Shown here: positions 1 to 64,000 of the stretch, one piece after another
How positions within the stretch are numbered: the first letter of the stretch is position 1
Layout of the letters: each line of letters begins with the position of its first letter
Origin: Candidatus Omnitrophota bacterium
Lineage (GTDB): Bacteria; Omnitrophota; Gorgyraeia; Zapsychrales; Zapsychraceae
Assembly: GCA_023247445.1 (NCBI GenBank)
Contig: JAHFGL010000004.1
Location: forward strand, 72,968 to 136,967
Length of the DNA: 64,000 nucleotides
Reading direction: 5' to 3'
Position numbers and translations under genes: made by a program
The notes under the pieces: generated by a model
What the model was told of the DNA's origin: nothing
What the model saw: the letters and a program-made list of their open reading frames with translations, nothing else
The model's database searches: none

Positions 1-2
1 AC

Positions 3-3000
3 CAGCCCATCAAATTAATCGACGCATTGCTTTACTTGGCGGTTACTCAGAAGAAACAAGAGGCGTTGGATCACTTGATAAGTATTGTTCGTTCAAGAGA
101 TCAAATTAAAGGTGTTGATGAAAAAGTTAAAGAGCGAATTGTAACAGAATTAACAAAGATTAATGATCCTTCCAAAGAATTACTATCAGCTCTTATGAGC
201 ATTTTAGCGGATGACACTGTTTCAAGCGAATTGCGGTTACCTTGTGTAAGAACTCTTCATAAAGTTTATAGTCGAAATCCAAAGCAGTTGACATTAGGTT
301 TATATTTTATGGTTTATGATAATTATTCAACGGATAAGCACGATATTTCAGTAGGGCTTTATTCTGCTGAAGTCCTGGCGCGATACAATCAAATGGAACA
401 ACAAGGCGAGCTAGAATTACGCAGAATGCTTATTGATCGAAATTTTACAGCCGTTAAAGCAGCGCTCGCGCAAAACCGTTTTACGCCCGAAGCAGTGGCC
501 CAGGCTATTTTGTTGAATAACTTAAATAACATTGTTGTACAGACAACCGGATTGATTGAAGATGTCAAGAAGGCCGACGTAAAAAATCGTAAAGGACTTA
601 TGGATGGGATGGTATCTATTCGTGACAAATTGCAGGGAATTGTCAGGCCATTTAGTTTAACCGATTGGGAGAGTAGTTTGACTAGTTGTGGGATTAGCGG
701 TCTTAATTTAAACCAATTTGGGTTTCGATCAGTTGGGAATGGGGTCATTATCCCAACGGTCTTTGATGTTTTGTTATCGACTTACCGTGGATCTGCCGAA
801 GTCGATAGTATACATAACACCTATTTAACACATGCTATTACAACAGCCATTATCCATTATGCCAATAAGGGAGGCGAAAATGCACGTTCTGATGGTGCGG
901 AAGGATTCAACGCCTTTCATGAATTTGATCAGGGGGCTCTTAATTTGTTGGGAGAGAATAATCGACGTAAGGATGATCACGTCACATTAGCTTTTAGTTA
1001 TCCTAATGATAAACCCATGCCTGAATACACTCGCAAGCGAACGATGCTTCTAAGAGACAGAACGATCATGGAGATTTTACTTCAACTAGGTCAATGGCAA
1101 GCTAAGGAACGAAAAGCGAAACAAAATATTTTCAAACTTTTGAAACTTCTCACGGAAGGCAAAGTCGCTAAACAGAAGTTAGATGAATTAATCAATGTTT
1201 TCAAAGCACAGCTTGATATCTTGCGTTCGCAGTGCGGTTTAAATAAAGCCTATTTTGATTTTCTCTTTGGATATATCAATGATAGTTTTTTTGATAATTT
1301 AAGAAAAGCGTATCAACCTCAAAGGGATAATGGAGAGATTTTACATAGATTATTACAATCGGCAATGACCGGCTTTCATGTTGTTAAGAAATCTCCTCGA
1401 CAAGGAATTAGAGAGGTCACTGATAAACATTCCTGGATTGACAGCCATATTATGTTGGGACGAAAACATCGCGCGCCGCTAACACTATTAACTTATTTAG
1501 GGAATGAAGAATATATTAGAAAATACACTTATGATGATGTCGATTTAAGCGACAAGATGGATTTTTCCGTTCCTGTAGTAGCTGTGCCTGCTGTAGCAAC
1601 TCTTGCTAGAGCGCCTTTGGTTGGCCCTGATTTAGCGGCAGCTACTGTTGCCGCACAACCCAACGCAGATAAAACGATTGATTTATTTTTTGCTGGCCGT
1701 GTCACGGAAGATAAGGGTGCCAGCGATTTTCTCCTCGTGCTAAGTGATATCCAAGCAAAATATAAAGCGAACGGCATAACAGTCAGAGGTCATTTCCTGG
1801 GAGCGGTCGAGGACTCGTTTAAACAACAATTACAAAATCTTGCGTTTGCCAATAATATTACACATTTAGAATTTCATGGGCCCTACTCACCGGAAGATTT
1901 TGTTTTGACCCTTAATCGACTTAATCGACCCAATTGTATTTTTGTTCATACGCTAGGATTGGTTACTAAAGAAGTTATGGCGATGGGATTTCCGATTGTT
2001 TCAAGAGATACGATGGCTGATCGTGGGACCTATAAAGTTGCGGAAAATCAGTATCGACAAGCGATTGAAGATTTGATTGATCATCCAGAAAAGCGTGAAG
2101 CGTTAACCGCTTATGCCCGACAGGAGGCCGAACGTTTATATGGTTCACGGCAGTGGTTGCAAACGATGTTTGATGTGGTTGAACGCGTAACTGGTCGAAA
2201 AGTTAATGATCGTTTCCGCGCGAGTTTTAGTTTTTCTGGATTTGGTTACGGCAAGCATGGAGTCAATGAATACTATAATAAATTCTTTAGATACTTAGCG
2301 AAGCTCCAAGGGGTCCAATCGGAGGTGGCTGTTGTGAGTATGCAGCAAAGACAATTTATGCAAGCTCAATTTCCGTCGTCAATGTTTGTTGATGGCGTTT
2401 TTGAGCAAAGTCAGTTGCAGGAGGTTAATACTTATCAACATATCGGAACGCATAAAAAAGGAACAGTTCCTTCAGATGCGGTTATTCGTCAGCAATTTTT
2501 ACCTGCGCTCACAAGATTAATTAAGGCTATTCAATCCGTTGATCTTGATGCTAAAAATATATTTAAGGTGACGAATCAATCTTCTCAAATGACGCAAGAG
2601 GCGCTAGAGGCCATGGTGCAGATGCAGGAATATTTTGTTAAAGGGGGTTATGATGTAGAAAAAACAATGTTGCATCCTCTCGTGGAGGAGGTTATGAAAA
2701 ATATTTTTCCAGGGAGCGATGGTAAATTTAAAGGTCTTCAAGCGAACATGGTTTCATTTGATAAGAGAGATAAACCGTTAGACCACTTCTCCAAATTAAT
2801 TACTTTGATGTATATGTTGGCGCAGCCGATGCCTGATGGCAAAGATGTCAGTTTCACGATGCAATTATTTCCCCCCATTCTTGATATTGTTCATCATAGG
2901 CAGGGCGGCCCGCCCGTCATTTATGTTGAGCATACTCGTCTGGGATATAATGAAAGAGCTGTCATCAAAAGTATTGACGATGGAAAATATCCAGGACACG

Positions 3001-4580
3001 TTAAACAATTTATGAAACAGTATGTGGCTTTGATGAAGATGATTATGGTACATCATGTGGATGGATATATTAATCCTTGGGATGGTAATGCGATGACGGA
3101 AACTTATGGTGGATTTTTTAGAGGCCAATCTTTTTATTTGCCCCATGCCGTTGATACGGAATTTTATCAATATGCCTCAAGTGGGCAGACAAATACTGCA
3201 ATAGCGGAATCATCGGCTCAAGATTTTATCAGCGTCAAAGATGGATTGGTGCCGCAAACTGACGAACGTACTCAGCGAGCAGAATTGTTAGGAATTGTTC
3301 AATCGAGTTTAACTACTTCTGTTGGCTCAAGAGGACGGGTTCTTGCTCAAGGCTCGGTGGGGCGCAACACCGATTTGCCGGGGAAATTTGATTTGGATTT
3401 GTTAGGAGTTTTCAAAAACAGTTTTAATCCGACACAGGAGGGAGAAAAAATAATCGCTGCTTTAAAGAGTAAATTTGAAGAACGAGGATATACCATTAAC
3501 AACATTAAACAGAGACCACATAATAGTCATCAATGGTTGATTTCATTTATTGTCTATGAAAAGAGTGGTCGGCCATTAACTAAAGTGGAGATTACCCTTC
3601 GGCAAGAAGGAAAGGTTTATCCTGATCTATTTAACGCTCAGATGAATCAAATTCAAGAACAATTTTCTCTGGCTGGTCAAGAAGCGACTCTTTCAGACAT
3701 ACGTTTTATGAAACATTTGTTACAAGAAGGGATTGAATCTTACAAATGGTTTCATGGAGGGTTAAGTGGGATTGGGGCGGAGCAGCTTATTATTCAGTCC
3801 GGCGGAGTGGAACAAAATGGATGGAAGATTAATGGACAAGGGTCTTTTGCTAAAGCCATGAAGTTGATCTACTCCATTGGATATGATCAACAGAATAAAA
3901 CGATTCGTCCTGTTAGCGAAGTGATCAATTCTTTTCAAATTTATAATATGGATGGAAGTAATCTGATGCAAAGTCTAAACGATTGGAGTTGGCGTCGTTT
4001 GGTTCATGCGGCGCGAGTTTACACAGAGGGCAAGGCGCAAGGCACCACATTTAGTGATCCTGAGGCATTAAGGTATAACTTGTCCGACGCTATTAAATAT
4101 CGAAAAGGATTCTTTAGAGGTTACGAATTAGAAATGGAAAATCATATAGGCGATTCTTTAGCTAACAGTAGTTTTGTGTTCGAAAGAGTTGGAGCTAATC
4201 GATATTACGTTTTTGTTACAGATCAGGCTGAGGCGCGAAGGTTTGAGCAAGGAGAGTTTTCTCAGTCTATTAAAAATACAGCTGATCAGGCTTTGTTAAC
4301 TAAAGCGGGATCAGCGGCTATCGATGAGGCAACTGGAACGGCTCCTGTTGGTGCAGATATTGATAGAAAAGGGGGTATCGATTTTGATATCAACAAGATC
4401 GATTTGTTTATCCAGAATGATGGAGCGCCGATTCAGTTTGAATTTGATCCTGCCCAATTGAAAGATTTTGAAGTCGATGGTTTTACTCCGCTTATTATCA
4501 AAATCGAACCCATTCCCAGCCTTCCTTTATTTTTGGGTTCTTTAAACCCGGAAGAGCAGCAAACGGCACTTATTAATTAA
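3..4580 (+). CDS. Very large multidomain protein, 5'-truncated at the window edge. It contains an internal GT-B (GT4-like) glycosyltransferase domain. Overall function unknown.
   Basis: The reading frame is open from position 3 with no upstream stop. The TTG at 27 has no RBS, so the gene probably continues off-window. Residues around aa 560-720 (IDLFFAGRVTEDKG...GFPIVSRD...) resemble the C-terminal half of GT4 glycosyltransferases. The rest is helical repeat-like sequence with no recognisable family. Confidence 0.55.
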   Translation, partial: QPIKLIDALLYLAVTQKKQEALDHLISIVRSRDQIKGVDEKVKERIVTELTKINDPSKELLSALMSILADDTVSSELRLPCVRTLHKVYSRNPKQLTLGLYFMVYDNYSTDKHDISVGLYSAEVLARYNQMEQQGELELRRMLIDRNFTAVKAALAQNRFTPEAVAQAILLNNLNNIVVQTTGLIEDVKKADVKNRKGLMDGMVSIRDKLQGIVRPFSLTDWESSLTSCGISGLNLNQFGFRSVGNGVIIPTVFDVLLSTYRGSAEVDSIHNTYLTHAITTAIIHYANKGGENARSDGAEGFNAFHEFDQGALNLLGENNRRKDDHVTLAFSYPNDKPMPEYTRKRTMLLRDRTIMEILLQLGQWQAKERKAKQNIFKLLKLLTEGKVAKQKLDELINVFKAQLDILRSQCGLNKAYFDFLFGYINDSFFDNLRKAYQPQRDNGEILHRLLQSAMTGFHVVKKSPRQGIREVTDKHSWIDSHIMLGRKHRAPLTLLTYLGNEEYIRKYTYDDVDLSDKMDFSVPVVAVPAVATLARAPLVGPDLAAATVAAQPNADKTIDLFFAGRVTEDKGASDFLLVLSDIQAKYKANGITVRGHFLGAVEDSFKQQLQNLAFANNITHLEFHGPYSPEDFVLTLNRLNRPNCIFVHTLGLVTKEVMAMGFPIVSRDTMADRGTYKVAENQYRQAIEDLIDHPEKREALTAYARQEAERLYGSRQWLQTMFDVVERVTGRKVNDRFRASFSFSGFGYGKHGVNEYYNKFFRYLAKLQGVQSEVAVVSMQQRQFMQAQFPSSMFVDGVFEQSQLQEVNTYQHIGTHKKGTVPSDAVIRQQFLPALTRLIKAIQSVDLDAKNIFKVTNQSSQMTQEALEAMVQMQEYFVKGGYDVEKTMLHPLVEEVMKNIFPGSDGKFKGLQANMVSFDKRDKPLDHFSKLITLMYMLAQPMPDGKDVSFTMQLFPPILDIVHHRQGGPPVIYVEHTRLGYNERAVIKSIDDGKYPGHVKQFMKQYVALMKMIMVHHVDGYINPWDGNAMTETYGGFFRGQSFYLPHAVDTEFYQYASSGQTNTAIAESSAQDFISVKDGLVPQTDERTQRAELLGIVQSSLTTSVGSRGRVLAQGSVGRNTDLPGKFDLDLLGVFKNSFNPTQEGEKIIAALKSKFEERGYTINNIKQRPHNSHQWLISFIVYEKSGRPLTKVEITLRQEGKVYPDLFNAQMNQIQEQFSLAGQEATLSDIRFMKHLLQEGIESYKWFHGGLSGIGAEQLIIQSGGVEQNGWKINGQGSFAKAMKLIYSIGYDQQNKTIRPVSEVINSFQIYNMDGSNLMQSLNDWSWRRLVHAARVYTEGKAQGTTFSDPEALRYNLSDAIKYRKGFFRGYELEMENHIGDSLANSSFVFERVGANRYYVFVTDQAEARRFEQGEFSQSIKNTADQALLTKAGSAAIDEATGTAPVGADIDRKGGIDFDINKIDLFIQNDGAPIQFEFDPAQLKDFEVDGFTPLIIKIEPIPSLPLFLGSLNPEEQQTALIN

Positions 4581-4781
4581 GTCATTTCTGGAGTATGATC
4601 GACGGCGCATATCCCGTTATCATTAACATCCAATCCGCCCCAAATTTTCTTATGCTGCTGGGAATCAATCAACAGGAGAAAGAAGACAGTTTAAGTTTAG
4701 TACACTAACCCCCTTAGCCTGTCCTAGTTTGTTCTAGTCTGTCCTCTTGCGCAATATTATATATGATGTTAAAGTTTGCCC

Positions 4782-5495
4782 ATGAACATTAAAAGAATTC
4801 TCCTGTTTTTAAGCATTATAAGTTTAGTTGTTATTCCTCTTCATCAAGCCGAGGCGTTGGTCAACGGCGGTTTTGAGTCGGGGTTCACAGGCTGGACGAC
4901 AGCCGGGGACGTGACGATTGACACCTCTTTATTTGGCAGCGGCCCAACGGCAGGTTTACAAGAAGCCCGTCTTAAAACCAATGGCCCAACAGAACAAACC
5001 CTCAGTCAGTTACAATCATTCTTTTCATTACCCGCAGGAACATTAAATGGTTTAGGTAATGGTAATGTTGATGAAGGTTCCGCTATTAAACAGACCTTTG
5101 CAGCCAATGCTGGTGATGTCTTATCATTTGATTGGAATTTTTTAACCAGACAAACAACCCCCGATGTTCTTAATGATTTTGCTTATGTTGTTTTAAATGG
5201 CCAGGCGATAACCTTAGCCAATACACATTCGACGTTTTTCCCGACAGCCACAACTTATTTTCACGAAACGCATTTTCAAACCTACACTTATAATATTCCA
5301 ACAACAGGTAATTTTACGCTTGGATTTTCGGTCGTTGACGTTGGCATCCCTGGCAATCATGGCAGAATAATTTCAGCTCTTGAGCTTGATAATATTCAAC
5401 TCGTAACCCCTTCATCGCCCGTCCCTGAACCAGCAACGGTTCTTTTGCTGGGAAGTAGCTTTCTTGGCATGATGGGTTTTAGAAGAAAATCATAA
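4782..5495 (+). CDS. PEP-CTERM domain protein, a putative exosortase substrate and secreted protein.
   Basis: N-terminal signal peptide (MNIKRILLFLSIISLVVIPLHQAEA). The C-terminus is PVPEPATVLLLGSSFLGMMGFRRKS, which is a PEP motif plus a TM helix and an Arg-rich tail. This is the canonical PEP-CTERM sorting signal. An ATG at 4782 is preferred over the TTG at 4776. Confidence 0.75.
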   Translation: MNIKRILLFLSIISLVVIPLHQAEALVNGGFESGFTGWTTAGDVTIDTSLFGSGPTAGLQEARLKTNGPTEQTLSQLQSFFSLPAGTLNGLGNGNVDEGSAIKQTFAANAGDVLSFDWNFLTRQTTPDVLNDFAYVVLNGQAITLANTHSTFFPTATTYFHETHFQTYTYNIPTTGNFTLGFSVVDVGIPGNHGRIISALELDNIQLVTPSSPVPEPATVLLLGSSFLGMMGFRRKS

Positions 5496-5602
5496 GAACC
5501 GCTCGATTTATTTTTTCCCATCCAGAATTTTTTATATGTCCCGCATGTTTGTCTCGATTAAATAATTGACAACCCCATCTATTTGACTTATCTTAAACAT
5601 TC

Positions 5603-8600
5603 ATGAAACTTCCATTATTAAATCATCCGCTGCACGAGCTTTTGAAAAAACGTATCCTAATTTTAGATGGCGCGATGGGGACGATGATTCAAAAATATAA
5701 GCTTGATGAAGCGGCCTATCGCGGAAAAGAATTTGCCAATTACCATCGAGATTTAAAAGGCAATAACGATCTTCTTTCCTTGACGCAACCGCAAATTATC
5801 GAAGCCATCCATAGAGAATATTTAGACGCTGGTGCGGATATTATTGAGACCAATACCTTTAATTCCAATTCGGTCAGCATGGCGGATTATGGAATGGAGG
5901 ATCAGGTGTACGCGCTTAATCTTGCGTCGGCAAAAATCGCTAAAATGAGCGCGCAGGAATTTTCTAAAAAGAATCCAGCCAAGCCACGCTTTGTCGCTGG
6001 GGCCATTGGTCCAACCACCAAAACTTCATCGCTTTCCCCGGATGTGAATGATCCTGGCTTTCGCGCGATTAATTTCGATCAGCTAGTGACTTCTTACACT
6101 GAACAACTACGCGGACTTATCGACGGCGGAGTTGATCTTCTTCTTATTGAAACAATTTTTGATACGCTCAATGCCAAGGCCGCGATTTTTGCCATTCAAT
6201 CGTATTTTGAAAAGATTGGAAAAGAACTTCCCATTATGATTTCCGGAACAATCACGGATTTAAGCGGCCGCACACTTTCCGGTCAAACAACTGAAGCCTT
6301 TTGGATTTCCGTTTCCCACGCGAATCCGCTGATGATGGGTCTTAACTGTGCGCTGGGCGCTAAAGATATGCGTCCGTATGTCGAGGAATTATCGCGCGTC
6401 GTTCCTTGTTATGTCAGCTGCTATCCCAACGCGGGATTGCCAAATGCCTTTGGCGAATACGATCAAGGGCCGGAAGAAATGGCGAGCCTGGTGAAAGAAT
6501 TTGCGCAAAGTGGACTCATCAATGTTTTGGGCGGATGCTGTGGAACAACGCCGGATCACATTCGGGTTATTGCCCAGGCGGTTGAAGGCATTGCCCCTCG
6601 ACAAATTAAAGATATTCCGGTTCAAACGTGTTTTAGCGGATTGGAACCTCTCATTGTCCGCGCTAATAGTAATTTTATAAATATTGGCGAGCGAACCAAC
6701 GTTACAGGATCAAAGCAATTTGCGCGATTAATTTTAGCTGGCGATTATGACACGGCGCTATCGATTGCCCGTCAACAAGTAGAGAGTGGCGCACAGGTTA
6801 TTGATATTAATATGGACGAAGCGATGCTTGATTCGCAGGCCGCGATGGTGAAATTCTTAAATCTAATTGCCGCAGAGCCAGACATCTCGCGTGTGCCGGT
6901 TATGATTGACTCCTCGAAATGGTCAGTTATTGAAGCAGGATTAAAATGCGTCCAAGGCAAATCGATCGTCAATTCCATTAGCATGAAAGAAGGCGAGGCG
7001 GCCTTTAAAGAGCAGGCCAAAAAAGTTCTGCGTTATGGCGCGGCGGCTGTCGTTATGGCCTTTGATGAAAAAGGACAGGCCGATACAATCGATCGTAAAG
7101 TGGAGATTTGTACGCGCGCTTACAAAATTTTGACGCAAGAGATTGGATTTGCGCCACAGGATATTATTTTTGATCCCAATATTTTTGCGATTGCAACGGG
7201 AATCGAAGAACATAATAATTACGCCGTTGATTTTATTGAAGCCACGCGGATTATTAAACAAACATTACCGCATTGTTTGGTCAGCGGCGGCGTCAGTAAC
7301 GTCTCATTTTCGTTTCGCGGCAATGATGTCGTGCGTGAGGCAATGCATTCGGCCTTTTTGTATCACGCGATTAAAGCCGGCATGACGATGGGCATTGTCA
7401 ACGCTGGGATGATTGCCGTCTACGATGAAATTCCTAAGGATTTATTAAAACTGGTGGAAGATGTTATTTTAAATCGTCGACCAGAGGCGACCGAGAGACT
7501 CGTTACTTTTGCCGAAACGGTTAAAGCCAAGGGTAAAAAGGTTGAAGAGGATTTAGTTTGGCGCAAAGAGCCGGTTGAAAAACGTCTAGCCCATTCGTTA
7601 GTTAAAGGCATTGTTGAATTTATTGACGAAGATGTGGAAGAGGCGCGTCAGAAAACCAAGCGGCCGCTGGACATCATCGAGGGACCGCTCATGGATGGGA
7701 TGAACATTGTCGGCGATTTGTTTGGCGCCGGAAAAATGTTTTTACCTCAAGTTGTCAAAAGCGCTCGCGTTATGAAAAAAGCGGTTGCGTATCTAACTCC
7801 TTTTATTGAGAAAGAAAAGTCCGGCGATGCCCATCAATTTATTGGCACGATTGTCATGGCAACCGTCAAAGGCGATGTCCATGATATTGGCAAAAATATC
7901 GTCGGCGTTGTCTTGGGTTGTAATAATTTTAAAGTGATTGATTTGGGCGTTATGGTTTCGTGCGACAAAATTTTAAAGGCAGCGCAAGATGAAAAGGCGG
8001 ATATCATCGGATTAAGCGGACTCATCACACCATCCTTGGATGAAATGGTTCATGTTGCCTCAGAAATAGAGCGACAGAAAATCAATCTTCCCTTATTAAT
8101 TGGTGGAGCGACAACTTCGATTAATCATACCGCGGTTAAGATTGAGCCAGCGTATCATGGGATGACGGTGTACGTTAAAGATGCGTCGCGTAGTGTCGGC
8201 ATTGCGCGCAGTTTAATGGATCCGAAATTAAAAGCCGAGTTAAATGATAAGACCAAAAAAGATTATGCGCAGTTGCGTGAAGATCATCTCACACGCCAGC
8301 ATCAAAAACGTTTTCTGTCCATCGCAGAGGCTAGAAAGCGTGGACTAAAAACTGATTGGACCAAGCGGCAGATTACAAAACCAACATTTTTGGGCGTTCG
8401 CACGTTTAAAGATTTTGATTTTAAGGAACTTGTTGAGCGAATTGATTGGACACCATTTTTTATCACGTGGGAGTTAAAAGGAAAATATCCGAAGATCCTG
8501 ACGGATCCGAGCCTTGGCAAAGAGGCGACCAAACTATTTGCCGATGCCCAGACGATGCTCGCTGAAATTATTGCGCGAAAATCCTTTAAAGCCCATGGAA

Positions 8601-9289
8601 CAATTGGATTTTTTGCGGCCAATAGTATTGGTGATGATATCGAGGTTTATCTGGATGATCGCCGGTCAAAAGTTTTAACAACGCTTCATACAATAAGGGA
8701 GCAAACCGAAAAGCGCGAAGGCAATCAACCTTATTATGCTTTGTCAGATTTCATTGCGCCCAAAGAAACAGGCGTTAAAGATTATATCGGATTTTTTGCC
8801 GTCACAACTGGCTTTGGCGTAGATGAGTTGGCAAAAATTTATGAGAAGCAGCACGATGATTATAAAAGTATTATGGTCAAAGCGCTCGCTGATCGTTTGG
8901 CGGAGGCGTTTGCGGAACGGCTTCATGAGCAGGTGCGCAAAAAATATTGGGGATATGTTCCCAATGAGGATTTAACGAATGAAGAATTAATCGAATGTAA
9001 ATATCAGGGAATCCGCCCAGCGCCGGGTTATCCCGCCTGTCCAGATCATACGGAGAAGCCATCCTTATTTAAGTTAATTGATGCCGAAAAAAATACTGGC
9101 ATCTTGCTGACGGAATCCTTTGCGATGTTGCCCGCGGCTTCTGTCTGCGGCGTTTATTTTTCTCATCCGCAATCAAAATATTTTTGGATTGATAAAATCA
9201 ATAAAGATCAAGTCATCGACTACGCCGCGCGAAAGAAAATGGATATAAAGCTAGTCGAAAAATGGCTTGGACCGAATTTGGGGTATTAG
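5603..9289 (+). CDS. metH: Cobalamin-dependent methionine synthase (5-methyltetrahydrofolate-homocysteine methyltransferase).
   Basis: 1228 aa. The canonical MetH N-terminus ([18 protein letters not shown]) marks the Hcy-binding domain. It is followed by the pterin-binding, B12-binding ([12 protein letters not shown]) and AdoMet-activation domains. Confidence 0.95.
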
Positions 9290-9375
9290 TCGTAGTTCCT
9301 AGTCTTAAGTAGCATTCGATTTTAAAAGAAACTTATAGTATATTTAAAGCAAAGCGACGAATAGAAAGGGTGCGT

Positions 9376-9690
9376 ATGACAAAGATAATTCATTTTAAGG
9401 ACAAAGATGGTAGAAGTTTTATTTTATCACCAATTGGATATGAACATATTCAACGCGAACATTGTATAGATGATCCTGTCAAATTTATAAAAGATACTCT
9501 TTTAGAGCCGTTCGCGATTGTTGAAGACAAATCAAAACATGACCGTTGGATATATCATAAGGATTATAAGCGAGGTCTTTATAAAGTTGTTGTTGTGAGT
9601 TTAGCGGATAATCGAATTAAGACGGCTTTTATTAGTGATTCAATTAAGGGAGGGAAAATTGTATGGCTAAAGAAAAAATGGATCAATTAA
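9376..9690 (+). CDS. Small hypothetical protein. It may be the DUF4258-like partner of the downstream DUF2283 gene.
   Basis: ATG at 9376 preceded by GAAAGGG. The product is about 104 aa. Its 3' end overlaps the next small gene, as is typical of two-gene toxin-antitoxin-like cassettes. Confidence 0.45.
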   Translation: MTKIIHFKDKDGRSFILSPIGYEHIQREHCIDDPVKFIKDTLLEPFAIVEDKSKHDRWIYHKDYKRGLYKVVVVSLADNRIKTAFISDSIKGGKIVWLKKKWIN

Positions 9691-9920
9691 CAGTTTCTTA
9701 TGATAAAGGGGCAGATGTTCTTTATATCACCGAGGGAAAACGTCGCCAAACCATTGGCGAATTGATGGATGATGGTGTTATTGTTCGCCGTGACCCTAAG
9801 ACTAAGAAAATTGTTGGGTTCACTATTGTAGATTTTATAGAACACTTTACAAATGCAAAGCCTCAGCGGATACCCCTTAAGGCAAGATTCTCTTCGTTGC
9901 AGCTTGTCAGTCACCATTAA
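9663..9920 (+). CDS. DUF2283-family small protein.
   Basis: 85 aa. The YDKGADVLYI motif near the N-terminus is characteristic of DUF2283. It overlaps the upstream small ORF. Confidence 0.5.
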   Translation: MAKEKMDQLTVSYDKGADVLYITEGKRRQTIGELMDDGVIVRRDPKTKKIVGFTIVDFIEHFTNAKPQRIPLKARFSSLQLVSHH

Positions 9921-9996
9921 AGATGTTTTGAATTTGAATTCGGGCACTAACGCCCGAATTAGGTTAGTAGATAAACGCGAAAATAATTTTGTCTTA

Positions 9997-11139
9997 ATGG
10001 TAAGAAAACAAAAAATTATCTCATCCTGTAAAATTCCGCTGATTTTTCTATCTTTAACTTTTTTGACCGCCTGTCGCGCCTATTCCGATGACACGCCTGA
10101 TTTGAGGCAGCCAAATGATAATGAAATTCTTTATCATTACGCGGCGGTGAGCGTTAATGAGCCAGAACTTTGTGCAAAAATTTCTCCGAATGCTTATTTG
10201 TCCGCTGGTTGGACTCAAAAAGGGTATCAGATTAGCCTCGAGCGTTCAGAATGTTATTATGATGTAGCAATCCGATTTGCCAGAGAAGATCTGTGTGAGA
10301 AAGTTAAACCAATTAATCAAGGTTCTCTGGATGGGAGTCAGTATTCTCCATCACCTTGCCGAGAAAAAATTCGAAAAAACGGCCCTGACGATAGTAGTGG
10401 TAATGATCTCCCGAGTAATGACAAGCTTGTAACAATTTTTTCTCAAATGGGATATACTCCCGCGGTTGTGATTGAACAGAAGTTAACCCGCAATCCGTTG
10501 AATCTTTTTGACGTCTATGCAAAATTGGGTGAAGAGAAAGATATTCTTGAGCGTATTAAGGCCGTGACAGATTCTCCCGACATGAATCGTGTAACAATCG
10601 AACAGCTTGAAATACTTTATGATCTTGCCGCCCACAAAACAAATGATGTTCATTGGTGTGAAAAAATTCGTGAGGATGTCTTACGCCCAGATTCGCATTA
10701 TGGAGAGAACACAAGTCATGAGTTTTCGCGAGATTGGTGTATTTTTGAAGTGGCGTGTAATGCGAAGGATACTTCTTTGTGTCAATCTATGCCCGAACGA
10801 CCGCGGATTAAGGATAGGTTTTTTACTTTGAAAGAATCTTGCGCGCATCAGATTACTGAATCTTTAAAATTTAAAGATAATAAATCTCATTATGGATATT
10901 TTCTCCCACGGGATGAAGAGATAATTGCTTCTATTCTTAAGATCCTCAATTATCCTTTGCCTGATTTTAAAGATCTTTCTCAGGATGAAATTCACAAGAT
11001 CTATTCTGATTTTTTGCTTGAGCTCACATACCCAGAAAAGGACGATTCTTTTAATCCTCCAAGTTTCTTATATAAGGAGATATATAAAACTGCCCGAGAA
11101 GAATTTATTAGACGAGTTAAAACATTACCTGATTTTTAA
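9997..11139 (+). CDS. Cys-rich putative lipoprotein, function unknown.
   Basis: ATG at 9997 is in frame with the listed ORF and gives [26 protein letters not shown]. This is a signal peptide with a lipobox-like LTAC. There are many Cys residues in the mature part and no recognisable catalytic motifs. Confidence 0.5.
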
Positions 11140-11171
11140 TAGATACGTTGGTTAGCTACAGGGGAACTACG

Positions 11172-11585
11172 ATGACTACAGATCGATATAAAAAAGGTTG
11201 GGCAACGCTTGGGAAGATTAATAGTGACGCCGGCAAGCGGATTATGAAGTCGCTAAAGGATATCAGTCCCGACATGGCGCGGCTTGTTATTGAGTTTCCG
11301 TATGGTGATATTTATTCACGTCCACAGTTGGATTTAAAAACACGAGAGCTTGTCACAATCGCATCTTTAACAACGCTTGGCTTTGCCGCGCATGAATTAA
11401 AAGCCCATGTCAATAATGCCTTAAACGCTGGTTGTAGCAAAGAAGAAATCGTTGAAGTCATTATGCAGATGAGCATTTACGCTGGTTTTCCTGCTTCCTT
11501 AAATGCGCTTTTTGTCGCCGCTGATGTCTTTGCCAAAATAAAATCAAAGAAAAAGAATGGAAGAAAATCTAAAAGAGGGCATTGA
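11172..11585 (+). CDS. Carboxymuconolactone decarboxylase (AhpD-like) family protein.
   Basis: ATG at 11172 with an AGGGGAA RBS. The sequence (...[28 protein letters not shown]...[20 protein letters not shown]) fits the CMD/AhpD-like fold. Confidence 0.7.
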
Positions 11586-11730
11586 TTATTACATCGATGA
11601 ATGTGGGCGATGGGTCTTTACCCGCGAATATCATTTAAAGCGCGGATTTTGTTGTGAGAATGGTTGCAAGCATTGTCCTTTTGGTGCTACCGATAAATTA
11701 CATCGTAAAGAAAATGAGAGTGAAGAATGA
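11557..11730 (+). CDS. Unlisted small Cys-rich protein of 57 aa, a CxxC/CC zinc-ribbon-like hypothetical.
   Basis: It is not in the ORF track because it is under 60 aa. Translation is [57 protein letters not shown]. It has six Cys residues in a C..CC..C.HC pattern, overlaps the end of the CMD gene, and its stop overlaps the next ATG (ATGA). Confidence 0.5.
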
Positions 11731-12482
11731 AGAAAGCTATCTTTAATTGGAGCGGCGGGAAAGATTCATCGCTTACGCTTTATGACGTCCTACAAAAAAA
11801 GGAATTTGATATTCAGTGCCTTTTAACATCCGTAAACACCCAATACCGTCGTATTTCAATGCATGGGGTACGCGAGGAATTGTTAGAAGCTCAGGCGAAA
11901 AGTATTGGAATCCCGCTACATAAGTTAATGGTCCCCGAAATGCCTTCGATGGAAGATTACAATAATCTCATGTCTAAAACATTAAAGCCGTTTGTTAAGA
12001 ATGGCGTTGAGCATTCCATTTTTGGTGATATTTTCCTGGAAGATTTAAAGCTTTATCGCGAAGAGCAGTTGGCTAAAGTAAACATGAAGGGTGTTTTTCC
12101 TATTTGGAAGAAAGATACAACAAAACTCGTAAGAGATTTTATTGATTTAGGTTTCAAAGCCGTTTTGGTTTGTGTTAATGAGCGTTTCCTAGATCAATCT
12201 TTTGCTGGACGCGCAATTGATAAAAGTTTTTTAAAGGATTTGCCTAAGAATGTCGATCCGTGTGGCGAGAATGGTGAGTATCATTCCTTTGTTTATGACG
12301 GCCCGATCTTTAAAAAGCCAATTGCTTTTAAAAAAGGAGAGGTTGTTTATCGAAATTATAAACCCGTTGCCTGCTCACCCAATACTTCCTCGAATGATCA
12401 GTACTCTGCGAATAGTTCCATGCAGAATGTTGACACAGGTTTTTGGTATTGTGATTTGTTATCTAACTCGAATAATAGCTGA
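11727..12482 (+). CDS. PP-loop ATP-pyrophosphatase of the MJ0570/Dph6-related family (annotated as diphthine-ammonia ligase-like in bacteria).
   Basis: An SGGKDS PP-loop at the N-terminus (IFNWSGGKDSSLTLY). Length and layout match the MJ0570-type ATP-binding domain. Confidence 0.65.
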   Translation: MKKAIFNWSGGKDSSLTLYDVLQKKEFDIQCLLTSVNTQYRRISMHGVREELLEAQAKSIGIPLHKLMVPEMPSMEDYNNLMSKTLKPFVKNGVEHSIFGDIFLEDLKLYREEQLAKVNMKGVFPIWKKDTTKLVRDFIDLGFKAVLVCVNERFLDQSFAGRAIDKSFLKDLPKNVDPCGENGEYHSFVYDGPIFKKPIAFKKGEVVYRNYKPVACSPNTSSNDQYSANSSMQNVDTGFWYCDLLSNSNNS

Positions 12483-12509
12483 TAATTAAGTGCCTAAGAA
12501 AATAATTAC

Positions 12510-12538
12510 TTGACTTCTTATGGGAAGTTTTCTATATT
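12510..12538 (+). promoter_or_regulatory. Putative sigma70-type promoter for the riboswitch-btuB operon.
   Basis: TTGACT at 12510-12515, a 17-nt spacer, then TATATT at 12533-12538, directly upstream of the riboswitch-like leader. Confidence 0.4.
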
Positions 12539-12574
12539 AGCAAAGTTTCTTACTGCTCTTTTGGATGAATAAAA

Positions 12575-12720
12575 TTTTCTATGTGGTCTCTCATAAGTTT
12601 TTGGGGAGTTAAAAGGAAATCCTGTACCAGTCAGGAACGGTCCCGCCGCTGTATCTAGGGAAGTCAAGCCTAGGAGTCAGAATACTGCCATATAGTTAGT
12701 CAATTAACTGCGCGCGACAG
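12575..12720 (+). promoter_or_regulatory. Cobalamin (adenosylcobalamin) riboswitch aptamer, Rfam RF00174-like.
   Basis: The leader contains ...AAAAGGAAATCCTG...AGTCAGGAACGGTCCCGCCGCTGTA...AGTCAGAATACTGCC.... This matches the conserved B12-element core (GGTCCCGCC(A/G)CTGT B12 box and the AGTCAG..CTGCC 3' strand). It sits directly upstream of the btuB/btuF/btuD/btuC-like genes, which is the classical genomic context. Confidence 0.7.
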
Positions 12721-12763
12721 TGTTAATTGAATATATATTAGGGAACAAGAATCAGGGTGCATT

Positions 12764-12801
12764 CCCAATCGAAAATAACTTCGATTGGGATTTTTTATTT
12801 T
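12764..12801 (+). terminator. Intrinsic terminator that acts as the riboswitch expression platform.
   Basis: A perfect 9-bp stem, CCCAATCGA (12764-12772) paired with TCGATTGGG (12781-12789), with an 8-nt loop. It is followed by ATTTTTTATTTT and lies immediately before the AAGGAGG RBS and GTG start of the receptor gene. Confidence 0.75.
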
Positions 12802-12814
12802 AAGGAGGATTAAA

Positions 12815-14800
12815 GTGAAGAAGATTATTTGTATTGTTTTTTGTTTGTTGTTAATGAGTGTGGCTACAGTTAAAGCAGAAGAGGCCGCTGAAGATTTAGG
12901 TAATATTGTTATTACTGCCAGCCGCATGGCGCAATACGATTATAAGGTGGCGGGGAATGTGACCGTCCTTGACCGTAAATATATCGAGGCCTCTAACGCA
13001 CAGAACATTCCCGATCTACTCAAGCAGGGATTGGGCGTGCATGTGGTTGATAACAGTTCCACTAAAACAACCACGATTGATATTCGCGGATTTGGTGACA
13101 CTGCTTCGCGAAACGTTTTAGTTTTAGTCAACGACCGTATTTTAAATACCGTTGATATCTCCAGTCCTGACTTAACCCAAATTCCACTGAGCTCTGTTGA
13201 ACGGATTGAAATTATCCGTGGAGCAGGATCTGTTCTTTACGGAGATCGGGCGGTTGGTGGAATTGTGAATATCATTACTAAAAAAGGAACAGGGCCTTTA
13301 ACGGGACGTTTCGGAACTTATTTTGGCAGTTACGATCGCCGGGCAACCGATGTGGAAGTCTCTGGATCTAAGAATAAACTCGGATATTATTTTTACTCAA
13401 AATACAATGATGATCATGGTTATCGTCAAAATAGCGATGTCCTTTCCAAAGATTTTAAAACTCGCCTTGATTACGATTGGTTGCAAAAGATCAAAGTGGA
13501 TGTGGACTACTCCTATCACGAAGATCAATATGGGTTCCCAGGTGGACTCAGTGGGGCTAATTTATCTGCCATGGGCCCACGGGCTACTACGACACCGAAT
13601 AATTTTGCAAGAAGCAAGGATAGCAGTTTAAAAACAGGTTTTGCCATTACTCCTTGGTTGCAAGATATTTATTATGGTCAATTTGTTCTTGATCTTTATT
13701 TACGAGACCGTGATGTGTTTGATAGTTTTTCTGGATTTGATACCGGCCGTGGCACACGAACAACGGGTATCACCGGTAAATATGTTTTTGATCATACGAT
13801 TTTTGATAAGCAATTTAATTTTGTCACAGGTGTCGATATTTATGATCATGAAACAGATATCCAGGGAAGCGGCAGCAATACCGATGATCTGACGATATCA
13901 AGAACAGATTTTGGTGTTTTTGGTTTTGCAGAATATGAAGCCCTAAAAAATCTTTTTGTTAATGGCGGCGGTCGTTACTATCAAGCTAAATATGCCTTTA
14001 GCCAACGTAACGGTGTAGCTGTCGATGAGAGGCAAAAGCCCGACGTTTTGGTTTATATGGGCGGATTAAAGTATGAATATGCGAAGGGTTCTAATGTGCA
14101 TGCTAGCGTACAACGAACATTTCGTTTCTTAGCGACCGATGAATGGTATAGTTCTTTCTCGGGAACTCTTAACACGGATTTAAAGCAACAAAAAGGGATC
14201 CAGTATGAAGTCGGTCTTAAACATAATTTTGCTGATAAGGTTACTTTTACGGTGACTCCTTATTGGATTGATAATCAGGATGAAATTTATTTTGATCCAA
14301 GCAACTTTGTCAATACAAATTATGATCGAACCATAAGACGGGGAGTTGAAATTGGACAAGAAACTAAGCTTTCAAAATTGATGCCTATCCCTTTTGTAGA
14401 TGAATTAAATTTCATCACCAATTATAATTTGCAAAAAGCCCAATTTAAGGGAGGGGCTAATGATAAAAAAGATATTCCACTGGTTCCACATCAACAGTTT
14501 AGCGGAGGATTTTTAACAAGATTCTTAGACCATTATAATTACTCCGTGATGGGCAACTATGTTGGCGCGCAGTTTGCTATTAACGATTTAGGCAACGTTA
14601 GTCCAAAGATTGAGCCATATTTTACTCTGGATACTAAACTCAGTTATGAATTGCCTAATTGGGAAGTTTATGGTGCAATTAATAATATTTTTAATCAACA
14701 ATATTCATCCACGGTTGTTTATTCGACCGGTAGCGGGGCACAAAGTTTTTATCCATCCCCTGGACGTAATTTTAACGTAGGGGTTAATGTGAAGTTTTAA
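12815..14800 (+). CDS. btuB: TonB-dependent outer-membrane receptor, a BtuB-like cobalamin/corrinoid receptor.
   Basis: GTG at 12815 with a strong AAGGAGG RBS. Features are a signal peptide, a TonB-box-like NIVITASR, a plug domain and a C-terminal beta-barrel ending in an aromatic residue (VKF). It lies behind the cobalamin riboswitch. Confidence 0.85.
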   Translation: MKKIICIVFCLLLMSVATVKAEEAAEDLGNIVITASRMAQYDYKVAGNVTVLDRKYIEASNAQNIPDLLKQGLGVHVVDNSSTKTTTIDIRGFGDTASRNVLVLVNDRILNTVDISSPDLTQIPLSSVERIEIIRGAGSVLYGDRAVGGIVNIITKKGTGPLTGRFGTYFGSYDRRATDVEVSGSKNKLGYYFYSKYNDDHGYRQNSDVLSKDFKTRLDYDWLQKIKVDVDYSYHEDQYGFPGGLSGANLSAMGPRATTTPNNFARSKDSSLKTGFAITPWLQDIYYGQFVLDLYLRDRDVFDSFSGFDTGRGTRTTGITGKYVFDHTIFDKQFNFVTGVDIYDHETDIQGSGSNTDDLTISRTDFGVFGFAEYEALKNLFVNGGGRYYQAKYAFSQRNGVAVDERQKPDVLVYMGGLKYEYAKGSNVHASVQRTFRFLATDEWYSSFSGTLNTDLKQQKGIQYEVGLKHNFADKVTFTVTPYWIDNQDEIYFDPSNFVNTNYDRTIRRGVEIGQETKLSKLMPIPFVDELNFITNYNLQKAQFKGGANDKKDIPLVPHQQFSGGFLTRFLDHYNYSVMGNYVGAQFAINDLGNVSPKIEPYFTLDTKLSYELPNWEVYGAINNIFNQQYSSTVVYSTGSGAQSFYPSPGRNFNVGVNVKF

Positions 14801-14818
14801 GTTAGGACAGAAATAAAA

Positions 14819-15724
14819 ATGATGAAGAAGATTGTTGGGATATTGCTGTGCTTGATTCTATTTGGATTCGGGAATCTGCCTGCGATAGCCCAACAATCTT
14901 CGGTTGTTCCTTTCCCAAAATATCAACGTATTATTTCTCTTGCTCCTTCGGGTACCGAAATTCTCTTCGCCCTTGGGTTAGGGGATCAAGTCGTCGGTGT
15001 AACCCGCTATTGCCGTTTCCCTCCAGAGGCTCAACAAAAAACAATCATTGGAACATTTTTGGATACTAATTTTGAATTAGTCTATCGGCTTAATCCAGAT
15101 TTGGTTGTTTTACTTAATACCGAAATGGGCCCTAAATTAAAGTTGGAACAAATGGGGTTTAATGTCTTGATGCTTGAGACAAATAAAGTAAGCGACGTCA
15201 TTGAGGCGATTACCAGAATCGGTTCGTATTGTGATCGCAAGGCACAAGCCACCGAGATTACGGATCGCATCAAGGAAAGAATTCAGGATATCCAATCTAA
15301 AACGAAGAGTTCATCGCGCCCTCGTGTGTTGGTGACCTTTGCCCGGACGCTAGGTGAAGGGAATATTAATAATGTTTATGTGGCTGGGACAAAATCTTTT
15401 TTTCATGATATTATCACAATCGCTGGCGGTCAAAATGCGTATAATGGATTAGAGGCCATTGCTAGTCCCGTTGTTTCCGCCGAAGGGGTTTTACAGATGA
15501 ATCCCGATGTTATTATCGAAGTTCTGTCAGATTTAAAAGAAACAAATTTAAATCCAGCTGAGGTGATCAAAGATTGGGATACCTTGCCTGAACTTAAAGC
15601 TTATCAAAATAAACAAATTTATATTTTCACCGATGATTATTTAGGTATTTCTGGCCCGCGCATTACGCAAACCTTGGATCGCATCGCCCGATCTATCCAT
15701 CCTGAAATCAAATGGGATCCTTAA
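14819..15724 (+). CDS. btuF: ABC transporter periplasmic substrate-binding protein of the BtuF/FecB cluster (cobalamin/siderophore type).
   Basis: Signal peptide, then ISLAPSGTEILFALGLGDQVVGVTRYC, typical of the BtuF/FhuD class III binding proteins. Confidence 0.8.
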   Translation: MMKKIVGILLCLILFGFGNLPAIAQQSSVVPFPKYQRIISLAPSGTEILFALGLGDQVVGVTRYCRFPPEAQQKTIIGTFLDTNFELVYRLNPDLVVLLNTEMGPKLKLEQMGFNVLMLETNKVSDVIEAITRIGSYCDRKAQATEITDRIKERIQDIQSKTKSSSRPRVLVTFARTLGEGNINNVYVAGTKSFFHDIITIAGGQNAYNGLEAIASPVVSAEGVLQMNPDVIIEVLSDLKETNLNPAEVIKDWDTLPELKAYQNKQIYIFTDDYLGISGPRITQTLDRIARSIHPEIKWDP

Positions 15725-16515
15725 AGATGAAAAAAAACATCGTTACGATTCAGGGATTTTCTTTCTCTTACGATCAAAAGAAAGTTTTAGATCAGATTAC
15801 TTGCTTCATTGACGAAGGAGATTATGTCTCGATTATTGGCCCCAATGGCGCGGGTAAATCAACTTTACTCAAATGTTTAAATCGTATTCTTACGAGTCAA
15901 GAAGGTGAAATTCATTTATTTGGTCAAAAGCTGTCGGGCTATAAACAAAAAGAGCTAGGAAGATTGATTGGATATGTGCCGCAAGGCCGTGAACAACTTT
16001 TTCCGTACACAGTTTATGAATTTGTGATGATGGGCCGCTATGCGTATGTTCCGGCTTTTTCTTATACCACCGCCGAAGATCATCGGGCTGTGGAACAAGC
16101 TCTTTCGATGACAGGCATTATGGATTTAGCAAAGCGCCCTGTAAATGCCTTAAGCGGCGGTGAACGGCAAAAGGTTTATCTGGCCGGAGCTTTAGCGCAA
16201 GAACCGAAAATTCTTTTATTAGATGAGCCGACAACCCATTTAGATCCTAAGCATCAAGTGGAGATTCAAAAGATGATTTGGGATATTTCATCGCAATGCG
16301 GTATGACGGTTATTCATGTGACGCATGACCTGCAGCATCTATGTCTTGGGCCGCAGAAAATTTTAGCCTTAAAAGAGGGGCGTTTAATATTTTCTGGACC
16401 GTCTGAGGAGATATTAACACCGGCTAATTTAAAAACAATTTTTGGAACAGCATTTGTTTTTCTTCCATTTCCATCCAGCGGCAAGAAATTCATCGTTGCC
16501 GAAGCCATGCTATGA
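15712..16515 (+). CDS. btuD: ABC transporter ATP-binding protein, BtuD/FecE-like.
   Basis: Walker A (GPNGAGKST), the ABC signature (LSGGERQKV) and Walker B (ILLLDEPT). An alternative start at 15727 (MKKNIV) is also possible. Confidence 0.85.
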   Translation: MGSLKMKKNIVTIQGFSFSYDQKKVLDQITCFIDEGDYVSIIGPNGAGKSTLLKCLNRILTSQEGEIHLFGQKLSGYKQKELGRLIGYVPQGREQLFPYTVYEFVMMGRYAYVPAFSYTTAEDHRAVEQALSMTGIMDLAKRPVNALSGGERQKVYLAGALAQEPKILLLDEPTTHLDPKHQVEIQKMIWDISSQCGMTVIHVTHDLQHLCLGPQKILALKEGRLIFSGPSEEILTPANLKTIFGTAFVFLPFPSSGKKFIVAEAML

Positions 16516-17534
16516 AAATAATTGTGTTAGATAAAAAGAATAAATTGGCGATATTGTTAATTTTACTTCTGGGATCATTAGTTGTGATCTTCACCTCGCC
16601 ATTTGCAGGCTCAAAATTGATTTCATTAAATAACATTTTTAGCCTTGAACCGGGGAGCAGTGATTTTAAAATATTTTGGGTCATCAGGATTCCGCGTGTC
16701 TTATTGGCTTATATGGTGGGTGCGATTTTGGCGCTTAGCGGAATGGTTTTTCAAGCGGTTTTTCGCAATCCCTTAGTATGTCCATTTACCCTCGGGGTTT
16801 CATCCGGGGCTTCTTTTGGTGCAGCGATTTACATTGCCTTAGGATTTTCATTTACCCTTTTGGGAATTTCAGGGATTTCTTTCTTCTCGTTTTTAGGAGC
16901 AGTTTTTGCCATTGCCATCGTTTGGTATTTATCGAGAATGAAACAAGGTTCATCTGTTGCTAAAATGCTTTTAGCTGGGATCGCTGTGAGCTTTTTCTTT
17001 TTAAGTATCATTATGTTTATTCAGTTTATCAGTGGGGTTATCCAATCACTGCGAATCTCCCGATGGCTGATGGGAGGGATCTACGCATTTGGATATGATA
17101 CGCTTATTCAGGCCAGCATTATCGCTTTCCTGGGACTTTTTATTATTTGGTATTTTTCTCATGATTTAAATTTATTTACAACCGGTGAAGAGTTAGCCAT
17201 AAGCCGTGGCGTTGATGTCAAATTGACAGTAACAATTTTATTTTTCTTAATATCGATTATGATTGGCGGGATTGTGGCCATTTGCGGACCCATTGGCTTT
17301 GTTGGGATCATTGCGCCGCATATTTGTCGTCTCTGGATTGGTCCTGACCATCGATATTTAACCCCAGCAACATTTTTATTCGGCGGTTTATTTTTAGCCC
17401 TGTGCGACACTTTAGCCCGCAGCTTACTGCCACCTACAGAAATTCCCGTGGGTGTTATTACCGCCATTTTGGGTGGACCATTCTTTCTGTGGCTCCTACA
17501 CGCCAAATTTTCCGATTCGAGTATTTCTTTGTAA
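16512..17534 (+). CDS. btuC: FecCD-family ABC permease, BtuC-like.
   Basis: About 9-10 TM segments with FecCD hallmarks (IRIPRVLLAYMVGA, GxxxAxxGxI). The ATGA overlap with btuD indicates translational coupling. Confidence 0.85.
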   Translation: MKIIVLDKKNKLAILLILLLGSLVVIFTSPFAGSKLISLNNIFSLEPGSSDFKIFWVIRIPRVLLAYMVGAILALSGMVFQAVFRNPLVCPFTLGVSSGASFGAAIYIALGFSFTLLGISGISFFSFLGAVFAIAIVWYLSRMKQGSSVAKMLLAGIAVSFFFLSIIMFIQFISGVIQSLRISRWLMGGIYAFGYDTLIQASIIAFLGLFIIWYFSHDLNLFTTGEELAISRGVDVKLTVTILFFLISIMIGGIVAICGPIGFVGIIAPHICRLWIGPDHRYLTPATFLFGGLFLALCDTLARSLLPPTEIPVGVITAILGGPFFLWLLHAKFSDSSISL

Positions 17535-17578
17535 TACAAACACAAATTCTTTTCGTTTTATAAAATTATAAATAATAA

Positions 17579-17606
17579 TTGTGATCGTAACAAAAAATCG
17601 TATTAT
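17579..17606 (+). promoter_or_regulatory. Putative sigma70 promoter giving a near-leaderless transcript.
   Basis: TTGTGA at 17579-84, a 16-nt spacer, then TATTAT at 17601-06. This is only 6 nt upstream of the ATG at 17613. Confidence 0.3.
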
Positions 17607-17612
17607 ATAACT

Positions 17613-18974
17613 ATGCATCCATTAGAAAAACGTAACCTTCTGCAGCCAGACCTGCGATCAATTAATTCCTTAGATGAGTATAAAGCTATCGGCGGCCTTG
17701 TCGGACTTACCCGCGCACGGACAATGAATCCTAAAGACGTGATTGCTGAAGTTAAGAAATCTAGCTTGCGTGGACGAGGTGGGGCGGGATTTCCAACGGC
17801 GATTAAATGGGAAACTGTATCCAATGCGCCCGACGCTAAGAAATATTTGGTCTGCAATTTTGCCGAAGGCGAACCTGGAACATACAAAGACCGCTATTTT
17901 TTAAATAAAAATCCTTATATCGTTTTGGAGGGGATGCTCATTGCCGCGTATGCCATTGGCGCCAAACAGGCGATCATTGGAACGAAAGAAAAGTTTAAGA
18001 AAATTGGTTTAGTCCAGCGCTTGCAACAAGCGATTAAAGAATATGAAGACGCTGGCGTTTGTCCAAAAGGATATTTGCGATTAGTTTTAGGCCCCGATGC
18101 CTATTTATTTGGAGAAGAGAAGGCGCTTCTTGAAGTCATTGATGGCCGCACGCCGATGCCGCGATTTTTTCCGCCATTTTTAGTTGGGGTGGGCGTTGGT
18201 CCAACTGAAACCAATCCTACCGTCGTTAATAATGCGGAATCGTTAAGTCACGTGGCGAATATTTTAGCCAAGGGCCCGGATTGGTTTAAGTCGATGGGCG
18301 ATCAAGATACGCCAGGAACAGTTATTTTGACTTTAACCGGAGATTTAAAACGCCCGGGGATGTATGAAGTGGCAACGGGTCTAACCGTTCGTCAGATGCT
18401 TTACGATTTAGCCGGAGGCCCAGCAACGGATAAACCAATTAAAGCCGTTTTTTCTGGGGTTGCCAATCGTGTCATGACGCCTGATCAATTTGATTTAAAT
18501 GTTAATTTTGGGACGCTACGCACCAACGGCGTTGGACTTGGTTCTGCTGGATTTATGGTTTATGACGAGAGTCGCTGCATGGTTCAGGTCGCTCATATGT
18601 TTTCACATTTTTTGGCGTTTTCTTCTTGCGGTCAATGTGTTCCTTGTAATATGGGAACGCGGGTTATCACCGAGCATCTTAAGAAATTATTAGATCAGAC
18701 CGGCTCACCAGAAGATCGAGATGCGATCCTTTCTGAGACAGCCCGTTGTACCAATCAAACCCGATGCTTTTTACCTCAGCAAGAATCTATTTTAATTAGC
18801 AGCATTATTAAGAAATTTCCTGCCGAATTTACGGCCCATGCCAATCATAGCTGTTCGCTCAGCCATGCACCGCTCGTCATTCCTAAAGTAGAAAATTTTG
18901 ACGACCAATCCGGGCAATTTACATTTGAAAAGTATCCAATTGAGTTTCAAGAACCGCAATTAAGTCCGTTCTAA
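17613..18974 (+). CDS. NuoF-like FMN/NADH-binding iron-sulfur flavoprotein (51-kDa subunit family), present as an orphan.
   Basis: The SLRGRGGAGFPTAIKWE glycine-rich FMN/NADH site, an EGEPGTYKDR motif and the 4Fe-4S motif SSCGQCVPCNMGT. No nuoE or other nuo genes are adjacent. Confidence 0.75.
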   Translation: MHPLEKRNLLQPDLRSINSLDEYKAIGGLVGLTRARTMNPKDVIAEVKKSSLRGRGGAGFPTAIKWETVSNAPDAKKYLVCNFAEGEPGTYKDRYFLNKNPYIVLEGMLIAAYAIGAKQAIIGTKEKFKKIGLVQRLQQAIKEYEDAGVCPKGYLRLVLGPDAYLFGEEKALLEVIDGRTPMPRFFPPFLVGVGVGPTETNPTVVNNAESLSHVANILAKGPDWFKSMGDQDTPGTVILTLTGDLKRPGMYEVATGLTVRQMLYDLAGGPATDKPIKAVFSGVANRVMTPDQFDLNVNFGTLRTNGVGLGSAGFMVYDESRCMVQVAHMFSHFLAFSSCGQCVPCNMGTRVITEHLKKLLDQTGSPEDRDAILSETARCTNQTRCFLPQQESILISSIIKKFPAEFTAHANHSCSLSHAPLVIPKVENFDDQSGQFTFEKYPIEFQEPQLSPF

Positions 18975-18982
18975 CATCTTTT

Positions 18983-20182
18983 ATGTTCTCTCCAGATATA
19001 AACAAGAGCATAAATACCCAAAATAATAAACAAATCTGTGAGCGAATAGCCGCTGGTATTTTTATTGTTTGTCTTATCATTGGCTTTGCCTTGGCCACCT
19101 TACTGTCCGCTGGTGGTGATGAAGTCGTTTCGCTACGCAATATTTTACGATCTAGTTATCTGAAAATTTTTCTTGGCCAATTAACGATGGAGTCAAATAA
19201 TTTCCCCGGTTTTTATTTAATTCAAAAGTTGATTTGTGATATTTCTGGATATCCTTTCAAAGAACATTTGGAAACTCTCTATTGGGGGTGGGCCTTTCGC
19301 GATCTCCCCGCTTCTTTGATTTTGAGAATTTTTCCGAATGTTTGCATTTCTTTAGCCTTTAGCTTTATGTTTTACTTTTTTTCGCGATATTATTCATGGT
19401 GGACCGCAATTTATTCTTTATTTTTAGCCGGGACCTCTTATATGACGTGGATCTATTGGGCCGATGGCCGTCCTTACGCCGTCTGGTATTTCTTAACAAC
19501 AGCTCAATTCTTTACTTTCTTGCGTTTAGTGGAAGACAAAGAAAATAGAAAGTTATGGCAGTGGCTTGTGATAATTAATATTTCATTATGTTTTACCGTA
19601 GTTTTTAGTGTGCTTCAGGTTTTTTTGATATCTTTTTTGTTGTGGCTTATGGTCAGCCGCCAGTGGCATCGCTATATAATGGTTACCGTAATCCCCACTA
19701 TCATTTGTTATCTTTATATTCTGCCAATTCCTAAAAGTTTTAGTACTTTCTTTTTTGATGATAAACCGCCAGAATTGATAAGTTCAGGTTTTTCCAAAGA
19801 AAGATTGTTAATTTTGTTTGTGTTTGGACTAATTCTTTTGTATGTCGGAGTTCAAAAGAAGACGAAAATTTTTGATAGAAAATTACTGTTGGCATCTTTT
19901 CCCGCGCTTATGGTTACCATGTTAACGTTATTATCGGCTATTTTACTGCTCTTTACGTTTATGTTACGTCCCGGGCCGCATGCCCCGGTTGTGAATCGAT
20001 ATATGGTTTTCTTGACGCCAGTGGCGGTTATTGGAACAACCATCTTTTCATATCACTTGATAAAGTCGCTTCGAAACAATAAAACCATACAAATAATGGC
20101 CATCTTAATTTTGGCTGGCTTAATGATCGGTCGTATTCCAGCAACGATCAGTCTTATCAGTACACATTATTTTACTAATTAG
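18983..20182 (+). CDS. Polytopic membrane protein, function unknown. It may be a GT-C-like glycosyltransferase fold.
   Basis: About 10 predicted TM helices, rich in aromatic residues, no soluble domain. Confidence 0.4.
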   Translation: MFSPDINKSINTQNNKQICERIAAGIFIVCLIIGFALATLLSAGGDEVVSLRNILRSSYLKIFLGQLTMESNNFPGFYLIQKLICDISGYPFKEHLETLYWGWAFRDLPASLILRIFPNVCISLAFSFMFYFFSRYYSWWTAIYSLFLAGTSYMTWIYWADGRPYAVWYFLTTAQFFTFLRLVEDKENRKLWQWLVIINISLCFTVVFSVLQVFLISFLLWLMVSRQWHRYIMVTVIPTIICYLYILPIPKSFSTFFFDDKPPELISSGFSKERLLILFVFGLILLYVGVQKKTKIFDRKLLLASFPALMVTMLTLLSAILLLFTFMLRPGPHAPVVNRYMVFLTPVAVIGTTIFSYHLIKSLRNNKTIQIMAILILAGLMIGRIPATISLISTHYFTN

Positions 20183-20193
20183 AAGGGGGGGAT

Positions 20194-20871
20194 ATGAACC
20201 TTACGGGAAGTTTTCTTGATTACTTTATTGTCTTTGGCAGTGGGGTGTTGGTCAGTTTTACGCCTTGTGTCTATCCTGTTATGCCTTTGACGGCCAGCTT
20301 TATTGGGGGCATTAATACAAAAGGAACAAAGCTTAACGGACTTTTTCTTTCCTTAATATATGTTTTTGGGATGGCGATTGTTTATTGTTCTTTTGCTGTC
20401 TTTGCCGCTTTGACTGGGAAGGTTTTCGGCCAAATCCAAAACAATCCGATTATTTACCTTATTGTCGCCAATGTTCTTATCCTTTCCGCCTTGGCGATGT
20501 TTGATATTATTCCGTTACCAACCCTTGGTTTTTCTACGCATCATAAAATTAAATCAAAAAATTTATGGGCGGTCGTTCTTTTTGGCATGGCCTCAGGACT
20601 TGTGGTTGGTCCTTGCACAGCCCCTGTTTTAGGGACATTACTTTTTTATGTGGCTTCTAAACAGAATATTTGGCATGGGATAAGCCTTTTGTTTGTTTTT
20701 TCCTATGGAGTGGGGGCTTCTCTAATACTATTAGGAACTTTTAGCGGGATGATTGCTAATTTACCGAAGTCTGGGCTGTGGCTTGTGCGGGTAAAGCAGT
20801 TTTGTGGGGTGATTTTATTAATAGCTGCTGAGTATTTTTTAATCAAATCGGGATCTTTGTGGTTATTTTAG
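20194..20871 (+). CDS. ccdA: Cytochrome c-type biogenesis / thiol-disulfide transporter CcdA (DsbD transmembrane domain family).
   Basis: Two conserved Cys in TM helices (FTPCVYPV and VVGPCTAP), six TM segments and a GGGGGG-type RBS. Confidence 0.8.
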   Translation: MNLTGSFLDYFIVFGSGVLVSFTPCVYPVMPLTASFIGGINTKGTKLNGLFLSLIYVFGMAIVYCSFAVFAALTGKVFGQIQNNPIIYLIVANVLILSALAMFDIIPLPTLGFSTHHKIKSKNLWAVVLFGMASGLVVGPCTAPVLGTLLFYVASKQNIWHGISLLFVFSYGVGASLILLGTFSGMIANLPKSGLWLVRVKQFCGVILLIAAEYFLIKSGSLWLF

Positions 20872-20915
20872 GGGTGTTAAAGAATTAAAAAAAATAATGT
20901 GATATTTTAAAAGAT

Positions 20916-20924
20916 TGGTATAAT
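20916..20924 (+). promoter_or_regulatory. Extended -10 promoter element (TGgTATAAT).
   Basis: TGGTATAAT lies about 100 nt upstream of the Met-rich protein gene. Confidence 0.35.
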
Positions 20925-21023
20925 TACCGTTAATCTAAATTGGCCTTAGAAAATAACGTCAACTAAACCAAGTTGGCCAAACAATTTACAATTTTAACAA
21001 GTATTAACGAAAGGACAGAACAA

Positions 21024-21320
21024 ATGAAAAAAGTCAGTATGTTAACCATCGCCCTAATGCTTATCTTAGGCACAACAACCTTTGTTAAAGCCGAGGGTGA
21101 TGAAAAGGCCGTTGCTGCCCAGGGAGCTTATACAGATGAAGGTTATGCTGTTGGGCAAGATGCCATGATGGATGCAGGGGCAGAGATGATGAATGGTACC
21201 GAAGAAAACATGATGGAAGGTATGGAAGAGAATATGAATGCCATGGAAGAAAACATGAATGCCATGATGGAAGATAACGCAGGAATGAATGACGGCATGA
21301 TGAAGGAAAGTGGTTATTAA
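21024..21320 (+). CDS. Secreted methionine-rich low-complexity protein, a putative periplasmic Cu(I)/metal-binding protein.
   Basis: ATG at 21024 with an AAGGACAG RBS. A signal peptide (MKKVSMLTIALMLILGTTTFVKA) is followed by MEENMNAM-type Met/Glu/Asn repeats (about 25% Met). Confidence 0.55.
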   Translation: MKKVSMLTIALMLILGTTTFVKAEGDEKAVAAQGAYTDEGYAVGQDAMMDAGAEMMNGTEENMMEGMEENMNAMEENMNAMMEDNAGMNDGMMKESGY

Positions 21321-21345
21321 TTTTCAAATTTAAGGAGCGAGGTAT

Positions 21346-21945
21346 ATGCGATTTAGAAAACAATTATTAAGCCTGGCAGCATCTTTCTTGGTTGTTGGGT
21401 TTTTAGCACAACCTCTCTTGGCTGCGGATAAATATGAGATTGATTCCGTCCATTCCAATATAGGCTTTTCTGTTAAACATTTAATGGTTAGTACAGTATT
21501 AGGCCATTTTAATGACTATACAGGGGCCATCGAGTTTGATAAGAGCGATGATGCTGCCTTTAAAGCTGATGTGACGATTCAAACTCAGAGTATTGACACC
21601 AACAATGAGAATCGAGATAAGCATCTTCGTAATGCGGATTTTTTTGATGCTGAGAAATATCCAACGATAACTTTCCAAAGCAAAAAACTTACGGCCGCAG
21701 GTGATGGTTATGAAATTGTAGGGGATCTTACGATGCATGGTGTAACAAAAGAGATCACCATCCCTGTAACTATTGCTGGGCCTGTTAAAGGTCCTTCAGG
21801 TGCTGACGTCATTGGTCTTTCAGGAACGACCACGATTAATCGACAAGATTTTGGTATTTCCTGGAATAAAGGTTTGGATAGTGGTGGACTTGTTGTTGAA
21901 GATAACGTTAAGCTTATTATTGATATAGAAGCACATAAAAAGTAG
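21346..21945 (+). CDS. YceI-family periplasmic polyisoprenoid-binding protein.
   Basis: A signal peptide plus YEIDSVHSNIGFSVKHLMVSTVLGHF, which is the YceI lipocalin-like signature. Confidence 0.8.
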   Translation: MRFRKQLLSLAASFLVVGFLAQPLLAADKYEIDSVHSNIGFSVKHLMVSTVLGHFNDYTGAIEFDKSDDAAFKADVTIQTQSIDTNNENRDKHLRNADFFDAEKYPTITFQSKKLTAAGDGYEIVGDLTMHGVTKEITIPVTIAGPVKGPSGADVIGLSGTTTINRQDFGISWNKGLDSGGLVVEDNVKLIIDIEAHKK

Positions 21946-21963
21946 TTTGATCTTTTATTGACT

Positions 21964-21998
21964 AAAGGCAGCCTTCAAAAGAGGCTGCCTTTTTTATT
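21964..21998 (+). terminator. Rho-independent terminator.
   Basis: GGCAGCCttcaaaagaGGCTGCC followed by TTTTTTATT, immediately after the YceI stop. Confidence 0.7.
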
Positions 21999-22479
21999 GA
22001 GCGCGAAAAGAAACTGGCGTAAGCTCGTGGATGAAGCGCCTCCGAGATTACAAAGATCGAGGACAAACGTAGCTTGTAATACAAGACGGTCAGAATGCCA
22101 CGTCCGTAATGGCGTGGAAATTTACTTTTAAACCCTTATTATAGAGAAATTTTGTAGTTTTCAGGTAGCGGTTTCTTTTATACAAGATGAAATTGCTTTA
22201 TCGACGACAATTAGATTAAAAAGTAGATTTATTGGTTTAATAAAAATCATGAAAATTCTTTAGATTTTATATTACGACAGAAAATAGATTGTATACTTAG
22301 GATGTAGATAAAATTTGAGGAAAATCCTAATTTTTAGGAGCCCTGTGAAGTTACAGGGGGGCAAACCTAGGGAAACCTAGGGACCCACGCGCCACGTAGG
22401 GCGCGTGGCCATGAAATTACGTTAAGTTCATGGGCAAAGCCAAAAGGATCCTTCGGGATGGCCAGGCTACCGAATCAAA

Positions 22480-25400
22480 ATGAATATTTTTAGATTAAAC
22501 TTAGATAAAAGTAAAAACAAATTACTAAGCCAGAATAGCTTTAGCCGTGCTATCCTGGCATCTTTTTTGGTGACGAAGATTAGAAGAAACATTTTCTTAC
22601 TGTTTTACTTCTTATCCTTGACCCATGGGGCTTTAGCTTTGCCTATTGAGCCTTTGGAAGATAAGACTGTGAGCTGCCAGGCGAATCAACAGCCGTTTTA
22701 TGGACAATGTATGGATACGCTCAAAATTTTTGGCCAGCGTAGTATTAAAGAAATTGTTCCTGATTTAACAACGGGCCGCTCGCAAGGGACGCATGGCCCA
22801 GGAGTCCTTGTTGATCGAAGAAAACGCCCTAATATATTTTATGTTTTTGATACAGGGAATAATCGTGTTTTAGGGTTTCGTTCTTTAGGACAATGTGCCT
22901 TAAGCCAGCAATATTGTACGAATAATACCGACTGTCCACAGAGTGGTGATCAATGTCTTCTTGATCTTAGGGAAGCTGATCTAGTTTTTGGTCAACCAGA
23001 TAGGAGATCTTCAAGCTGTAATGGCGACAGTAATTTAGGGTATTTTAAAAAGCCGTCAAAAGAAAGTTTGTGTTTGATGGATATTCCAACTAATACCAAT
23101 TTTGCTGAACAGTGGACGCATATTAATTTTGATGTTGATCAAAAGGGTAATCTCTATATTCCAGATGTCTATAATAACCGTGTGTTACGTTACAATGAAC
23201 CTTTTTGCCAGGGAAGTAGTTGTCCTTCGGGTGCTGGAGATACGATAGCTGATATGGTTTGGGGACAAAACGACTTTAATTTTAATGAACGTAATCGACC
23301 AGTTTCTCTGACAACATTAGAATTGTCACAGCGATTAGGATCTTCACGCGGAGTGTCTATTGATCTTGCCGGAAACCTTTGGATCGCGGATATCCATAAT
23401 CATCGCGTTCTGCGGTTTGCTTTTAATTCAAAAGAACCAAATTTAGTTATAGGACAAAAGGATTTTTATTCCAGGTCATCAGAATGCCGTTTAGACAATT
23501 TAACGCTAGATAAACTTTGTCGTCCTACATTAGCTAAAATAAATCCGAATGATAATCGTTTGTATGTTATTGATGAAATTGATTTTGAAGGATTCCGCGC
23601 TCGAATCCTTGTTTATGATCCGCCTTTTACGACGGGAAAACCAGCATCTCGTGTTATTGTTCCCGAGGATCCTTCCTCTGAAAGTTATTTTACAGCTAGC
23701 ACATTAATGTTTAATACATTTTATAAAGAGGGAAGCTGTCAAGCAGTGGAAATGATTGTCAGCGAACACTCAAGAGTTGATGGCCCACAAAAGACGTTAA
23801 TGCTTAATAAAGATGGAGAATTTATCAATTATTTCGGATTGCAAAGTTCATGGCCGTCAGGAAATATGGGGTTAGATAATGATAAAAATGTGTATGTTAA
23901 TTTGGAAACAGATTTAATGAATACGGTATGGCGTTATTATTTAGATGGAAGTGAAGGATCTTGTAAAACTAATCTGCTGGATAACTTTTTTGGAAATAAT
24001 GAAAAAAGCCAGCGAACAATTCATGGCTCTATAGGAATCGCTATTCATGAAGGGAATTTAATTGTTAATGATAAAAAGAGGACGTTAGTTTGGGAAAATT
24101 ATAAAAACAAAATGGATTTTGGGAGTCCCGCGGATCAAGTTGTTGCCACTCAATCAACGGGTCGTGCTCATTTTGCTATTGATGATCAAAATAGATTTTG
24201 GACAACCAATGAAACGGGACAATTAGCGGTGTATCAACTTCCTTTAACAAAGGATAGTGTTCCTTTAAATGCAGATGTTAAGCTTAGAGATTTTTATACT
24301 ACTTCCGGCCCTACTTTTTATAAGGATCCGATAGATTCTACTAAAAATGCTCTTTTTATTCCTGTTGGACGGAGAATATATCGTATACGAGATTATAATA
24401 ATTTTCAGGACAGACTTCTTGAGGATGTTTATTTTGGTGGGGATCCTAGACAAGATGGGTGCAGCACGCTACACCCAATGTTCTTATGTAATCCACTCTC
24501 AGTTGAATTTGATAAGTTGGGAAATATGTATGTCCTTGATAGTAATTATGAATGTCATGGAAATAATAGTATTGTGGTCTATCCTAATTCGCAAGTTAGG
24601 GGTCCTATAGGTCCTATGGAAGCTCATAAAATTTTTATCAGAGATTCTTTTTATAAACCCAAAAGTTGTGATAGGGCTCCGCAGGGAATATCCGTTCCTG
24701 TGGCCATTGCTTTTAATGATAAGAATAATATGGTTGTTGGCAGAGATGGTTATGGCAATGATCAATTTGGCAAAAGACCAGAAGTTCGTCCTTTGGAACA
24801 ACTCGCCTTTTATAAAAATCCTTTAGAACAATACGCGGATGGCAGTTATGTCATGGGTCAAAATCCAGACGCGTTTATACGCTATCCAATGGGGGCTTCA
24901 GGGAGCATGGTCTTTAACGACAATGGACATCTTGTCATCCAGGATCATACTTGGAGCAGGGTCTCTGTGATTGATATCTTTGAGAAAGGTAGCGCGGGAA
25001 AGTACAAGTGGTTAATTCCCGTTAAACGAGATGATGATGGCGACGGCATCATTAATTTTGATGATAATTGTCCGTATATTGCCAATAATAACCAAAGCGA
25101 TGTTGATATAGATGGTAAAGGCGATGTCTGTGATAACGTCTTTGTTCCAGTCAAAAGCCAATATGATACAACTTTTAGAACATTCGTAAGATTTAGGTTA
25201 AATGTCATTAATCCCGACTTCCCGCATAGTTTATTTTTTAAAAAATCTGGAGATGAATATGGTACTTTAGATGAAAAAACAGGAATGTTTCAACTGGTTT
25301 TTGGTGATAATCCCCCCACGCAAAAAATTTTTAACTTTCGGTTTGAGATTACTGATGGACATCAGTTAAATGTTTCTCAAAATGTAACAGTTAACTATCA

Positions 25401-26772
25401 TTCAACATTGCCTTATTTTAATGTAATACAAAATTCAGACGCTATCGTTGGGCAGGCACATACTTTAAAGGTCGGAACCAACCGACAAAATGCTTTTTTA
25501 TCTCCTAAGGACGAGGATCTTTTGCCAGGGGCTACGAGAATTGTCGATCCCACTGAGATGACCATCAATTGGATCCCTACAAGTGTTCCTGCGGTTAACC
25601 CAATTGTTATGTTTAGAGTACTTAGTGAGAGCAAAGAGACAATAGAGTTCCCTGTTGAAATTAAATTTGCCAGGCCCCAATTAAGTAATTTGGAATATTC
25701 ATATCACGCGGTTTTAGACAGAAAGCTTCATATCCCATTATATGTTATTAATCGAGATGTGAATTATCCGGTTACGTTTTCAATGGAGGGAGCCCCACAA
25801 GGCGCAACGCTTAACGCACAGACGGGTGTCTTTGAGTTTACGCCCACATGGCAGGATTTAGGTAAAGAATATGTAATAACCTTTAATGCTAAAGATAATC
25901 ATAAAATTAATGATTATAAATTCTCTGTTATCAGAGTTGATTATGATATGCCTCCTCAAATGCAACTTACAGGAAGCACAACAGCTATTGTCTCGCAGCC
26001 TATGCAGTTTACGGTTCATATTTATGATTCAGATAATCTGGAAGATTTAAAGATTTTAGCTCCAACAGCGGAGAATCTGCCACCGGGAGCAACATTGACA
26101 ATAGTCAAATCAAGTGATCATTATCGTATGGTTGTGGATTGGACTCCAAGAGAATATTCTACGAATACTTTTGAGATTCCTTTTCGTGCCAATGACGGGC
26201 ATATGGACGTAGAAAAAATAGTTAAGGTTCGATTTGCCGCCGCGCCTAAAATTACTCCGATTGAAACTAGGGAATATGTACTCGGCAACATTAAGAAAAT
26301 TCCATTTATAGCTAGGGATGTTAATGATGATATAACAGAATTTTCAGTTGAGGCTTTTAATCCGCAAAGTAATTTAAGTCTTACATTAACTGACGTTATA
26401 CAGCCTATTAACAATCTAATTTTTACTCATGAATTCAAATGGAAACCGCCCAGTGGAGGTTTGTGGAAGATAATCATTACAGCTAAAGATAAAACAAACC
26501 TAACAACTAAGTCAGAGTTTTATCTTCAACAAACAGGCTGTTTTATCGCAACAGCCGCTTATGGATCAGCGATGGTTAACGAGGTGGGGGTTTTGCGCAA
26601 TTTGCGTGATGACGTGCTATTAAAATTCAAAGCAGGCAGGAATTTTGTAAGTTGGTATTATCAAACAAGTCCTCCGGTTGCTGAAGAATTAGCTAAACAT
26701 CAAAAGCTTCGCTTAGTTATTCGGGCGACTTTAATGCCGCTAATTAAGGTAAGCTTGTGGTTACAAAATTAA
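22480..26772 (+). CDS. Giant surface/extracellular protein with NHL repeats, thrombospondin type-3 Ca-binding repeats, Ig/cadherin-like domains and a conserved C-terminal anchoring-type motif.
   Basis: 1430 aa. NHL-like propeller blades (NNRVLRY, HNHRVLRF). A TSP3 repeat (DDDGDGIINFDDNCPYIANNNQSDVDIDGKGDVCDN). Repeated roughly 100-aa beta-rich modules. The C-terminal TGCFIATAAYGS...LRNLRDDVL... motif plus a hydrophobic tail suggests a C-terminal sorting/anchor domain. Confidence 0.7.
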   Translation: MNIFRLNLDKSKNKLLSQNSFSRAILASFLVTKIRRNIFLLFYFLSLTHGALALPIEPLEDKTVSCQANQQPFYGQCMDTLKIFGQRSIKEIVPDLTTGRSQGTHGPGVLVDRRKRPNIFYVFDTGNNRVLGFRSLGQCALSQQYCTNNTDCPQSGDQCLLDLREADLVFGQPDRRSSSCNGDSNLGYFKKPSKESLCLMDIPTNTNFAEQWTHINFDVDQKGNLYIPDVYNNRVLRYNEPFCQGSSCPSGAGDTIADMVWGQNDFNFNERNRPVSLTTLELSQRLGSSRGVSIDLAGNLWIADIHNHRVLRFAFNSKEPNLVIGQKDFYSRSSECRLDNLTLDKLCRPTLAKINPNDNRLYVIDEIDFEGFRARILVYDPPFTTGKPASRVIVPEDPSSESYFTASTLMFNTFYKEGSCQAVEMIVSEHSRVDGPQKTLMLNKDGEFINYFGLQSSWPSGNMGLDNDKNVYVNLETDLMNTVWRYYLDGSEGSCKTNLLDNFFGNNEKSQRTIHGSIGIAIHEGNLIVNDKKRTLVWENYKNKMDFGSPADQVVATQSTGRAHFAIDDQNRFWTTNETGQLAVYQLPLTKDSVPLNADVKLRDFYTTSGPTFYKDPIDSTKNALFIPVGRRIYRIRDYNNFQDRLLEDVYFGGDPRQDGCSTLHPMFLCNPLSVEFDKLGNMYVLDSNYECHGNNSIVVYPNSQVRGPIGPMEAHKIFIRDSFYKPKSCDRAPQGISVPVAIAFNDKNNMVVGRDGYGNDQFGKRPEVRPLEQLAFYKNPLEQYADGSYVMGQNPDAFIRYPMGASGSMVFNDNGHLVIQDHTWSRVSVIDIFEKGSAGKYKWLIPVKRDDDGDGIINFDDNCPYIANNNQSDVDIDGKGDVCDNVFVPVKSQYDTTFRTFVRFRLNVINPDFPHSLFFKKSGDEYGTLDEKTGMFQLVFGDNPPTQKIFNFRFEITDGHQLNVSQNVTVNYHSTLPYFNVIQNSDAIVGQAHTLKVGTNRQNAFLSPKDEDLLPGATRIVDPTEMTINWIPTSVPAVNPIVMFRVLSESKETIEFPVEIKFARPQLSNLEYSYHAVLDRKLHIPLYVINRDVNYPVTFSMEGAPQGATLNAQTGVFEFTPTWQDLGKEYVITFNAKDNHKINDYKFSVIRVDYDMPPQMQLTGSTTAIVSQPMQFTVHIYDSDNLEDLKILAPTAENLPPGATLTIVKSSDHYRMVVDWTPREYSTNTFEIPFRANDGHMDVEKIVKVRFAAAPKITPIETREYVLGNIKKIPFIARDVNDDITEFSVEAFNPQSNLSLTLTDVIQPINNLIFTHEFKWKPPSGGLWKIIITAKDKTNLTTKSEFYLQQTGCFIATAAYGSAMVNEVGVLRNLRDDVLLKFKAGRNFVSWYYQTSPPVAEELAKHQKLRLVIRATLMPLIKVSLWLQN

Positions 26773-26980
26773 CAATAAATATTTATTACTCCCCGAAGGG
26801 ACAGAATGCCACGGGCTTGCCCGTGGATGAATGTTGAGAAGCCGATATAATAGAATGAGCGGGATGGAAAATTGATTTTATGGTCATGGAGTATATCGGA
26901 CGCAATATTATATCGTTTGGACAGCAAAATATCGGTGACCAATCCTGAATCCTGGGATAGTAAGTTATTGAGAATATCTT

Positions 26981-27604
26981 ATGATGTTATCAAAACGATT
27001 TAGCAAAGTCATTATTCCACTAGTTGCGTTCTTTTTATTGTTCCCGTGCGTTATCTTTGCCCAGCAGAAATACACAGTTGATCCTACCCAGTCGACCATT
27101 GAAGGTTCCATTAAATATACCTTGATTGGAAGATATAAGGCTCATTTCGAAGAATTCACCGGAGGTATTCATTTTGATCCCCAGAATCTTACGAAGACTT
27201 CGGTTGTCTTAAAGGTTAAAACAAAAAGCATTAAATCAAGATTTCCTAAGCTGGATCGTATGGTTCTTTCTCCACGGTTACTTAATGCCCATGAATTTCC
27301 AGAAATGATATTTGAAAGCAAGTCGATTGAAGAAAGAAATGGGAAATATTATGTTACGGGAATTTTTAATTTACGCGGGATTAAAAAAGAGATGACGTTG
27401 CCTTTTTCTATTGAAGGACCATTTATTGATAAAAAGGGGCGGGGATATTTGATCGCCAGCGGTAAATGGTTAATTAATCGTAAAGCCTTTAATTTTGTTT
27501 GGAATAAGTTTCTTGATAAGGGAGGGATTATTGTTGGCAATACGATTACCCTTGACTGGAAAATGATGGCTTTTAGAGAGAATCCTGGGCCAAAGAAGAA
27601 GTAA
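26981..27604 (+). CDS. YceI-family protein, second paralog.
   Basis: Signal peptide plus VDPTQSTIEGSIKYTLIGRYKAHFEEFTGGIHFDP, the YceI signature. Confidence 0.75.
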   Translation: MMLSKRFSKVIIPLVAFFLLFPCVIFAQQKYTVDPTQSTIEGSIKYTLIGRYKAHFEEFTGGIHFDPQNLTKTSVVLKVKTKSIKSRFPKLDRMVLSPRLLNAHEFPEMIFESKSIEERNGKYYVTGIFNLRGIKKEMTLPFSIEGPFIDKKGRGYLIASGKWLINRKAFNFVWNKFLDKGGIIVGNTITLDWKMMAFRENPGPKKK

Positions 27605-28477
27605 CTATATCCGCACTTCTTTTAGAACAGACTTGCAGGGTTCAAGTTTATTAAGGCAGTAGAAGTGAAGACCTGGCGCCCCGCCTTTTAGAAGATCACG
27701 ACATTGCTTAATCGCAAATTCTGTTCCAGCTTTAACCACGGCTTCTTTGTCATTTTGGATGGGTTCAAAGATTCTTTTTATTTCTTCAGTGATCGTTGTT
27801 CCGCAAAGACTGGTAAAGCGTAGTAGAGCCTGGTAATCGGTGATAGGAAGAACTCCAGGGATGACAGGATTTGTAACGCCGAGACTGCGTAGGCGTTTAA
27901 CATAGTCAAAGTAATCTTGGTTGTTAAAGAAAAGCTGGGTGATAACAAAATCGGCACCGTTATCAACTTTTATTTTTAGATACTCCGCGTCTTTACTACG
28001 ATCTTTACATAAGACATGTCCTTCAGGAAAACCCGCGACACCAATTCCAAAATAATCTTTAAAATTTAGACGAATAAAAGCGCAGAGTTCGCTGCTATAT
28101 TTAAAATTATCATTGGTTGGTTGCCAATTAGGATCGCTTTGAGGTGGATCACCGCGTAAGGCCAGGACATTTTGTATCCCGCGCGATTTTATATCTTCCA
28201 ATATTCTTTTCATATCATCTTTGGTGTTTAAAACACAGGTCAAGTGAGCTAAGCCCACCGTATGATTTTTATTTTGGATATGCTCAACGATATCAAAGGT
28301 TTTGTCGCGACTGCCGCCACCGGCGCCATAAGTGCAGGAGATAAAGTCAGGCTTTAACTTACAGAGTTCATCAATGGTCACAAGAATATTTTGATAACCC
28401 TGGTCTGTCTTTGGAGGGAAAAGTTCAAACGAATAGGATCGCTGTTTGGTCTTAAAAATATCTGCTATTTTTTTCAT
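27605..28477 (-). CDS. metF: 5,10-methylenetetrahydrofolate reductase.
   Basis: SFELFPPKT...TYGAGGGSRDKT are the hallmark MetF motifs. It functionally partners with metH in this window. Confidence 0.9.
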   Translation of the reverse strand: MKKIADIFKTKQRSYSFELFPPKTDQGYQNILVTIDELCKLKPDFISCTYGAGGGSRDKTFDIVEHIQNKNHTVGLAHLTCVLNTKDDMKRILEDIKSRGIQNVLALRGDPPQSDPNWQPTNDNFKYSSELCAFIRLNFKDYFGIGVAGFPEGHVLCKDRSKDAEYLKIKVDNGADFVITQLFFNNQDYFDYVKRLRSLGVTNPVIPGVLPITDYQALLRFTSLCGTTITEEIKRIFEPIQNDKEAVVKAGTEFAIKQCRDLLKGGAPGLHFYCLNKLEPCKSVLKEVRI

Positions 28478-28566
28478 TTTTTTCCTTAATTTGGTAATAT
28501 AAACTATTCAATAATATAGAAAGTAATGTCAAATTAATCAAATAATTTTATTGTAATATCTACCTT

Positions 28567-29625
28567 ATGAAAATCGCCTTAATCACCGGATCATTAGGCT
28601 TGATCGGATCAGAATCGGCAGAATTCTTTGCTGACCAAGGATTTAAAATTGTGGGCATCGACAATGATATGCGCCGCTATTTCTTTGGCAAAGAAGCGTC
28701 AACGGCTTGGAATAAGAAACGGCTTAAAAATAACATCAAAGATTACATCCACAACGATATTGATATCCGCAACATTGCGCAACTAGAAAGAGTTTTTAAG
28801 AAATATACCAAAGATATTAGCGTGGTGATTCATACGGCTGCTCAACCTTCTCACGATTGGGCCGCCAAGGAGCCACAGACCGATTTCACGATTAATGCCA
28901 ACGGCACGCTTAATTTATTGGAATTAACTAGGCAGCATTGCCCCAAAGCCGTTTTTATTTTCACCAGCACAAATAAAGTTTATGGCGATCGACCCAATAC
29001 GTTGCCCTTGGTTGAACAAAAACAGCGGTGGGATATTTCCAGTCGACATCCTTTTTATAACGGCATTGATGAATCGATGAGTATCGATAACTCGAAACAT
29101 TCTCTTTTTGGCGCTTCTAAAGTTGCCGCGGACATTCTTGTCCAAGAGTATGGACGATATTTTGGAATGAACACGGTTTCATTTCGAGGTGGATGTTTGA
29201 CGGGCCCACATCATTCACCGGCTGTCCTACATGGCTTTTTAGCTTATTTGATGAAATGTTGTTTGACCAAAACCCCATACACGATCTTTGGTTATAAAGG
29301 AAAGCAGGTTAGGGACAATATTCACAGCCATGATTTGGTTACAGCATTTTATGCTTTCTATAAGAATCCGCGAAAAGGGGAAGTTTATAATATCGGTGGT
29401 GGCCGGGAAAATAGCTGTTCAATTATCGAGGCCATCAGTTTGTGTCAGAAAATTTCTGGCAATAAATTAAATTATCGCGTTGTAGAAAAGAATAGAATTG
29501 GTGATCACATATGGTATATTACTGCTCTTAAAAAATTCAAAAGCCATTATCCAGCGTGGCGGTTGAAATATGATTTAGAAGAGACTTTAGGCCAAATTTA
29601 TAACAACCTTATTAAACGAGCTTAA
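28567..29625 (+). CDS. NAD-dependent nucleotide-sugar epimerase/dehydratase (extended SDR).
   Basis: N-terminal Rossmann [10 protein letters not shown] and the catalytic YxxxK ([11 protein letters not shown]). Overall similar to the CDP-paratose 2-epimerase/UDP-sugar epimerase class. Confidence 0.7.
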
Positions 29626-29628
29626 TTT

Positions 29629-30393
29629 ATGATTAATGGTAAGAAAATTATTGTTGTTCTTCCTGCCTATAATGCTGAGAAGACGCTAGAAAAAACTTAC
29701 GAAGAGATCCCCAAAGGTGTGGTTGATGAGGTTATTTTAGTTGATGATTCCTCCAAAGATCAGACCGCCCAAGTTGCTAAGAAAATTGGCATTCACACTG
29801 TTGTTCATCAAAAGAATTTAGGGTATGGAGGGAATCAAAAGACCTGTTACACAGAAGCGCTTAAGCGCGGGGCTGATATTGTGGTTATGCTTCACCCCGA
29901 TTATCAATATCCTCCTAAACTGGTGACCCCCATGGCGGCTTTAATTGCGGAAGGAATGTTTGATGTTGTTTTGGGTTCTAGGATTTTAGGTGGTTACTCA
30001 TTAAAAGGTGGTATGCCATTCTATAAATATGTAGCGAATCGTTTTTTAACTGCGTTTGAGAATATTCTTACCGGGCAGAAATTATCAGAATATCATACGG
30101 GGTACCGGGCGTTTTCAAGAGATGTGCTGCTTTCCATTCCTCTTTTAGAGAATTCAGATGATTTTATTTTTGATAACGAGATCCTAACCCAAATCTTTTA
30201 TTTTAATTATCGCGTTGGGGAAGTTACGTCGCCATGCAATTACAATAAAGATTGTTCTTCAATTAATTTTAAACGAAGCTCGATTTATGGATTGGGCGTT
30301 CTTTCTAACAGCGTAAAATATTTTCTGCAAAAAAGAAGGTTGAAGAGCTATCCTCTTTACGACGATAGAAATGGACGTAAGATCGTTATTTAA
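29629..30393 (+). CDS. GT2 glycosyltransferase, a polyprenyl-phosphate sugar synthase (DPM1/GtrB/ArnC-like).
   Basis: [13 protein letters not shown]...[11 protein letters not shown] and a DxD-type region. The 254-aa size is typical of GtrB-like enzymes. Confidence 0.8.
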
Positions 30394-31834
30394 CTCTTTT
30401 GGTTAATTTTTGTTCGAAGTAAAAAGCAATAGCGATTAGATAAAAAGGGACAATCGTAAAAAGGTAGCGCGGGATTATCTGGATCAGAGAATATAATCCA
30501 ACAAAAATCCCAATTAAAACCAGCATAAAGAAGTATATCTGAACGATTTCACTCTCCGCAGACTTGACATCAAAAATAAATTTCCTTTTCCGCCAAACAA
30601 ACCCAGCAAGATAGATCATTGACCAGATTGTAATAATAGATATGGTGAATCTCAGGCCATTTTTAAATATGGCGTTATCAAACAATCCTTCAAGCCAACT
30701 GGGATAAGTAACTGATCCAATCTTTGTCGATTCCCAAAAAAACATTTTAAGACTTTCGAGAAAAGTAAAGAATATATAAGGGATAGGACTCTTTAAAACT
30801 CTATCGACCGCAGCAGAGTTTAAGTGGCTTTCGAGTTCTGTTCGCGGAACTCCTTCATCAAGCAAGGCCATGCATTTACGATAACCAAACCCATCCGCGG
30901 AGGCGATCGACCAATAATAACAATCATCTTTGTGATCGGCCATTGATGGACAAAGACCTTCTCCTGGTATATAAGCGATGGCAGCTTTTAATTTAGTCAT
31001 GGAAAAGGGAATAGTTCGTCGGGCACTATTGGCATAGAGTAAATAACCACGATCCGCAAAATTAAAAAAACCATTGTATTTTTTGTTAAGAGATTTAAAA
31101 GAAAACATAAATAGTCCAAGAAGAATTAGAAAAGTTGTTATAAAAACAAAACTATTTAAAGTCACTCTATAATTTTTTTTAAAAAGAGATCGCATGAGAA
31201 GGATGATAAACGGAAAAAGAAGTGCAACCGCGATATAGCCAAAGATGGCTTTCACACACGTAATAAGAATAAAAAGAAAAGTTAATAAAGCCGCCTGTAA
31301 AAAAGCTTTTCCAATGGAGCATTGTTCAAACATGCGCCAGGTTTTTAAGATCACAAAAATGATGGCTAAAATCAGGGGATAAGTAATGATTTCAGAGTAT
31401 AGGCTAAAGGTTGAATTAATGAGCGCCGGAGAGAACCCTATATAGAGAATAGTTGTACTTATGATCCAAGGCGTAATATTTAATCTTCTTAAAAGTCGAT
31501 AGGTCAGAAACTGGGTTAGTAATAAAAAAGCAATTTGGATGATTGTTTGGATTTTTAGATAAGAGAAAGATGTCCAGCTAGCGATTTTCATCGATAGCGT
31601 AATCAAAAGCGGATAAAGTGGTTCGCGGGCTGGGCCATTTTGAAAATAGCCAACGAGTCCGTGCTCATAAATAATTTTCCCTAAACGTTCATACTCCAGG
31701 GCATCATTGGTAACTTGTATGGAACTAAAAAAGAAAAGATAGGTGGTGTAGAGAAGGGTCGTTAAGAAAGGAATTATGAATATAAGTTTTGTTTGGTTGG
31801 GCGATATTGTGCGTCCATTCATTGCCCCCATCAT
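30386..31834 (-). CDS. GT-C fold membrane glycosyltransferase (ArnT/PMT, GT39/GT83-like).
   Basis: 482 aa and polytopic. The conserved N-terminal region [34 protein letters not shown] matches the aminoarabinose/mannosyl transferase-like family. It is paralogous to the product of 32745..34178. Confidence 0.65.
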
Positions 31835-31858
31835 AGCGTAAAATGAAAAGAATTCAAG

Positions 31859-32575
31859 TTAGGAGAGAAAATTATACCTTAAAATACAATAAATCGCGTG
31901 AAGACCATCTTTCCAGCTAATTTTCTTACCTTGCTGGTATGTCCGTCCGCTATAGGAAACACCAACCTCATAGATTCGACAGTTTAGTTTTGCTACTTTT
32001 GCTGTAATCTCAGGTTCAAAACCAAAACGGTTTTCTTGTATGTCAATTTGTTTGATAATCTCTTTGCGGAAAACTTTATAACATGATTCCATGTCGGTTA
32101 AATTGATATTTGTACACATGTTAGAAAGAAGGGTTAAGAATTTATTTCCCACCATATGCCAGAAATAAAGGACACGATGTTCTTTCCCGCCAATAAAGCG
32201 TGAGCCATATACGACATCGGCCTTGCCATCTAAGAGAGGTTTAATGAGAACAGGATATTCGCTGGGATCATATTCTAAATCAGCATCTTGGATAATGATG
32301 ATATCGCCGGTCGCCGCTTTAAATCCACTGCGTAGCGCAGCCCCTTTGCCCATGTTTTGTTCATGGTAGATGATTTTAGCCACGGTGCCTTCGAGTTTTG
32401 TTTTTAATATATCCCGCGTTCCATCGGTTGAATAATCATCAATGATGATGATTTCGCGATGAGGGATGTCAGCGGCCTGGACGCGTTTAACGATTTCTAG
32501 AATGTATTCTTTTTCGTTAAAGCAAGGGATGACGATCGAAATAAGGACGTTACTAACTTTTTGGGAACCCTGCAC
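31859..32575 (-). CDS. GT2 glycosyltransferase, a polyprenyl-phosphate sugar synthase (GtrB/ArnC-like).
   Basis: [14 protein letters not shown]...[12 protein letters not shown]...[11 protein letters not shown] are classic GT2 motifs. Confidence 0.8.
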
Positions 32576-32744
32576 TCACATTCTCCACATAAAATTTATA
32601 CAAGACTAAACAAAAACATCACTAATCTAAAACTATTTTTAGATAAAGTAAAGTTAAATATTTTTTGTCATTGATTTTGAAATAGGGAAGACGCCAATTG
32701 TATTCTTCTGATTTTTCATTAAAATAGGGTTTAATAATAATTCT

Positions 32745-34178
32745 ATGAATATAAGAAATCACATGCCCAAATCCCGCGCCAAAATTGCTATTTTTGTATC
32801 CTTTGCCCTATGCTTGCTTTATTGGGGATACTTGTTTAAAACAGCTCGAATGGAAATCATTTTTGACGCCATTAGTTATGAAAATTCGGGGCAGTTGCTT
32901 TATAAACAAGGATGGCTTGAATATTTTAGAACAGGTCCTAATCGCGAACCGTTATACCCATTTCTCATCTCAATATCGATGCGGCTGGCGGATGTTTTTC
33001 TGGTGCCTTATCAATCTATTCAGATTTTTCTACAGCTTATTATTTTATTTATTACTCAGCTTTTAACACTGAACATCCTTAAAAAGTTAAAGGTCAGTTC
33101 CCTAATTGAAGTCTTAACCATTTTATATATTGGTTTCTCTCCCGCGCTTGTTAATTCAGCATTTAGCTTGTTTTCAGAAATTGCCACGTATCCGTTTGTT
33201 TTATTAATTATCCTAACAGGGGTAAGATCGTGGTCACTACTTCTTACGGGCAGCAACATGAGTCGGTGCATTCGCAGTGGTTTTTTATTAGGAATACTGT
33301 TTATTTTAGCTACCTGTACCAAGGTTACATTTCAGTACATTCTGTTATTTTTCCTAATCCCCTATATTTATTTAATGTTTGATGCTTTCTTAAATAAAAA
33401 TAAGGAACGTCTGTTTAAGGTCATCATTTTTTTAGTTATTTTTAGTGCCACATTTTTTTCCTTCCTCATCACATATAAATCATTAAATAGAATATATAAT
33501 GGCCACTACACCTTTACTGATCGTGGGCCGTACCTTTTGTATGGAAATACCGCCAAGCGCCTACAGGAATTGACGCCACGTAAGATTCTTACCTGCGCCG
33601 CATATACATTGGGCGAGGGACTTTGTTATTCTCTTTTTGATAAAAAGGATTGCGACGTTTGGAATCTTTGGCGAGTTGAAACACTCGGGGCTTTTAAAAG
33701 ACAAGAGGCCGATAAAACTTATCTGCCGGCGGATGTTGATGCTCAGATTATGAAAAGTGCTATTAGCGAGGCCCTTAAGAATCCTTTGCAATATGTTTTT
33801 ATTACATCCATTGAGTCTTTTAAAATATTCTTTTGGGAATCAACTAGAATCGGATGTGTTACTTATCCTGCGTGGCTTTCGACAATTTACAACATGTCAT
33901 TTTTTAAGAATTTCTTAAGATTAATTCTGTCGGCCCTATCATTTATTTCGATTGTGTATGTTGTAAAGTATATTGTTTCTCGGCGAAAACTATTGATAAG
34001 CCCTACAGGTGAAGAACAGGAGAGTGTTCGGATTTTCTTTTTTATAATGGTTCTAATGGCAGGATTTTTATTTATACACTTATTCTTTTTTCTTGTTACC
34101 CGCTATATTTTCCCCATCGTCCCGTTATTTCTTATTTGCATCGCCGTTAGCTTCCAAAAACTTGTTATTAAGAAATAG
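32745..34178 (+). CDS. GT-C fold membrane glycosyltransferase (ArnT/PMT-like), a paralog of 30386..31834.
   Basis: 477 aa and polytopic. DAISYENSGQLLYKQGWLEYFRTGPNREPLYPFLISISMR aligns with the paralog's N-terminal loop. Confidence 0.65.
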   Translation: MNIRNHMPKSRAKIAIFVSFALCLLYWGYLFKTARMEIIFDAISYENSGQLLYKQGWLEYFRTGPNREPLYPFLISISMRLADVFLVPYQSIQIFLQLIILFITQLLTLNILKKLKVSSLIEVLTILYIGFSPALVNSAFSLFSEIATYPFVLLIILTGVRSWSLLLTGSNMSRCIRSGFLLGILFILATCTKVTFQYILLFFLIPYIYLMFDAFLNKNKERLFKVIIFLVIFSATFFSFLITYKSLNRIYNGHYTFTDRGPYLLYGNTAKRLQELTPRKILTCAAYTLGEGLCYSLFDKKDCDVWNLWRVETLGAFKRQEADKTYLPADVDAQIMKSAISEALKNPLQYVFITSIESFKIFFWESTRIGCVTYPAWLSTIYNMSFFKNFLRLILSALSFISIVYVVKYIVSRRKLLISPTGEEQESVRIFFFIMVLMAGFLFIHLFFFLVTRYIFPIVPLFLICIAVSFQKLVIKK

Positions 34179-34180
34179 AT

Positions 34181-34801
34181 TTAACGAAAGGGAACCCGGG
34201 GGTTGGTTTTAAATCTTTCTTCTAACGCACGTGTTAGGACGGGTTTATTATTAACTTTTTTTAGATGCTGAAGTTGTTCTTTCGCTTTGGGAATATTGCC
34301 AAGCTTGATGTAATTAATACCCATCTCATAATAGGCTTCGGTAAAAAGATCGCTATGTTTGACGGTTTCCTCAAATAAGTTAATGGCCTTAAGATATTCA
34401 CCTTTTTGGGTGTAATCCAGCCCCAGTTGGTAAGCCGCTGTTGCATAATCAACATCGCGTCTGTAATCTTTTTTGACAAGATGTACCTTGTCGGGATCTT
34501 GGCCTAGGTTAACGAATTCTTGAAAATACGCTAATTTTTGCTGATCATCGCCCATTTTTCCATAAAGCACGCCTAATTCGTAATATGTCTGATTATAAGA
34601 CGGATTATGGTGCAACGCTTTTTTGTATAATTGTATGGCCCTAGGATAGTCATTCTTTTGTTCATATTTTTGGGCTAATGTACCATAAAGCTTTGCGTAG
34701 GTAGGGATGGGGATAAAAAGCTCAATTAATCGTAAGAGAAGTAGGCCAGCTACGGCGGCGATGATAATTCTGGGTTGCAGGTTGGATATTTTCATGTCCA
34801 T
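34181..34801 (-). CDS. Membrane-anchored TPR-repeat protein.
   Basis: An N-terminal TM helix followed by several 34-aa TPR-like repeats (AIQLYKKALHHNPSYNQTYYELGVLYGKMG...). Confidence 0.65.
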   Translation of the reverse strand: MDMKISNLQPRIIIAAVAGLLLLRLIELFIPIPTYAKLYGTLAQKYEQKNDYPRAIQLYKKALHHNPSYNQTYYELGVLYGKMGDDQQKLAYFQEFVNLGQDPDKVHLVKKDYRRDVDYATAAYQLGLDYTQKGEYLKAINLFEETVKHSDLFTEAYYEMGINYIKLGNIPKAKEQLQHLKKVNNKPVLTRALEERFKTNPRVPFR

Positions 34802-34927
34802 TGAAAAGCCATTGTAATATTAAAATTTATGGGTATCAATGAAATTGTTGTGCATGTATCTAACCCCTTGAGGTTTCGGATGTTTCTTTTCTGTTAAAAT
34901 TGAGATAAATTTTCATCGATTGATTGC

Positions 34928-34955
34928 TTGACAATTGAAGGTTCTTTTCTATAAT
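34928..34955 (+). promoter_or_regulatory. Near-consensus sigma70 promoter.
   Basis: TTGACA at 34928-33, a 16-nt spacer, then TATAAT at 34950-55. It lies inside the 5' part of the listed ORF 34935.., which argues that the real start is the downstream ATG at 34983. Confidence 0.55.
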
Positions 34956-34982
34956 GATGTTCATAAACTGAACATCACTGCC

Positions 34983-35567
34983 ATGCCACAAGAAACCCTA
35001 AACGAAAGAGAATTTGAACTTGTTAATATCATTGGCGCCAAGCTCGGCTCCAATCAGCGCGATTTGTCGCGCATTATGGATCTTTCTTTAGGGATGATCA
35101 ACATGCTCGTCCGCCGAATGATCGCCAAAGGCTATATCCGCATCAACCAGCTTAGTAAACGTAAAGTCGAATATCTCCTAACAACAAAAGGTTTTAGTGA
35201 AAAGACGCGTAAATCTGTTAAGTATACGCTTAAGACTATTGATTCCATTAGTCGTATCAAAATTCGACTTAAAGATGTTTTAAAGGAAGTTGTTCACAAA
35301 GACCAAATCAAAGAATTTATTATTTTAGGGAAGTCAGATTTTGCCTTTATTGTTGAAATGGTTTTAAGAGAATTAGATACACAGAATTATAAGATTTTGC
35401 ATGTTGAGGAGCCGCCATCCAAACAAAATGGGGCTTTACTTTTAATTTGTCGGGAAGGCTATGACGCGCTTAAAGGAGATCATGTGGTTAATGTGATCCA
35501 TGAGCTTGCGAAAGATTATCATTTCGCTGAATTTAAAACAGAAGGGGCTGGTAAAGGTGCAAGTTAA
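34983..35567 (+). CDS. Putative winged-helix (MarR/HTH-like) transcriptional regulator.
   Basis: The N-terminal EFELVNIIGAKLGSNQRDLSRIMDLSLGMINMLVRRMIAKGYIRI is a wHTH-like segment. The start is reassigned downstream of the consensus promoter. Confidence 0.45.
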   Translation: MPQETLNEREFELVNIIGAKLGSNQRDLSRIMDLSLGMINMLVRRMIAKGYIRINQLSKRKVEYLLTTKGFSEKTRKSVKYTLKTIDSISRIKIRLKDVLKEVVHKDQIKEFIILGKSDFAFIVEMVLRELDTQNYKILHVEEPPSKQNGALLLICREGYDALKGDHVVNVIHELAKDYHFAEFKTEGAGKGAS

Positions 35568-37362
35568 AAAGAGATTTGAAGATCTCAAGATTTTATTATT
35601 TTTCTTTCGCGAGCACAAGATAAGTGCTGGTTATGTTTTTTTGATGATGGTCCTTTCTAGTGTTTTTGAATCCGTTAATGTGGCGGCCCTTTATCCTGTC
35701 ATTAATTATGGTCTAAAGATGGATGGCGGCGGGCAAGGGCTCAAATGGCTTGAATTTGTGCTACATTCGTTCCGCTTTAATAATTTGTTTTTAGGATCTT
35801 GTTTACTTTTAATAGCGATTACGATGGTGGCTACTTCGTTAAAGATTTATTATCACTACTTGTCTAATAAGCTCATTATGCGGATCATTGCCGAGAATCA
35901 GAATAGTATTTTTCAGAAGCTCGCCTCTATGGAATATAAATATTTTGTTAAAAGTCAGCAAGGAAAGCTTATTTATGCCTCAACGGTTGCTCCAATAGGG
36001 ATTTCTTCTAATATTTTTTCTGCAGTCCGAAGTGCCAACTCTTTTGTCACCATTTTATTTTTGGCAACATTGATGATGTTTTTAACCTGGCAAGGCATGG
36101 TCTTTGTTATTGTTCTTGGAATTTTTTATATTTTCTTTGTCAGAAAAATTCTTAATCATTTTGTTCGTCAATTTTCACATTTAAGTGTCGAGGAAGATGA
36201 GAAAAAGAATATTATTCTCAATGAATTTATTAGTGGTATTAAGTCGATTAAGGCCTTTCATGTGGAATCTCTTTGGCAGGAGAGATTTTCTCAATCCGTT
36301 TTGCGCAGTGCCCAGTTTCGTTTTCAAGTTGTGCTTGGGCATGTTCTTCCTGACAGTTTTCTTAAGTTTATTTTTTTTAGCGGGATCGGTCTTATGGGAT
36401 TAGCGCTGGGCTTCTCTAATACAGGCAACATGATGAGTTTACTTCCGGCCTTGGGAACCTTTGCCATTGTCGCTAGCCGGATCATTCCCTATATCAACCT
36501 TTTTGGTAACGATATTGTTGCGGTCGCCCGTTACATGCCAGATATGAAAATTGTTTATGATCTTTTACACGAACAGATGGCAGAAAATTGGACAGGAACA
36601 AAAGCCCTCGGTCATTTCCAGAATAAGATTCAATTTCGAGATGTTTGGTTTAAATATGATGGGGCAGCAAATTTTTTATTTAAGGGACTAAACTTCTCGA
36701 TTGAAAAGGGAAAAGTCACCGCGGTTGTCGGACCATCAGGCGCTGGAAAATCTACGATTATTAATCTTCTTCTTAGCCTATTTTCAGTCGCAAAAGGAGA
36801 GATTTTATTGGATGGAATAAATATTAAAGAGTTTAGTCGTGAGTCTTATTTGCAAAAAGTTGGCTATATTTCGCAAGAGACATTTATTTTTAATGGCACG
36901 ATTCGCGATAATATTTGTTTTGGACTTAGTTATTCAGATGAAGAGATAATCGCCGCGGCTCAACTCGCCAATGCGCATGAATTTATTTTAGCTGCCGAGA
37001 AAGGGTATGACACGATTGTCGGTGATGCCGGGATTAAGCTTTCCGGTGGACAACGCCAGCGTCTCGCGATTGCTCGCGCCATGCTTCGCCGTCCAGAAAT
37101 TCTCATTTTGGATGAGGCAACGAGCTCTCTAGATAATGTTAGCGAACGACAAGTTCAACAAGCCATTAATAATATTGCTCATCGCACAACCGTTTTTCTT
37201 GTGGCTCATCGCCTTTCAACGGTTCAGAACGCTGATAAAATTGTTGTCTTAGAACATGGTCAGATTGCGGAAGAGGGAACGCATGAGCAATTGATAAAGA
37301 ATCGCCGGGCATATTTTCAACTTTATACAACGACGCAAATAGGGGATGAAATAAAAATATGA
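35557..37362 (+). CDS. ABC exporter with fused TMD-NBD, MsbA/lipid-glycan flippase-like.
   Basis: Six TM helices followed by an NBD with Walker A (GPSGAGKST), the signature LSGGQRQRLAIARA and Walker B (ILILDEAT). A GTG at 35557 is chosen as the start so that TM1 is retained. Confidence 0.8.
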   Translation: MQVKKRFEDLKILLFFFREHKISAGYVFLMMVLSSVFESVNVAALYPVINYGLKMDGGGQGLKWLEFVLHSFRFNNLFLGSCLLLIAITMVATSLKIYYHYLSNKLIMRIIAENQNSIFQKLASMEYKYFVKSQQGKLIYASTVAPIGISSNIFSAVRSANSFVTILFLATLMMFLTWQGMVFVIVLGIFYIFFVRKILNHFVRQFSHLSVEEDEKKNIILNEFISGIKSIKAFHVESLWQERFSQSVLRSAQFRFQVVLGHVLPDSFLKFIFFSGIGLMGLALGFSNTGNMMSLLPALGTFAIVASRIIPYINLFGNDIVAVARYMPDMKIVYDLLHEQMAENWTGTKALGHFQNKIQFRDVWFKYDGAANFLFKGLNFSIEKGKVTAVVGPSGAGKSTIINLLLSLFSVAKGEILLDGINIKEFSRESYLQKVGYISQETFIFNGTIRDNICFGLSYSDEEIIAAAQLANAHEFILAAEKGYDTIVGDAGIKLSGGQRQRLAIARAMLRRPEILILDEATSSLDNVSERQVQQAINNIAHRTTVFLVAHRLSTVQNADKIVVLEHGQIAEEGTHEQLIKNRRAYFQLYTTTQIGDEIKI

Positions 37363-38333
37363 AAACAGTGCTTATTACGGGAGCTGGAGGTTTTATTGGT
37401 TCTCATCTGACGGAATTATGTGTTGCGCGCGGACTTAAAGTCAGGGCCTTTGTTCGATATAACTCAATGAACAAGCGCGGCTGGTTAGAAGATTCAAAAT
37501 ATAAGGATGATATTGAATTTATATCGGGAGATATTAGGGATTATGATTCTGTTGTTAAAGCGATGAAAGGCTCTGAGGAGGTTTATCATCTGGCTGCTTT
37601 AATTGGGATTCCGTATTCCTATGTTTCGCCGCTGGCCTATATTAAAACGAATGTCGAGGGAACTTACAATGTGCTTGAGGCGGCCAAGGAACTTAATTTG
37701 AAAAAGATTTTAGTGACATCAACAAGTGAGACTTATGGAACAGCCCAATATGTTCCTATCGATGAAAAACATCCGGCCAATGGTCAATCTCCGTATGCGG
37801 CCACTAAGGTGGCGGCTGATCAATTAGCGCAAAGTTATTATTTATCGTTTGGCCTACCGGTTAAGATTATCCGTCCATTTAATACCTTTGGCCCACGCCA
37901 ATCGGCGCGCGCAATTATTCCCACGATTATCACTCAACTTCTAAACGATAAAAAACAACTGCGTTTAGGCAATACAAATCCTACACGCGATTTTACATTT
38001 GTTAAAGATACGGCGAGCGCATTTCTTGAAGTGGCCAAAGCCAAGGGTTTATATGCGGATGTGGTCAATGTTGGGATGAATGAAGAGATCTCGATTAAAG
38101 ATTTAGCGTACCTTATTGGAAAAATTTTAAAGAAACCTGTCGATATTGCAGAAGACAAGCAGAGAGTTCGGCGTAAGGGCACGGAAGTCGAGAGACTTCG
38201 TTGTCAAAACGCCAAGATTAGAAAAATGACAAATTGGAAACCGCGCTACAGCTTGGAAAAAGGTCTTGTTGAGACGATTGCGTTTATGAAAGATCAATTG
38301 AGTTTATATAAAGCAGATATTTATAACATTTAA
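37359..38333 (+). CDS. NAD-dependent epimerase/dehydratase, a candidate nucleotide-sugar 4,6-dehydratase (LegB/RmlB-like).
   Basis: ITGAGGFIGSHL Rossmann motif, TSTSETYG and YAATKVAADQL (YxxxK). It is the first gene of the nonulosonic acid cluster. Confidence 0.65.
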   Translation: MKTVLITGAGGFIGSHLTELCVARGLKVRAFVRYNSMNKRGWLEDSKYKDDIEFISGDIRDYDSVVKAMKGSEEVYHLAALIGIPYSYVSPLAYIKTNVEGTYNVLEAAKELNLKKILVTSTSETYGTAQYVPIDEKHPANGQSPYAATKVAADQLAQSYYLSFGLPVKIIRPFNTFGPRQSARAIIPTIITQLLNDKKQLRLGNTNPTRDFTFVKDTASAFLEVAKAKGLYADVVNVGMNEEISIKDLAYLIGKILKKPVDIAEDKQRVRRKGTEVERLRCQNAKIRKMTNWKPRYSLEKGLVETIAFMKDQLSLYKADIYNI

Positions 38334-38348
38334 TTAATTGTTTGGAGC

Positions 38349-39302
38349 ATGATGAAGAAAAAGAAAATTTTATTATTTGGATCAGGGTATATGGCCAATG
38401 AATATCTTAAGGTTCTTAAGGCCTTATCATGTGATGTTTTTATTATTGGACGCAACAGACAGAAAGTGAAAGCTTTGGCTGATTCCTATGGTTTTAAGGG
38501 TTGTGGCGGAGGCACCAGTGGGCTCAAGAATGTGGATTGCGGAGATTTTGATTGGGTCATTAATGCTGTTCCGGTGGATAAGTTGTTTGAAGTTACTTCA
38601 GCGTGCGTACAACATGGATTATCCAATATTTTGATTGAGAAGCCAGGGGCATTAAATCTCAATGAATTAAATGCATTAAAAAAGAAAGAAAAAAAAGGCA
38701 TCAATATTAGAGTTGCGTGCAACCGAAGATTCTATGGTTCGGTTCAGGCTCTTCGTGAACGGATTAAAGAAGATGGCGGCATCGTTGGATGCTTTTTTGA
38801 TTTTACGGATAGAGAAAAAGATATTTTCGAAGCGGCGAAGGGAAGTTCCTTTGTTGATCGGTGGGGCTGGGCTAATTCCATGCATGTGATTGACTTGGCA
38901 TTTCATTTGATTGGATTGCCGCAGCAGATAAAGACGTTTCGGGATGCTGGCTGGAAATTTCATCCTACAGGAAATGTTTTTACTGGCAGTGGACGCAGTG
39001 AAAAAAGTTTGTTTAGTTATTATTCGACATGGTCCGGAGGCGGCCGTTGGGCTGTTGAGATTTCAACACCAGAAGGCCGGTACAAACTTTCTCCGTTAGA
39101 AAAGTTGGCTTTTTGTAAGAAAAATCAGTTTAATTGGGAAGAAAAAGAATTTGCGATGGAACATGATACGCAATTTAAGCCCGGGCTTTATAAAATGGTT
39201 AACGAAGTCATATTAAATAACCGGCCAAATACGTTACCAACCTTGGATGAACAAATTAGACTTTATAAGGTTACTCAGAAAATTTTTGGTTATGAAAATT
39301 AA
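38349..39302 (+). CDS. Gfo/Idh/MocA-family oxidoreductase.
   Basis: An N-terminal Rossmann fold and the family's EKP motif (ILIEKPGA). Confidence 0.6.
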   Translation: MMKKKKILLFGSGYMANEYLKVLKALSCDVFIIGRNRQKVKALADSYGFKGCGGGTSGLKNVDCGDFDWVINAVPVDKLFEVTSACVQHGLSNILIEKPGALNLNELNALKKKEKKGINIRVACNRRFYGSVQALRERIKEDGGIVGCFFDFTDREKDIFEAAKGSSFVDRWGWANSMHVIDLAFHLIGLPQQIKTFRDAGWKFHPTGNVFTGSGRSEKSLFSYYSTWSGGGRWAVEISTPEGRYKLSPLEKLAFCKKNQFNWEEKEFAMEHDTQFKPGLYKMVNEVILNNRPNTLPTLDEQIRLYKVTQKIFGYEN

Positions 39303-40236
39303 TATCGTCATCATAGGTTTGGGCAATATTGGCAAACGACATTTGCAGGCAGTCAGCCGACTTTCCTATTGTTCTGAAATTCTAGGTTATGTTCTTAACT
39401 TGGAAGACAAGAAGGTGATTGCTGAGTTTTGTCAGAAAAATAATATTTCGACAGAAAATTTAAGATTGGTCACAAATTTTGATGATACCCTTAAGGCAAT
39501 TACAGAACGCACGATTGTGATCGTTTCCACAACCGCCAAAGGTCGGGTCAAAATCATAGAGCAGGTTTTAAAACATCGACCGTTAGCGATTATTGCCGAG
39601 AAACCCTTATGCCAAAATCCATCGGAATATGAACATTTGATCAATTTAGTTAAGGAATATAATATTCCAATCTACGGCAATTTTCCTAAACATATGTACC
39701 CTGTTTACCAGAAAATAAATCATTTGTTGAAGGCGGGTTCGATTACATCCTTTAATGCCATAACCTGGGGCGGGATGGCGTGCGCTGGTATCCATGCATT
39801 GGAACTGATGACTTGGCTTTTAGCTGTCAAAGATTACAAAATATTAAAAGCCGTTTGCCATAAAGAGTTTGCTTCCAAACGAGATGGGTTTATGGACTTT
39901 GCCGCTGATTTAGTTTTAGAAGTCAATGGCGGAATTGTCTGTTCATTGTCGGCATCGGAAGATAAAAAGTTAGAAATTTATGACATCGCCTCAGAAGAAA
40001 AAAAATATAGTGTTTGTGAATCTTCTGGAAAAATACTTGAGGTTAATAATAACGCAGAGTTCTTGGTTTCTGATCTTGAGATTCTTCATGTTAGTCAAAT
40101 TACTGACCAGATTGTTGATGATATTGTCAAAGGGGGCAAGGTCAGGCTTCCCGATGTTTATGAGTCCTATACTGCGCATAAGATATTATTTGAGTGCATG
40201 AAGTTATGTAATTTGGAGAGGCTTAATATCACATGA
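39292..40236 (+). CDS. Gfo/Idh/MocA-family oxidoreductase.
   Basis: MKINIVIIGLGNIGKRH Rossmann motif and IIAEKPLC (EKP motif). Start set at the ATG at 39292, which overlaps the upstream stop. Confidence 0.6.
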   Translation: MKINIVIIGLGNIGKRHLQAVSRLSYCSEILGYVLNLEDKKVIAEFCQKNNISTENLRLVTNFDDTLKAITERTIVIVSTTAKGRVKIIEQVLKHRPLAIIAEKPLCQNPSEYEHLINLVKEYNIPIYGNFPKHMYPVYQKINHLLKAGSITSFNAITWGGMACAGIHALELMTWLLAVKDYKILKAVCHKEFASKRDGFMDFAADLVLEVNGGIVCSLSASEDKKLEIYDIASEEKKYSVCESSGKILEVNNNAEFLVSDLEILHVSQITDQIVDDIVKGGKVRLPDVYESYTAHKILFECMKLCNLERLNIT

Positions 40237-41339
40237 AATGTTCAGTTGTTTTTGATGCCCCCAATATTGGTCGAGAAGAGAAAACTTCTTTGGTGCGTAT
40301 CATAAATACGGGATATGTTTCAACGGCTGGACATTGTGTGGCTGAGTTTGAAGAGAAATTTGCTGGATATTTTGGAATTAAAAAATCCGTTGCTGTCCAA
40401 AGTGGCACGGCAGCCATTCATATTGCTCTTTGTGAATTAGGAATTGGTCCAGGCGATGAGGTGATTGTCCCGGTTATGACATTTGTAGCGACGGTTAACC
40501 CGATTATCTATAACTATGCCAAACCTGTTTTTGTTGATGTTGATCCGGCCACATGGAACATTGATAGTTGTGCCATTGAAAATCATATAAGCAAAAAAAC
40601 AAAAGCCATTTTGCCGGTACATCTTTACGGAAATCCTTGCGCGATGGATCGTATTTTATCGATTGCTCGTAAACATAAATTATATGTTATTGAAGATGCG
40701 GCGGAGAGTTTGGGGGCAACATATAAAGGACGCTACACCGGAATCTTCGGAGATATTGGATGTTTTAGTTTTAATGGCAATAAAATTATTACCACCGGTA
40801 GCGGCGGAATGGTGGTTGGCCAAAACGCAAAACGGTTACAGCACATTAAATTTCTCGTGAATCAAGCCAAAGATCCCAAGAATAGTTTTTTTCACCCAGA
40901 GGTTGGTTACAACTATCGGATGACGAACCTTCAGGCCGCTTTAGGATTGGCCCAGATGGATAAGTTGAATGATTTTTTAGCAAAGAAAAGAAACTTTAAT
41001 AAATTGTACAGAAAATATTTATCAACTATCGATGGCATCGCTTTTCAAGAGAATTTGCCGACAGCAGAAAGTTCCTGGTGGTTAACGGGCATTGTTTTAA
41101 ATAAAACCAAAGATATTACGCGTATCCAACGAAAATTAATGGAGCAAGGCATTCCAACGCGCCGAAATTTTATGCCGATCACTGACTTTCCAGCCTATAA
41201 AAAATATAAAAAAGGCCGGTATCCTCAGGCGCAGTACATTTATAAACATGGTTTATGTTTGCCGGGTTCGACATTAAATTCTTTTAAGAATATTGAACAT
41301 GTTTGTCAGATATTAAAGAAAGTGGTTTCTAAGAATTAA
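40233..41339 (+). CDS. DegT/DnrJ/EryC1 family PLP-dependent sugar aminotransferase (LegC/PseC-like).
   Basis: 368 aa. The ...SGTAAIHIAL..., FSFNGNKIITTGSGGMV region contains the Lys that binds PLP. This is the aminotransferase class of nonulosonic acid pathways. Confidence 0.85.
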   Translation: MKCSVVFDAPNIGREEKTSLVRIINTGYVSTAGHCVAEFEEKFAGYFGIKKSVAVQSGTAAIHIALCELGIGPGDEVIVPVMTFVATVNPIIYNYAKPVFVDVDPATWNIDSCAIENHISKKTKAILPVHLYGNPCAMDRILSIARKHKLYVIEDAAESLGATYKGRYTGIFGDIGCFSFNGNKIITTGSGGMVVGQNAKRLQHIKFLVNQAKDPKNSFFHPEVGYNYRMTNLQAALGLAQMDKLNDFLAKKRNFNKLYRKYLSTIDGIAFQENLPTAESSWWLTGIVLNKTKDITRIQRKLMEQGIPTRRNFMPITDFPAYKKYKKGRYPQAQYIYKHGLCLPGSTLNSFKNIEHVCQILKKVVSKN

Positions 41340-41978
41340 ATGAGACAAAAAGAAATTATTGTTATTGGCGGCGGTGGTCATGCCAAGGTTGTCATTAGCC
41401 TTTTGTTGGCGGATGACAATTATAAAGTGTTGGGCTATACCGATAAATCTGATCGTGGTCCAATTTTAGGTGTTAAATTTTTGGGCAATGATGAAATCCT
41501 GCCGAAACTTAAAAGTAAATATCCCAGACTTTCAGCCGCCATTGGCGTTGGAAAGGTCACGAAAGAAAATATCCGGATCGAGGTTAGAAAGAAAATATTA
41601 AAGAATGGTTTTGAGTTGCCCGTAATTATATCCAAGAAGGCATTGATTCATAAAGACGCTGTTATTGGCGAAGGTACGGTTATTAGTGATGGCGCCATTA
41701 TCCAAGTGGGGGCAAAAATAGGAGCATGCGCCATTATTAATACGGGAAGTATTGTTGAACACGATTGTGTTATTGGAGACTTTGTTCATGTGGCCAGCGG
41801 CGCGACAGTTTCTGGCGGCGTGACAATTGGTAAAAACACAATGGTTGGCGCGGGTTCCACCATTATTCAATATAAGAAAATTGGTCATGATTGTTTGATT
41901 GCCGCGGGAGCGGTTGTTGTTGATGATTGTCAATCAAATGGTTTCTATGCCGGCGTTCCGGCAGTTTTGAAAAAATAA
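41340..41978 (+). CDS. NeuD/PglD/LegH-family sugar N-acetyltransferase (hexapeptide repeats).
   Basis: IIVIGGGGHAKVV N-terminal Rossmann-like motif plus left-handed beta-helix hexapeptide repeats. Confidence 0.8.
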   Translation: MRQKEIIVIGGGGHAKVVISLLLADDNYKVLGYTDKSDRGPILGVKFLGNDEILPKLKSKYPRLSAAIGVGKVTKENIRIEVRKKILKNGFELPVIISKKALIHKDAVIGEGTVISDGAIIQVGAKIGACAIINTGSIVEHDCVIGDFVHVASGATVSGGVTIGKNTMVGAGSTIIQYKKIGHDCLIAAGAVVVDDCQSNGFYAGVPAVLKK

Positions 41979-41980
41979 AT

Positions 41981-42997
41981 ATGCGTAAGAAAGTTTTTAT
42001 TATTGCGGAAGCGGGCGTCAATCATAACGGAAAACTTCATTTGGCCAAACAATTGGTCAATAAGGCGAAGTTAACAGGTTGTGATGCGATAAAATTTCAG
42101 ATATTTCAAGCTGATGAAATAACTTCGTCTAAAGCGAATATTGCCGACTATCAGAAGAGAAACACCAAAGGTAAATTTCACAACCAAAAGGATATGCTTA
42201 AAGAGTTGGAGTTATCCCTTGATCAATTTAAAGAACTGAAGAATTATTGCCGTGAAAAAGATATTTTGTTTTTGGCAACGCCTTTTGATGATGCCAGCCT
42301 CGCTTGGCTTGTTAAACAGAATGCGCCTATTATTAAAGTTGCTTCGGGAGAAATTACCAATCATCCGTTTTTAGAAAAGATAGCGCGTAGTCATAAGGGA
42401 ATTATTTTATCGACAGGCATGTCGAATTTAAATGAAGTCAAGGAAGCGGTTCAAACAATTTTTAAGGCTGGCAATAAGAAATTATCTTTGCTTCATTGTG
42501 TGACGGAATATCCTGCGCCTTATGATCAGATGAATTTACGGGCGATGGCAACGCTTGAAAAGACTTTTAAACTACCCGTTGGCCTTTCTGATCATACACT
42601 GGGGTTTCATATGAGTTTGGCGGCGGTGGCGCTAGGTGCAACCATTATTGAAAAGCATATTACCCTTGATAAAAATTTACCAGGACCTGATCATCGGGCC
42701 TCGTTAGATCCAACGGAATTTAAGATGATGGTTAATGCGATTCGCGATATTGAAGGAGCGCTTGGTAGTGGGATTAAAAAACCATCCGCTTGTGAAGTAA
42801 AATATCGTGATGTGGTCAGAAAAAGTATTGTCTTAACCAGTGGCGTGACGCGCGGCGAAAAGGTCACTGAAAAGGTCATTGGGATCAAGCGTCCAGCCGG
42901 CGGCATTGAACCAAAATATTTTAATAGGATTGTTGGAAAGAATTTTAAGAAAAATATGCGCGCAGGAGATATTTTGCAGTGGGGGCATCTATCATAA
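41981..42997 (+). CDS. neuB: NeuB-family nonulosonic acid synthase (N-acetylneuraminate / legionaminic acid synthase, LegI-like).
   Basis: VFIIAEAGVNHNGKLHLAKQLVNKAKLTGCDAIKFQ is the NeuB TIM-barrel signature, with a C-terminal antifreeze-like domain. ATG at 41981. Confidence 0.9.
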   Translation: MRKKVFIIAEAGVNHNGKLHLAKQLVNKAKLTGCDAIKFQIFQADEITSSKANIADYQKRNTKGKFHNQKDMLKELELSLDQFKELKNYCREKDILFLATPFDDASLAWLVKQNAPIIKVASGEITNHPFLEKIARSHKGIILSTGMSNLNEVKEAVQTIFKAGNKKLSLLHCVTEYPAPYDQMNLRAMATLEKTFKLPVGLSDHTLGFHMSLAAVALGATIIEKHITLDKNLPGPDHRASLDPTEFKMMVNAIRDIEGALGSGIKKPSACEVKYRDVVRKSIVLTSGVTRGEKVTEKVIGIKRPAGGIEPKYFNRIVGKNFKKNMRAGDILQWGHLS

Positions 42998-44160
42998 AAA
43001 AAAAAAAGATTTGTGTGGCGACCGGCGCCCGTTCGGATTACGGCCATCTTTATAGTTTTCTTAAGGCGATTGCGGCGGATAAGGATTTAGAGCTTGCCAT
43101 TATCGCAACGGGAATGCATTTAGCGAAAGATCATGGCCTAACGTATCGAGAGATTATTAAGGATGGATTCAAAATTAAAGCCTTTGTTCCAATTCTTTTA
43201 TTTTCAAATTCGAAAAAAGGAGTTGTTCAATCGATCGCAGAAGCGTGTAAGGGATTTTCCAAAGCTTTAAGCAATTTAAAACCAGATATGCTGGTCATTC
43301 TAGGTGATCGATTTGAAATGCTGGGGGCCGCAATCGCTGCGTACATCTTAAGAATTCCGATTGTTCATATTCATGGTGGAGAAACAACAGAAGGCGTTAT
43401 TGATGAAGGCATTCGGCACGCGATTACCAAAATGGCGACCGTTCATTTTCCAGCAACGGAAGTTTATCGAAAAAGGATTATTCAAATGGGAGAAGATCCC
43501 AGCCGTGTTTTTAACTTTGGGGCACCTGGGTTAGATATTTTAAAAGAAATGGAATTCTTAAGCCGGGAAGAGATTGCTCAAAAAATCAATTTTGATTTAA
43601 GTGGCAAGGTCGCCATTGTTACCTTTCATCCCGTTGTAGACGATGGCAAATTATTATTAACCTATGTTGATCATCTGTGTAAGGCGCTTGATTCGTTTAA
43701 AATTAAAGTCGTGTTTACACAATCTAATGCGGATGCCCAAGGCAATCTTATTAATCAATATCTAAAGAATTTTGTTAAAAAGGATCCGGGGAAATATAAA
43801 TTTTATCCAAGCCTGGGATTTAAAATGTACATGAGCTGTTTAAAACATTTTGATGTGGTCGTTGGGAATTCTTCCAGCGGCTTTATTGAAGCGCCTTCCC
43901 TTGGGATTCCAGTTGTCAATATTGGCGATCGCCAAAAGGGTCGTGTGCGCTCTCAAAATATTATTGATACAGGCTATGATCTTAATTCGATCAAGCGGGC
44001 CATCAGTAAGGCTTTAATTCCAAAGAAGAGAAAATTTATCAATCCTTATCAAAAATATAGAGATGGCAAGACAGGTTATCGCATTAAAGAAAAGATAAAG
44101 ACATTTCGTTTTGGTGAAAATGTTCTTAAGAAAAGTTTTTATGATGTCGATTTTAAATAA
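42979..44160 (+). CDS. neuC: UDP/GDP-GlcNAc 2-epimerase, hydrolysing (NeuC/LegG-like).
   Basis: ICVATGARSDYGHL...AIIATGMHL...HIHGGE are NeuC-family motifs. Confidence 0.85.
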   Translation: MGASIIKKKKICVATGARSDYGHLYSFLKAIAADKDLELAIIATGMHLAKDHGLTYREIIKDGFKIKAFVPILLFSNSKKGVVQSIAEACKGFSKALSNLKPDMLVILGDRFEMLGAAIAAYILRIPIVHIHGGETTEGVIDEGIRHAITKMATVHFPATEVYRKRIIQMGEDPSRVFNFGAPGLDILKEMEFLSREEIAQKINFDLSGKVAIVTFHPVVDDGKLLLTYVDHLCKALDSFKIKVVFTQSNADAQGNLINQYLKNFVKKDPGKYKFYPSLGFKMYMSCLKHFDVVVGNSSSGFIEAPSLGIPVVNIGDRQKGRVRSQNIIDTGYDLNSIKRAISKALIPKKRKFINPYQKYRDGKTGYRIKEKIKTFRFGENVLKKSFYDVDFK

Positions 44161-44163
44161 GCT

Positions 44164-45234
44164 ATGAAAAAGAAAGTTAAATATCTATTAATCAAAGGAA
44201 ACTTTACCGTTAAGCAGGCCATGCGGCAGTTGGCGAAGGCGGGCGAGAAGATCCTGTTTGTCGTTGATGGCAAGGCAAAGCTCGTTGGCTCTTTAACCGA
44301 TGGCGATATCCGCCGATGGATTTTAGGCGGTGGACATTTATCTTCGGCGGTTGAAAATGCCTGTAATAAGAAACCGGTGTGTGTTCCTCTAGCGTATGAT
44401 GCCGAAGCGATTAAAAGCATGATGATTAGAAGAAAGATTCAGGTTATTCCTGTCGTTAATGAAGAGAAGGTTATTGAGGATGTCCTTTTATGGAATAATC
44501 TCTTTGGACAAGCAAGACAAATAACAAAGAGAAAGATATCAACGCCCGTTGTCATTATGGCGGGAGGACGAGGTACACGTTTGGATCCTTTCACCAGGGT
44601 TTTGCCTAAGCCGCTGATTCCGCTCGGTGATAAAACGATTATTGAATCAATCATGGAACGATTTTTTAAGCATGGCGTTTTAGAATTTCATTTATCGATT
44701 AACCATAAATCACAAATGATTAAGGCTTATTTTGCTGAGATAAAACTGCCGTATAAGATTCATATGGTTGAAGAAAATAAACCGCTGGGAACCGCTGGTA
44801 GTTTAAGATTTTTAAGGAATAAATTTAAAGATTCTTTAATGGTTTCTAATTGCGACATTATTGTGGAGACTGATTATCATGAACTCGAGACGTTTCATAA
44901 GTCCAAGGGCTATGATATCACGATCGTCGGATCATTTCGGCATTTTACGATTCCTTATGGGATCTGCGACATTGAAAACGGTGGAGAACTTCTTAATATA
45001 AAAGAAAAACCCGAATACGATTTCTTGGTCAATACGGGGATGTATGTTTTAAAGCAAAAGGTGCTAAACCTGATCCCGAAAAATGAGTTTTTTAATATGA
45101 CGGATTTAATTGAAAAGGTTAAGGCCAAAGGCGGCAAGGTTGGTGTGTTTCCTATTGATGAAAAATCCTGGATTGACGTCGGTCAACTGGAAGAATATCA
45201 CCGCGTGATTAGTTTGTTGGAGCGTAAGGAATGA
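44164..45234 (+). CDS. CBS-domain nucleotidyltransferase, PtmE-like sugar-1-phosphate guanylyl/nucleotidyltransferase.
   Basis: An N-terminal CBS pair (TDGDIRRWILGG) and a C-terminal NTP-transferase (VIMAGGRGTRLDPFTRVLPKPLIPL). The domain layout and position match C. jejuni ptmE (Cj1329). Confidence 0.75.
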   Translation: MKKKVKYLLIKGNFTVKQAMRQLAKAGEKILFVVDGKAKLVGSLTDGDIRRWILGGGHLSSAVENACNKKPVCVPLAYDAEAIKSMMIRRKIQVIPVVNEEKVIEDVLLWNNLFGQARQITKRKISTPVVIMAGGRGTRLDPFTRVLPKPLIPLGDKTIIESIMERFFKHGVLEFHLSINHKSQMIKAYFAEIKLPYKIHMVEENKPLGTAGSLRFLRNKFKDSLMVSNCDIIVETDYHELETFHKSKGYDITIVGSFRHFTIPYGICDIENGGELLNIKEKPEYDFLVNTGMYVLKQKVLNLIPKNEFFNMTDLIEKVKAKGGKVGVFPIDEKSWIDVGQLEEYHRVISLLERKE

Positions 45235-46175
45235 AGATTGTTATTTTTGGATTAGGTTCAATTGGTTTAAAACACGCGGGAGTACTAAGTGATAATTTTT
45301 CTCATCAGTTATATGCCTTTCGTTCCAATCGAACAGAGATGACGAATAAAGGTAACATTAAGAATATTTCTTCATGGAAAGAAGTAGATCAGATTAGTCC
45401 GGATATCGCTTTAATTTCGAACCCGACAGACTTGCATATTGCAACCGCGATCGAATGTGCGCGATGTGGAATGCATCTATTTATTGAAAAGCCGTTAGGA
45501 GCCAGCCTTAAAGATTTGGATAAATTATTAGCGGTTGTGAAAAAGAAGAAGCTAGCAACGTATGTGGCTTATCTTTTAAGGTTTCATCCAGTTGTTATGT
45601 ATGTGAAGAAAATTCTTTCAGCCAAAAAGTTTTTACATATGCGGGTTGTGACAAGTTCTTATTTGCCGTCATGGCGTGCTGGAACGGATTACCGTAGCGG
45701 TTATTCAGCTTCTCGCAAAAGAGGCGGCGGCGTTATCTTAGACCTGTCGCATGAACTTGATTATATTTCTTATATTACTGATGGCGTTAAAGATGTGTCA
45801 GCTCAATTTGAGAGACGAAGTGATCTAACAATCGATGCGGAAGATTTTGCAGATATCTTGGTCAAAACAAATAAAGGTCCAGCTAATTTACACATAAATT
45901 TTTTCAGTCACATCAATAAACGCCAGATCTCGGTTGATTTTAAAGATTCTTCCCTAACAGGTGATCTTTTAGAAAATAAAGTTTGTTGGTATAAAAAGGG
46001 TAAATTGCTTAAGACGGTTAAGTTCAAGGACGGTGTTCAAGATTGTCTGCTTAAGGAATGGAAATACTTTTTATCGAATTTAAACAAGCGTCGGATGATG
46101 AACAATGTGTTTGAGGCCACGGTGCTATTTAAAAAGATGCATGCGCTAAAGACAGGAAAGACAACTTATGCTTAA
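45231..46175 (+). CDS. Gfo/Idh/MocA-family oxidoreductase at the PtmF position.
   Basis: MKIVIFGLGSIGLKH and LFIEKPLG (EKP motif). Confidence 0.6.
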   Translation: MKIVIFGLGSIGLKHAGVLSDNFSHQLYAFRSNRTEMTNKGNIKNISSWKEVDQISPDIALISNPTDLHIATAIECARCGMHLFIEKPLGASLKDLDKLLAVVKKKKLATYVAYLLRFHPVVMYVKKILSAKKFLHMRVVTSSYLPSWRAGTDYRSGYSASRKRGGGVILDLSHELDYISYITDGVKDVSAQFERRSDLTIDAEDFADILVKTNKGPANLHINFFSHINKRQISVDFKDSSLTGDLLENKVCWYKKGKLLKTVKFKDGVQDCLLKEWKYFLSNLNKRRMMNNVFEATVLFKKMHALKTGKTTYA

Positions 46176-46878
46176 TATCCTTTTAACGATCGCGGCCCGT
46201 GGAGGGTCAAAGGGGGTTAAGAAAAAGAATATCAAACTTTTAGCGGGGCGCCCTTTAATTTCATATACGATTGCCCAGGCGAAAAGATGGGGAAAGGCCA
46301 AACATATTGTGGTCACGACCGATTCTTTAGAAATTGCTAAGGCGGCCAAGAAATTTGGCGCTGATGTTCCTTTCTTGCGGCCGAAAAATTTAGCGACTAG
46401 CACAGCATCTAAGGTCGATGTCATCAAACATGCGCTCATAGCCTCGGAAAATTATTATAAACAGAAGTTTGATGTTGTCGTGGACTTGGATGTAACGAGT
46501 CCGATAAGAACAGTTAAAGATTTAGATAACTGTTTAAAACTTTTTTTAAGAAAAAAACCGAATACTTTATTTAGTGTCGTTACGGCCAAGAAGAATCCTT
46601 ATTTTAATATGGTTGAAGAAAATAATGGCAAGGTTGTTTTATCTAAGCAATTGCCCGGCCGCATTGTTCGTCGGCAAGATGCACCCAAAGTTTATAGCAT
46701 GAACGCCTCGATTTATTTTTATGATCGTAAATATTTATTAACGGCAAAAGTTCCATCGCCTATTAATAATCGATGCTGCATGTATGAGATGGATGAGTTG
46801 TCCAGCGTTGATATCGATTCTGAACTTGATTTTAAATATATTGACCTATTGGTTAAGGAAAAATTGGTGCGCTTATGA
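46168..46878 (+). CDS. neuA: CMP-nonulosonic acid synthetase (acylneuraminate cytidylyltransferase; NeuA/LegF-like).
   Basis: ILLTIAARGGSKGVKKKNIKLLAGRPLISYTI is the CMP-NeuAc synthetase N-terminal signature. Size 236 aa. Confidence 0.85.
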   Translation: MLNILLTIAARGGSKGVKKKNIKLLAGRPLISYTIAQAKRWGKAKHIVVTTDSLEIAKAAKKFGADVPFLRPKNLATSTASKVDVIKHALIASENYYKQKFDVVVDLDVTSPIRTVKDLDNCLKLFLRKKPNTLFSVVTAKKNPYFNMVEENNGKVVLSKQLPGRIVRRQDAPKVYSMNASIYFYDRKYLLTAKVPSPINNRCCMYEMDELSSVDIDSELDFKYIDLLVKEKLVRL

Positions 46879-47669
46879 AAAATTATTCCCAAGATTTTAG
46901 TTTAGAAAACAAAGTCGCTTTCGTCTGTGGCGGCGCTGGTTTAATTGGTCGGGAAATTGCGATGGCGCTCGCTAATTTTGGCGCTAAGGTCATTGTCCTT
47001 GATGTCAATCGTACAAAGGCGATGAGTATCGTTAAAGAAATTCGGCATGCCGGTGGCAGTGCTCATTTTGAATTCTTTGACAGCACTAAACTAACCACAT
47101 TCGAGAAGAAGCTTGCTCAGTGGTACAAAAAATATTCAGGGATGGATGTTTGGGTCAATGTCACTTATCCACGCACATCCGATTGGGGACTTGCTGTTGA
47201 GAAACTAAAACTTGATTCATTTAAGAAAAATGTCGACATGCATTTAGTTTCGTATGTTTGGATGAGCCGTTGTGTGGGCTTGGCGATGAAGAAAAACAAA
47301 ATCAAAGGATCGATTATCAATTTTGGATCTATTTATGGCGTCCAGGCGAGTGACTTTACCGTTTATGAAGGCACCGATCTAACAATGCCCATGGCCTATG
47401 CCGCGATTAAGGCCGGGATTGTTAATTCCTCGCGTTATCTGGCTTCATATTTTGGTAAAGATGGAATCCGTTTTAATACGATTTGTCCCGGTGGCGTTAA
47501 AGATAATCAGCCATCGGCGTTTGTGAAAAAATATGAGCACAAGGTTCCGCTTAAACGAATGGCGGTGAAAGAAGAAATTCCTATGAGCGTTGTCTTTTTA
47601 GCCTCGAAGGCATCATCTTATATTACCGGTGAAACATTGATGGTAGATGGCGGATGGACAGTCGTTTAA
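46875..47669 (+). CDS. Short-chain dehydrogenase/reductase (SDR) at the PtmA position.
   Basis: VAFVCGGAGLIGREIA (TGxxxGIG-like) and YAAIKAG (YxxxK). Confidence 0.75.
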   Translation: MKNYSQDFSLENKVAFVCGGAGLIGREIAMALANFGAKVIVLDVNRTKAMSIVKEIRHAGGSAHFEFFDSTKLTTFEKKLAQWYKKYSGMDVWVNVTYPRTSDWGLAVEKLKLDSFKKNVDMHLVSYVWMSRCVGLAMKKNKIKGSIINFGSIYGVQASDFTVYEGTDLTMPMAYAAIKAGIVNSSRYLASYFGKDGIRFNTICPGGVKDNQPSAFVKKYEHKVPLKRMAVKEEIPMSVVFLASKASSYITGETLMVDGGWTVV

Positions 47670-47676
47670 ACAGATT

Positions 47677-48555
47677 ATGAAAAATATTAGAATCATTCCA
47701 CGCTTAGATATTAAAGGTCCCAATTTAGTTAAGGGAATTCATTTGGAGGGTTTGCGCGTTTTAGGAAAGCCCGAGCAGTATGCCAAATATTATTATGAAA
47801 CAGGGGCGGATGAATTAATTTATATGGATATCGTCGCGAGTTTGTATGGCCGTAACAGCTTGCTTAATATTATTGAAAAAACCGCGAGAGAAATTTTCAT
47901 TCCATTAACCGTTGGCGGTGGATTACGAACAATTGCTGATATTAACAATGTGTTAAGAGCCGGGGCTGATAAAGTTGCCATTAATACAGCCGCGATCCGT
48001 AATCCAGCTTTTATTAAAGAGGCCGCCAATCGTTTTGGATCATCAACGATTCTTATTTCCATTGAGGCGATCAAACAATCCGACGGACTTTATTATGCGT
48101 TTACAGATAACGGTAGAGAATATACGGGTAAGGAAGTTGTGGCATGGGCCAAAGAGGCCGCGTCCTTTGGCGCTGGCGAAATTCTTCTCACTTGCGTTGA
48201 TAACGAAGGTGCTGGATTTGGCTATGATAGTAATTTAGTTCGACAGGTCTCGGAAGCTGTTAACATTCCTGTCATTGCCTGCGGCGGCGCGGGGAAACCA
48301 GAAGATTTAGCAAAAGTTATTGGCGAAGGGAAAGCGGATGCGGTTTGTTTATCTTCGATGCTTCATTATGACTACATCGAACATCATAAGGTTGAGGGGG
48401 ATTTTTCAGCGGAAGGCAATATTGAATTCTTAAAAAGCCGGGAAATTTTTAAGAAGATAAAAAGTACAGATCTTAAAACAATAAAAACATTTTTATTTGA
48501 TGCGGGCATCTGTTGCCGTCATGAACTGAGTGCAAATTTAATGAGGGCGATTTAA
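47677..48555 (+). CDS. HisF-like cyclase subunit of a glutamine amidotransferase (WbuZ-like; acetamidino-sugar formation).
   Basis: MKNIRIIPRLDIKGPNLVKGIHLEG aligns to the HisF N-terminus (IIPCLDV..G.VVKG). It is paired with HisH-like and WbuX-like genes inside a glycan cluster. Confidence 0.75.
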   Translation: MKNIRIIPRLDIKGPNLVKGIHLEGLRVLGKPEQYAKYYYETGADELIYMDIVASLYGRNSLLNIIEKTAREIFIPLTVGGGLRTIADINNVLRAGADKVAINTAAIRNPAFIKEAANRFGSSTILISIEAIKQSDGLYYAFTDNGREYTGKEVVAWAKEAASFGAGEILLTCVDNEGAGFGYDSNLVRQVSEAVNIPVIACGGAGKPEDLAKVIGEGKADAVCLSSMLHYDYIEHHKVEGDFSAEGNIEFLKSREIFKKIKSTDLKTIKTFLFDAGICCRHELSANLMRAI

Positions 48556-49239
48556 GTGAAACCAAAAGTTGCAATCATCGATTTAAATATGGGAAATTTG
48601 TTCAGCATCAAGCAGGCCTGTGCGCATGTTGGGTTAGAAACTTTTATTACGTCGGATGCGCAAGAAATAAAAATGGCTGATGCTGTTATTTTGCCAGGGG
48701 TTGGCGCCTTTGGTAATGCGATGGAACATCTCAAAGAAAAAGATTTGATTAAGACGATTCATGAGGTGATTGCGCAAGGCAAACCTTTCTTTGGCATTTG
48801 TTTGGGAATGCAGATGCTTATGTCGGAAAGCGAAGAATTTGGTCGACACAAAGGTTTAGATATTATTCCAGGACGAGTTATTCGTTTTCCAAGTCGTGGG
48901 GCTAAAGAAAATGTTATCAAAGTTCCTCAGGTCGGCTGGAATCAGGTTTATCTGGCGGATCAATTTAAATTAAATCCTGAAAGAAGTTGTTGGAGTGATT
49001 TGGCCAATGGTGAGTATATGTATTTTGTGCATTCTTATTATGTTATTCCCCAGAATTCCAATGTCGTCGCGCTGGAAACAGTTTATGAAGATGTGAAGTA
49101 TTGTTCAGGATTGGTTAAGAACAATATTTTTGCGACACAATTTCATCCTGAAAAAAGCGCTGACAAGGGAATTAAGATTTATCAGAATTGGGCTAAGTTA
49201 GTTGAGAAGTCATTAATAAAAAGTATTCTGCTACGCTAA
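48556..49239 (+). CDS. HisH-like glutamine amidotransferase subunit (WbuY-like).
   Basis: VAIIDLNMGNLFSIKQAC..., a class I GATase with a Cys in GICLGMQ, and His/Glu near FHPEKS. Confidence 0.8.
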   Translation: MKPKVAIIDLNMGNLFSIKQACAHVGLETFITSDAQEIKMADAVILPGVGAFGNAMEHLKEKDLIKTIHEVIAQGKPFFGICLGMQMLMSESEEFGRHKGLDIIPGRVIRFPSRGAKENVIKVPQVGWNQVYLADQFKLNPERSCWSDLANGEYMYFVHSYYVIPQNSNVVALETVYEDVKYCSGLVKNNIFATQFHPEKSADKGIKIYQNWAKLVEKSLIKSILLR

Positions 49240-49318
49240 ATGCTTCCGCGTTAAGCTTCGCAGGAATTCCTACGAAGCTCAAACATGAAAATATTTGAGC
49301 GAAGTAGAAAGGAGTCGT

Positions 49319-50521
49319 ATGTTATTTCCTAATACAACATTAGATAAGTTTATTGGGCATCCCAACCGTCCCAAAGACATTACCTTTTGTACGAAATGCG
49401 TTGTCTCTAATCAGCGTCCACGGATTACTTTTAATAAAGATGGTGTTTGCAGCGCCTGTGGATTTGCCAATGAGAAACATCATGTCATCAATTGGAAAGA
49501 TCGTGAGGAACAGTTAGTGGCGCTTTTAGATAAATATCGTTCAAAAAATGGGGAATATGATTGTGTCGTTCCAGGAAGCGGGGGTAAAGACAGTAGCTAC
49601 ACCGCCCATCAACTAAAATATAAATATGGAATGCATCCTTTGACAGTTACCTGGGCTCCTTTTCTTTATACTGATATTGGTTGGCAGAATTATATTAATT
49701 TTAAAGATGCTGGATTTGAAAATCTATTATGTTTTCCAAACGGCATGATGCACCGCAAATTAGCGCGACTGGCTTTTGAGCTTTTAGGCGATGCGTGGGA
49801 ACCTTTTGCGTATGGTCAGAAAAGTTATGCCTTTCAGATTGCGGTTAAGTTTAATATTCCTTTAATTTTTTACGGAGAAAGTGGCGAAATTGAATATGGC
49901 GGTTCGTCTAAAAATAAAACCAAACCGTATGAAGACGTGGAGGATTGGAAGGATCTTTATTATAAAGGTTCGGGGTTGGATGATTTATTGGCTCACGGAC
50001 TTAAAGCCGGCCTTTTAACCGAAAAAGAAATTAAACAAACGTCGTTTGAGTTTTATAAACCGCCATCCGTTGAAAGTATTCGAAAACTCGGCATTCAGAT
50101 GCACTGGTTTTCGTATTATAAAAAATGGGTGCCGCAGGAAAATTATTATTACGCGACAGAACACACGGGATTTAAAGCCAATCCTGGGCGATCGGAAGGA
50201 ACCTATTCCAAATATGCAAGTTTAGATGATAAGACCGATGGCTTTCATTTTTATTTGGCGTATATTAAATTTGGGATTGCGCGCGCCACCTCAGATGCGG
50301 CGCATGAGATACGCGATGGTCATTTAACAAGAGAAGAAGGGGTTGCGTTGGTTCATCGTTATGATGGAGAATTTCCTCAGAAATATTTTAAAGAGTTTCT
50401 AGAGTATTTGAATATGACGGAAAAAGAATTCTGGGAAGTGATTGATTTTTACCGTTCTTTGTCTCCCCATGTGTGGCGTAGAAAAGATGGCCAATGGGAA
50501 TTAGTTAAAAAGGTTTCATAG
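49319..50521 (+). CDS. N-acetyl sugar amidotransferase (PP-loop; WbuX/PseA/WbpG-like).
   Basis: The DCVVPGSGGKDSSYTAHQL PP-loop. ATG at 49319 with an AAAGGAG RBS. It is the third member of the WbuX/Y/Z triad that makes acetamidino groups on amino sugars and nonulosonic acids. Confidence 0.75.
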   Translation: MLFPNTTLDKFIGHPNRPKDITFCTKCVVSNQRPRITFNKDGVCSACGFANEKHHVINWKDREEQLVALLDKYRSKNGEYDCVVPGSGGKDSSYTAHQLKYKYGMHPLTVTWAPFLYTDIGWQNYINFKDAGFENLLCFPNGMMHRKLARLAFELLGDAWEPFAYGQKSYAFQIAVKFNIPLIFYGESGEIEYGGSSKNKTKPYEDVEDWKDLYYKGSGLDDLLAHGLKAGLLTEKEIKQTSFEFYKPPSVESIRKLGIQMHWFSYYKKWVPQENYYYATEHTGFKANPGRSEGTYSKYASLDDKTDGFHFYLAYIKFGIARATSDAAHEIRDGHLTREEGVALVHRYDGEFPQKYFKEFLEYLNMTEKEFWEVIDFYRSLSPHVWRRKDGQWELVKKVS

Positions 50522-50685
50522 AGGGCTGAAACCTCTCTAAATTTCGTAGGTTACGGTAGGTTTTCTTATCGAGAAATGAAACGATTTTTAAGAAAAATAA
50601 CCTATGTTTTATGATGAAAAAATAGTACAATTAGGGTCAATAATTATATATAAAAGTATCAAATCTTATTTTAAGGGGTAGACCT

Positions 50686-52314
50686 ATGCAGAATAGGATC
50701 CAAGGTAAAAGAATTGATGGTGTTTTAGGTAATAATGAGCTGCGTGATTATTTGGCTAACAAAGAAGAGACCGCCGCCGTTGAGGTTGTCAAATCCAGTC
50801 AAGATCTCTATCAATACCAAAAACCTTTTACACGTCCAATCCAAACATTGCTCATTGCGCCGCCAATTACGATCCCGCGCAATATGCAAAAAAGGTGCAT
50901 TCCTCCTTTAGGGTTAAGTTATATTGCCGCCTCAATTGAAAAAGCTGGTTTAAATGTCAAGATGCTCGATGCCATGATTGAAGGTTATCATCATGATGAG
51001 TTTAATGGCAATCTTATGACCTATGGCCTTTCGATGCAGCAGTTAGAGGATCGACTTCGTCAAATGCCGGTCGCCCCCGATGTTATTGGTACATCGGTAT
51101 TATTCTCAACGGATTTACATAATCTTTATAACGTTGCTAAGGTGATCAAGAGAGTCTTTCCAGAAAGCATCATGATTGTTGGCGGACTTCATCCAACAAT
51201 TTATCCCAAAGAAATTTTTGAAATTGATGAGCAGATAAATGGAAAGAATCGCACCGTTGATTTTGTCATCCGCGGCGAAGGAGAAGTACGTTTTGTTGAG
51301 TTTATTAAGCTGATGCAAAAAGGCTTGATTGATCGAAAAGGCGATGGATTAGTTGGTTATCTTAATGGCGAGTTTTTCTGTAACCATCAAAAGGGAACAA
51401 TTGAAAATATCGATTCCTTACCTTTTCCCGCCTATCATTTACTTCCCATGGAAAAATATTTAAGTATCAATATCCCATTTTCACCGGTTCCGCAAGGAAA
51501 TCGCGTGGCCCAAATTCTAACTTCGCGGGGTTGCCCGATTGGATGCAGTTTTTGTGCGAGTACGAATATGTATAAAAGATATCGTCATCGTTCGGTTGAA
51601 AATATTATGCAGGAGATATTTCAGCTTAAAGAAAGATACGATATTGATGAAATTCAATTTGCCGACGATAATTTAACATTAAATCGTGAACATTCGATTC
51701 AGTTTTTTAATGAACTAAAAAAAGCTGGCCTAAAATGGTGTACGCCCAACGGGACCATGATCAATACGTTGACGCCGGATCTTTTGGATTTAATGGCTCA
51801 ATCGGGTTTGTATCAGATTACGTTGTCTGTTGATAGCGCTAATGCCAAGACCCTTAAAAACCTTCATCATAAACCGGTTAATTTAAACAGTATTCCGGGG
51901 CTTATTGCCAAAGCGAAAGAATATGGCATCTTTACGCATGGAACGCTTGTTGTCGGAATGCCAGGGGAAACAATTGATGATGTGAAAGAAGGTTTTGATT
52001 ATGTCAAAAGCAACTTGGGTTTTACCAGTATTTCAACATTTATCGCGGCCGCTATTCCCGGATCAGAGCTTTATCATCAATCATTAGACAAAGGATTAAT
52101 TACTCGAGAAGAGGCGCGGATGATTGATACGACAAAAAATAAAATTCATTTGTCGGAGATGAATCCAGAAGTTTTAGAAACCATGGTCATGGATTTTCAG
52201 GCAGAGTTTACGGAGATTGCTAAGAACCGTGATCCCGAAGAATATTATCGTAAATATAAAAAATTAATTGAATCAGGTCGATTAAAGGGCGCCTATGGGG
52301 GACGTTTAACATGA
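50686..52314 (+). CDS. Cobalamin-binding (class B) radical SAM enzyme, a putative radical methyltransferase.
   Basis: An N-terminal B12-binding Rossmann segment (CIPPLGLSYIAASIEKAGLNVKMLD). The radical SAM CxxxCxxC lies in ILTSRGCPIGCSFCAS. 542 aa. Confidence 0.75.
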   Translation: MQNRIQGKRIDGVLGNNELRDYLANKEETAAVEVVKSSQDLYQYQKPFTRPIQTLLIAPPITIPRNMQKRCIPPLGLSYIAASIEKAGLNVKMLDAMIEGYHHDEFNGNLMTYGLSMQQLEDRLRQMPVAPDVIGTSVLFSTDLHNLYNVAKVIKRVFPESIMIVGGLHPTIYPKEIFEIDEQINGKNRTVDFVIRGEGEVRFVEFIKLMQKGLIDRKGDGLVGYLNGEFFCNHQKGTIENIDSLPFPAYHLLPMEKYLSINIPFSPVPQGNRVAQILTSRGCPIGCSFCASTNMYKRYRHRSVENIMQEIFQLKERYDIDEIQFADDNLTLNREHSIQFFNELKKAGLKWCTPNGTMINTLTPDLLDLMAQSGLYQITLSVDSANAKTLKNLHHKPVNLNSIPGLIAKAKEYGIFTHGTLVVGMPGETIDDVKEGFDYVKSNLGFTSISTFIAAAIPGSELYHQSLDKGLITREEARMIDTTKNKIHLSEMNPEVLETMVMDFQAEFTEIAKNRDPEEYYRKYKKLIESGRLKGAYGGRLT

Positions 52315-53063
52315 GTTTGTCCATGGTCAGAGCGCAAAATTTAAAATTCGCTGAGAGTTTTGATGTTGTAAAAAAACATTTTATGCGGGAAGGATTTTAT
52401 TCGACCGCCATAACGGAATGCGTATATGATCTTATTACATATTATTTTGCGCCAATTATCCTTAAATTAAAATTGAGCTTAAATGACATTTCTCTTATAA
52501 GAATTGCTTTAGTTATTTCTTGTGTGTTATTTACAATTTTTGGTGGGCTTGAGGGTTGGCGGATAGGTTTTCTACTTTTCTTTATCGCTAATATTCTAGA
52601 TTATGTCGATGGGCGGGTTGCTCGGGCAACCAGTAAAGGGACTTATTTTGGTCACTTTATTGATGGATTAATTGATATCGCTTCTGAAACCATGATTCGC
52701 TTTGCGTTAGCTTGGGGAATCTATCATCAGTTTGGGTTTACCCCGTTATTTTGGTTAGGAATTCTAAGTATGATGTTAACATCATTTCATATTTTTCTTT
52801 ATGACCGTTATTCAGCTTTTGCCCGATGGATAAGCTCGACAAATAATATGAATATTTCCCCTGTTCTGCAGAGAAAAGGCCTTTTAAAACCTCAAAATGT
52901 AATGTGGGATTTAGAATGGTTATCTTTGTTTTTTTCTTTGGCTTTTTTTGTGCAAGCAATTTGGATCTATTTTATTTTAAGTCTGATTCACCAGGTGTTT
53001 TTTATTACCTATATTATAAACGGAGCCCATGACAACATGAGAGTTCCTAATGAGGCCCATTAA
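52311..53063 (+). CDS. CDP-alcohol phosphatidyltransferase family membrane protein.
   Basis: The diagnostic D-G-x2-A-R-x8-G-x3-D-x3-D motif is present as DYVDGRVARATSKGTYFGHFIDGLIDIASE, within a protein of about 6 TM helices. Confidence 0.7.
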   Translation: MSLSMVRAQNLKFAESFDVVKKHFMREGFYSTAITECVYDLITYYFAPIILKLKLSLNDISLIRIALVISCVLFTIFGGLEGWRIGFLLFFIANILDYVDGRVARATSKGTYFGHFIDGLIDIASETMIRFALAWGIYHQFGFTPLFWLGILSMMLTSFHIFLYDRYSAFARWISSTNNMNISPVLQRKGLLKPQNVMWDLEWLSLFFSLAFFVQAIWIYFILSLIHQVFFITYIINGAHDNMRVPNEAH

Positions 53064-53080
53064 AATTGTGAGAAGAAAAT

Positions 53081-54757
53081 ATGATAAAGACAAAAAAACT
53101 TCGTAAATTATTTAACGACAAAGAAGTCATTTATGTGATGGGTGCGCATAATGGATTAAGCGCCAAACTAGTCGAGCAAAGTGGTTATGATGCTGTTTGG
53201 GCCAGCGGGCTTGAGATATCAGCTTCTTACGCGGTTCCCGATGCCAATATTTTAACGATGACTCAGTACTTAGAAAAGTCATCAGAGATGAATGAAGCGG
53301 GATCTCTACCTATTGTCAGCGACTGTGATACGGGTTATGGAAATTCGAATAATGTTATTTATCTTGTTAAGAAATATGAATCCGCCGGAATTGCTGCTAT
53401 TTGTTTGGAAGATAAACTTTTTCCTAAGGTGAATAGTTTTATTGGTGGTCGGCAAGAGTTGGCCCCCATTGCAGAATTTGTCGGAAAGATCATGGCGGCA
53501 AAAAATACTCAACGTGATGAAAATTTTATGGTGATTGCTCGTGTTGAAGCTTTGATTGCGGGTTGGGGGGAACGCGAAGCTTTATTAAGAGCGGAAAAGT
53601 ATGTTGAAGCAGGCGCCGATGCGATTTTAATTCATTCGAAGAGAACGGATCCTGATGAGATTATCAGCTTTGCCAAGAAATGGGACAAACGTGCTCCTTT
53701 GGTTGTGGTTCCGACCACTTATCCCTCTTTAATGCAGAATTTTTCTGACACAGATTTATCTGGTTTAGGAATCAAAATGGTCATTTTTGCCAATCAAGGC
53801 ATTCGTGCTTCAATTAAAGCGATGGGAAAAATTATGTCAGATATGCGACAGTCTCGAGGGGCTGTTTCCGTTGAGAAAGAAGTCGCTACATTAAAAGAGG
53901 TTTTTGAATTGCAGGGAATGATCCAAATGAAAGATAGTGAAAAGAAATTCCTTAAATCTGAAAATAGTGATTTCAACGTGATTATTCTTGCGGCCGGAGC
54001 CCCTCAGCATGGAGATGATCTTGAGCCTTTGCTACGTGATCGTCCTGTCGCGCTTCTCGATATTAATGGCCAGTCGCTTATTAAACGTAACCTTGAAACA
54101 TTATCGCGATTTAGCGTCAATGAAGTTTGTGTTGTGACTGGTTATTGTAGTGAACAGTTTAATTTACCGGACGCAACTTTAATCCACAACCCAGATTACG
54201 AAGGTAAGAATGTTTTACATTCTATCGTCGCGGCTGAAGAGAAATTAAAAGGCAAGACACTACTGGCTTATGCGGATATTCTTTTTGATCGGGGCATTAT
54301 TGAAAAGCTTTTAAAGTGCGATGAAGACATTGTTTTGGTTGGTGATGCTACATTTAAGAAAGTGAATATGAATAACCGCCGAAAAGACTTTCTTGTGACC
54401 GATGAGATGCCCAAGATCACGTATCGCTCGATTGATCTTAATAAATTAAAATGTATCCGAAAAATTGGTGGTGATACTCTTCCTGAAGAAGCGCATTATG
54501 AATTTGTGGGATTGGCGCTTCTTAGTGATCGTGGGTCAAAGATATTTAAAGAAATGTATCACACCATGGCTAAAGAAAATAAGATGGAGATTCTTAACGA
54601 CAAAATTACAATTAACGATGTCTTTCAGGAAATTATTAATCGAAATATCCCCATATCAATGTTAGAGGTTAATTCGGGCTGGATTGAGATTCAGACATTT
54701 GAAAATTATAAAACAGCTTGTTATTTGCTTTCTCCACAGACAGAAGGAACCAGATGA
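53081..54757 (+). CDS. pepM: Phosphoenolpyruvate mutase (PepM) fused to a C-terminal nucleotidyltransferase domain.
   Basis: The N-terminal ~290 aa have the PepM-specific EDKLFPKVNS motif of the ICL/PEPM superfamily (distinct from isocitrate lyase), plus SDCDTGYG. The C-terminal ~250 aa (VIILAAGAPQHGDDLEPLL...) is an NTP-transferase fold. Confidence 0.8.
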   Translation: MIKTKKLRKLFNDKEVIYVMGAHNGLSAKLVEQSGYDAVWASGLEISASYAVPDANILTMTQYLEKSSEMNEAGSLPIVSDCDTGYGNSNNVIYLVKKYESAGIAAICLEDKLFPKVNSFIGGRQELAPIAEFVGKIMAAKNTQRDENFMVIARVEALIAGWGEREALLRAEKYVEAGADAILIHSKRTDPDEIISFAKKWDKRAPLVVVPTTYPSLMQNFSDTDLSGLGIKMVIFANQGIRASIKAMGKIMSDMRQSRGAVSVEKEVATLKEVFELQGMIQMKDSEKKFLKSENSDFNVIILAAGAPQHGDDLEPLLRDRPVALLDINGQSLIKRNLETLSRFSVNEVCVVTGYCSEQFNLPDATLIHNPDYEGKNVLHSIVAAEEKLKGKTLLAYADILFDRGIIEKLLKCDEDIVLVGDATFKKVNMNNRRKDFLVTDEMPKITYRSIDLNKLKCIRKIGGDTLPEEAHYEFVGLALLSDRGSKIFKEMYHTMAKENKMEILNDKITINDVFQEIINRNIPISMLEVNSGWIEIQTFENYKTACYLLSPQTEGTR

Positions 54758-55524
54758 TAAAAACTGTGATAACGGCTGTTATTCTAGCAGCGGGATTAGG
54801 GAGACGATTAAAAGAACTTGGGCACAATGCCCCGAAAGGATTTTTGAAGTTTGGGGAAAAGCCAATTATTGAAGAGTCCATTGAAAAGCTTCTTGAGTCA
54901 GGAATAACCCAGATTATTTTGGTCACAGGATTTTTAAGCGAGTTTTATGAAGATTTTGCTTCTAAGTATCCAGAAGTAAAAATTGTAAAAAATGAGCGAT
55001 ATGCGACTTCGGGAAGTATGTATTCCTTATTTTGTGCCCGCGCATTGATTAATAAAGATTTCTTGTTAGTTGAATCCGATCTTATTTACGAGCGATTAGC
55101 CTTAGAAACACTTTTGCAGTCTGTGAAAGAGAATTGTCTTTTGGTTTGTGGAGAAACAGAATTTGGTGATGAGGTTCATGTTGAGGTATTAAACGGCTGC
55201 GTCTCTAAGATTTCAAAAAAGAGAGAAGAGGTTAAGAACGTTTATGGAGAATTTATTGGGATTTCGAAAATTTCTTTTCCCATGTATCAAGTGATGCTAA
55301 GAGAATGCGAAAAATTATTTCAGAAGGATCTAAACATCGAATACGATACCGGATGTATTTCTGCTTTAGCCAATCAAGTTAAAGTTGGCGCCGAGAAAGT
55401 TGAAGATCTTCTCTGGTCAGAGATTGATAACAAAGAACAATGGCAACGGGTTCAAAAAATTATTTATCCCGCCATCCAAAGCAAAGATGGTCAGGCTCAG
55501 GTTGATTTAAGGAAAAAATGCTAA
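54754..55524 (+). CDS. LicC/PntC-like cytidylyltransferase (phosphonate / phospho-headgroup nucleotidyltransferase).
   Basis: VILAAGLGRRLKELGHNAPKGFLKFGEKPIIEESIE is the LicC-type CTP:phosphocholine/AEP cytidylyltransferase signature. ATGA overlap with pepM. Confidence 0.7.
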   Translation: MIKTVITAVILAAGLGRRLKELGHNAPKGFLKFGEKPIIEESIEKLLESGITQIILVTGFLSEFYEDFASKYPEVKIVKNERYATSGSMYSLFCARALINKDFLLVESDLIYERLALETLLQSVKENCLLVCGETEFGDEVHVEVLNGCVSKISKKREEVKNVYGEFIGISKISFPMYQVMLRECEKLFQKDLNIEYDTGCISALANQVKVGAEKVEDLLWSEIDNKEQWQRVQKIIYPAIQSKDGQAQVDLRKKC

Positions 55525-56681
55525 ACACAAAATTATTTGGTCAAGAATTAAAAACGTATGGATTTAACTTCTTTTCCGGCGTTCCATGTTCTTTTTTAAA
55601 AGACCTTATTAATTATGCGATTAATGATTTGCGTTATGTCGCGGCCGCTAACGAAGGCGATGCCGTTGCCATTGCGGCAGGCGCTTATCTTGGCGGCATT
55701 AAATCCGCGGTCCTCATGCAAAATTCTGGATTAACGAATGCGACCTCACCATTAACATCATTGGTTTATACTTTTAAGATTCCGATTTTGGGGTTTGTTA
55801 GTCTTCGGGGAGAAACAGGAATTACTGATGAACCGCAGCACGAACTTATGGGAACGATAACAACCAAGTTTTTAGATACAATGCAAATTCCATGGGCATT
55901 TCTTTCTGACCAAATCGAAGAAGCGCGAGAGCAATTAAAGCAGGCCAACGCTTTTATTGAAGAGAATAAGCCATTTTTCTTTGTTGTGCGCAAGGGAACC
56001 TTTGAGCAAGAATCTCTTAAAGCCCGGACGATCCCTTCTGTTAAAAATAATCGAAAGGTTTTAGAATCAAAATCTAGTCATCTTGTTAGCCGTAACGACG
56101 CTTTAACTGAGATTCATAAAATTAAGGATGACGACACTGTTTTTTTGGCAACGACGGGAGTAACGGGAAGAGAGCTTTATGAGATTGATGATGCGGAAAA
56201 TAATCTTTACATGGTTGGATCCATGGGATGTGTCAGTTCATTAGGATTAGGCCTGGCGCTGGCTACGCCGCAAAAAAAAGTTGTGGTCATTGATGGCGAT
56301 GGATCTTTACTCATGCGGATGGGAGCACTCGCGACTAACGCAGCGTATGGGCCAAAAAATTTATTGCATATTACTTTGGATAACGGGATTCATGATTCAA
56401 CGGGCGGACAAGACACCGCTTCTCTAAATCTGAGTTTTGTCGAAATTACGGCCGCCTGTGGTTATGATCAAGCCTTATATGCTCACGATCTTGATGAATT
56501 AAAAAAATATATCAATCAATGGAAAAGTAATCCGGCATTAACTTTTATTCATTTAAAGATTAAGAAAGGGACAAGAGAAGATTTGTCTCGTCCTAAAATT
56601 AAACCTTTTGAAGTTAAGAATCGGTTAATGAAATTTTTAATCAAGAAGAGTAACGTTTTGCATTCACAACATGCAAAATGA
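55518..56681 (+). CDS. ppd: Phosphonopyruvate decarboxylase (TPP-dependent).
   Basis: YGFNFFSGVPCSFLKDLINYA...VAAANEGDAVAIAAGAYLGG (N-terminal PYR domain) and GSMGCVSSLGLGLALA...IDGDGSLLM (TPP-binding GDG). It is directly downstream of pepM, as in all AEP pathways. Confidence 0.8.
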   Translation: MLNTKLFGQELKTYGFNFFSGVPCSFLKDLINYAINDLRYVAAANEGDAVAIAAGAYLGGIKSAVLMQNSGLTNATSPLTSLVYTFKIPILGFVSLRGETGITDEPQHELMGTITTKFLDTMQIPWAFLSDQIEEAREQLKQANAFIEENKPFFFVVRKGTFEQESLKARTIPSVKNNRKVLESKSSHLVSRNDALTEIHKIKDDDTVFLATTGVTGRELYEIDDAENNLYMVGSMGCVSSLGLGLALATPQKKVVVIDGDGSLLMRMGALATNAAYGPKNLLHITLDNGIHDSTGGQDTASLNLSFVEITAACGYDQALYAHDLDELKKYINQWKSNPALTFIHLKIKKGTREDLSRPKIKPFEVKNRLMKFLIKKSNVLHSQHAK

Positions 56682-58378
56682 AAGGAGATTTTATGGAGCA
56701 AGCTCCTGAAGTATCTTCAAAAATTCGCAATCCTGTTTTAGAAAAAAATATTCCCGAAGATAGTGGACTGCGTGAATATTTGGCTGGTAAGGAAGAGACG
56801 GGTTTTGTTAAAGCCTCTATCAGAACGACAAATCTTATCCGCACTCATGAAGGTAGCGATAACTGGCCACGAACACTTTTACTTATGCCTCCGATTACTT
56901 TGTCGGAAGGAACGGTTAAACGAGTTATTCCGCCGTTAGGCTTAGCTTATATTGGGGGATACTTAGAGTCACAAAATATTCCCTTTGATATTCTTGACTG
57001 CGTGGTTGAGGCCTTGCACGAAGAACGTTTGATTAGTGATAAAACATGGCAATATGGGATGTCGTATGATCAAATTCGGAAATATATCGAAAATTATAAA
57101 CCGGATATTTTGGGCCTTTCCATCATGTATTCGTCAGATCTACATGCCCTTTATGAGGTGGCTCAAATTGCCAAGGAAATTAATCCTAAGATAATAACGA
57201 TTGGGGGAGGGATTCATCTTTCAATTTACCCCAAAGAAGTTTTAAATGAAAGTTTGATTGATGGAAAGCCAACCCTGGATTATCTTATCCGTGGGGAAGG
57301 TGAAATCCGTCTCGCCGAGTTTATTAAAAATTATAAACAAGGACTGATAGATATTAATGCGGATGGTTTATGTGGTTGGAATAATGGCAAAATTTTTCTA
57401 AATCCTCAAGTTGAAACAATCAAAAATTTAGACGACATGCCTTTCCCCGCTTATCATCGATTGCCGATGGAAAAATATTTTGAGTGGAATGTTCCGTTTT
57501 CTCCATATCCTCGAGGGAAAAGAGTTATGCAACTTTATACCTCCCGCGGATGTCCGGTTGGCTGTACGTTTTGCGCCAGTACCAATTTCAATAAAGCTTA
57601 TCGTGGGCGTTCTCCAGAAAATATCATCAAGGAAATTAAATATTATCAGGAAGTCTACAATATTGATGAAATTCAATTTGCTGATGATAATTTAACTTTT
57701 GATCGAACGCGGTCCATGGAGTTCTTTGAACTCTTGAAAGATTGTAACCTCCCTTGGTGTACACCCAATGGAACGATGGTCAATACGTTGACAGAAGAAG
57801 TGCTGGAGAAAATGATTGCTTCAGGTCTTTATCAAGTCACCCTTTCTTTAGACAGTGGTAGTGTTAAGACCTTAAAGCAGTTTCATCGAAAGCCTGTAAA
57901 CCTACAAAAGGTCCCGGGGTTAATTGCTTATTTAAAACCTAGGGGTATTTTAAGTCATGGGACAATTGTTGTTGGGATGCCAGGAGAAACGATTGCGGAC
58001 ATTGAAGAAGGTTTTGATTATACCCGTAATTTAGCCTTAGACAGCGTCGCTGTTTTTATTGCTCAGGCCTTGCCAGGTTCTGAGCTTTATGAAAAGGCTA
58101 TCGCGAGTGGCACCATTGATCGTTTTAAGGCCCGCATCATTGATACGCAGCAAAATTTAATTAATCTTTCTGATGTTCCCCGGGAATATCTTGAAAGACG
58201 TGTGAGGGAATTTGTCGCTGAATTTAATCAGGTTGTTCGTAAAAACGATCCTGAAACTTTTGATAAGAAATACGCAAAGCATAAGGACCGTCTAAGACAA
58301 ATTTGTATTGGAATGGCTCATCATAATGTAGACGGCATACTTAAAGCCTATGAGTCATCGCCGGTAGAAACAGTTTAA
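56678..58378 (+). CDS. Cobalamin-binding (class B) radical SAM enzyme, a paralog of 50686..52314.
   Basis: VIPPLGLAYIGGYLESQNIPFDILD (B12 domain) and LYTSRGCPVGCTFCAS (CxxxCxxC). It is roughly 40-45% identical to the first copy along its length. Confidence 0.75.
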   Translation: MKGDFMEQAPEVSSKIRNPVLEKNIPEDSGLREYLAGKEETGFVKASIRTTNLIRTHEGSDNWPRTLLLMPPITLSEGTVKRVIPPLGLAYIGGYLESQNIPFDILDCVVEALHEERLISDKTWQYGMSYDQIRKYIENYKPDILGLSIMYSSDLHALYEVAQIAKEINPKIITIGGGIHLSIYPKEVLNESLIDGKPTLDYLIRGEGEIRLAEFIKNYKQGLIDINADGLCGWNNGKIFLNPQVETIKNLDDMPFPAYHRLPMEKYFEWNVPFSPYPRGKRVMQLYTSRGCPVGCTFCASTNFNKAYRGRSPENIIKEIKYYQEVYNIDEIQFADDNLTFDRTRSMEFFELLKDCNLPWCTPNGTMVNTLTEEVLEKMIASGLYQVTLSLDSGSVKTLKQFHRKPVNLQKVPGLIAYLKPRGILSHGTIVVGMPGETIADIEEGFDYTRNLALDSVAVFIAQALPGSELYEKAIASGTIDRFKARIIDTQQNLINLSDVPREYLERRVREFVAEFNQVVRKNDPETFDKKYAKHKDRLRQICIGMAHHNVDGILKAYESSPVETV

Positions 58379-58419
58379 AAAAGAAAATAAACAATATAGT
58401 TAAAAAGGGGGATTGAAGT

Positions 58420-59193
58420 ATGCTCAAAACAAATTATTTTACCAAGTCGGAGTTAGAAGCGTATGACAGGGATGGATTTATCCTTGTTAAAAACTTTTTT
58501 GATGCCGAGAAATTAAAACACGTTATTAAGATGGTGGATGAATTAATCGCGATGCCTGATAGGGTTGGATTCATTTGGAAGTTTTACGAAGATTTATCAT
58601 CAAATGGAGCAGGTAAAATTCTAGATCGTATTGAGAATTATACTTTTTTGGTTGATGGATGGAAGGGGCTTATCGCTGAAGGAGAATTGCGAGATCGTTC
58701 TTCGGAGCTTTTTGGTGAAGACGCAATTCTATTTAAGGATAAAATTAATTTTAAATATCCTGGTGGACGAGGATTTAAACCTCATCAAGATATGCATGGT
58801 GATTGGCAGATTTATGCCGAGAAATTTTTGACAGCATCAATTGCCTTAGATCGATGCACTATTGAAAATGGATGTCTTTATGTTTCCGCAGGTGATCATA
58901 AAAGAGGCCTTTTTGGAAAAATGTGGGAACCAATTCCTGATGAGTTATTAAAGAAAGAAAATATTAAGTGGATTCCATTAGAAATGGAAGCGGGAGATGT
59001 GGCCTTTTTTGATGCTTATACGCCTCATTATTCAGAGCGTAATTTAAGTAAAATCCGTCGAGCCATGATCCATTTAACTTATAATAATAAAACCGCTGGC
59101 GATTTTTATCAAAAGCATCTTGATGATAAAAGAGTGAACTATCCTCCGGATATCGAGCGAAAAGAAGGTAAAAGCTATGTTTATCGTGTCTAA
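58420..59193 (+). CDS. Phytanoyl-CoA dioxygenase (PhyH) family Fe(II)/2-oxoglutarate oxygenase.
   Basis: 257 aa. An HxD...H facial-triad arrangement (HQDMHGDW ... TPHYSERN) and a PhyH-like N-terminal region (DGFILVKNFF). Confidence 0.65.
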   Translation: MLKTNYFTKSELEAYDRDGFILVKNFFDAEKLKHVIKMVDELIAMPDRVGFIWKFYEDLSSNGAGKILDRIENYTFLVDGWKGLIAEGELRDRSSELFGEDAILFKDKINFKYPGGRGFKPHQDMHGDWQIYAEKFLTASIALDRCTIENGCLYVSAGDHKRGLFGKMWEPIPDELLKKENIKWIPLEMEAGDVAFFDAYTPHYSERNLSKIRRAMIHLTYNNKTAGDFYQKHLDDKRVNYPPDIERKEGKSYVYRV

Positions 59194-59208
59194 AACATAA
59201 CTTTTAAT

Positions 59209-60327
59209 ATGAAAGTAAGAAGAAACATACTTCTTAATCCCGGTCCAGCGACAACGAGTGATAGTGTTAAGAAGGCCCTCATCGTTGCGGATATTTGCCC
59301 GCGGGAAAAAGAATTCGTCAAGGTTGTTGATGGTGTCCGTCTAGATTTAGTCAAGATAGTTAAAGGCGATGGGCAGTATGCCTGTATTCTCTTGGCTGGA
59401 TCTGGAACGGCCGCCATGGATGCCTGCATTAATTCAGTTGCCCCACCCAAAAGTAGGATTGCGATTATCAACAATGGTGCCTATGGTAAGCGCTTAATTG
59501 ACATTGCAAAGTCTTATTCTCTAGATTATGTCGAAATACAATCAGCTTGGGAAAAGCCGCTCGATCCAAGTGTCGTTGAAGCAGTGCTTAAAAATGATCC
59601 ATCAATACGTTGTTTAGCGATGGTCCATCATGAGACAACAACCGGCCTGTTGAATCCATTAAAAGAGGTGGGAGCGATTGCGAAAAATTATAATTGCACA
59701 TTTATTGTCGATGCCATTTCTAGTTTTGCGGGTATTCCAATTGACATAAAAAAATGTCATGTCGATTTTTTGATATCGACCGCTAATAAGTGCATTCAGG
59801 GAATGCCTGGACTGGCTTTTATTATCTGCCACCAACCGGAATTAGCAAAGATTAGAAATTATCCTCGCCGTTCTTTTTATTTAAGTTTGTTTGATGAATA
59901 TAGTTATTATCAAAAAACAGGAGAGACGCGCTTTACCCCTCCGGTACAGGTGGTATATGCCCTGCGGCAGGCGATTAAGGAATATTCAAAGGAAGGCGCC
60001 ACGGGGCGTTATAAGCGTTATACGGCCAATTGGAAGGTCTTGCGCGATGGATTAGAGAGGATGGGATTTAAGTTTTTATTAAGGAAAGAAGATGAGTCAC
60101 ATATTTTAATGACCATGATGGAGCCGAATCATCCCAAATATAATTTTGATAAAATGCATGATCTTTTGTACAAGAAAGGTTTTACGATTTATCCCGGGAA
60201 GATTGGCCAGCTCAAAACATTTCGATTAGCGAATATGGGGGACATTAACCCAGCAGATATTAAACGTTTTTTACAAGAGTTAAAGAATGTATTAAAGAAA
60301 ATGGAAGTTTATTTAAAGAATGACTAA
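59209..60327 (+). CDS. 2-aminoethylphosphonate:pyruvate aminotransferase (class V aminotransferase; PhnW/AepZ-like).
   Basis: ILLNPGPATTSDSVKKAL...ACILLAGSGTAAMDA...STANKCIQGMPGLAFI places the PLP Lys in the xNKC motif. It belongs to the serine-pyruvate/AEP transaminase family and sits in the cluster with pepM and ppd. Confidence 0.75.
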   Translation: MKVRRNILLNPGPATTSDSVKKALIVADICPREKEFVKVVDGVRLDLVKIVKGDGQYACILLAGSGTAAMDACINSVAPPKSRIAIINNGAYGKRLIDIAKSYSLDYVEIQSAWEKPLDPSVVEAVLKNDPSIRCLAMVHHETTTGLLNPLKEVGAIAKNYNCTFIVDAISSFAGIPIDIKKCHVDFLISTANKCIQGMPGLAFIICHQPELAKIRNYPRRSFYLSLFDEYSYYQKTGETRFTPPVQVVYALRQAIKEYSKEGATGRYKRYTANWKVLRDGLERMGFKFLLRKEDESHILMTMMEPNHPKYNFDKMHDLLYKKGFTIYPGKIGQLKTFRLANMGDINPADIKRFLQELKNVLKKMEVYLKND

Positions 60328-62425
60328 GGATCAAAATAAAAATGAGTCTCCCTATGTGTGCTGGGTTGATCACGTAAGTTTTTTAGCTCTGGCCAGAATC
60401 CTTTTCTTAAGGCTACAGTATCCTTTCACAGCCATCCGTTACATCACGATCAGTCTCCAGGTTAAGAAAATCGTCGAGCGTTTCTTAAAATCACTCAAAT
60501 TTGAAAATGTGTATTTATTCGCGAATAATGTATCTCCTCACGAAGAGATGGCGATTACCAATAAGACATATGACGATACGGTTTCTTTCATCGATCAAGT
60601 CATCAAACCTTCAGAATCTGTTACGCCAATGCTTAGTTTTATTGACGAGCGTTACAACAAAGAAACAATTGATTTCTTTATGAAGCAAGAAATTGCCTTT
60701 GAGATCGATGTCCCTTTAAGGCTTTTTAACTGTATTATTTTTCAAAGTCAAAAGACCAGAGGAACAGCAGCATCTAAAAATATCGTTCTTATCAAAGATA
60801 ATTATTGGATAGATTATTTTAGGTCTTTTTATGCTTCACATGTTATCCAGGTGAGTGCGTATCCAAATATTAAAGAATTTATCAACAAAATTTATGTTTT
60901 CTTTAAATTAATCGTTGAGATTTTTTTAAATGGAATTCTTTTAGTGTTGGGTAAGAAAATAAATGATCAGGAGTTTAATGCCTCGGCTAAAATTGCTGTC
61001 TTACATGCGCAAGGAGTAAATCTAGAGAAAAAGACTGATTATTTCTGGTTTCCCGGTTCTGGCATAAATTCAGAGCAGATTCTTCTGTACTTTAAATATC
61101 CTACCAGACCACCCAGTCCAGAGGTTTTAGAGTTTGTGAATCGTAATAAAATTCCTTGGATTAACCTTTTGCCATGGAAAATTGGACATAAGAAATTATT
61201 GGGCGCAACGGCAGAATTCAATCGTTTCCCTGACAAGGGGTATCTTAAATTATTAATGCAGACACTCAAAACAAGCATCCGGATATTGTTTTTTTGTTTA
61301 ATCAATCGCCGACGAAAACTGTTTGGTTTTTGGAAATTTTTAACAGCGCTGTTGGCCACGATCAATTTTTTTGAAGCTTTTTTTAAGACTTACAATATCA
61401 AAGTCCATTTTGCCATGCATGATGGAGGGCGTGATATGGTGGCGGCCAATATTGCCATTGAGGTCGTTGGTGGAATTGATTTGTGCACGCACTGGTCTAG
61501 TTATGACACTACGATGTTAACGATGGGCAAAAGTCACGATGTTTGTTTTACCTGGGGCCCTTTTTTTACTAAGCATTTTTTTAGTAAGCCCTACTATTCA
61601 TTTAAAAATTTTGTTTATAGTGGCTATCTTTTTGATCGATCATTTGAATCATGTCAGAAAAAATCTAAGAAATATCGGCAACAACTTTTAAATGAAGGGG
61701 CAGAGTTTATTATTTGTCTATTTGACCAAAATAATCCCATCGAACGGCCTTTATGGAATCAGGAAGTTGAGAAATTATATCGTCGTCTCCTTGAGCTTGT
61801 CATTAAAGATAAAAAGTTGGGTCTTATTATCAAACCTAAAAAAATAAATCCAAAGGTCAAGCTATCGGCGATTGCTTCATTACTTCAAGAAGCTGAAACG
61901 ACCAAACGGTGTTTTGTTTTGATGGGAGATACTTTCCCTAATGAGGCCTCGCAAGCTTCTGATTTAGCTATCGGAGTATCGGTTGCCAGTACACCAACCG
62001 TCGAGGCTGCTTTGGCTGGGGCGAAGTGCATTACCTTTGATTTGGAAAGTCATTACGAGCATCCGTTTTATAAAGAGGGTCATCATAAGATTGTTTTTGA
62101 TGATTTGGATGAAATGTTTGAAACCATCGCCCGTTTTCGTTTAGAGCCATTATCTAGAAAAGGATTTGGCGATTATTCTTTTATTCTGCCTGAGATTGAT
62201 CCTTTCCGTGATCATAAAGCCTCAGAACGTATTGGGATTTATATCCGTGTTTTGCTGGAAGAGTTTGTTAAAGGGCATAATAAAGCAAGGGTTATCAACG
62301 TTGCCAACGAGTTTTATCGCCGTCAATATGGTCAAGATAAAGTGCTTGAGAGAAGCTTAAGCAGTGATGCAACGAGTGTTGAAAACATGGTGGATTCAAT
62401 TGTGTTGTCCAAAAGAGGAATTTAA
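60320..62425 (+). CDS. Large hypothetical protein of 701 aa, a candidate glycosyl/phospho(no)transferase.
   Basis: No firm motif. The C-terminal third (GDTFPNEASQASDLAIGVSVASTPTVEAALAGAKCITFD) looks like the last Rossmann unit of GT-B or TagF/KpsC-type transferases. It is translationally coupled to the AEP transaminase. Confidence 0.35.
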   Translation: MTKDQNKNESPYVCWVDHVSFLALARILFLRLQYPFTAIRYITISLQVKKIVERFLKSLKFENVYLFANNVSPHEEMAITNKTYDDTVSFIDQVIKPSESVTPMLSFIDERYNKETIDFFMKQEIAFEIDVPLRLFNCIIFQSQKTRGTAASKNIVLIKDNYWIDYFRSFYASHVIQVSAYPNIKEFINKIYVFFKLIVEIFLNGILLVLGKKINDQEFNASAKIAVLHAQGVNLEKKTDYFWFPGSGINSEQILLYFKYPTRPPSPEVLEFVNRNKIPWINLLPWKIGHKKLLGATAEFNRFPDKGYLKLLMQTLKTSIRILFFCLINRRRKLFGFWKFLTALLATINFFEAFFKTYNIKVHFAMHDGGRDMVAANIAIEVVGGIDLCTHWSSYDTTMLTMGKSHDVCFTWGPFFTKHFFSKPYYSFKNFVYSGYLFDRSFESCQKKSKKYRQQLLNEGAEFIICLFDQNNPIERPLWNQEVEKLYRRLLELVIKDKKLGLIIKPKKINPKVKLSAIASLLQEAETTKRCFVLMGDTFPNEASQASDLAIGVSVASTPTVEAALAGAKCITFDLESHYEHPFYKEGHHKIVFDDLDEMFETIARFRLEPLSRKGFGDYSFILPEIDPFRDHKASERIGIYIRVLLEEFVKGHNKARVINVANEFYRRQYGQDKVLERSLSSDATSVENMVDSIVLSKRGI

Positions 62426-62427
62426 TC

Positions 62428-63519
62428 GTGCAAGTCAAAGATGATGCGGCATTATTAAAGATGATGATGGAGGATTTGAAAAAAGCGCCGGAGCTTTATC
62501 GACCAACCAATTATTGGCAATGTTATGAAGAAAAATTTGCTGCTGAATTATTTAAGGTTGGGTTACATGATTTTCGTCGTCGAAATAATTCCGTTCTTTC
62601 GAGCTTCGCTGGAACAGATTTAGCCGAGAAATATGCAATTGATCTTTTGGCGAGCCGGTTATTTAACAATCGCTATACACGTCTGATTCCGTTTTGGCAT
62701 AAATTTCTTTCTTTTTGGAATTCTATACTTAACAAGCTTCTGCCCATTACAACACCATATAACATAACAACCGAGGATATTCAGCACTTGGCGTATTCGG
62801 TTGCCCGTTTAAAGGCTGAGAAGACAAACGCAAAACCTATTGATCAATTTGACACCTCATTAGCGGGTAATCCCGAAGATGTTTTTGTTATTAATGACAA
62901 GGCGTATACAACGCATCACTTTGATTACTATCTTAATTACGTCTACTGCACCAAATTTCTTGATTTTAGCAAAGTTAAATTGTTTGTAGAGTTAGGCAGC
63001 GGCGCTGGACGGCAGATTGAGGTTTTAAAGAAACTATATCCGCAGATGACATTTTGTCTTTATGACATTCCACCACAGATTTATGTTTGTGAACAATATT
63101 TGAGTTCGGTTTTTCCTGGGCAGGTGGTTTCTTATCGTCAGACACGAGGGATGAAAACAGTCCCATCGGGTGACGGAAAGATTTATATCTTTGGCAGCTG
63201 GGATTTTGAAATGGTTAAGAATATGCCGGTTGATCTATTCTGGAATTGTGCCAGCTTTCAAGAAATGGAACCGGAGATTGTGGCAAATTATCTTTCCTTC
63301 GTGAATAAAAGCGCGGCCAATGTGTTTTTATTAGAGGCCACCCGTGGCCAACATGTGGCCAAGCAAAAAGGTGAGCCAGGGGTTCTGCGTAAGACAACAT
63401 TTGATGATTACAAACAAGGGCTTAAGGATTTTAAGTTAGTTGATTTGTCGCCTGTTGTTTCAATCCCAAAGATGCATTCAGAAAACGATCACAGCATATC
63501 TTTCTGGAAAAAAAGTTAA
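62428..63519 (+). CDS. Hypothetical protein with a putative class I SAM-methyltransferase fold.
   Basis: A glycine-rich VELGSGAGRQIEVLKKLYPQMTFCLYDIPPQI resembles an AdoMet-binding motif I/II. Otherwise unknown. Confidence 0.35.
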   Translation: MQVKDDAALLKMMMEDLKKAPELYRPTNYWQCYEEKFAAELFKVGLHDFRRRNNSVLSSFAGTDLAEKYAIDLLASRLFNNRYTRLIPFWHKFLSFWNSILNKLLPITTPYNITTEDIQHLAYSVARLKAEKTNAKPIDQFDTSLAGNPEDVFVINDKAYTTHHFDYYLNYVYCTKFLDFSKVKLFVELGSGAGRQIEVLKKLYPQMTFCLYDIPPQIYVCEQYLSSVFPGQVVSYRQTRGMKTVPSGDGKIYIFGSWDFEMVKNMPVDLFWNCASFQEMEPEIVANYLSFVNKSAANVFLLEATRGQHVAKQKGEPGVLRKTTFDDYKQGLKDFKLVDLSPVVSIPKMHSENDHSISFWKKS

Positions 63520-63520
63520 T

Positions 63521-64000
63521 ATGAAGATTGTCCTTTTAGAATTTATTGATGAAGCCAAGGCCTTGATGGACAGCTATGGGAGAGATTTCTTTACCCAAAA
63601 AGATATCAAAGTCATTTGTCTTCATCCGAAGGTGCATGCGTATTTTAAAAAAGAAGGGATTGAGGCGCTTGATACAATTCCATTTTTAAGTAATGAAGCT
63701 CAGCATCGGATTATTCGTAAGAGTGAAGATCTTACGTTGAAATTAATGGCTGAACTAAATTTGGTCGATGGATTTAATATCCGCCAAGGATATCGAGAGG
63801 TTTGCATCCATCACCTGCGTTTATATCTGAATCATTTTCTTTGGATATTAGAAGTTCTAAACGGCGTTCGCGAAAAATATAAGATTGAACAAGTGTATGC
63901 GTGTGTGCCAAGTAACCGTCAATCGATGTATTTACGAAAAGGATATATTCAGAAAACAGAACGGTTTTTAGGGTTACTCGCCAAAGATTTTTGTGACAAG
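63521..64000 (+). CDS. Hypothetical protein, 3'-partial and not in the ORF track.
   Basis: ATG at 63521, 1 nt after the previous stop. The frame is open for 160 codons to the window end (MKIVLLEFIDEAKALMDSYGRDFF...). Confidence 0.45.
   Translation, partial: MKIVLLEFIDEAKALMDSYGRDFFTQKDIKVICLHPKVHAYFKKEGIEALDTIPFLSNEAQHRIIRKSEDLTLKLMAELNLVDGFNIRQGYREVCIHHLRLYLNHFLWILEVLNGVREKYKIEQVYACVPSNRQSMYLRKGYIQKTERFLGLLAKDFCDK

Follow-up and report, generated by a model that had tools for sequence, protein, structure and literature searches.

The giant gene in the stretch of DNA analysed here (64 kb, hereafter the window) specifies a modular Sec-exported protein, about 150 kDa in size, in which a signal peptide, an NHL beta-propeller, a thrombospondin type-3 repeat, an Ig-like stalk and a CFI-box-CTERM domain follow one another (Table 1). 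Judged by its sequence, this protein is a new member of a catalogued family, NF041770. The evidence supports an autonomous CFI-box module, conserved at the C-terminus, which differs from PEP-CTERM and is separate from the last Ig-like domain. The best explanation that we infer for it, with low confidence (a probability of roughly 40%), is that of an autonomous tethering or assembly module using its invariant cysteine. The CFI-box is one of the larger named domains without known function and occurs from haloarchaea to Proteobacteria. As regards the giant gene itself, the gain is mainly one of annotation.

The open reading frame was found exactly as the preliminary description had given it, and its product is identical to a database protein that forms a singleton cluster (P0094). 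Alternative starts are possible at an in-frame TTG (22567) and an in-frame GTG (22570). The signal peptide comprises an n-region (TKIRRN), an h-region (IFLLFYFLSL) and a c-region (THGALA), with a putative cleavage site between ALA and LP. The NHL repeats that had been described were recovered both by Pfam (PF01436 at residues 291–313; 25 bits for a cutoff of 20) and by sequence matches in the PDB to the PknD and "Pizza" NHL propellers. The thrombospondin type-3 repeat was also confirmed: its Pfam match is weak (18.4 bits, below the cutoff of 25), and thrombospondin-2 and COMP were matched in the PDB, down to E 1.5e-13. Of the "several" Ig/cadherin-like modules announced, one is formally supported (He_PIG, PF05345, residues 1094–1146, positions 25759–25917; 28.9 bits for a cutoff of 24) and more than one is plausible; "LPxGAT" signatures recur about every 95 aa in the stalk, and BLAST detected no internal repeats in the protein. 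Among the 21 cysteines, 18 are in the NHL module and two in the thrombospondin type-3 repeat. The 21st, which makes the number odd, is Cys1354, the sole cysteine of the last 546 residues.

Table 1. Features of the giant gene and of its surroundings in the window
Feature	Positions	Strand	Remarks
PEP-CTERM protein	4776..5495		TIGR02595, 22.3 bits, cutoff 16
Upstream YceI gene	21346..21945
Intrinsic-terminator-like hairpin	21964..21992	+	12-bp stem then T run, after the upstream YceI gene
c-di-GMP-I (GEMM-I)-like structured leader	22350..22474	+	Rfam match below threshold; architecture
Giant-protein ORF	22480..26772	+	1430 aa, stop codon counted in coordinates, ATG start
Sec-type signal peptide	22570..22638	+	Residues ~31–53; read from sequence
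NHL-type beta-propeller module	22654..25026	+	~790 aa, residues ~59–849; Pfam NHL, PDB matches
Thrombospondin type-3-like calcium-binding repeat	25027..25149	+	Residues ~850–890; Pfam weak, PDB matches
Ig-like stalk	25150..26529	+	Residues ~891–1350, ~460 aa, no cysteine
CFI-box-CTERM domain	26539..26745	+	Residues 1354–1422; NF041770
Last 8 residues (KVSLWLQN)	26746..26769	+	End of the final amphipathic helix; no TM segment or basic cluster
Downstream YceI gene	26981..27604

A search of C-terminal sorting-domain models had been proposed, and the match is the NCBIfam model NF041770 (69 positions, curated cutoff of 40 bits). The window protein covers profile positions 1–69 of 69 and scores 87.4 bits as a whole and 92.7 bits for the tail alone. 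The domain, which opens with CFIATAAYGS, ends eight residues before the C-terminus of the 1430-residue protein. It begins at the invariant Cys1354 (codon 26539–26541), preceded by Gly1353. The conserved C-terminal Cys motif noticed earlier is thus a full-length NF041770 domain: three alignments (7, 24 and 122 sequences) show no variation at the Cys, the Phe and further positions, and in the largest of them eleven columns are invariant, polar R, D, Y and S residues among them. The window copy shares with the family the Cys-Phe-Ile-Ala-Thr-Ala-Ala start and the invariant LR.(F)RD, YY..SPP.A and R positions. The family comprises 29,098 clusters at 50% identity (E ≤ 1e-3), nearly always with the domain at the extreme C-terminus, and its members include proteins of haloarchaea, Hadesarchaea, Chloroflexota, Bacillota and Proteobacteria. 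In most cases, the invariant Cys follows a Gly and a Gly/Ser/Pro-rich linker; the residue at −1 is Gly in 100 of 151 sequences, with P, F, A, D, V, K and S also tolerated. We found no paper on NF041770. A lack of conservation, or a place within a terminal Ig-like domain without hydrophobic anchor, had been named as evidence that would speak against a sorting domain. The motif is conserved on thousands of unrelated proteins and lies outside the last Ig-like domain, but the hydrophobic anchor is indeed missing.

The AlphaFold2 model of the CFI-box shows an autonomous folded helical domain of about 70 residues rather than a tripartite sorting signal. Its four predicted helical segments are a short turn at the CFI motif and three helices (mean pLDDT of 75, 81–91 in the core). 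The PDB yielded no structural match and no solved structure of the domain. The hydrophobic/basic tail of the preliminary description was not borne out. Kyte-Doolittle analysis of the tail found no transmembrane (TM) helix after the CFI-box motif of the window protein; the tail is an amphipathic helix whose maximal 19-residue mean is 1.42 (1.6–3.3 in TM-bearing relatives), only 13 residues follow the last Arg, and the C-terminus (...KVSLWLQN) has no basic cluster. Shifted frames past the stop codon, read by eye, revealed no hidden TM-coding remnant. With 77 residues from the Cys to its end, the window copy therefore belongs to a shorter subtype than most of its NF041770 relatives: a TM helix followed by an R/K cluster lies after the CFI-box in 65 of 85 genome-sampled relatives and is absent from the other 20. 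These 65 relatives are thus membrane-anchored, and the TM anchor is an add-on to the CFI-box. Some tails continue in frame into a second signal-like helix, which fits an N-out, C-in topology. CFI-box genes in tandem at one locus agree in type, the TM helix being present in both or absent from both, and so provide no support for a docking of TM-less copies on TM-bearing ones. The only support for such docking is the co-occurrence of both types in one Acidiferrobacterales MAG (loci L007 and L038).

We then considered the proteins that carry the domain. The passenger part of the window protein has 2836 homologues, the best of which share 33–41% identity over about 60% of the query. Its NHL module is a widespread stand-alone N-terminal unit, found in CPR bacteria, Chloroflexota, DPANN archaea and others, and many homologues terminate exactly at the boundary of this module. 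The CFI-box is absent from all 119 closest homologues, and such a distribution is consistent with a mobile module. In other homologues, the C-terminal slot is occupied by a dockerin (PF00404), an SLH domain (PF00395), or PKD or FlgD-Ig tails. The presence of dockerin and SLH in the same place suggests that an attachment module is the usual occupant of the position behind the NHL module. However, the CFI-box has no sequence or fold similarity with these two domains and, unlike them, is not restricted to exported proteins. It was found on proteins without signal peptide, as fusions with CSD (cold-shock), Mrr_cat and WYL, Type_ISP_C, zinc-ribbon or TPR domains. Some of these cytoplasmic proteins resemble those of conflict systems and are carried by plasmids and a phage-plasmid. 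Stand-alone proteins also exist, in which a signal peptide and a linker precede the CFI-box and nothing else is present, one of them with a lipoprotein signal (P0091). From the fusions without signal peptide, the CFI-box appears to be compartment-independent.

The genomic context was examined for a partner of the domain. As described previously, the giant gene lies between two YceI paralogs and is isolated by non-coding DNA (534 bp upstream and 208 bp downstream, against about 500 and 200 bp announced), and the same window encodes a PEP-CTERM protein. Because of the terminator-like hairpin behind the upstream YceI gene, the giant gene would form its own transcription unit. A search for a cognate sortase, exosortase or rhombosortase nearby had been proposed: no gene for any of the three was found within the window, and no conserved partner gene stands beside the CFI-box genes across 79 loci. 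A secretin, GspE or GspF is encoded in the examined flanks of the CFI-box gene in 10 of these 79 loci, and is adjacent to it in about half of these. In one locus (L004), a CFI-box subtilase immediately follows gspDEF, and in Geobacteraceae the position of the CFI-box gene directly after pilMNOPQ is conserved.

These observations bear on the earlier proposal of a second C-terminal sorting or anchor system. An autonomous module distinct from PEP-CTERM is present, but the window copy has no hydrophobic anchor, the module is a folded domain and some of its carriers are cytoplasmic. In its strict form, the proposal would make the CFI-box a true sorting or processing signal: after cleavage by a membrane enzyme close to the Gly-Cys or the TM helix, the protein would either be attached to a lipid or cell-wall acceptor or be passed on to a type II secretion system (T2SS). 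Like the tripartite signals (PEP-CTERM/exosortase TIGR02595, LPXTG/sortase, GlyGly-CTERM/rhombosortase, MYXO-CTERM), the CFI-box is C-terminal on many unrelated secreted passengers, in paralogous families. It also follows a Gly-rich linker, starts with an invariant Cys and precedes, in the 65 relatives mentioned above, a TM helix and a basic tail. GlyGly-CTERM substrate genes are known beside T2SS genes, and some CFI-box loci likewise adjoin such genes, the ten loci with a secretin, GspE or GspF, locus L004 and the pilMNOPQ loci of Geobacteraceae being compatible with a signal of this kind. However, tripartite signals rely on a motif of 3–6 residues, whereas the CFI-box is a helical domain whose conserved motif is apart from the TM helix, about 70 residues from the membrane in TM-bearing members. 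The window copy and about a quarter of the sampled relatives lack the TM helix or basic tail altogether, and no cognate enzyme was found in the window or conserved at the 79 loci. A dedicated sorting signal for exported proteins would hardly be expected on carriers without signal peptide or as a stand-alone protein. In addition, we know of no sortase family that spans haloarchaea, Hadesarchaea, Chloroflexota, Bacillota and Proteobacteria, as the CFI-box does. A sorting signal is therefore unlikely.

The Gly-Cys-Phe junction, with its frequent Gly at −1 and an invariant Cys exactly at the domain boundary, also evokes self-processing, in which an N-to-S acyl shift, begun by attack of the Cys on the carbonyl of the Gly before it, would release the passenger or ligate it to a nucleophile, in any compartment. 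The Hint domains of Hedgehog proteins and inteins have a Gly-Cys-Phe autoprocessing site at the same boundary between passenger and C-terminal domain and are compartment-independent, a likeness to be taken as a lead only. The many invariant polar residues of so small a domain and its occurrence in both cytoplasmic and secreted proteins would agree with such a chemistry. Nevertheless, Hint is a beta fold of about 140 residues, against about 70 residues in an all-helical AlphaFold2 model for the CFI-box, and no Pfam Hint or intein profile matched at E ≤ 1, so the CFI-box was not retained as a Hint domain. Moreover, residues other than Gly are allowed at −1, and the stand-alone proteins have nothing to release; self-processing is thus very improbable. 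The invariant C, R, D, Y, Y and S positions could also belong to a small ligand-, metal- or cofactor-binding or regulatory domain, unrelated to localisation or assembly, to which the TM helix would be an independent addition. The stand-alone occurrences and the conflict-system-like proteins of plasmids and a phage-plasmid point in this direction, but we found no known binding fold resembling the CFI-box. In addition, a domain that sits strictly at the C-terminus of hundreds of unrelated passengers, behind a flexible linker, looks more like a targeting or assembly module. We consider this role to have little probability.

A tethering or assembly module would work in any cellular compartment, the CFI-box holding the C-terminal end of the fused protein to a partner or to other CFI-box copies. 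The invariant and otherwise unpaired Cys would take part by forming a disulfide, by sharing a metal or through some other thiol link. This thiol role is speculative, since in cytoplasmic members the invariant Cys cannot be a structural disulfide. Against the tethering or assembly reading, a catalytic or ligand-binding role would explain the many invariant polar residues just as well. The more specific version, a compartment-independent Cys-dependent module acting either by covalent tethering or processing at the Gly-Cys or by thiol- or metal-centre assembly of its hosts, seems improbable to us. In most proteobacterial, Desulfobacterota and Nitrospirota relatives, the added TM helix and basic tail would anchor the unit on the outside of the cytoplasmic membrane. 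As the window protein has no TM helix, any retention would have to come from the CFI-box itself; the alternative is a soluble periplasmic protein or an exported one. If the compartment-independent, Cys-dependent version were true, giant surface proteins and plasmid-borne nucleic-acid-binding proteins would share a new general anchoring or assembly mechanism. Any explanation has to accommodate a folded helical domain, which exists in two forms (with or without a membrane helix) and is not confined to exported proteins. The cultured and plasmid-borne carriers identified as candidates for tests are Geomonas oryzae S43 (locus L053), Acinetobacter lwoffii pZS-8, Burkholderia cenocepacia pBcp895-1 and Haloquadratum walsbyi PL47.

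Finally, the giant gene is preceded by a structured leader. The elements of the c-di-GMP-I riboswitch (RF01051) follow one another there in canonical order: GGCAAACC (22360–67), a GNRA hairpin (UAGG-GAAA-CCUA, 22368–79), GGGAC (22380–84), GCAAAGCC (22434–41), a second hairpin, here UUCG-capped, and GGCUACCGAA (22465–74). The leader differs from RF01051 by two extra hairpins (22385–22408 and 22409–22433; 49 nt) inserted between GGGAC and GCAAAGCC. Both partial Rfam matches, 21.5 bits (22350–22413) and 15.8 bits (22422–22474), are below the gathering score of 35. The fold z-score is −4.47 for the leader and −4.6 for the two-hairpin insert. Of 23 non-redundant metagenomic sequences, 22 share this insert architecture (median z of −4.26 vs. 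0.11 for background pattern hits), and 7 out of 17 insert-type metagenomic sequences tested passed the c-di-GMP-I gathering score at full length. From its sequence, the leader resembles a c-di-GMP-I riboswitch, in a variant form that carries two additional hairpins. This resemblance suggests that c-di-GMP would control expression of the giant gene, as it commonly does for adhesin or matrix proteins. The gene product is probably a secreted protein of propeller and Ig-like modules that ends in a CFI-box and is regulated by c-di-GMP.

The preliminary description had reported a protein of 1430 residues, encoded by an isolated gene between YceI paralogs and ending in a conserved Cys-containing motif that could serve as a sorting or anchor domain. 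The size of this giant protein and the isolation of its gene hold, and the features of the region are collected in the table below. A sequence search against the PDB supports two of its domains: the NHL propellers PknD and the 'Pizza' designs matched the giant protein, as did thrombospondin-2 and COMP for its thrombospondin type-3 (TSP3) repeat (E 1.5e-13). Cys1354, the 21st cysteine of the protein, is unpaired and is the only one within the last 546 residues.

Features of the giant gene and of its surroundings in the window
Feature	Position	Strand	Remarks
Very large ORF, at least 1517 aa, open at the left edge	27-4580	+	
PEP-CTERM protein gene	4776-5495		TIGR02595, 22.3 bits (cutoff 16)
Cobalamin riboswitch	12567-12706	+	RF00174, 56.7 bits
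TonB-dependent receptor and BtuF/C/D-like ABC transporter	12785-17534		downstream of the cobalamin riboswitch
Small secreted protein	20973-21320	+	C-terminal half repetitive, Met/Glu/Asn-rich (MMEGMEENMNAMEENMNAMMEDN...)
Upstream YceI gene	21346-21945		534 bp from the giant ORF
Strong terminator-like hairpin	21964-21992		inside the 534-bp spacer
Short flanking repeat	22091-22117 and 26802-26828	+	CAGAATGCCACG-(6-9 nt)-CGTGGA
Structured 5' leader	22350-22474	+	fold z -4.47
Giant ORF	22480-26772	+	1430 aa
Sec-type signal peptide	residues ~31-53		TKIRRN / IFLLFYFLSL / THGALA|LP, read from the sequence
NHL repeat	residues 291-313		Pfam/NCBIfam match
Thrombospondin type-3-like repeat	residues ~848-891		Pfam/NCBIfam match
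He_PIG Ig-like domain	residues 1094-1146		Pfam/NCBIfam match
CFI-box	residues 1354-1422		NCBIfam NF041770
Downstream YceI-like gene	26981-27604		208 bp from the giant ORF
Nonulosonic-acid and phosphonate cluster	37359-60327	+	long, co-directional
PEP mutase gene	53081-54757		within the cluster

A search with NCBIfam models identified the tail. It covers all 69 positions of the profile NF041770 (CFI-box-CTERM domain-containing protein), scoring 87.4 bits with the complete protein and 92.7 bits with the isolated tail, well above the cutoff of 40. On this profile match the tail is securely a CFI-box-CTERM domain, hereafter CFI-box, and the giant gene is a further member of a catalogued domain family. 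The window holds one CFI-box only. No Pfam model covers the tail in a Pfam search; a match to Exotox-A_cataly (16 bits) is below cutoff and was rejected as spurious. We found no paper that mentions the CFI-box-CTERM domain or NF041770, and no solved structure that matches it by sequence.

For the extent of the family, we searched 1.84 billion cluster representatives with a profile built from the tail and its six first matches. With an E-value limit of 1e-3 this search yielded 29,098 CFI-box proteins, and with a limit of 1e-10 it yielded 18,602; in almost all matches the domain lies at the extreme C-terminus. The claim of a conserved C-terminal Cys motif is well founded, the cysteine and ten further positions (including L, R, D, Y, S, P and R) being invariant in an alignment of 122 sequences. 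From this alignment, AlphaFold2 predicts the CFI motif as a short helical turn followed by three helices (mean pLDDT 75; core 81-91), and Foldseek found no structure similar to this model in the PDB.

We then compared the tails at genome level. A scan with one genome per species gave at least 592 confirmed CFI-box loci, of which 80 were examined; these represent Desulfobacterota, Nitrospirota, Gammaproteobacteria, Chloroflexota, Bacillota, Brocadiaceae, Spirochaetota, Methylomirabilota, Parcubacteria and Hadesarchaea, as well as the cultured Geomonas oryzae S43 (L053, gene at 6155-10303). Two forms of tail were found. At the examined loci, 65 of the 85 CFI-box genes continue after the box with, in succession, 'L(T/S)P(V/L)VY.(I/V)KYP', a hydrophobic helix (19-residue Kyte-Doolittle mean 1.6-3.3) and an Arg/Lys cluster, the whole tail measuring 94-124 aa. 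The other 20 genes have no hydrophobic helix. One genome can hold both forms (L007 and L038). This helix is also missing in 142 out of 147 sequences among the 150 top-scoring cluster representatives, which are mostly Dehalococcoidia-like with a fixed 82-residue tail. The giant protein has the form without a transmembrane (TM) helix: its tail is 77 residues long, reaches a maximum Kyte-Doolittle mean of 1.42 and ends in ...KVSLWLQN, so that the earlier wording of a hydrophobic and basic tail was overstated. Its last helix is nearest to the 'PLV.VSK.L' tails of Nitrospirota, Sulfurifustis and Acidiferrobacterales. A recent loss of the TM helix by a stop or frameshift was rejected, because the shifted frames after the stop, inspected by eye, hold no hydrophobic coding remnant and because 'PLIKVSLWL' aligns with the recurrent TM-less 'PLV.VSK.L' subtype (loci L012, L032, L054 and L065).

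In the members with a TM helix, the basic cluster behind it implies an N-out, C-in topology. In genes from three unrelated MAGs (L036, 7613-11146; L075, 548-2149; L080, 9215-11017) the reading frame stays open beyond this cluster and adds a second helix, which is signal-peptide-like and has an AxA site, followed by ~210-260 aa that resemble an outer-membrane beta-barrel (Phenol_MetA_deg in L036). These continuations fit the implied topology, and the products could be polyprotein-like fusions that signal peptidase cleaves. The beta-barrel is restricted to these three loci and was rejected as a general partner of the CFI-box.

The part of the giant protein ahead of the tail has a different distribution. 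Residues 59-1350 have 2836 homologues, 33-41% identical over ~60% of the query, and what they share is limited to the NHL module at the N-terminus (~790 aa). None of the best 119 of these 2836 carries a CFI-box. Many end exactly at the boundary of the NHL module (...QDHTW.KVWVINL..DP.WL), and others continue with dockerin, SLH, PKD or FlgD-Ig modules. Judged by these comparisons, the CFI-box is a mobile module. Since the NHL homologues carry varied C-terminal modules or none, the C-terminal slot is an exchange site for attachment modules, which is circumstantial evidence for an attachment role of the CFI-box. Several NHL-module homologues (P0193, P0197, P0201, P0205, P0209, P0218, P0221, P0226, P0229 and P0238) share a different short ending, the conserved '(V/I)YLPL(V/L)(L/M)R', frequently behind a linker rich in Thr and Pro, and this may be another uncharacterised C-terminal signal.

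The CFI-box is not confined to exported proteins. Most members do carry a signal peptide, 54 of the 72 complete CFI-box genes of the genome sample by a crude hydrophobicity test. Using tblastn on plasmids and phages, we found carriers without one: a protein combining a cold-shock domain with a zinc-ribbon-like CxxC...CxxC (Burkholderia cenocepacia plasmid pBcp895-1, A3203_RS39185), a TPR protein (5.2-kb Acinetobacter lwoffii plasmid pZS-8, BVG18_RS17140), a 139-aa protein beside a Cas4-like gene (Acidovorax plasmid), an Mrr_cat and WYL protein (Haloquadratum walsbyi PL47, HQ_RS14350), a 571-aa protein beside Hsp70 and AAA genes (Haliscomenobacter) and a zinc-ribbon/TPR protein (Clostridioides phage-plasmid). 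This phage-plasmid, which is unannotated, was the only carrier in the phage search, which showed no association with tail fibres; the idea of an intramolecular chaperone is therefore without support. A Hadesarchaea zinc-ribbon protein is another such case, as are three cluster representatives: two Mrr_cat fusions (P0117, P0145) and a Type ISP fragment (P0152). An apparent cytoplasmic Fe-S protein with CFI-box and TM helix (L058) was discarded as an artefact, a masked run of N having joined two ORFs. There are also proteins with nothing but a linker between a signal peptide and the CFI-box: P0004-P0006 from haloarchaea, and P0091, whose signal is of the lipoprotein type. From the non-exported exceptions it follows that the CFI-box has a function of its own, independent of export. 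The plasmid and phage-plasmid genes (L201, 3653-4234; L203, 3809-4228; L204, 3218-4252; L206, 4176-5231) have restriction-alleviation, Cas4-like, toxin-antitoxin and AAA-ATPase genes as neighbours, a context typical of conflict systems.

An enzyme-dependent sorting system, as suggested by the preliminary description, calls for a cognate enzyme. The gene content of the window comprises metH and metF, the B12 uptake genes that follow the cobalamin riboswitch, genes for a NuoF-like and a DsbD-like membrane protein, for both YceI proteins and for glycosyltransferases, and the long nonulosonic-acid and phosphonate biosynthesis cluster; no sortase, exosortase, rhombosortase or T2SS component is encoded within its 64 kb. 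Clustering all ORFs from 79 CFI-box loci revealed no universally conserved neighbour. The sole recurrent theme is secretin, GspE or GspF genes, in 10 of the 79. In L004, a CFI-box subtilase gene follows gspDEF. At four Geobacteraceae loci (L006, L053, L067, L076), the CFI-box gene directly follows pilMNOPQ and the gene of a small lipoprotein (~190 aa, no Pfam match), and encodes a large Ig-rich lipoprotein of 1000-1400 aa that ends with the CFI-box and a TM helix; aroC lies downstream in L006, and the other three differ there. This proximity is a modest signal, perhaps 4-5 independent events, and points to some members being T2SS cargo.

Taken together, these results speak against a tripartite sorting signal of the classic kind in the giant protein: it has neither a TM helix nor a basic end, the CFI-box is a folded 70-residue unit found also by itself and on cytoplasmic proteins, and no cognate enzyme was found in the window or as a conserved neighbour at the 79 loci. 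The sorting or anchor proposal is only partly supported: the conserved C-terminal domain stands, whereas in this protein the TM helix and the basic end do not, and we consider an enzyme-dependent system unlikely. Our favoured reading, to which we give a probability of about 40%, is that the CFI-box would act as an autonomous tethering or assembly module in which the invariant cysteine takes part in the link. In 151 sequences, this cysteine follows a Gly/Ser/Pro-rich linker and is directly preceded by Gly in 100; self-processing at this Gly-Cys pair is the least probable of the readings. A ligand- or metal-binding role is as doubtful as the enzyme-dependent system.

The leader of the giant gene carries every signature segment of the c-di-GMP-I (GEMM-I) riboswitch, in order. 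It differs from the known aptamer by a 49-nt insert of two further hairpins that separates GGGAC from GCAAAGCC, and the Rfam model gives two adjacent matches of 21.5 and 15.8 bits, below the gathering score of 35. Scanning metagenomes with the leader pattern gave 120 matches, which is about chance level by estimate. The informative subset consists of 23 non-redundant matches with a GNRA-capped hairpin, where the insert at the same place is strongly structured (median z -4.26, vs. 0.11 in the other pattern matches and -4.6 for the insert in the window) and forms two hairpins in 22. At full length, 7 out of 17 expanded-type metagenomic sequences reach the gathering score. MAFFT and RNAalifold recovered the GNRA hairpin alone in this subset, with covariation, since the sequences of the inserted hairpins do not align. 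Given the recurrent two-hairpin inserts and the sequences that reach the gathering score, the leader is read as a predicted c-di-GMP-I riboswitch of an expanded type, which is probably correct. If true, it fits a surface or matrix protein controlled by c-di-GMP.

The short repeat on both sides of the giant gene can form a CCACG/CGTGG hairpin. Its 12-mer has two exact copies in the window against 0.26 expected, and 3 of 100 shuffles reached this number; either a REP-like element or chance could account for it. The host is a diderm, judged by the TonB-dependent receptor and the PEP-CTERM protein, the latter correctly noted in the preliminary description. Directly upstream of the PEP-CTERM gene, the very large ORF has no Pfam or NCBIfam match. 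Between the DsbD-like gene and a YceI gene, the small secreted protein could be a methionine-rich metal-binding protein, e.g. for copper. Finally, the long cluster combines nonulosonic-acid genes (NeuB, UDP-GlcNAc 2-epimerase, cytidylyltransferase, DegT aminotransferase, PglD-like acetyltransferase) and phosphonate genes (PEP mutase, TPP decarboxylase, aminotransferase) with two B12-binding radical SAM enzymes and a PhyH dioxygenase, a content that suggests a putative phosphonate-decorated surface glycan.

Follow-up and report, generated by a model that had tools for sequence, protein, structure and literature searches.

A same-strand array of nonulosonic acid and phosphonate genes in an Omnitrophota bacterium that may encode a phosphonate-tailored cell-surface glycoconjugate

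When the genes for a legionaminic-acid-type sugar and those for a phosphonate lie in one unbroken series, do they build one molecule or two? The question is raised by a 29-kb array from an uncultured Omnitrophota bacterium, in which 27 genes follow one another on the + strand from position 34983 to the end of the window (the whole 64,000-nucleotide stretch of DNA that was analysed), which cuts the last gene at 63521–64000. The answer that we favor, at a probability of roughly 55%, is a modular cell-surface locus for a Leg5Am-type glycoconjugate, predicted to be tailored with a CMP-activated, probably methylated/hydroxylated derivative of 2-aminoethylphosphonate (AEP). The first part of the array (block 1) opens with a MarR-type regulator and an ABC exporter, which are followed by the full gene set of a Leg-type pathway (LegB/C/H/I/G/F, PtmE/F/A) and by WbuX/Y/Z; it is listed here with the sites at its borders.

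34928–34955, + strand: sigma-70-type promoter-like site (TTGACA-16 nt-TATAAT, 12/12 consensus match), 5′ of the regulator gene
34983–35567, + strand: MarR-family (EPS-associated type) regulator (TIGR04176 MarR_EPS, E 9.8e-12, 44.9 bits, cut-off 88)
35557–37362, + strand: ABC exporter half-transporter, TMD+NBD (HepA 368 bits, cut-off 725; MsbA 338, cut-off 602; PglK 248, cut-off 1000)
37359–38333, + strand: LegB-type NAD-dependent NDP-GlcNAc 4,6-dehydratase (TIGR04180, 460.4 bits, cut-off 475, E 2e-138)
38349–39302 and 39292–40236, + strand: two Gfo/Idh/MocA-family oxidoreductases (PF01408, E 9e-8 and 2e-11)
40233–41339, + strand: LegC-type aminotransferase (TIGR04181, 407.9 bits, cut-off 420)
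41340–41978, + strand: NeuD/LegH-type N-acetyltransferase (TIGR03570, 200.8 bits, cut-off 160.8)
41981–42997, + strand: NeuB/LegI-type nonulosonic acid synthase (TIGR03569, 432.2 bits, cut-off 399.65)
42979–44160, + strand: NeuC/LegG-type hydrolysing NDP-sugar 2-epimerase (TIGR03568, 444.5 bits, cut-off 235.9)
44164–45234, + strand: PtmE-like CBS-domain sugar-1-phosphate nucleotidyltransferase, GDP-sugar route (N-terminal KpsF/GutQ CBS-region matches; nucleotidyltransferase matches at residues 129–350)
45231–46175, + strand: PtmF-like Gfo/Idh/MocA oxidoreductase (NF040723 and iolG-type matches; syntenic in L022)
46168–46878, + strand: CMP-nonulosonic acid synthetase, LegF/PseF/NeuA class (PseF TIGR03584, 128 bits, cut-off 205.7)
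46875–47669, + strand: PtmA-like short-chain dehydrogenase (NF006619, 227 bits, cut-off 255; PtmA NF050062, 151.5 bits)
47647–48555, + strand: WbuZ/HisF-like protein (WbuZ, 274 bits, cut-off 299.7)
48556–49239, + strand: HisH/WbuY glutaminase (HisH, 203 bits, cut-off 105.4)
49319–50521, + strand: WbuX N-acetyl-sugar amidotransferase (357 bits, cut-off 203.2)
50511–50534, + strand: weak hairpin, overlapping the stop codon of WbuX
50522–50685, + strand: AT-rich 164-nt spacer from WbuX to the first radical-SAM gene, marking where the Leg5Am block gives way to the phosphonate cassette

The gene identities proposed in the sequence-only reading hold for the ABC half-transporter, LegB, LegC, NeuD/LegH, NeuB/LegI, NeuC/LegG, the CMP-nonulosonic acid (NulO) synthetase, the PtmE-, PtmF-, and PtmA-like proteins, WbuZ, HisH, and WbuX, as well as for the PepM, Ppd, and AEP transaminase of the second block. 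Several Leg enzymes narrowly miss their curated cut-offs (LegB 460 vs 475, LegC 408 vs 420; LegF 128 vs 206), and the synthase scores 303 bits with the PseI model, under the PseI cut-off. Homologs of the PtmE-like protein (62% identity) and the CMP-NulO synthetase (59%) occur in a locus of a Planctomycetales metagenome-assembled genome (L022/L084), and the synthetase has further homologs in L091, L093, and L094 (53–56%). The WbuZ, HisH/WbuY, and WbuX genes (47647–50521) form a putative acetamidino-forming trio, and block 1 as a whole would yield a CMP-activated 5,7-diamino legionaminic-type nonulosonic acid with an acetamidino group (Leg5Am7Ac-like). The two extra oxidoreductases (38349–40236), inserted between LegB and LegC, may redirect the stereochemistry of the sugar. 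Calling the exporter MsbA-like is right at the family level only, as its 338 bits fall well short of the MsbA cut-off of 602 (HepA, 368 vs 725); with about 6–7 hydrophobic segments, it probably acts as the flippase/exporter of a lipid-linked product.

The array is tightly packed. As had been claimed, the + strand carries every gene-size open reading frame from the ABC exporter (GTG at 35557) to 64000, and the minus-strand frames of at least 80 aa in this interval are only 82–118 aa long and all nested in + strand genes. With gene starts picked by HMM coverage and ribosome-binding sites, 12–13 junctions overlap by 4–23 nt (14 with the MarR/ABC overlap), so the earlier count of at least 14 was slightly generous and essentially right; seven of the overlaps are ATGA, and the gap is 17 nt or less at 21 of 25 junctions. 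The array does not begin at the exporter, where its start had been placed, but one gene earlier, at the ATG (34983) of the MarR-type gene, which shares 11 nt with the ABC gene and would regulate the array from its head. Just upstream lies the only 12/12 promoter-like site, by consensus match, in 34000–53999; transcription would most likely start at this strong site (34928) and then read through. A terminator scan of 34000–64000 placed no + strand terminator-like site between genes, all + strand sites being intragenic, and the counts of terminator-like sites there were 11 against 18.6 ± 3.8 expected and 14 against 13.0 ± 3.7.

An intrinsic terminator had been proposed after WbuX, at about 50510–50550. 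A hairpin is indeed present at 50511–50534 (stem AGGUUUCA/UGAAACCU, loop 8 nt), but it is no better than chance (−8.9 kcal/mol, z = −1.28, with equally good folds in 24 of 200 shuffles), the sequence 3′ of it (CUCUAAAUUUCG) has no U tract, and the scan of 34000–64000 does not call it; we therefore rejected it as a credible terminator. The spacer into which the hairpin extends is the only long gap in the array and the likeliest site of an internal promoter, so that an additional start may lie here; its best promoter-like site matches 9/12 (50588–50615), and an Rfam search of the spacer returned no family (best E 0.84). The gap at the same junction in L022 is about 280 nt.

Beyond the spacer, the second block is a phosphonate cassette.

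50686–52314, + strand: B12-binding radical-SAM methyltransferase 1, divergent clade of the Sden_1168 family (NF038361, 597.5 bits, cut-off 575)
52311–53063, + strand: CDP-alcohol phosphotransferase-family (CAPT) membrane enzyme (PF01066, E 5e-10)
53081–54757, + strand: PEP phosphomutase (PepM) with a C-terminal MobA-like (PntC-type) nucleotidyltransferase domain (PF13714, E 2e-53; PF12804, E 9e-10)
54754–55524, + strand: second, stand-alone nucleotidyltransferase, PntC-like (IPCT-type, 89 bits; weak Sden_1164-family NF038362 match, 47.9 bits, cut-off 300)
55518–56681, + strand: phosphonopyruvate decarboxylase, Ppd (TIGR03297, 424.4 bits, cut-off 312.5)
56678–58378, + strand: B12-binding radical-SAM methyltransferase 2, Sden_1168 family proper (NF038361, 764.9 bits, cut-off 575)
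58420–59193, + strand: PhyH-family Fe(II)/2-oxoglutarate dioxygenase, PhnY*-like (PF05721, E 4e-26)
59209–60327, + strand: 2-aminoethylphosphonate aminotransferase, AEPT (TIGR03301, 445.8 bits, cut-off 360.8)

Diagnostic motifs were found in PepM (EDKxxxxxNS, as EDKLFPKVNS at residue 110), in CAPT (an intact DYVDGRVAR...G...D...D at residue 97, in a protein with hydrophobic segments), and in both radical-SAM proteins (CxxxCxxC, as CPIGCSFC at residue 283 and CPVGCTFC at residue 292), which are 51% identical to each other. The PepM fusion scores 318.1 bits with TIGR02320 (cut-off 319.55) and matches PDB 5unc at E 7e-93. Together, PepM, Ppd, and the transaminase would make AEP, and the fused and stand-alone nucleotidyltransferases (26% identical) would convert the phosphonate to its CMP form; PntC enzymes are known to produce CMP-AEP for cell-surface tailoring (PMC6697681). 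The sequence-only reading expected an AEP-like substituent; plain AEP is probably wrong, because the cassette adds a PhyH dioxygenase and the two B12 radical-SAM methylases. These enzymes would probably C-methylate and hydroxylate AEP, and the analogy with Fom1/Fom3 makes a cytidylylated intermediate their most plausible substrate; the closest ortholog of methylase 1 (74%, L018) is located with a Fom1-type CyTase-PepM fusion, and others occur in L022 (67%) and L021 (66%). The dioxygenase, a likely phosphonate hydroxylase, scores 139 bits with the methylphosphonate hydroxylase model NF052437 (cut-off 500), and in the PDB it comes closest to ectoine hydroxylase and PHYHD1. CAPT, with syntenic homologs in L022/L084 (42%) and L086 (35%), would move the phosphonyl group from the CMP-phosphonate onto an alcohol acceptor, which we predict to be a hydroxyl of the nascent glycoconjugate.

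Three genes follow the cassette.

60320–62425, + strand: 701-aa uncharacterised GT-B-fold protein (AF2 model and Foldseek)
62428–63519, + strand: NanM-type putative sugar O-methyltransferase (TIGR04371, 228.6 bits, cut-off 44; PF00891)
63521–64000, + strand: second GT-B family protein, N-terminal 160 aa of ~655 aa

The 701-aa protein has no Pfam or NCBIfam match, and its AF2 model (pLDDT 83, pTM 0.84) retrieves GT-B enzymes from the PDB with Foldseek at E 4e-6 to 1e-4 (UDP-GlcNAc 2-epimerases, HepE, polysialyltransferase 5wc6, TarL 8va1). Its homologs were always within NulO loci among those compared, and it is probably the NulO transferase of the locus. The truncated product is 47–53% identical to the N-termini of 652–661-aa proteins adjoining 701-aa homologs in L084–L087, and an hhalign comparison of the two families (probability 75%, E 2.5e-5, 430 columns) suggests that they are distant paralogs. 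Both would transfer nonulosonic acid(s), with the NanM-type enzyme O-methylating a sugar and the ABC half-transporter, whose homologs (33–35% identity) adjoin the 701-aa homolog in L086, L089, and L091, flipping or exporting the lipid-linked product.

That the two blocks serve one glycoconjugate, as had been proposed, gains comparative support. The window itself is of Omnitrophota origin, to judge from MetH, whose best named matches all come from that phylum (68–77% identity). The Planctomycetales genome, from a different phylum, has the same gene order at 40–68% identity, running LegH-LegI-LegG-PtmE-PtmF-LegF-PtmA-WbuZ-WbuY-WbuX and then B12-radical-SAM, CDP-OH transferase, PepM-nucleotidyltransferase, nucleotidyltransferase, Ppd, AEPT, and the 701-aa protein. 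Phosphonate genes adjoin the 701-aa homolog within NulO loci in four further loci (L086, L087, L089, L091). In some relatives nothing lies between WbuX and the GT-B gene (3 nt separate the two in L093, and they are also adjacent in L094 and L091); in others this slot is filled by a phosphonate cassette or by a sulfation cassette of sulfotransferase, ATP sulfurylase, and APS kinase (L085, L090). Such alternation of phosphonate- and sulfate-donor machinery speaks for a tailoring role of both on the glycan of the flanking genes.

The main rival to the glycoconjugate reading is a pair of products, in which CAPT moves a (hydroxy/methyl)-AEP head group from CMP-phosphonate to diacylglycerol and block 1 makes a Leg5Am7Ac-type glycan, on different molecules and perhaps co-regulated in envelope remodelling. 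We consider this possible but unlikely; the lipid destination stays live because the transferase found here belongs to the CDP-alcohol phosphotransferases, carries an intact signature, and is embedded in the membrane, and enzymes of this family, the ethanolaminephosphotransferases, make the AEP lipids of eukaryotes. The spacer also parts the two blocks, and Sden_1168-family methylases occur with PepM-Ppd-AEPT and without NulO genes in Streptomyces and Shewanella. CDP-alcohol phosphotransferases are a hallmark of clusters predicted to make phosphonolipids (Li & Horsman, PMC8942020), and the cassette shares the PepM-PntC fusion, Ppd, AEPT, a 2OG-type oxygenase, a second PntC, and the CDP-OH transferase with the seven-gene core of the 'Burkholderiales_CDP-OH' clusters (Group 1), for which phosphonolipids and not phosphonoglycans are predicted (PMC8942020). 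However, only one of that core's two phospholipid genes is present, and CAPT enzymes can take soluble polyol acceptors, a CDP-inositol:inositol-phosphate transferase being among the best NCBIfam matches. A lipid also fits poorly with a cassette inserted exactly where WbuX would meet the GT-B gene, its direct neighbor in L093, L094, and L091; with the use of the same insertion point in another phylum (L022/L084); and with a slot that in L085 and L090 is taken up by sulfation genes, the sulfotransferase among them being a soluble tailoring enzyme.

The two destinations could also be combined, with a CAPT-made phosphonolipid as the anchor whose hydroxylated head group is NulO-glycosylated by the two GT-B proteins and flipped by the MsbA/HepA-like exporter. 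Such a product would make sense of the lipid-type transferase, of the lipid-flippase-like half-transporter and its recurrence beside the 701-aa homolog, and of the PhyH hydroxylase, which would create the acceptor hydroxyl; it would also account for the array's having no polyprenyl-phosphate initiating transferase or Wzx/Wzy (nor was a Maf-type transferase found in it). We hold it doubtful, as it is purely inferential and without precedent, and 701-aa homologs occur in loci without phosphonate genes (L093, L094, L085, L090), so a phosphonolipid is not their universal acceptor. Chance adjacency, with block 2 making a diffusible phosphonate or phosphinate beside a glycan locus, is very improbable given the synteny across phyla and a membrane CAPT with two PntC-type activating enzymes, which point to conjugation and not release. 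Members of the Sden_1168 family are frequent in Streptomyces, Sorangium, and Shewanella, in clusters resembling small-molecule pathways, and the family's curated NCBIfam name is 'P-methyltransferase'; against this, profile matches gave no H-phosphinate route genes (no CPEP mutase or PhpF-type set), the PhpK model scores 93–94 bits (93.8 for methylase 2) against a cut-off of 600, and no gene of the cassette was identified as a peptide ligase, a resistance determinant, or a dedicated exporter of small molecules.

The glycoconjugate reading remains the one that we prefer. Several points count against it: the phosphonoglycan loci characterised to date go with LicD-like transferases (PMC6697681), of which the Omnitrophota array has none; the array also shows no initiating transferase, Wzx/Wzy, or Maf-type transferase; and some Leg enzymes score under their cut-offs. 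We found no searchable paper that describes a glycoconjugate of the predicted type. The recurrence in a distant phylum of a locus with NulO and phosphonate genes, two GT-B proteins, and an ABC exporter predicts such a type of cell-surface glycoconjugate.

All genes from the ABC exporter to the window end lie on the + strand, as the sequence-only reading had stated; in the ORF listing, minus-strand ORFs of at least 80 aa amounted only to frames of 82–118 aa, each nested in + strand genes. Start codons were picked by HMM coverage together with an RBS-like sequence upstream, and with these starts 12–13 of the 25 junctions in this range overlap, by 4–23 nt. Seven are ATGA junctions: ABC/LegB, Gfo2/LegC (Gfo2 being the second of two oxidoreductase genes), PtmE/PtmF, LegF/PtmA, rSAM1/CAPT (radical-SAM and CDP-alcohol phosphotransferase genes), PepM/NT (PEP mutase and nucleotidyltransferase), and Ppd/rSAM2. 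At least 14 overlapping junctions had been claimed, so that the tight packing stands at a slightly lower count, to which the junction between a MarR-type regulator gene and the ABC gene adds one more. As a result of this overlap, the array starts one gene upstream of the start first proposed, where the following features are found.

34928–34955, promoter-like site, a perfect TTGACA-16-TATAAT ahead of the MarR-type gene
34983–35567, + strand, MarR-type regulator gene, overlapping the ABC gene by 11 nt

A scan called no + strand terminator-like site in an intergenic position, in agreement with the statement that none precedes the hairpin after WbuX, and the counts of terminator-like sites were at or below shuffle expectation (11 versus 18.6 ± 3.8 and 14 versus 13.0 ± 3.7). 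The hairpin itself, which had been read as an intrinsic terminator at 50510–50550, is present at 50511–50534 but is weak when a Rho-independent terminator is taken as a stable GC-rich stem-loop with a U tract directly after it: the 8-bp stem holds 3 G-C pairs, 24 of 200 shuffles fold equally well (−8.9 kcal/mol, z −1.28), the tail (CUCUAAAUUUCG) has no U tract, and the scan left the site uncalled. It stands at the start of the sole long gap in the array, the 164-nt spacer at 50522–50685, in which no known RNA family was found with Rfam (best E 0.84) and no unusual fold was detected (z −0.62). With the terminator excepted, the original observation is right in essence.

The first part of the array encodes, in order, an ABC half-transporter, LegB, two Gfo/Idh/MocA oxidoreductases, LegC, LegH, LegI, LegG, PtmE, PtmF, a CMP-nonulosonic acid (NulO) synthetase, PtmA, WbuZ, HisH, and WbuX. 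The NeuD/LegH acetyltransferase (TIGR03570, 200.8 bits, cut-off 160.8), the NeuC/LegG hydrolysing 2-epimerase (TIGR03568, 444.5 bits, cut-off 235.9), and the NeuB/LegI NulO synthase (TIGR03569, 432.2 bits, cut-off 399.65) all score above their thresholds, the last with only 303 bits to PseI, below the PseI cut-off of 340. The LegB 4,6-dehydratase (TIGR04180, 460.4 bits, cut-off 475) and the LegC aminotransferase (TIGR04181, 407.9 bits, cut-off 420) fall slightly under theirs, these models being their best matches by far. Candidates for PtmE, PtmF, and PtmA have the fitting architectures (CBS plus NTP transferase, Gfo/Idh/MocA, and SDR, respectively), while the PtmA-like SDR (NF050062, 151 bits versus 350) and the CMP-NulO synthetase (PseF model, 128 bits versus 205.7) are matched at the family level only. 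The claim of a complete legionaminic-acid-type (Leg) pathway is supported at the family level: all nine roles and three amidotransferase components have counterparts in a contiguous run. Judged from these matches, the block would be a complete Leg-type pathway that proceeds through GDP-GlcNAc and is equipped to form a 5-acetamidino group.

This run has the same nine roles and WbuZ/Y/X-type components as the known Leg/Ptm pathway but differs from it in the two extra Gfo/Idh/MocA oxidoreductases between LegB and LegC, in several scores slightly under equivalog cut-offs, in having neither Maf-type flagellin transferases nor O-antigen genes, and in its host, an uncultured Omnitrophota bacterium. 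The two extra oxidoreductases (38349–40236) could alter the stereochemistry of the sugar, D-glycero-D-galacto or otherwise. A flagellin glycosylation island was considered and rejected, there being no Maf/DUF115 or flagellar genes among the scanned window ORFs. The exporter had been called MsbA-like, which is correct for a half-transporter of that broad family and incorrect for the MsbA equivalog (TIGR02203, 337.9 versus 602; NF008381, 308 versus 867). Its best match is HepA (368 versus a cut-off of 725), and since HepA, MsbA, and PglK all lie far under their cut-offs, the protein is best described by its matches as a generic type-I ABC exporter.

Downstream of the spacer, the phosphonate cassette comprises rSAM1, the CDP-alcohol phosphotransferase (CAPT), a PEP mutase fused to a PF12804 nucleotidyltransferase domain (residues 301–418), a second nucleotidyltransferase, Ppd, rSAM2, a dioxygenase of the PhyH family that weakly matches the PhnY* type, and a 2-aminoethylphosphonate (AEP) transaminase (AEPT). 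The stand-alone enzyme is located as follows.

54754–55524, + strand, second stand-alone nucleotidyltransferase

The PEP mutase carries EDKLFPKVNS at residue 110, an instance of the EDKxxxxxNS motif, and matches the PDB PEP mutase 5unc at E 7e-93; Ppd (424 bits, cut-off 312.5) and AEPT (446 bits, cut-off 360.8) complete a true PepM-Ppd-AEPT core for AEP biosynthesis. PF12804 domains both fused and adjacent to PepM point to CMP-phosphonate activation of the PntC type, with AEP or a derivative as the predicted substrate; this assignment and that of the AEP core are grounded in families of well-established function and in the work of Rice et al. 2019 (PMC6697681). The CAPT signature motif is intact. 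After the cassette come genes for a 701-aa protein and a NanM-type sugar O-methyltransferase, and the first 160 codons of a ~655-aa partner protein.

Both radical-SAM enzymes (51% identical, each with a CxxxCxxC core motif) score above the cut-off of 575 bits for NF038361, the Sden_1168 family, with 597.5 bits for rSAM1 and 764.9 bits for rSAM2, and PF02310 and PF04055 were found on their homologs. The PhpK-type model TIGR04479 gave 92.6 and 93.8 bits versus a cut-off of 600, which places neither in that family, and family searches of the cluster found no CPEP mutase and no phosphonoformate genes for an H-phosphinate route. P-methylation to a phosphinate was therefore rejected as the default, and the family name "P-methyltransferase" looks over-specific, as the clusters appear to encode AEP-type phosphonates. 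The Fom1/Fom3 analogy makes methylation at carbon, on a phosphonate in cytidylylated form, the more plausible reaction, and in line with this the family member P0081 bears the Fom3 KEGG name "phosphonoacetaldehyde methylase" (a JGI label) and the closest rSAM1 ortholog shares its locus with a CyTase-PepM fusion of the Fom1 type, along with a TagF-like transferase and a PhyH protein. That ortholog (74% identity) lies in locus L018 (8043–21188) of the MAG "Cyanobacteria bacterium SZAS LIN-3," where the cytidylyltransferase-PepM (PF01467) is accompanied by Ppd, a TagF-like CDP-glycerol glycerophosphotransferase-family protein, a TylF O-methyltransferase, PhyH, and a Mur-ligase-like protein, a gene set that suggests a different, teichoic-acid-like way to attach a methylated phosphonate. 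Three loci from uncultured bacteria (L031, L033, and L035) carry three tandem B12 radical-SAM paralogs, 33–35% identical to the window enzymes.

In the fosfomycin pathway, Fom1 is a cytidylyltransferase-PepM fusion and Fom3 is a B12 radical-SAM enzyme that C-methylates CMP-2-hydroxyethylphosphonate. The window likewise combines a PepM-nucleotidyltransferase fusion and B12-binding radical-SAM methylases in one cluster, but its fusion is C-terminal and of PF12804 type, as opposed to N-terminal PF01467, it has neither an epoxidase (Fom4) nor a PnAA reductase, and it has an AEPT, from which we conclude that this is not a fosfomycin pathway.

Related loci were collected by scanning one genome per species with a profile of the radical-SAM family, followed by tblastn with all 27 window proteins, and loci with a homolog of the 701-aa protein were gathered from exact-protein contexts and by scanning metagenomes. 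In Streptomyces, Kitasatospora, and Shewanella loci, as in the Sden_1161–1168 type locus, PepM-nucleotidyltransferase, Ppd, AEPT, and the radical-SAM enzyme occur without NulO genes. The window has a near gene-by-gene counterpart in one Planctomycetales MAG (L022, extended as L084), at 40–68% identity and in the order LegH, LegI, LegG, PtmE, PtmF, LegF, PtmA, WbuZ, WbuY, and WbuX, then rSAM1, CAPT, a class-I methyltransferase, PepM-nucleotidyltransferase, a second B12 radical-SAM enzyme, nucleotidyltransferase, Ppd, AEPT, and the 701-aa protein. All loci with a 701-aa homolog and enough flank are NulO loci with WbuX/Y/Z and a CMP-NulO synthetase, and most also have a second NulO pathway and the ~655-aa partner.

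What varies among these loci is the slot between WbuX and the 701-aa gene. It is occupied exactly by the ~9.8-kb phosphonate cassette in the window and in L022, while in one locus (L093) the WbuX stop lies 3 nt ahead of the 701-aa homolog, and the two genes are likewise adjacent in L094 and L091. Phosphonate genes adjoin the 701-aa homolog in L084, L086, L087, and L089 and lie nearby in L091. In an Omnitrophica MAG (L085, 6298–10000) and in a metagenome contig (L090, 6263–9959), the slot holds a sulfotransferase, a 726-aa fusion of a pyruvate-kinase domain with ATP-sulfurylase, and an APS kinase; this content predicts sulfated NulO glycoconjugates. In L089 both kinds occur, phosphonate genes to one side and genes for sulfate activation to the opposite side. 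A slot that is empty, phosphonate-filled, or sulfate-filled from locus to locus suggests that the cassette modifies what its neighbors make, and this comparative inference is the strongest argument available for such a role.

An AlphaFold2 model of the 701-aa protein, built with 12 homologs (pLDDT 83, pTM 0.84), contains two Rossmann-like domains matching GT-B structures. The C-terminal two-thirds align in Foldseek with UDP-GlcNAc 2-epimerases, HepE, a bacterial polysialyltransferase, and TarL, with probability 1.00 to many GT-B enzymes, E values of 4e-6 to 1e-4, and target TM-scores of 0.5–0.6. At the sequence level the protein has no match to a PDB chain and no local Pfam or NCBIfam family, and profiles of the 701-aa and 655-aa proteins gave nothing significant versus PDB sequences. 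The window's last ORF is the N-terminus of the ~655-aa partner (47–53% identity), whose family is a distant relative of the 701-aa family (hhalign probability 75%, E 2.5e-5). A word-indexed search with 12 matches had made the 701-aa family seem very rare, a view overturned by an exhaustive HMM search that recovered 2035 cluster representatives at E ≤ 1e-3 and 1013 at E ≤ 1e-30; small numbers are confined to the close clade. The members sampled were, without exception, unnamed proteins from uncultured bacteria, and paralogs carry the precomputed Pfam label PF27878 "PFTS_polysacc," for which the searchable literature held nothing relevant. The protein thus has the GT-B fold and Foldseek matches in common with bacterial GT-B sialyl- and polysialyltransferases and TagF/TarL-type polymerases, and its gene, in every locus with enough flank, stands beside CMP-NulO synthetase genes; it differs from both in its identity of 8–14% to the structural matches and in an N-terminal half that forms an extra domain. 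From the model and this context, we infer that the 701-aa and ~655-aa proteins are glycosyl (NulO) transferases of these loci. A TagF-like role as CMP-phosphonate transferases seems less likely, because the 701-aa family is also present in loci without phosphonate genes.

Taken together, we favor a phosphonate-tailored NulO glycoconjugate as the product of the locus, with a probability of roughly 0.55, and the glycoconjugate interpretation of the sequence-only reading is plausible, with comparative support. AEP on surface glycans has precedent, as Bacteroides fragilis polysaccharide B bears AEP. PntC-dependent phosphonoglycan tailoring has been described in Treponema denticola, Atopobium, and Olsenella (Rice et al. 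2019, PMC6697681); those loci and, by prediction, the window have in common AEP formation by PepM-Ppd-AEPT, CMP-AEP formation through PF12804 nucleotidyltransferases that are often fused to PepM, and decoration of the cell surface, but the former work with LicD-like phosphotransferases or ordinary glycosyltransferases, and none has been described with a NulO pathway, B12 radical-SAM methylases, or a CAPT in a NulO locus.

The acceptor of the CAPT is the main uncertainty, and for this reason two lipid destinations were kept as rivals to the glycoconjugate. The core of the cassette closely resembles that of Burkholderiales_CDP-OH or Group 1 clusters, the phosphonolipid-type ppm neighbourhoods in the grouping of Yu et al. 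2013 as given by Li & Horsman 2022 (PMC8942020), which are predicted, and have never been shown, to make 1-hydroxy-AEP phosphonolipids; the products of the Burkholderia Group 1 clusters themselves have never been characterised (PMC8942020). Six of the roles in the seven-gene Group 1 core (Ppm-PntC, Ppd, AEPT, a 2OG/Fe oxygenase, a second PntC, and two phospholipid-biosynthesis genes) are found in the window, namely the Ppm-PntC fusion, Ppd, AEPT, the 2OG/Fe(II) oxygenase, the second PntC, and CAPT, the last as the only phospholipid-type gene. The window differs in that this core is embedded in a NulO locus, contains two B12 radical-SAM methylases, and is followed by GT-B proteins. With the slot comparison tying the cassette to its neighbors, a separate phosphonolipid, made apart from the NulO glycan, is a serious but clearly weaker candidate, and a NulO glycolipid anchored on a phosphonolipid is improbable.

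A more specific form of the glycoconjugate reading, which we offer as speculative, is that the product belongs to a new class of anionic surface glycoconjugate, in which a Leg5Am7Ac-type (oligo)polymer assembled by two GT-B NulO transferases bears a branched phosphonate installed by CAPT from the exchangeable slot. The phosphonate would be AEP with one or two C-methyl groups, added to a cytidylylated intermediate by the two B12 radical-SAM enzymes, and with a hydroxyl group introduced by PhyH, and it would be esterified to the NulO polymer. For this, CAPT would have been repurposed from lipid to glycan chemistry, the two previously uncharacterised GT-B families would be NulO transferases, and the slot would serve as an "anionic tailoring" site, open to phosphonate or sulfate, in Omnitrophota, Planctomycetota, and other uncultured lineages.

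Upstream of the array, which uses SAM and methylcobalamin, several genes share a methyl-cycle and B12 theme. A TonB-dependent receptor gene (12785–14800) is immediately preceded by a cobalamin riboswitch (RF00174, 56.7 bits, E 2e-11), in a region (12567–17534) that also encodes a BtuF-like periplasmic binding protein, an ABC ATPase, and a FecCD permease and is likely a B12 uptake operon, ~35 kb upstream of the two B12 radical-SAM genes. The window also encodes a B12-dependent MetH (5603–9289), whose named best relatives are all Candidatus Omnitrophota MAGs (68–77% identity), and a methylenetetrahydrofolate reductase (27605–28477, − strand). The riboswitch, the TonB/BtuFCD-like transport genes, and these two enzymes fit a cell that needs B12 for two radical-SAM enzymes. 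A 239-aa protein (4776–5495) has a C-terminal PEP-CTERM sorting motif (E 5e-6), which hints at an exosortase system and fits the weak EPS-associated MarR match of the first gene of the array, a family linked to systems of this kind. Just ahead of the array, a small, separate, mixed-strand glycan cluster (28567–34178), with genes for an NAD-dependent epimerase, a GT2, an 8-segment membrane protein (− strand), a polyprenyl-phosphate-sugar-synthase-like GT2 with AglJ/PpgS-type matches (− strand), and a 10-segment membrane protein without family match, may be a periplasmic glycosylation module. Two large ORFs have only faint matches, one of 1517 aa (27–4580) to a GT1 domain at residues 545–699 and one of 1430 aa (22480–26772) to NHL and He_PIG repeats, the latter flanked by YceI-like periplasmic lipid/polyisoprenoid-binding proteins (21346–21945 and 26981–27604).

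In the full-text literature searchable without a subscription, we found no description of a combined NulO and phosphonate locus or glycan, in Omnitrophota or elsewhere. The components are all of known kinds; what is new is their combination and its recurrence across phyla, the exchangeable phosphonate/sulfate slot, and the link with two uncharacterised GT-B families and two B12 radical-SAM enzymes. Phosphonates form a large and poorly attributed share of the organic phosphorus in the environment, and roughly half of the ppm clusters in bacteria are regarded as serving to modify the cell surface with structures that are unknown (PMC8942020). For widespread uncultured phyla, the locus provides a concrete structural prediction, namely that a conjugate of a sialic-acid-like sugar bears a phosphonate, along with a candidate transferase for moving CMP-phosphonates onto acceptors, candidates for the function of the Sden_1168 B12 radical-SAM family, now labelled "P-methyltransferase" without evidence, and candidate NulO transferases beyond the Maf and sialyltransferase families already known. 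The exchange of phosphonate and sulfate genes in the slot points to a general means by which these bacteria would adjust the charge of their surface and how well it resists phosphatases, sulfatases, and sialidases. A host-dependent lifestyle has been proposed for Omnitrophota, and surface tuning through this slot may bear on it.

Follow-up and report, generated by a model that had tools for sequence, protein, structure and literature searches.

Among the described systems closest to the locus reported here is Sden_1161-1168 of Shewanella denitrificans OS217, the type locus of the NCBIfam families NF038361 and NF038362. The two share a phosphoenolpyruvate (PEP) mutase (PepM) fused to an NTP_transf_3 domain, a phosphonopyruvate decarboxylase (Ppd), a class-V 2-aminoethylphosphonate (AEP) transaminase, an unfused NTP_transf_3 protein and a same-family B12 radical SAM enzyme, and a phosphonoacetaldehyde reductase is absent from both. 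The Shewanella locus, however, has a single radical SAM gene and no PhyH oxygenase, CDP-alcohol transferase or nonulosonic acid (NulO) genes, and instead encodes a Pyr_redox_2 protein of 742 aa, an amino-acid kinase and a protein resembling thymidylate kinase. A likeness of gene logic is found with the fosfomycin pathway of Streptomyces, in which the PepM-cytidylyltransferase fusion Fom1 produces CMP-bound hydroxyethylphosphonate (HEP-CMP) and the class B (cobalamin) radical SAM enzyme Fom3 methylates this two-carbon phosphonate, requiring its CMP moiety (PMC9088020). The fused domain is an N-terminal PF01467 in Fom1 as opposed to a C-terminal PF12804 in the present locus; phosphonoacetaldehyde is reduced to HEP for fosfomycin, whereas a transaminase would give AEP here; and the CMP is later hydrolysed by FomD to release the free antibiotic, whereas the present locus encodes a transferase.

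A Ppm-PntC fusion, Ppd, AEP transaminase, a 2OG/Fe(II) oxygenase, a second PntC and a CDP-alcohol-type phospholipid gene were brought together in the 'Burkholderiales_CDP-OH' group (Li and Horsman, 2022; PMC8942020), and the core of the present locus, minus its radical SAMs, equals this group. The published group differs in lacking a B12 radical SAM and in having two phospholipid genes, and no NulO embedding was described for it. In the Pnt pathway (Rice et al., 2019; PMC6697681), AEP is converted by PntC to CMP-AEP and passed to a surface glycoconjugate, as we propose for the present locus; the same work noted that some clusters have a separate nucleotidyltransferase besides the fused one. 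The Pnt pathway uses LicD-type transfer to cell-wall glycans, whereas the locus described below has a CDP-alcohol phosphotransferase instead, and adds two radical SAMs and an oxygenase between activation and transfer.

The locus lies in a window of 64,000 nucleotides, the whole stretch of Candidatus Omnitrophota DNA that was analysed. An ORF check of the window found ten co-directional ORFs at 50686-63519 on the + strand, exactly where the original prediction had placed them, and each of its family calls was correct. Neighbouring genes are separated by 1-41 nt or overlap by 4-8 nt (4 nt for both g1/g2 and g5/g6), an operon-like packing, and an AT-rich gap of 164 nt lies upstream of the first gene. 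The features are:

37359..50521, + strand: legionaminic-acid-type NulO gene set with acetamidino-forming genes, directly upstream of the cassette
50686..52314, + strand: g1, B12-binding radical SAM protein of the 'short' clade of the Sden_1168 family, 542 aa (PF02310 and PF04055)
52311..53063, + strand: g2, CDP-alcohol phosphotransferase-family membrane protein (PF01066, 40.4 bits)
53081..54757, + strand: g3, PepM with a C-terminal NTP_transf_3 fusion (PF13714, 181.6 bits; PF12804, 39.4 bits)
54754..55524, + strand: g4, PntC-type AEP cytidylyltransferase, 256 aa (PF12804, PF00483)
55518..56681, + strand: g5, Ppd (TIGR03297, 424.4 bits against a cut-off of 312.5)
56678..58378, + strand: g6, B12-binding radical SAM protein of the Sden_1168 clade proper, 566 aa (PF02310 and PF04055)
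58420..59193, + strand: g7, PhyH-family Fe(II)/2-oxoglutarate oxygenase (PF05721, 93.1 bits)
59209..60327, + strand: g8, AEP:pyruvate aminotransferase (AEPT; TIGR03301, 445.8 bits against a cut-off of 360.8)
60320..62425, + strand: g9, GT-B-fold protein by predicted structure, 701 aa
62428..63519, + strand: g10, NanM-type putative sugar O-methyltransferase, 363 aa (TIGR04371, 228.6 bits against a cut-off of 44)
63521..64000, + strand: g11, 5' part of a 656-aa protein leaving the window, and a conserved partner of g9

Although it had been described as compact, the cluster adjoins the NulO set on one side and continues on the other, where a new ORF begins at 63521 and the locus extends for at least 10 kb past the end of the window; the full length of g11 and the genes beyond were read from another contig with the same genes. 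The phosphonate genes g1-g8 (50686-60327; 9.6 kb) are thus a phosphonyl-tailoring cassette inside a legionaminic-acid-type locus and not a self-contained cluster.

The route to AEP through PepM, Ppd and AEPT is borne out by motif and by curated-model scores. The PepM signature EDKxxxxxNS is present in g3 as EDKLFPKVNS, with a score just under the cut-off of TIGR02320 (318.1 bits against 319.55), and g8 scored 382.8 bits with NF010006 (cut-off, 296). For g5, sulfopyruvate decarboxylase was considered and rejected, its alpha and beta models both falling under their cut-offs. A PepM without EDKxxxxxNS and a Ppd that was really a sulfopyruvate decarboxylase had been named beforehand as findings that would overturn the prediction; with the motif in place and g5 scoring as phosphonopyruvate decarboxylase, it withstood both tests. 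Activation with CMP likewise held, since g4 is closely homologous to the AEP cytidylyltransferase Tde1415/PntC; the crystallised enzyme (6PD1) is its best PDB match (E 5.5e-52, 180 bits, residues 7-243), and it scored 70.6 bits with LicC. Translation of g4 probably starts at the ATG at 54754, in an ATGA overlap with the g3 stop codon, giving 256 aa and not 268. The NTP domain fused in g3 is more distant kin of LicC and PntC (35 and 24 bits, respectively).

The predicted tailoring enzymes and CDP-alcohol-type transferase were also confirmed by domain calls. The two radical SAM proteins are 51% identical to each other, each has CxxxCxxC, and both exceed the NF038361 cut-off of 575 bits (g1, 597.5; g6, 764.9); g6 is also 51% identical to Sden_1168 itself. 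The sole published activity for Sden_1168 is an in vitro methyl transfer to a phosphinate, and reviews call its role unknown (PMC9204698). A physiological substrate is known for no member of the family; SD1168 was placed among the Csp3 methyltransferases in a 2026 review (PMC12931638).

Neighbourhoods of this radical SAM family (NF038361/Sden_1168) were surveyed in 59 non-redundant loci, each of at least 8 kb. PepM or Ppd was present in 34 of these, AEPT in 24, a PntC-like gene in 26 and a CDP-OH or LicD transferase in 27. Neither PepM nor Ppd was found in the DNA available for the other 25, some of which have full 10-kb flanks (B. stabilis L004, Sorangium L007, and L069, L094 and L118), and the family is therefore not confined to phosphonate operons. 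The gene immediately downstream was LicD in 18 cases and CDP-OH in three for the g1 clade, and CDP-OH in six and PntC in six for the g6 clade; LicD identity was confirmed by Pfam in L057 and L069, and one member (P0103, in L038) is fused to a cytidylyltransferase and adjoins LicD. Members of the g6 clade adjoin PepM, Ppd and AEPT in Streptomyces, Shewanella and others. Orthologues of g1 (66-79%) occur in L020, L023, L024 and L054, and paralogue pairs of the g1/g6 type accompany PepM/Ppd in four other contigs (L036, L045, L046 and L120). In L024, a syntenic relative, the second B12 radical SAM is of another lineage, so the proposed pair of methylations is not constant. Taken by analogy, the neighbourhoods support a Fom1/Fom3-like logic in which CMP-AEP would be C-methylated and then transferred. 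The original prediction regarded this combination without a reductase as not described; the S. denitrificans type cluster of NF038361 already has this gene set, so the combination is not new, as the Streptomyces pepM-ppd-aept-rSAM operons and the paired paralogues also attest.

The oxygenase g7 has an HQD...H triad, and comes nearest, among curated families, to methylphosphonate hydroxylase NF052437 (E 1.4e-40), whose cut-off of 500 is far above the 139 bits obtained. Hydroxylation of the phosphonate alpha-carbon is common for PhnY*-type enzymes (PMC8942020). No PhyH gene was found in the closest relatives, L119 and L120, or in L024; g7 is an accessory gene, and we propose that it encodes a phosphonate C1 hydroxylase. 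The motif of CDP-alcohol phosphotransferases, D-x2-DG-x2-AR-x8-G-x3-D-x3-D, is complete in g2 (DYVDGRVAR-x8-G-x3-D-x3-D), and the gene order of radical SAM followed by CDP-OH is kept in L024, L036, L054, L120 and L006. We propose g2 as the CMP-phosphonate:acceptor transferase.

The NulO setting, the most informative hint to the acceptor, had been overlooked. The upstream set encodes LegB-like (460 bits), LegC-family (408 bits), NeuB (432 bits) and NeuC (444 bits) proteins together with NeuD/PglD, a CBS-nucleotidyltransferase, a CMP-NulO synthetase and WbuZ/HisH/WbuX (357 bits). The junction from a NulO gene into radical SAM, CDP-OH and PepM is kept in L024 and L120, and in L037 NeuB and CMP-NulO synthetase adjoin PepM-NTP, Ppd, PntC, radical SAM, AEPT and CDP-OH, although NulO adjacency is rare (only about six of the 59 loci, plus L120). 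Downstream, the two proteins initially listed as unknown belong to the flanking NulO glycan machinery and not to phosphonate synthesis. No match to g9 was found in Pfam or NCBIfam; the Foldseek neighbours of its AF2 model (pLDDT 83) are GT-B enzymes, namely UDP-GlcNAc 2-epimerases, HepE, TarL, polysialyltransferase and NeuC (E 2e-6 to 1e-4, though with a TM of only about 0.3), and a 44% identical homologue lies in an Omnitrophica NulO locus, L035, without phosphonate genes. In both L035 and L119 a g11 homologue comes after the g9-like gene, and the one in L035 gives a weak Epimerase_2/DUF6716 (GT-B) signal; g10 is missing between the two genes in both loci and is a putative accessory glycan gene. 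In L035, matching flanks (WbuX amidotransferase upstream; g9-like, g11-like and CTP_transf_3 genes downstream) hold a sulfation module in place of the phosphonate genes.

From the gene identities, motifs and conserved neighbourhoods observed, we infer the substrate, where and how many times it is methylated, the sequence of steps and the acceptor as follows. PEP would be converted to AEP by the N-terminal part of g3, g5 and g8, and AEP joined to CMP by g4 and/or the PepM-fused nucleotidyltransferase domain. The CMP-bound aminoethyl chain would then be C-methylated by g6 and g1, each enzyme modifying its own position or the two working in successive rounds, in parallel to Fom3 acting on the CMP-hydroxyethylphosphonate made by the Fom1 fusion, and g7 would hydroxylate the carbon adjoining phosphorus. 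Finally, g2 would move the finished phosphonate from CMP onto a hydroxyl group, releasing CMP. As the cassette sits within a legionaminic-acid-type locus and relatives share this junction, the most likely acceptor is the NulO-containing surface glycan, or the lipid carrier or anchor of that glycan. We hold this full sequence of events with moderate confidence; the predicted methylated and/or hydroxylated head group, destined for a lipid or glycan, stands as the best reading, shorn of its claim to be an undescribed combination.

For most CDP-alcohol phosphotransferases that have been characterised, the donor or the acceptor is a lipid, which makes a phosphonolipid a serious alternative, if a rather unlikely one. 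Like the ethanolamine phosphotransferases that use CDP-ethanolamine, g2 would transfer CMP-bound (modified) AEP onto diacylglycerol or a different membrane lipid, with the NulO genes forming a separate envelope pathway or the lipid serving as anchor for a polymer. The top curated matches of g2 are phosphatidylinositol-phosphate and archaetidylinositol-phosphate synthases, both far under their cut-offs, and its best solved matches are AF2299 (the closest, weak at E 8e-4) and PIPS; moreover, phosphonolipids were predicted for the 'Burkholderiales_CDP-OH' group, which the core matches (PMC8942020). However, a second phospholipid gene is not present, IPCT/DIPPS, whose two halves g4 and g2 resemble, uses a soluble alcohol as acceptor, related loci have LicD, which decorates glycans and not lipids, in the transferase slot, and the NulO junction is conserved at the operon level in three lineages (the window, L024 and L120), with a similar link in L037.

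It is improbable that the radical SAMs instead act on the sugar, methylating an N-acyl or acetamidino group or a NulO carbon and leaving the phosphonate as plain or hydroxylated AEP. That g1 comes right after the WbuX amidotransferase in the window and L024, that NulO loci lacking phosphonate genes can contain other B12 radical SAMs (seen in L035 and beyond the downstream end of the window), and that PepM is not in view around some family members in glycan loci (L022 and L023) would fit such a role. Yet both clades adjoin PepM, Ppd, AEPT, PntC, LicD or CDP-OH far more often than NulO genes, the Streptomyces operons have none of the latter, the 4-nt overlaps tie g1 to g2 and g6 to Ppd, and the L035 enzyme is only 26% identical to g1.

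P-methylation to a C-P-C phosphinate, such as a methylphosphinate analogue of AEP, requires an H-phosphinate substrate and is very unlikely: domain searches found nothing in the cassette able to make one and no phosphinothricin-type genes, and the carboxyphosphonoenolpyruvate mutase model matches PepM only (105.7 bits against a cut-off of 420). The name 'P-methyltransferase' carried by NF038361 and the in vitro P-methyl transfer by Sden_1168, reported in work cited in the reference list of PMC9204698, are set against the Csp3 placement of SD1168 (PMC12931638). A diffusible, antibiotic-like phosphonate or an AEP catabolic cluster is equally hard to credit, for although Streptomyces members of the family occur in apparent secondary-metabolite settings and PhnW-type transaminases and PhnY*-type oxygenases are known from AEP degradation too, PepM with Ppd defines biosynthesis, the cassette has no PhnX, PhnA, PhnZ or C-P lyase and no exporter, ligase or resistance gene, and membrane transferase and glycan genes flank it.

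The core gene combination is a widespread known type. In this organism, the genes form an operon by which AEP is made and then probably methylated and hydroxylated on CMP and handed to a cell-surface molecule.

Ten open reading frames run in one direction between 50686 and 63519, with neighbours either 1-41 nt apart or overlapping by 4-8 nt, and an AT-rich spacer of 164 nt lies 5' of the first gene, g1. Promoter and terminator scans returned counts no different from those of shuffled sequence. Recent horizontal insertion was rejected, as the GC content varies only between 0.36 and 0.40 over the window and a tRNA gene is absent. The cassette and its surroundings are organized as follows.

Gene blocks and genes in and around the phosphonate cassette (g1 to g10 share one direction)
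37359-50521, predicted legionaminic-acid-type nonulosonic acid (NulO) pathway, immediately upstream of the cassette
50686-60327, phosphonate cassette, g1 to g8
50686-52314, g1, B12 radical SAM (rSAM) enzyme
g2, predicted CDP-alcohol (CDP-OH) phosphotransferase
g3, PEP mutase (PepM) with a fused nucleotidyltransferase (NTP) domain
g4, PntC-type predicted cytidylyltransferase, true start probably the ATG at 54754
g5, phosphonopyruvate decarboxylase (Ppd)
56678-58378, g6, B12 rSAM enzyme, paralogue of g1
g7, PhyH-family oxygenase
g8, 2-aminoethylphosphonate (AEP):pyruvate aminotransferase (AEPT)
g9, 701 aa, GT-B-fold protein
g10, 363 aa, NanM-type putative sugar O-methyltransferase
63521 to beyond the window end, g11, 656 aa in full on a second contig with the same genes

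The families originally assigned to these genes were each borne out by Pfam and NCBIfam searches, and the two assignments on which the original prediction hinged, that g3 is not an enzyme of the isocitrate lyase type and that g5 is not a sulfopyruvate decarboxylase, both held on the g3 motif and the curated g5 scores. The C-terminal NTP_transf_3 domain of g3 follows a PEP mutase carrying EDKLFPKVNS, and hence the EDKxxxxxNS catalytic motif that sets PepM apart from other enzymes of the isocitrate lyase superfamily (PMC6697681). The top model for g3 is TIGR02320, whose cut-off of 319.55 it narrowly misses at 318.1 bits, with 298.1 against 374.4 on the phosphonopyruvate hydrolase model and 181.6 against 31.5 on PF13714; isocitrate lyase was rejected by the motif and the curated scores together. 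The g5 protein exceeds the Ppd cut-off (TIGR03297, 424.4 bits against 312.5) and falls under those for both models of sulfopyruvate decarboxylase (beta, 154.6 against 221.5; alpha, 93.6 against 147.95), which was rejected in turn. The g8 product lies above both cut-offs for PhnW/AepZ-type AEP:pyruvate aminotransferases (TIGR03301, 445.8 against 360.8; NF010006, 382.8 against 296). PntC enzymes are known to synthesize CMP-AEP for surface tailoring, and a nucleotidyltransferase is fused to approximately 60% of PepM enzymes (PMC6697681). As a close homolog of the crystallised PntC Tde1415 (6PD1; E 5.5e-52, 180 bits, residues 7-243), with a weaker match to LicC (1JYK, 70.6 bits), g4 is predicted to be an AEP cytidylyltransferase. 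The domain fused to g3 is far more distant from PntC and LicC than is g4, and the two nucleotidyltransferases thus probably have different jobs.

Two further cassette genes would act on, or with, the product of this core. The g7 protein (PF05721, 93.1 bits) has the Fe(II) facial triad HQD...H, and its closest curated family is that of the phosphonate alpha-hydroxylases (NF052437, E 1.4e-40), although its 139.4 bits fall far under the cut-off of 500; hydroxylation by PhnY*-like enzymes is typically at the alpha-carbon (PMC8942020). With the full D-x2-DG-x2-AR-x8-G-x3-D-x3-D signature, read as DYVDGRVAR ATSKGTYF G HFI D GLI D, and 40.4 bits on PF01066 against a cut-off of 22, g2 is a predicted CDP-alcohol phosphotransferase of the polytopic membrane protein class.

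The remaining cassette genes, g1 and g6, each encode a PF02310 B12-binding domain and a PF04055 radical SAM domain, with the cluster motif CxxxCxxC lying within TSRGCP[IV]GC[ST]FC, and are 51% identical to one another. Both exceed the 575-bit cut-off of NF038361 (g6, 764.9; g1, 597.5), a model titled 'Sden_1168 family B12-binding radical SAM P-methyltransferase'. Among the candidates scored, 1253 proteins matched this family with E values of 1e-30 or better, and its members are spread over Streptomyces, Kitasatospora, Sorangium, Shewanella, Burkholderia, SUP05, SAR116, Planctomycetota, Verrucomicrobiota, and Omnitrophota. No physiological substrate has been assigned to the family (PMC9204698); reviews describe its examination in vitro with the physiological substrate still unassigned, a 2026 review places Sden_1168 among the Csp3 methyltransferases (PMC12931638), and a search of open-access text found no characterised role. 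The family name would make g1 and g6 P-methyltransferases, but P-methylation requires an H-phosphinate substrate and a pathway to supply it. No gene between 50686 and 63519 matched phosphinate-forming enzymes, and PepM was the sole match there to the CPEP phosphonomutase model (105.7 bits against 420); lacking a source of H-phosphinate among these genes, P-methylation is unlikely.

C-methylation of a nucleotide-activated phosphonate has a precedent in the Fom system, where Fom1, a PepM fused to a cytidylyltransferase, makes CMP-HEP and the cobalamin radical SAM enzyme Fom3 methylates C2 only with the CMP moiety present (PMC9088020). The cassette resembles this system in combining a PepM-nucleotidyltransferase fusion (g3) with cobalamin rSAMs (g1, g6) in one operon. 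It differs in that the fused domain of Fom1 is an N-terminal PF01467 (PMC6697681) whereas that of g3 is a C-terminal PF12804, and in that the Fom route employs a phosphonoacetaldehyde reductase to form HEP and the CMP-releasing hydrolase FomD, roles taken here by a transaminase and a transferase; neither Fe-ADH nor FomD-like domains were found among g1-g10. The pairing of a radical SAM methylase with a transaminase route devoid of a reductase had been thought undescribed. This was incorrect, as the type locus of the family in S. denitrificans OS217 combines its rSAM with PepM-NTP_transf_3, Ppd, an NTP_transf_3 protein, and a class-V aminotransferase and has no reductase, and Streptomyces genomes have the order pepM-ppd-aept-rSAM. 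It nevertheless remains true that no product has been assigned to such a gene combination.

To place the family in context, 29 genome and 80 metagenome loci were gathered with the family alignment, and several more by exact look-up (a metagenome scan with the PepM fusion as sole query gave no matches). The window proteins and small HMMs for CDP-OH, PntC, LicD, and PhyH were mapped onto every ORF of the loci, and 59 non-redundant loci, none shorter than 8 kb, were counted. The counts come from flanks limited to ±10 kb, from short metagenome contigs, and from HMMs made for the purpose, that for LicD being built from two seeds only; Pfam was used to spot-check the calls for LicD and PhyH. PepM or Ppd was found in 34 of the 59 loci, AEPT in 24, a PntC-like gene in 26, a CDP-OH or LicD-like transferase in 27, PhyH in 5, NeuB or a CMP-NulO synthetase in 6, and two or more B12 radical SAMs in 8. 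The family falls into two cleanly separated clades, and the most telling pattern is the immediate downstream gene. In the g1 clade this is LicD (n=18) or CDP-OH (n=3), and in the g6 clade it is CDP-OH (n=6) or PntC (n=6). At one locus (L038, 10001-12906), a g1-clade rSAM is itself fused to an N-terminal CTP_transf_like domain (PF01467) and adjoins LicD; NRPS genes lie near this fusion, and PepM is absent from the 13 kb available. Pairs of g1-clade and g6-clade enzymes accompany PepM/Ppd in four other loci (L036, L045, L046, L120), and the doubled rSAM is thus recurrent and not unique to the window. Neither PepM nor Ppd was found in 25 of the 59 loci within the DNA available, some of it with full flanks, and hence the family also occurs outside phosphonate operons; what its members share looks to be a small head group activated with CMP or CDP. 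The Burkholderia stabilis locus (L004, 10001-12476) presents a different context, with a member 48% identical to g6 beside a gene of the Asp/Arg beta-hydroxylase family and with PepM, Ppd, nucleotidyltransferase, and transferase all absent within 10 kb. Given a cytidylyltransferase nearby or fused and a transferase of the LicD or CDP-alcohol type as the next gene downstream, the neighbourhood evidence points to CMP-AEP as a candidate substrate of the Sden_1168 family.

Originally described as compact, the cluster is not self-contained: the NulO pathway lies directly upstream, the next ORF begins just past 63519, and sugar genes continue downstream. The cassette lies between a WbuX amidotransferase and g9. 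The upstream block encodes a LegB-like dehydratase, a LegC-family aminotransferase, a NeuD/PglD acetyltransferase, a NeuB-type synthase, a NeuC-type epimerase, a CBS-nucleotidyltransferase, a CMP-NulO synthetase, and an acetamidino-forming WbuZ/HisH/WbuX set, a gene complement that, judged by family scores, is that of a legionaminic-acid-type pathway. NeuB (432.2 against 399.65), NeuC (444.5 against 235.9), NeuD/PglD (200.8 against 160.8), and WbuX (357.3 against 203.2) lie above their cut-offs, with LegB (460.4 against 475) and LegC (407.9 against 420) slightly under theirs. The first gene of the glycan block (35500-37362) encodes a fused ABC exporter of 620 aa (transmembrane and ATPase), possibly an exporter of the glycan or of a lipid-linked precursor, and a small HTH protein is encoded 5' of it (34935-35567). 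On the second contig, the locus extends at least 10 kb beyond the window end. There, g11 is followed by a CTP_transf_3 gene of the CMP-NulO synthetase type, a class I methyltransferase, and a third B12 radical SAM (500 aa), and then by a HAD hydrolase, an SDR, a second CTP_transf_3, a radical SAM/SPASM protein, and further sugar genes; a 2-hydroxyacid dehydrogenase and an epimerase are present as well. That CMP-NulO-synthetase-type genes number three overall suggests that more than one nonulosonic acid is made.

Two of the flanking proteins had been left as unknowns. For g10 this no longer applies, as its 228.6 bits on TIGR04371 exceed the cut-off of 44. With g9, no sequence family matched and only 12 homologs were found. 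Its confident AlphaFold model (pLDDT 83) matches enzymes of the GT-B glycosyltransferase fold, among them UDP-GlcNAc 2-epimerases, HepE, TarL, a polysialyltransferase, and NeuC; as TM scores are as low as about 0.3, nothing beyond the fold class can be relied on. The presence of TarL among these matches led to consideration of g9 as a TarL/TagF-like phosphonate transferase, which was rejected as its primary role given that g9 homologs occur in a NulO locus without phosphonate genes. Kinship of g9 and g11 with the LIC12162 family, found beside other phosphonate clusters, was also rejected for want of sequence similarity.

Related loci share the NulO setting and vary in the cassette. The closest relatives (L120/L119), with a g6 81% identical to that of the window, have NulO genes followed by g1-like rSAM, CDP-OH, PepM-NTP, PntC, Ppd, g6-like rSAM, AEPT, g9-like, and g11-like genes, with PhyH and NanM absent. 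The closest named syntenic relative, an uncultured Planctomycetales MAG (L024) whose core proteins are 60-75% identical, has NulO genes, then g1-like rSAM, CDP-OH, a class I SAM methyltransferase (12277-13032), PepM-NTP, a divergent 589-aa B12 radical SAM (14767-16536), PntC, Ppd, AEPT, and a g9-like gene; as it lacks both a g6 ortholog and PhyH, tailoring enzymes differ among close relatives. A single-rSAM version including CDP-OH lies beside NeuB and a CMP-NulO synthetase at L037. In an Omnitrophica MAG (L035; GCA_028716625.1, 1-14849), the flanks are those of the window (HisF/HisH/WbuX-like upstream; g9-like, g11-like, and CTP_transf_3 downstream), and a sulfotransferase, an ATP sulfurylase, and an APS kinase occupy the place of the phosphonate cassette; a B12 radical SAM of 462 aa and a second amidotransferase set are further genes of this locus. 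The pattern across these loci suggests a role for g9, g10, and g11 in the NulO glycan, with the phosphonate cassette as one of several exchangeable modules for anionic or zwitterionic decoration.

What is observed directly are the gene identities and their conserved adjacency; the substrate, regiochemistry, number of methyl groups, and order of steps in the following pathway are proposals. PEP would be converted by g3 to phosphonopyruvate, by g5 to phosphonoacetaldehyde, and by g8 to AEP, which g4 and/or the C-terminal domain of g3 would activate to CMP-AEP. The CMP-bound chain may then be C-methylated by g6 and g1 and hydroxylated at C1 by g7, prior to transfer of the product onto an alcohol by g2 with release of CMP. 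The identity of this alcohol is where the main rival lies. The 'Burkholderiales_CDP-OH' core comprises seven genes (Ppm-PntC, Ppd, AEPT, a 2OG oxygenase, a second PntC, and two phospholipid genes), and for this otherwise identical core Li and Horsman predict a phosphonolipid (PMC8942020); lipids are also the usual substrates of most CDP-alcohol phosphotransferases. Six of the seven genes are present here, g2 being the only phospholipid-type gene found, and the window cassette adds two radical SAMs. Given the conserved embedding in NulO loci and the exchangeable-module pattern, the glycan or its lipid carrier is favoured as acceptor. Taken together, the locus may specify a legionaminic-acid-type surface glycan bearing a previously unseen aminoalkylphosphonate, an AEP with one or two added C-methyl groups and a hydroxyl at C1, that is built on CMP and attached by a CDP-alcohol-phosphotransferase-family enzyme to glycan and not lipid, the cassette being an interchangeable 'anionic decoration' module in the slot of the related Omnitrophica sulfation module; as a whole, this combined reading is tentative and rather doubtful.

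Elsewhere in the window, the gene for a TonB-dependent receptor (12785-14800) has a cobalamin riboswitch (RF00174, 56.7 bits; + strand, 12567-12706) directly 5' of it. Downstream of the receptor come a Peripla_BP_2 binding protein (14819-15724), an ORF (15712-16515), and a FecCD permease (16512-17534). This stretch (12567-17534) looks like a B12 uptake operon, in keeping with a genome whose glycan-phosphonate locus has at least three genes for cobalamin radical SAM enzymes. Two methyl-cycle genes share the window with the methylase-rich locus, one for B12-dependent methionine synthase MetH with all five domains (5603-9289, + strand) and the other for methylenetetrahydrofolate reductase (27605-28477, - strand). 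Of two very large ORFs, one of 1517 aa (27-4580) has only a marginal match to glycosyltransferase group 1, slightly under the cut-off (residues 545-699), and one of 1430 aa (22480-26772) matches NHL and He_PIG repeats weakly.

The AEP core, the PepM-PntC fusion, the second PntC, the combination of 2OG oxygenase with CDP-OH, and a Sden_1168-type rSAM beside an AEP route are already known. As far as the open-access literature shows, the combination of two paralogues with PhyH and CDP-OH, found in no other locus among those compared, is new, as are its conserved embedding in a legionaminic-acid-type locus and the neighbourhood evidence for CMP-AEP as substrate of the rSAM family. A phosphonate-decorated sialic-acid-like glycan, for which the open-access literature yielded no report, is predicted from the position of the cassette inside the NulO locus and its conservation in relatives; methylated AEP natural products were likewise not found in open-access text. 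The proposal that CMP-AEP is the substrate is concrete and cheap to test for a large rSAM family. Should the chemistry be plain AEP transfer, the locus would be just another phosphonoglycan cluster. If the combined reading is true, however, C-methylation of CMP-AEP would be the first physiological reaction for the Sden_1168 family, and the biology of these poorly studied uncultured bacteria would gain a novel phosphonate head group together with a novel glycan modification.
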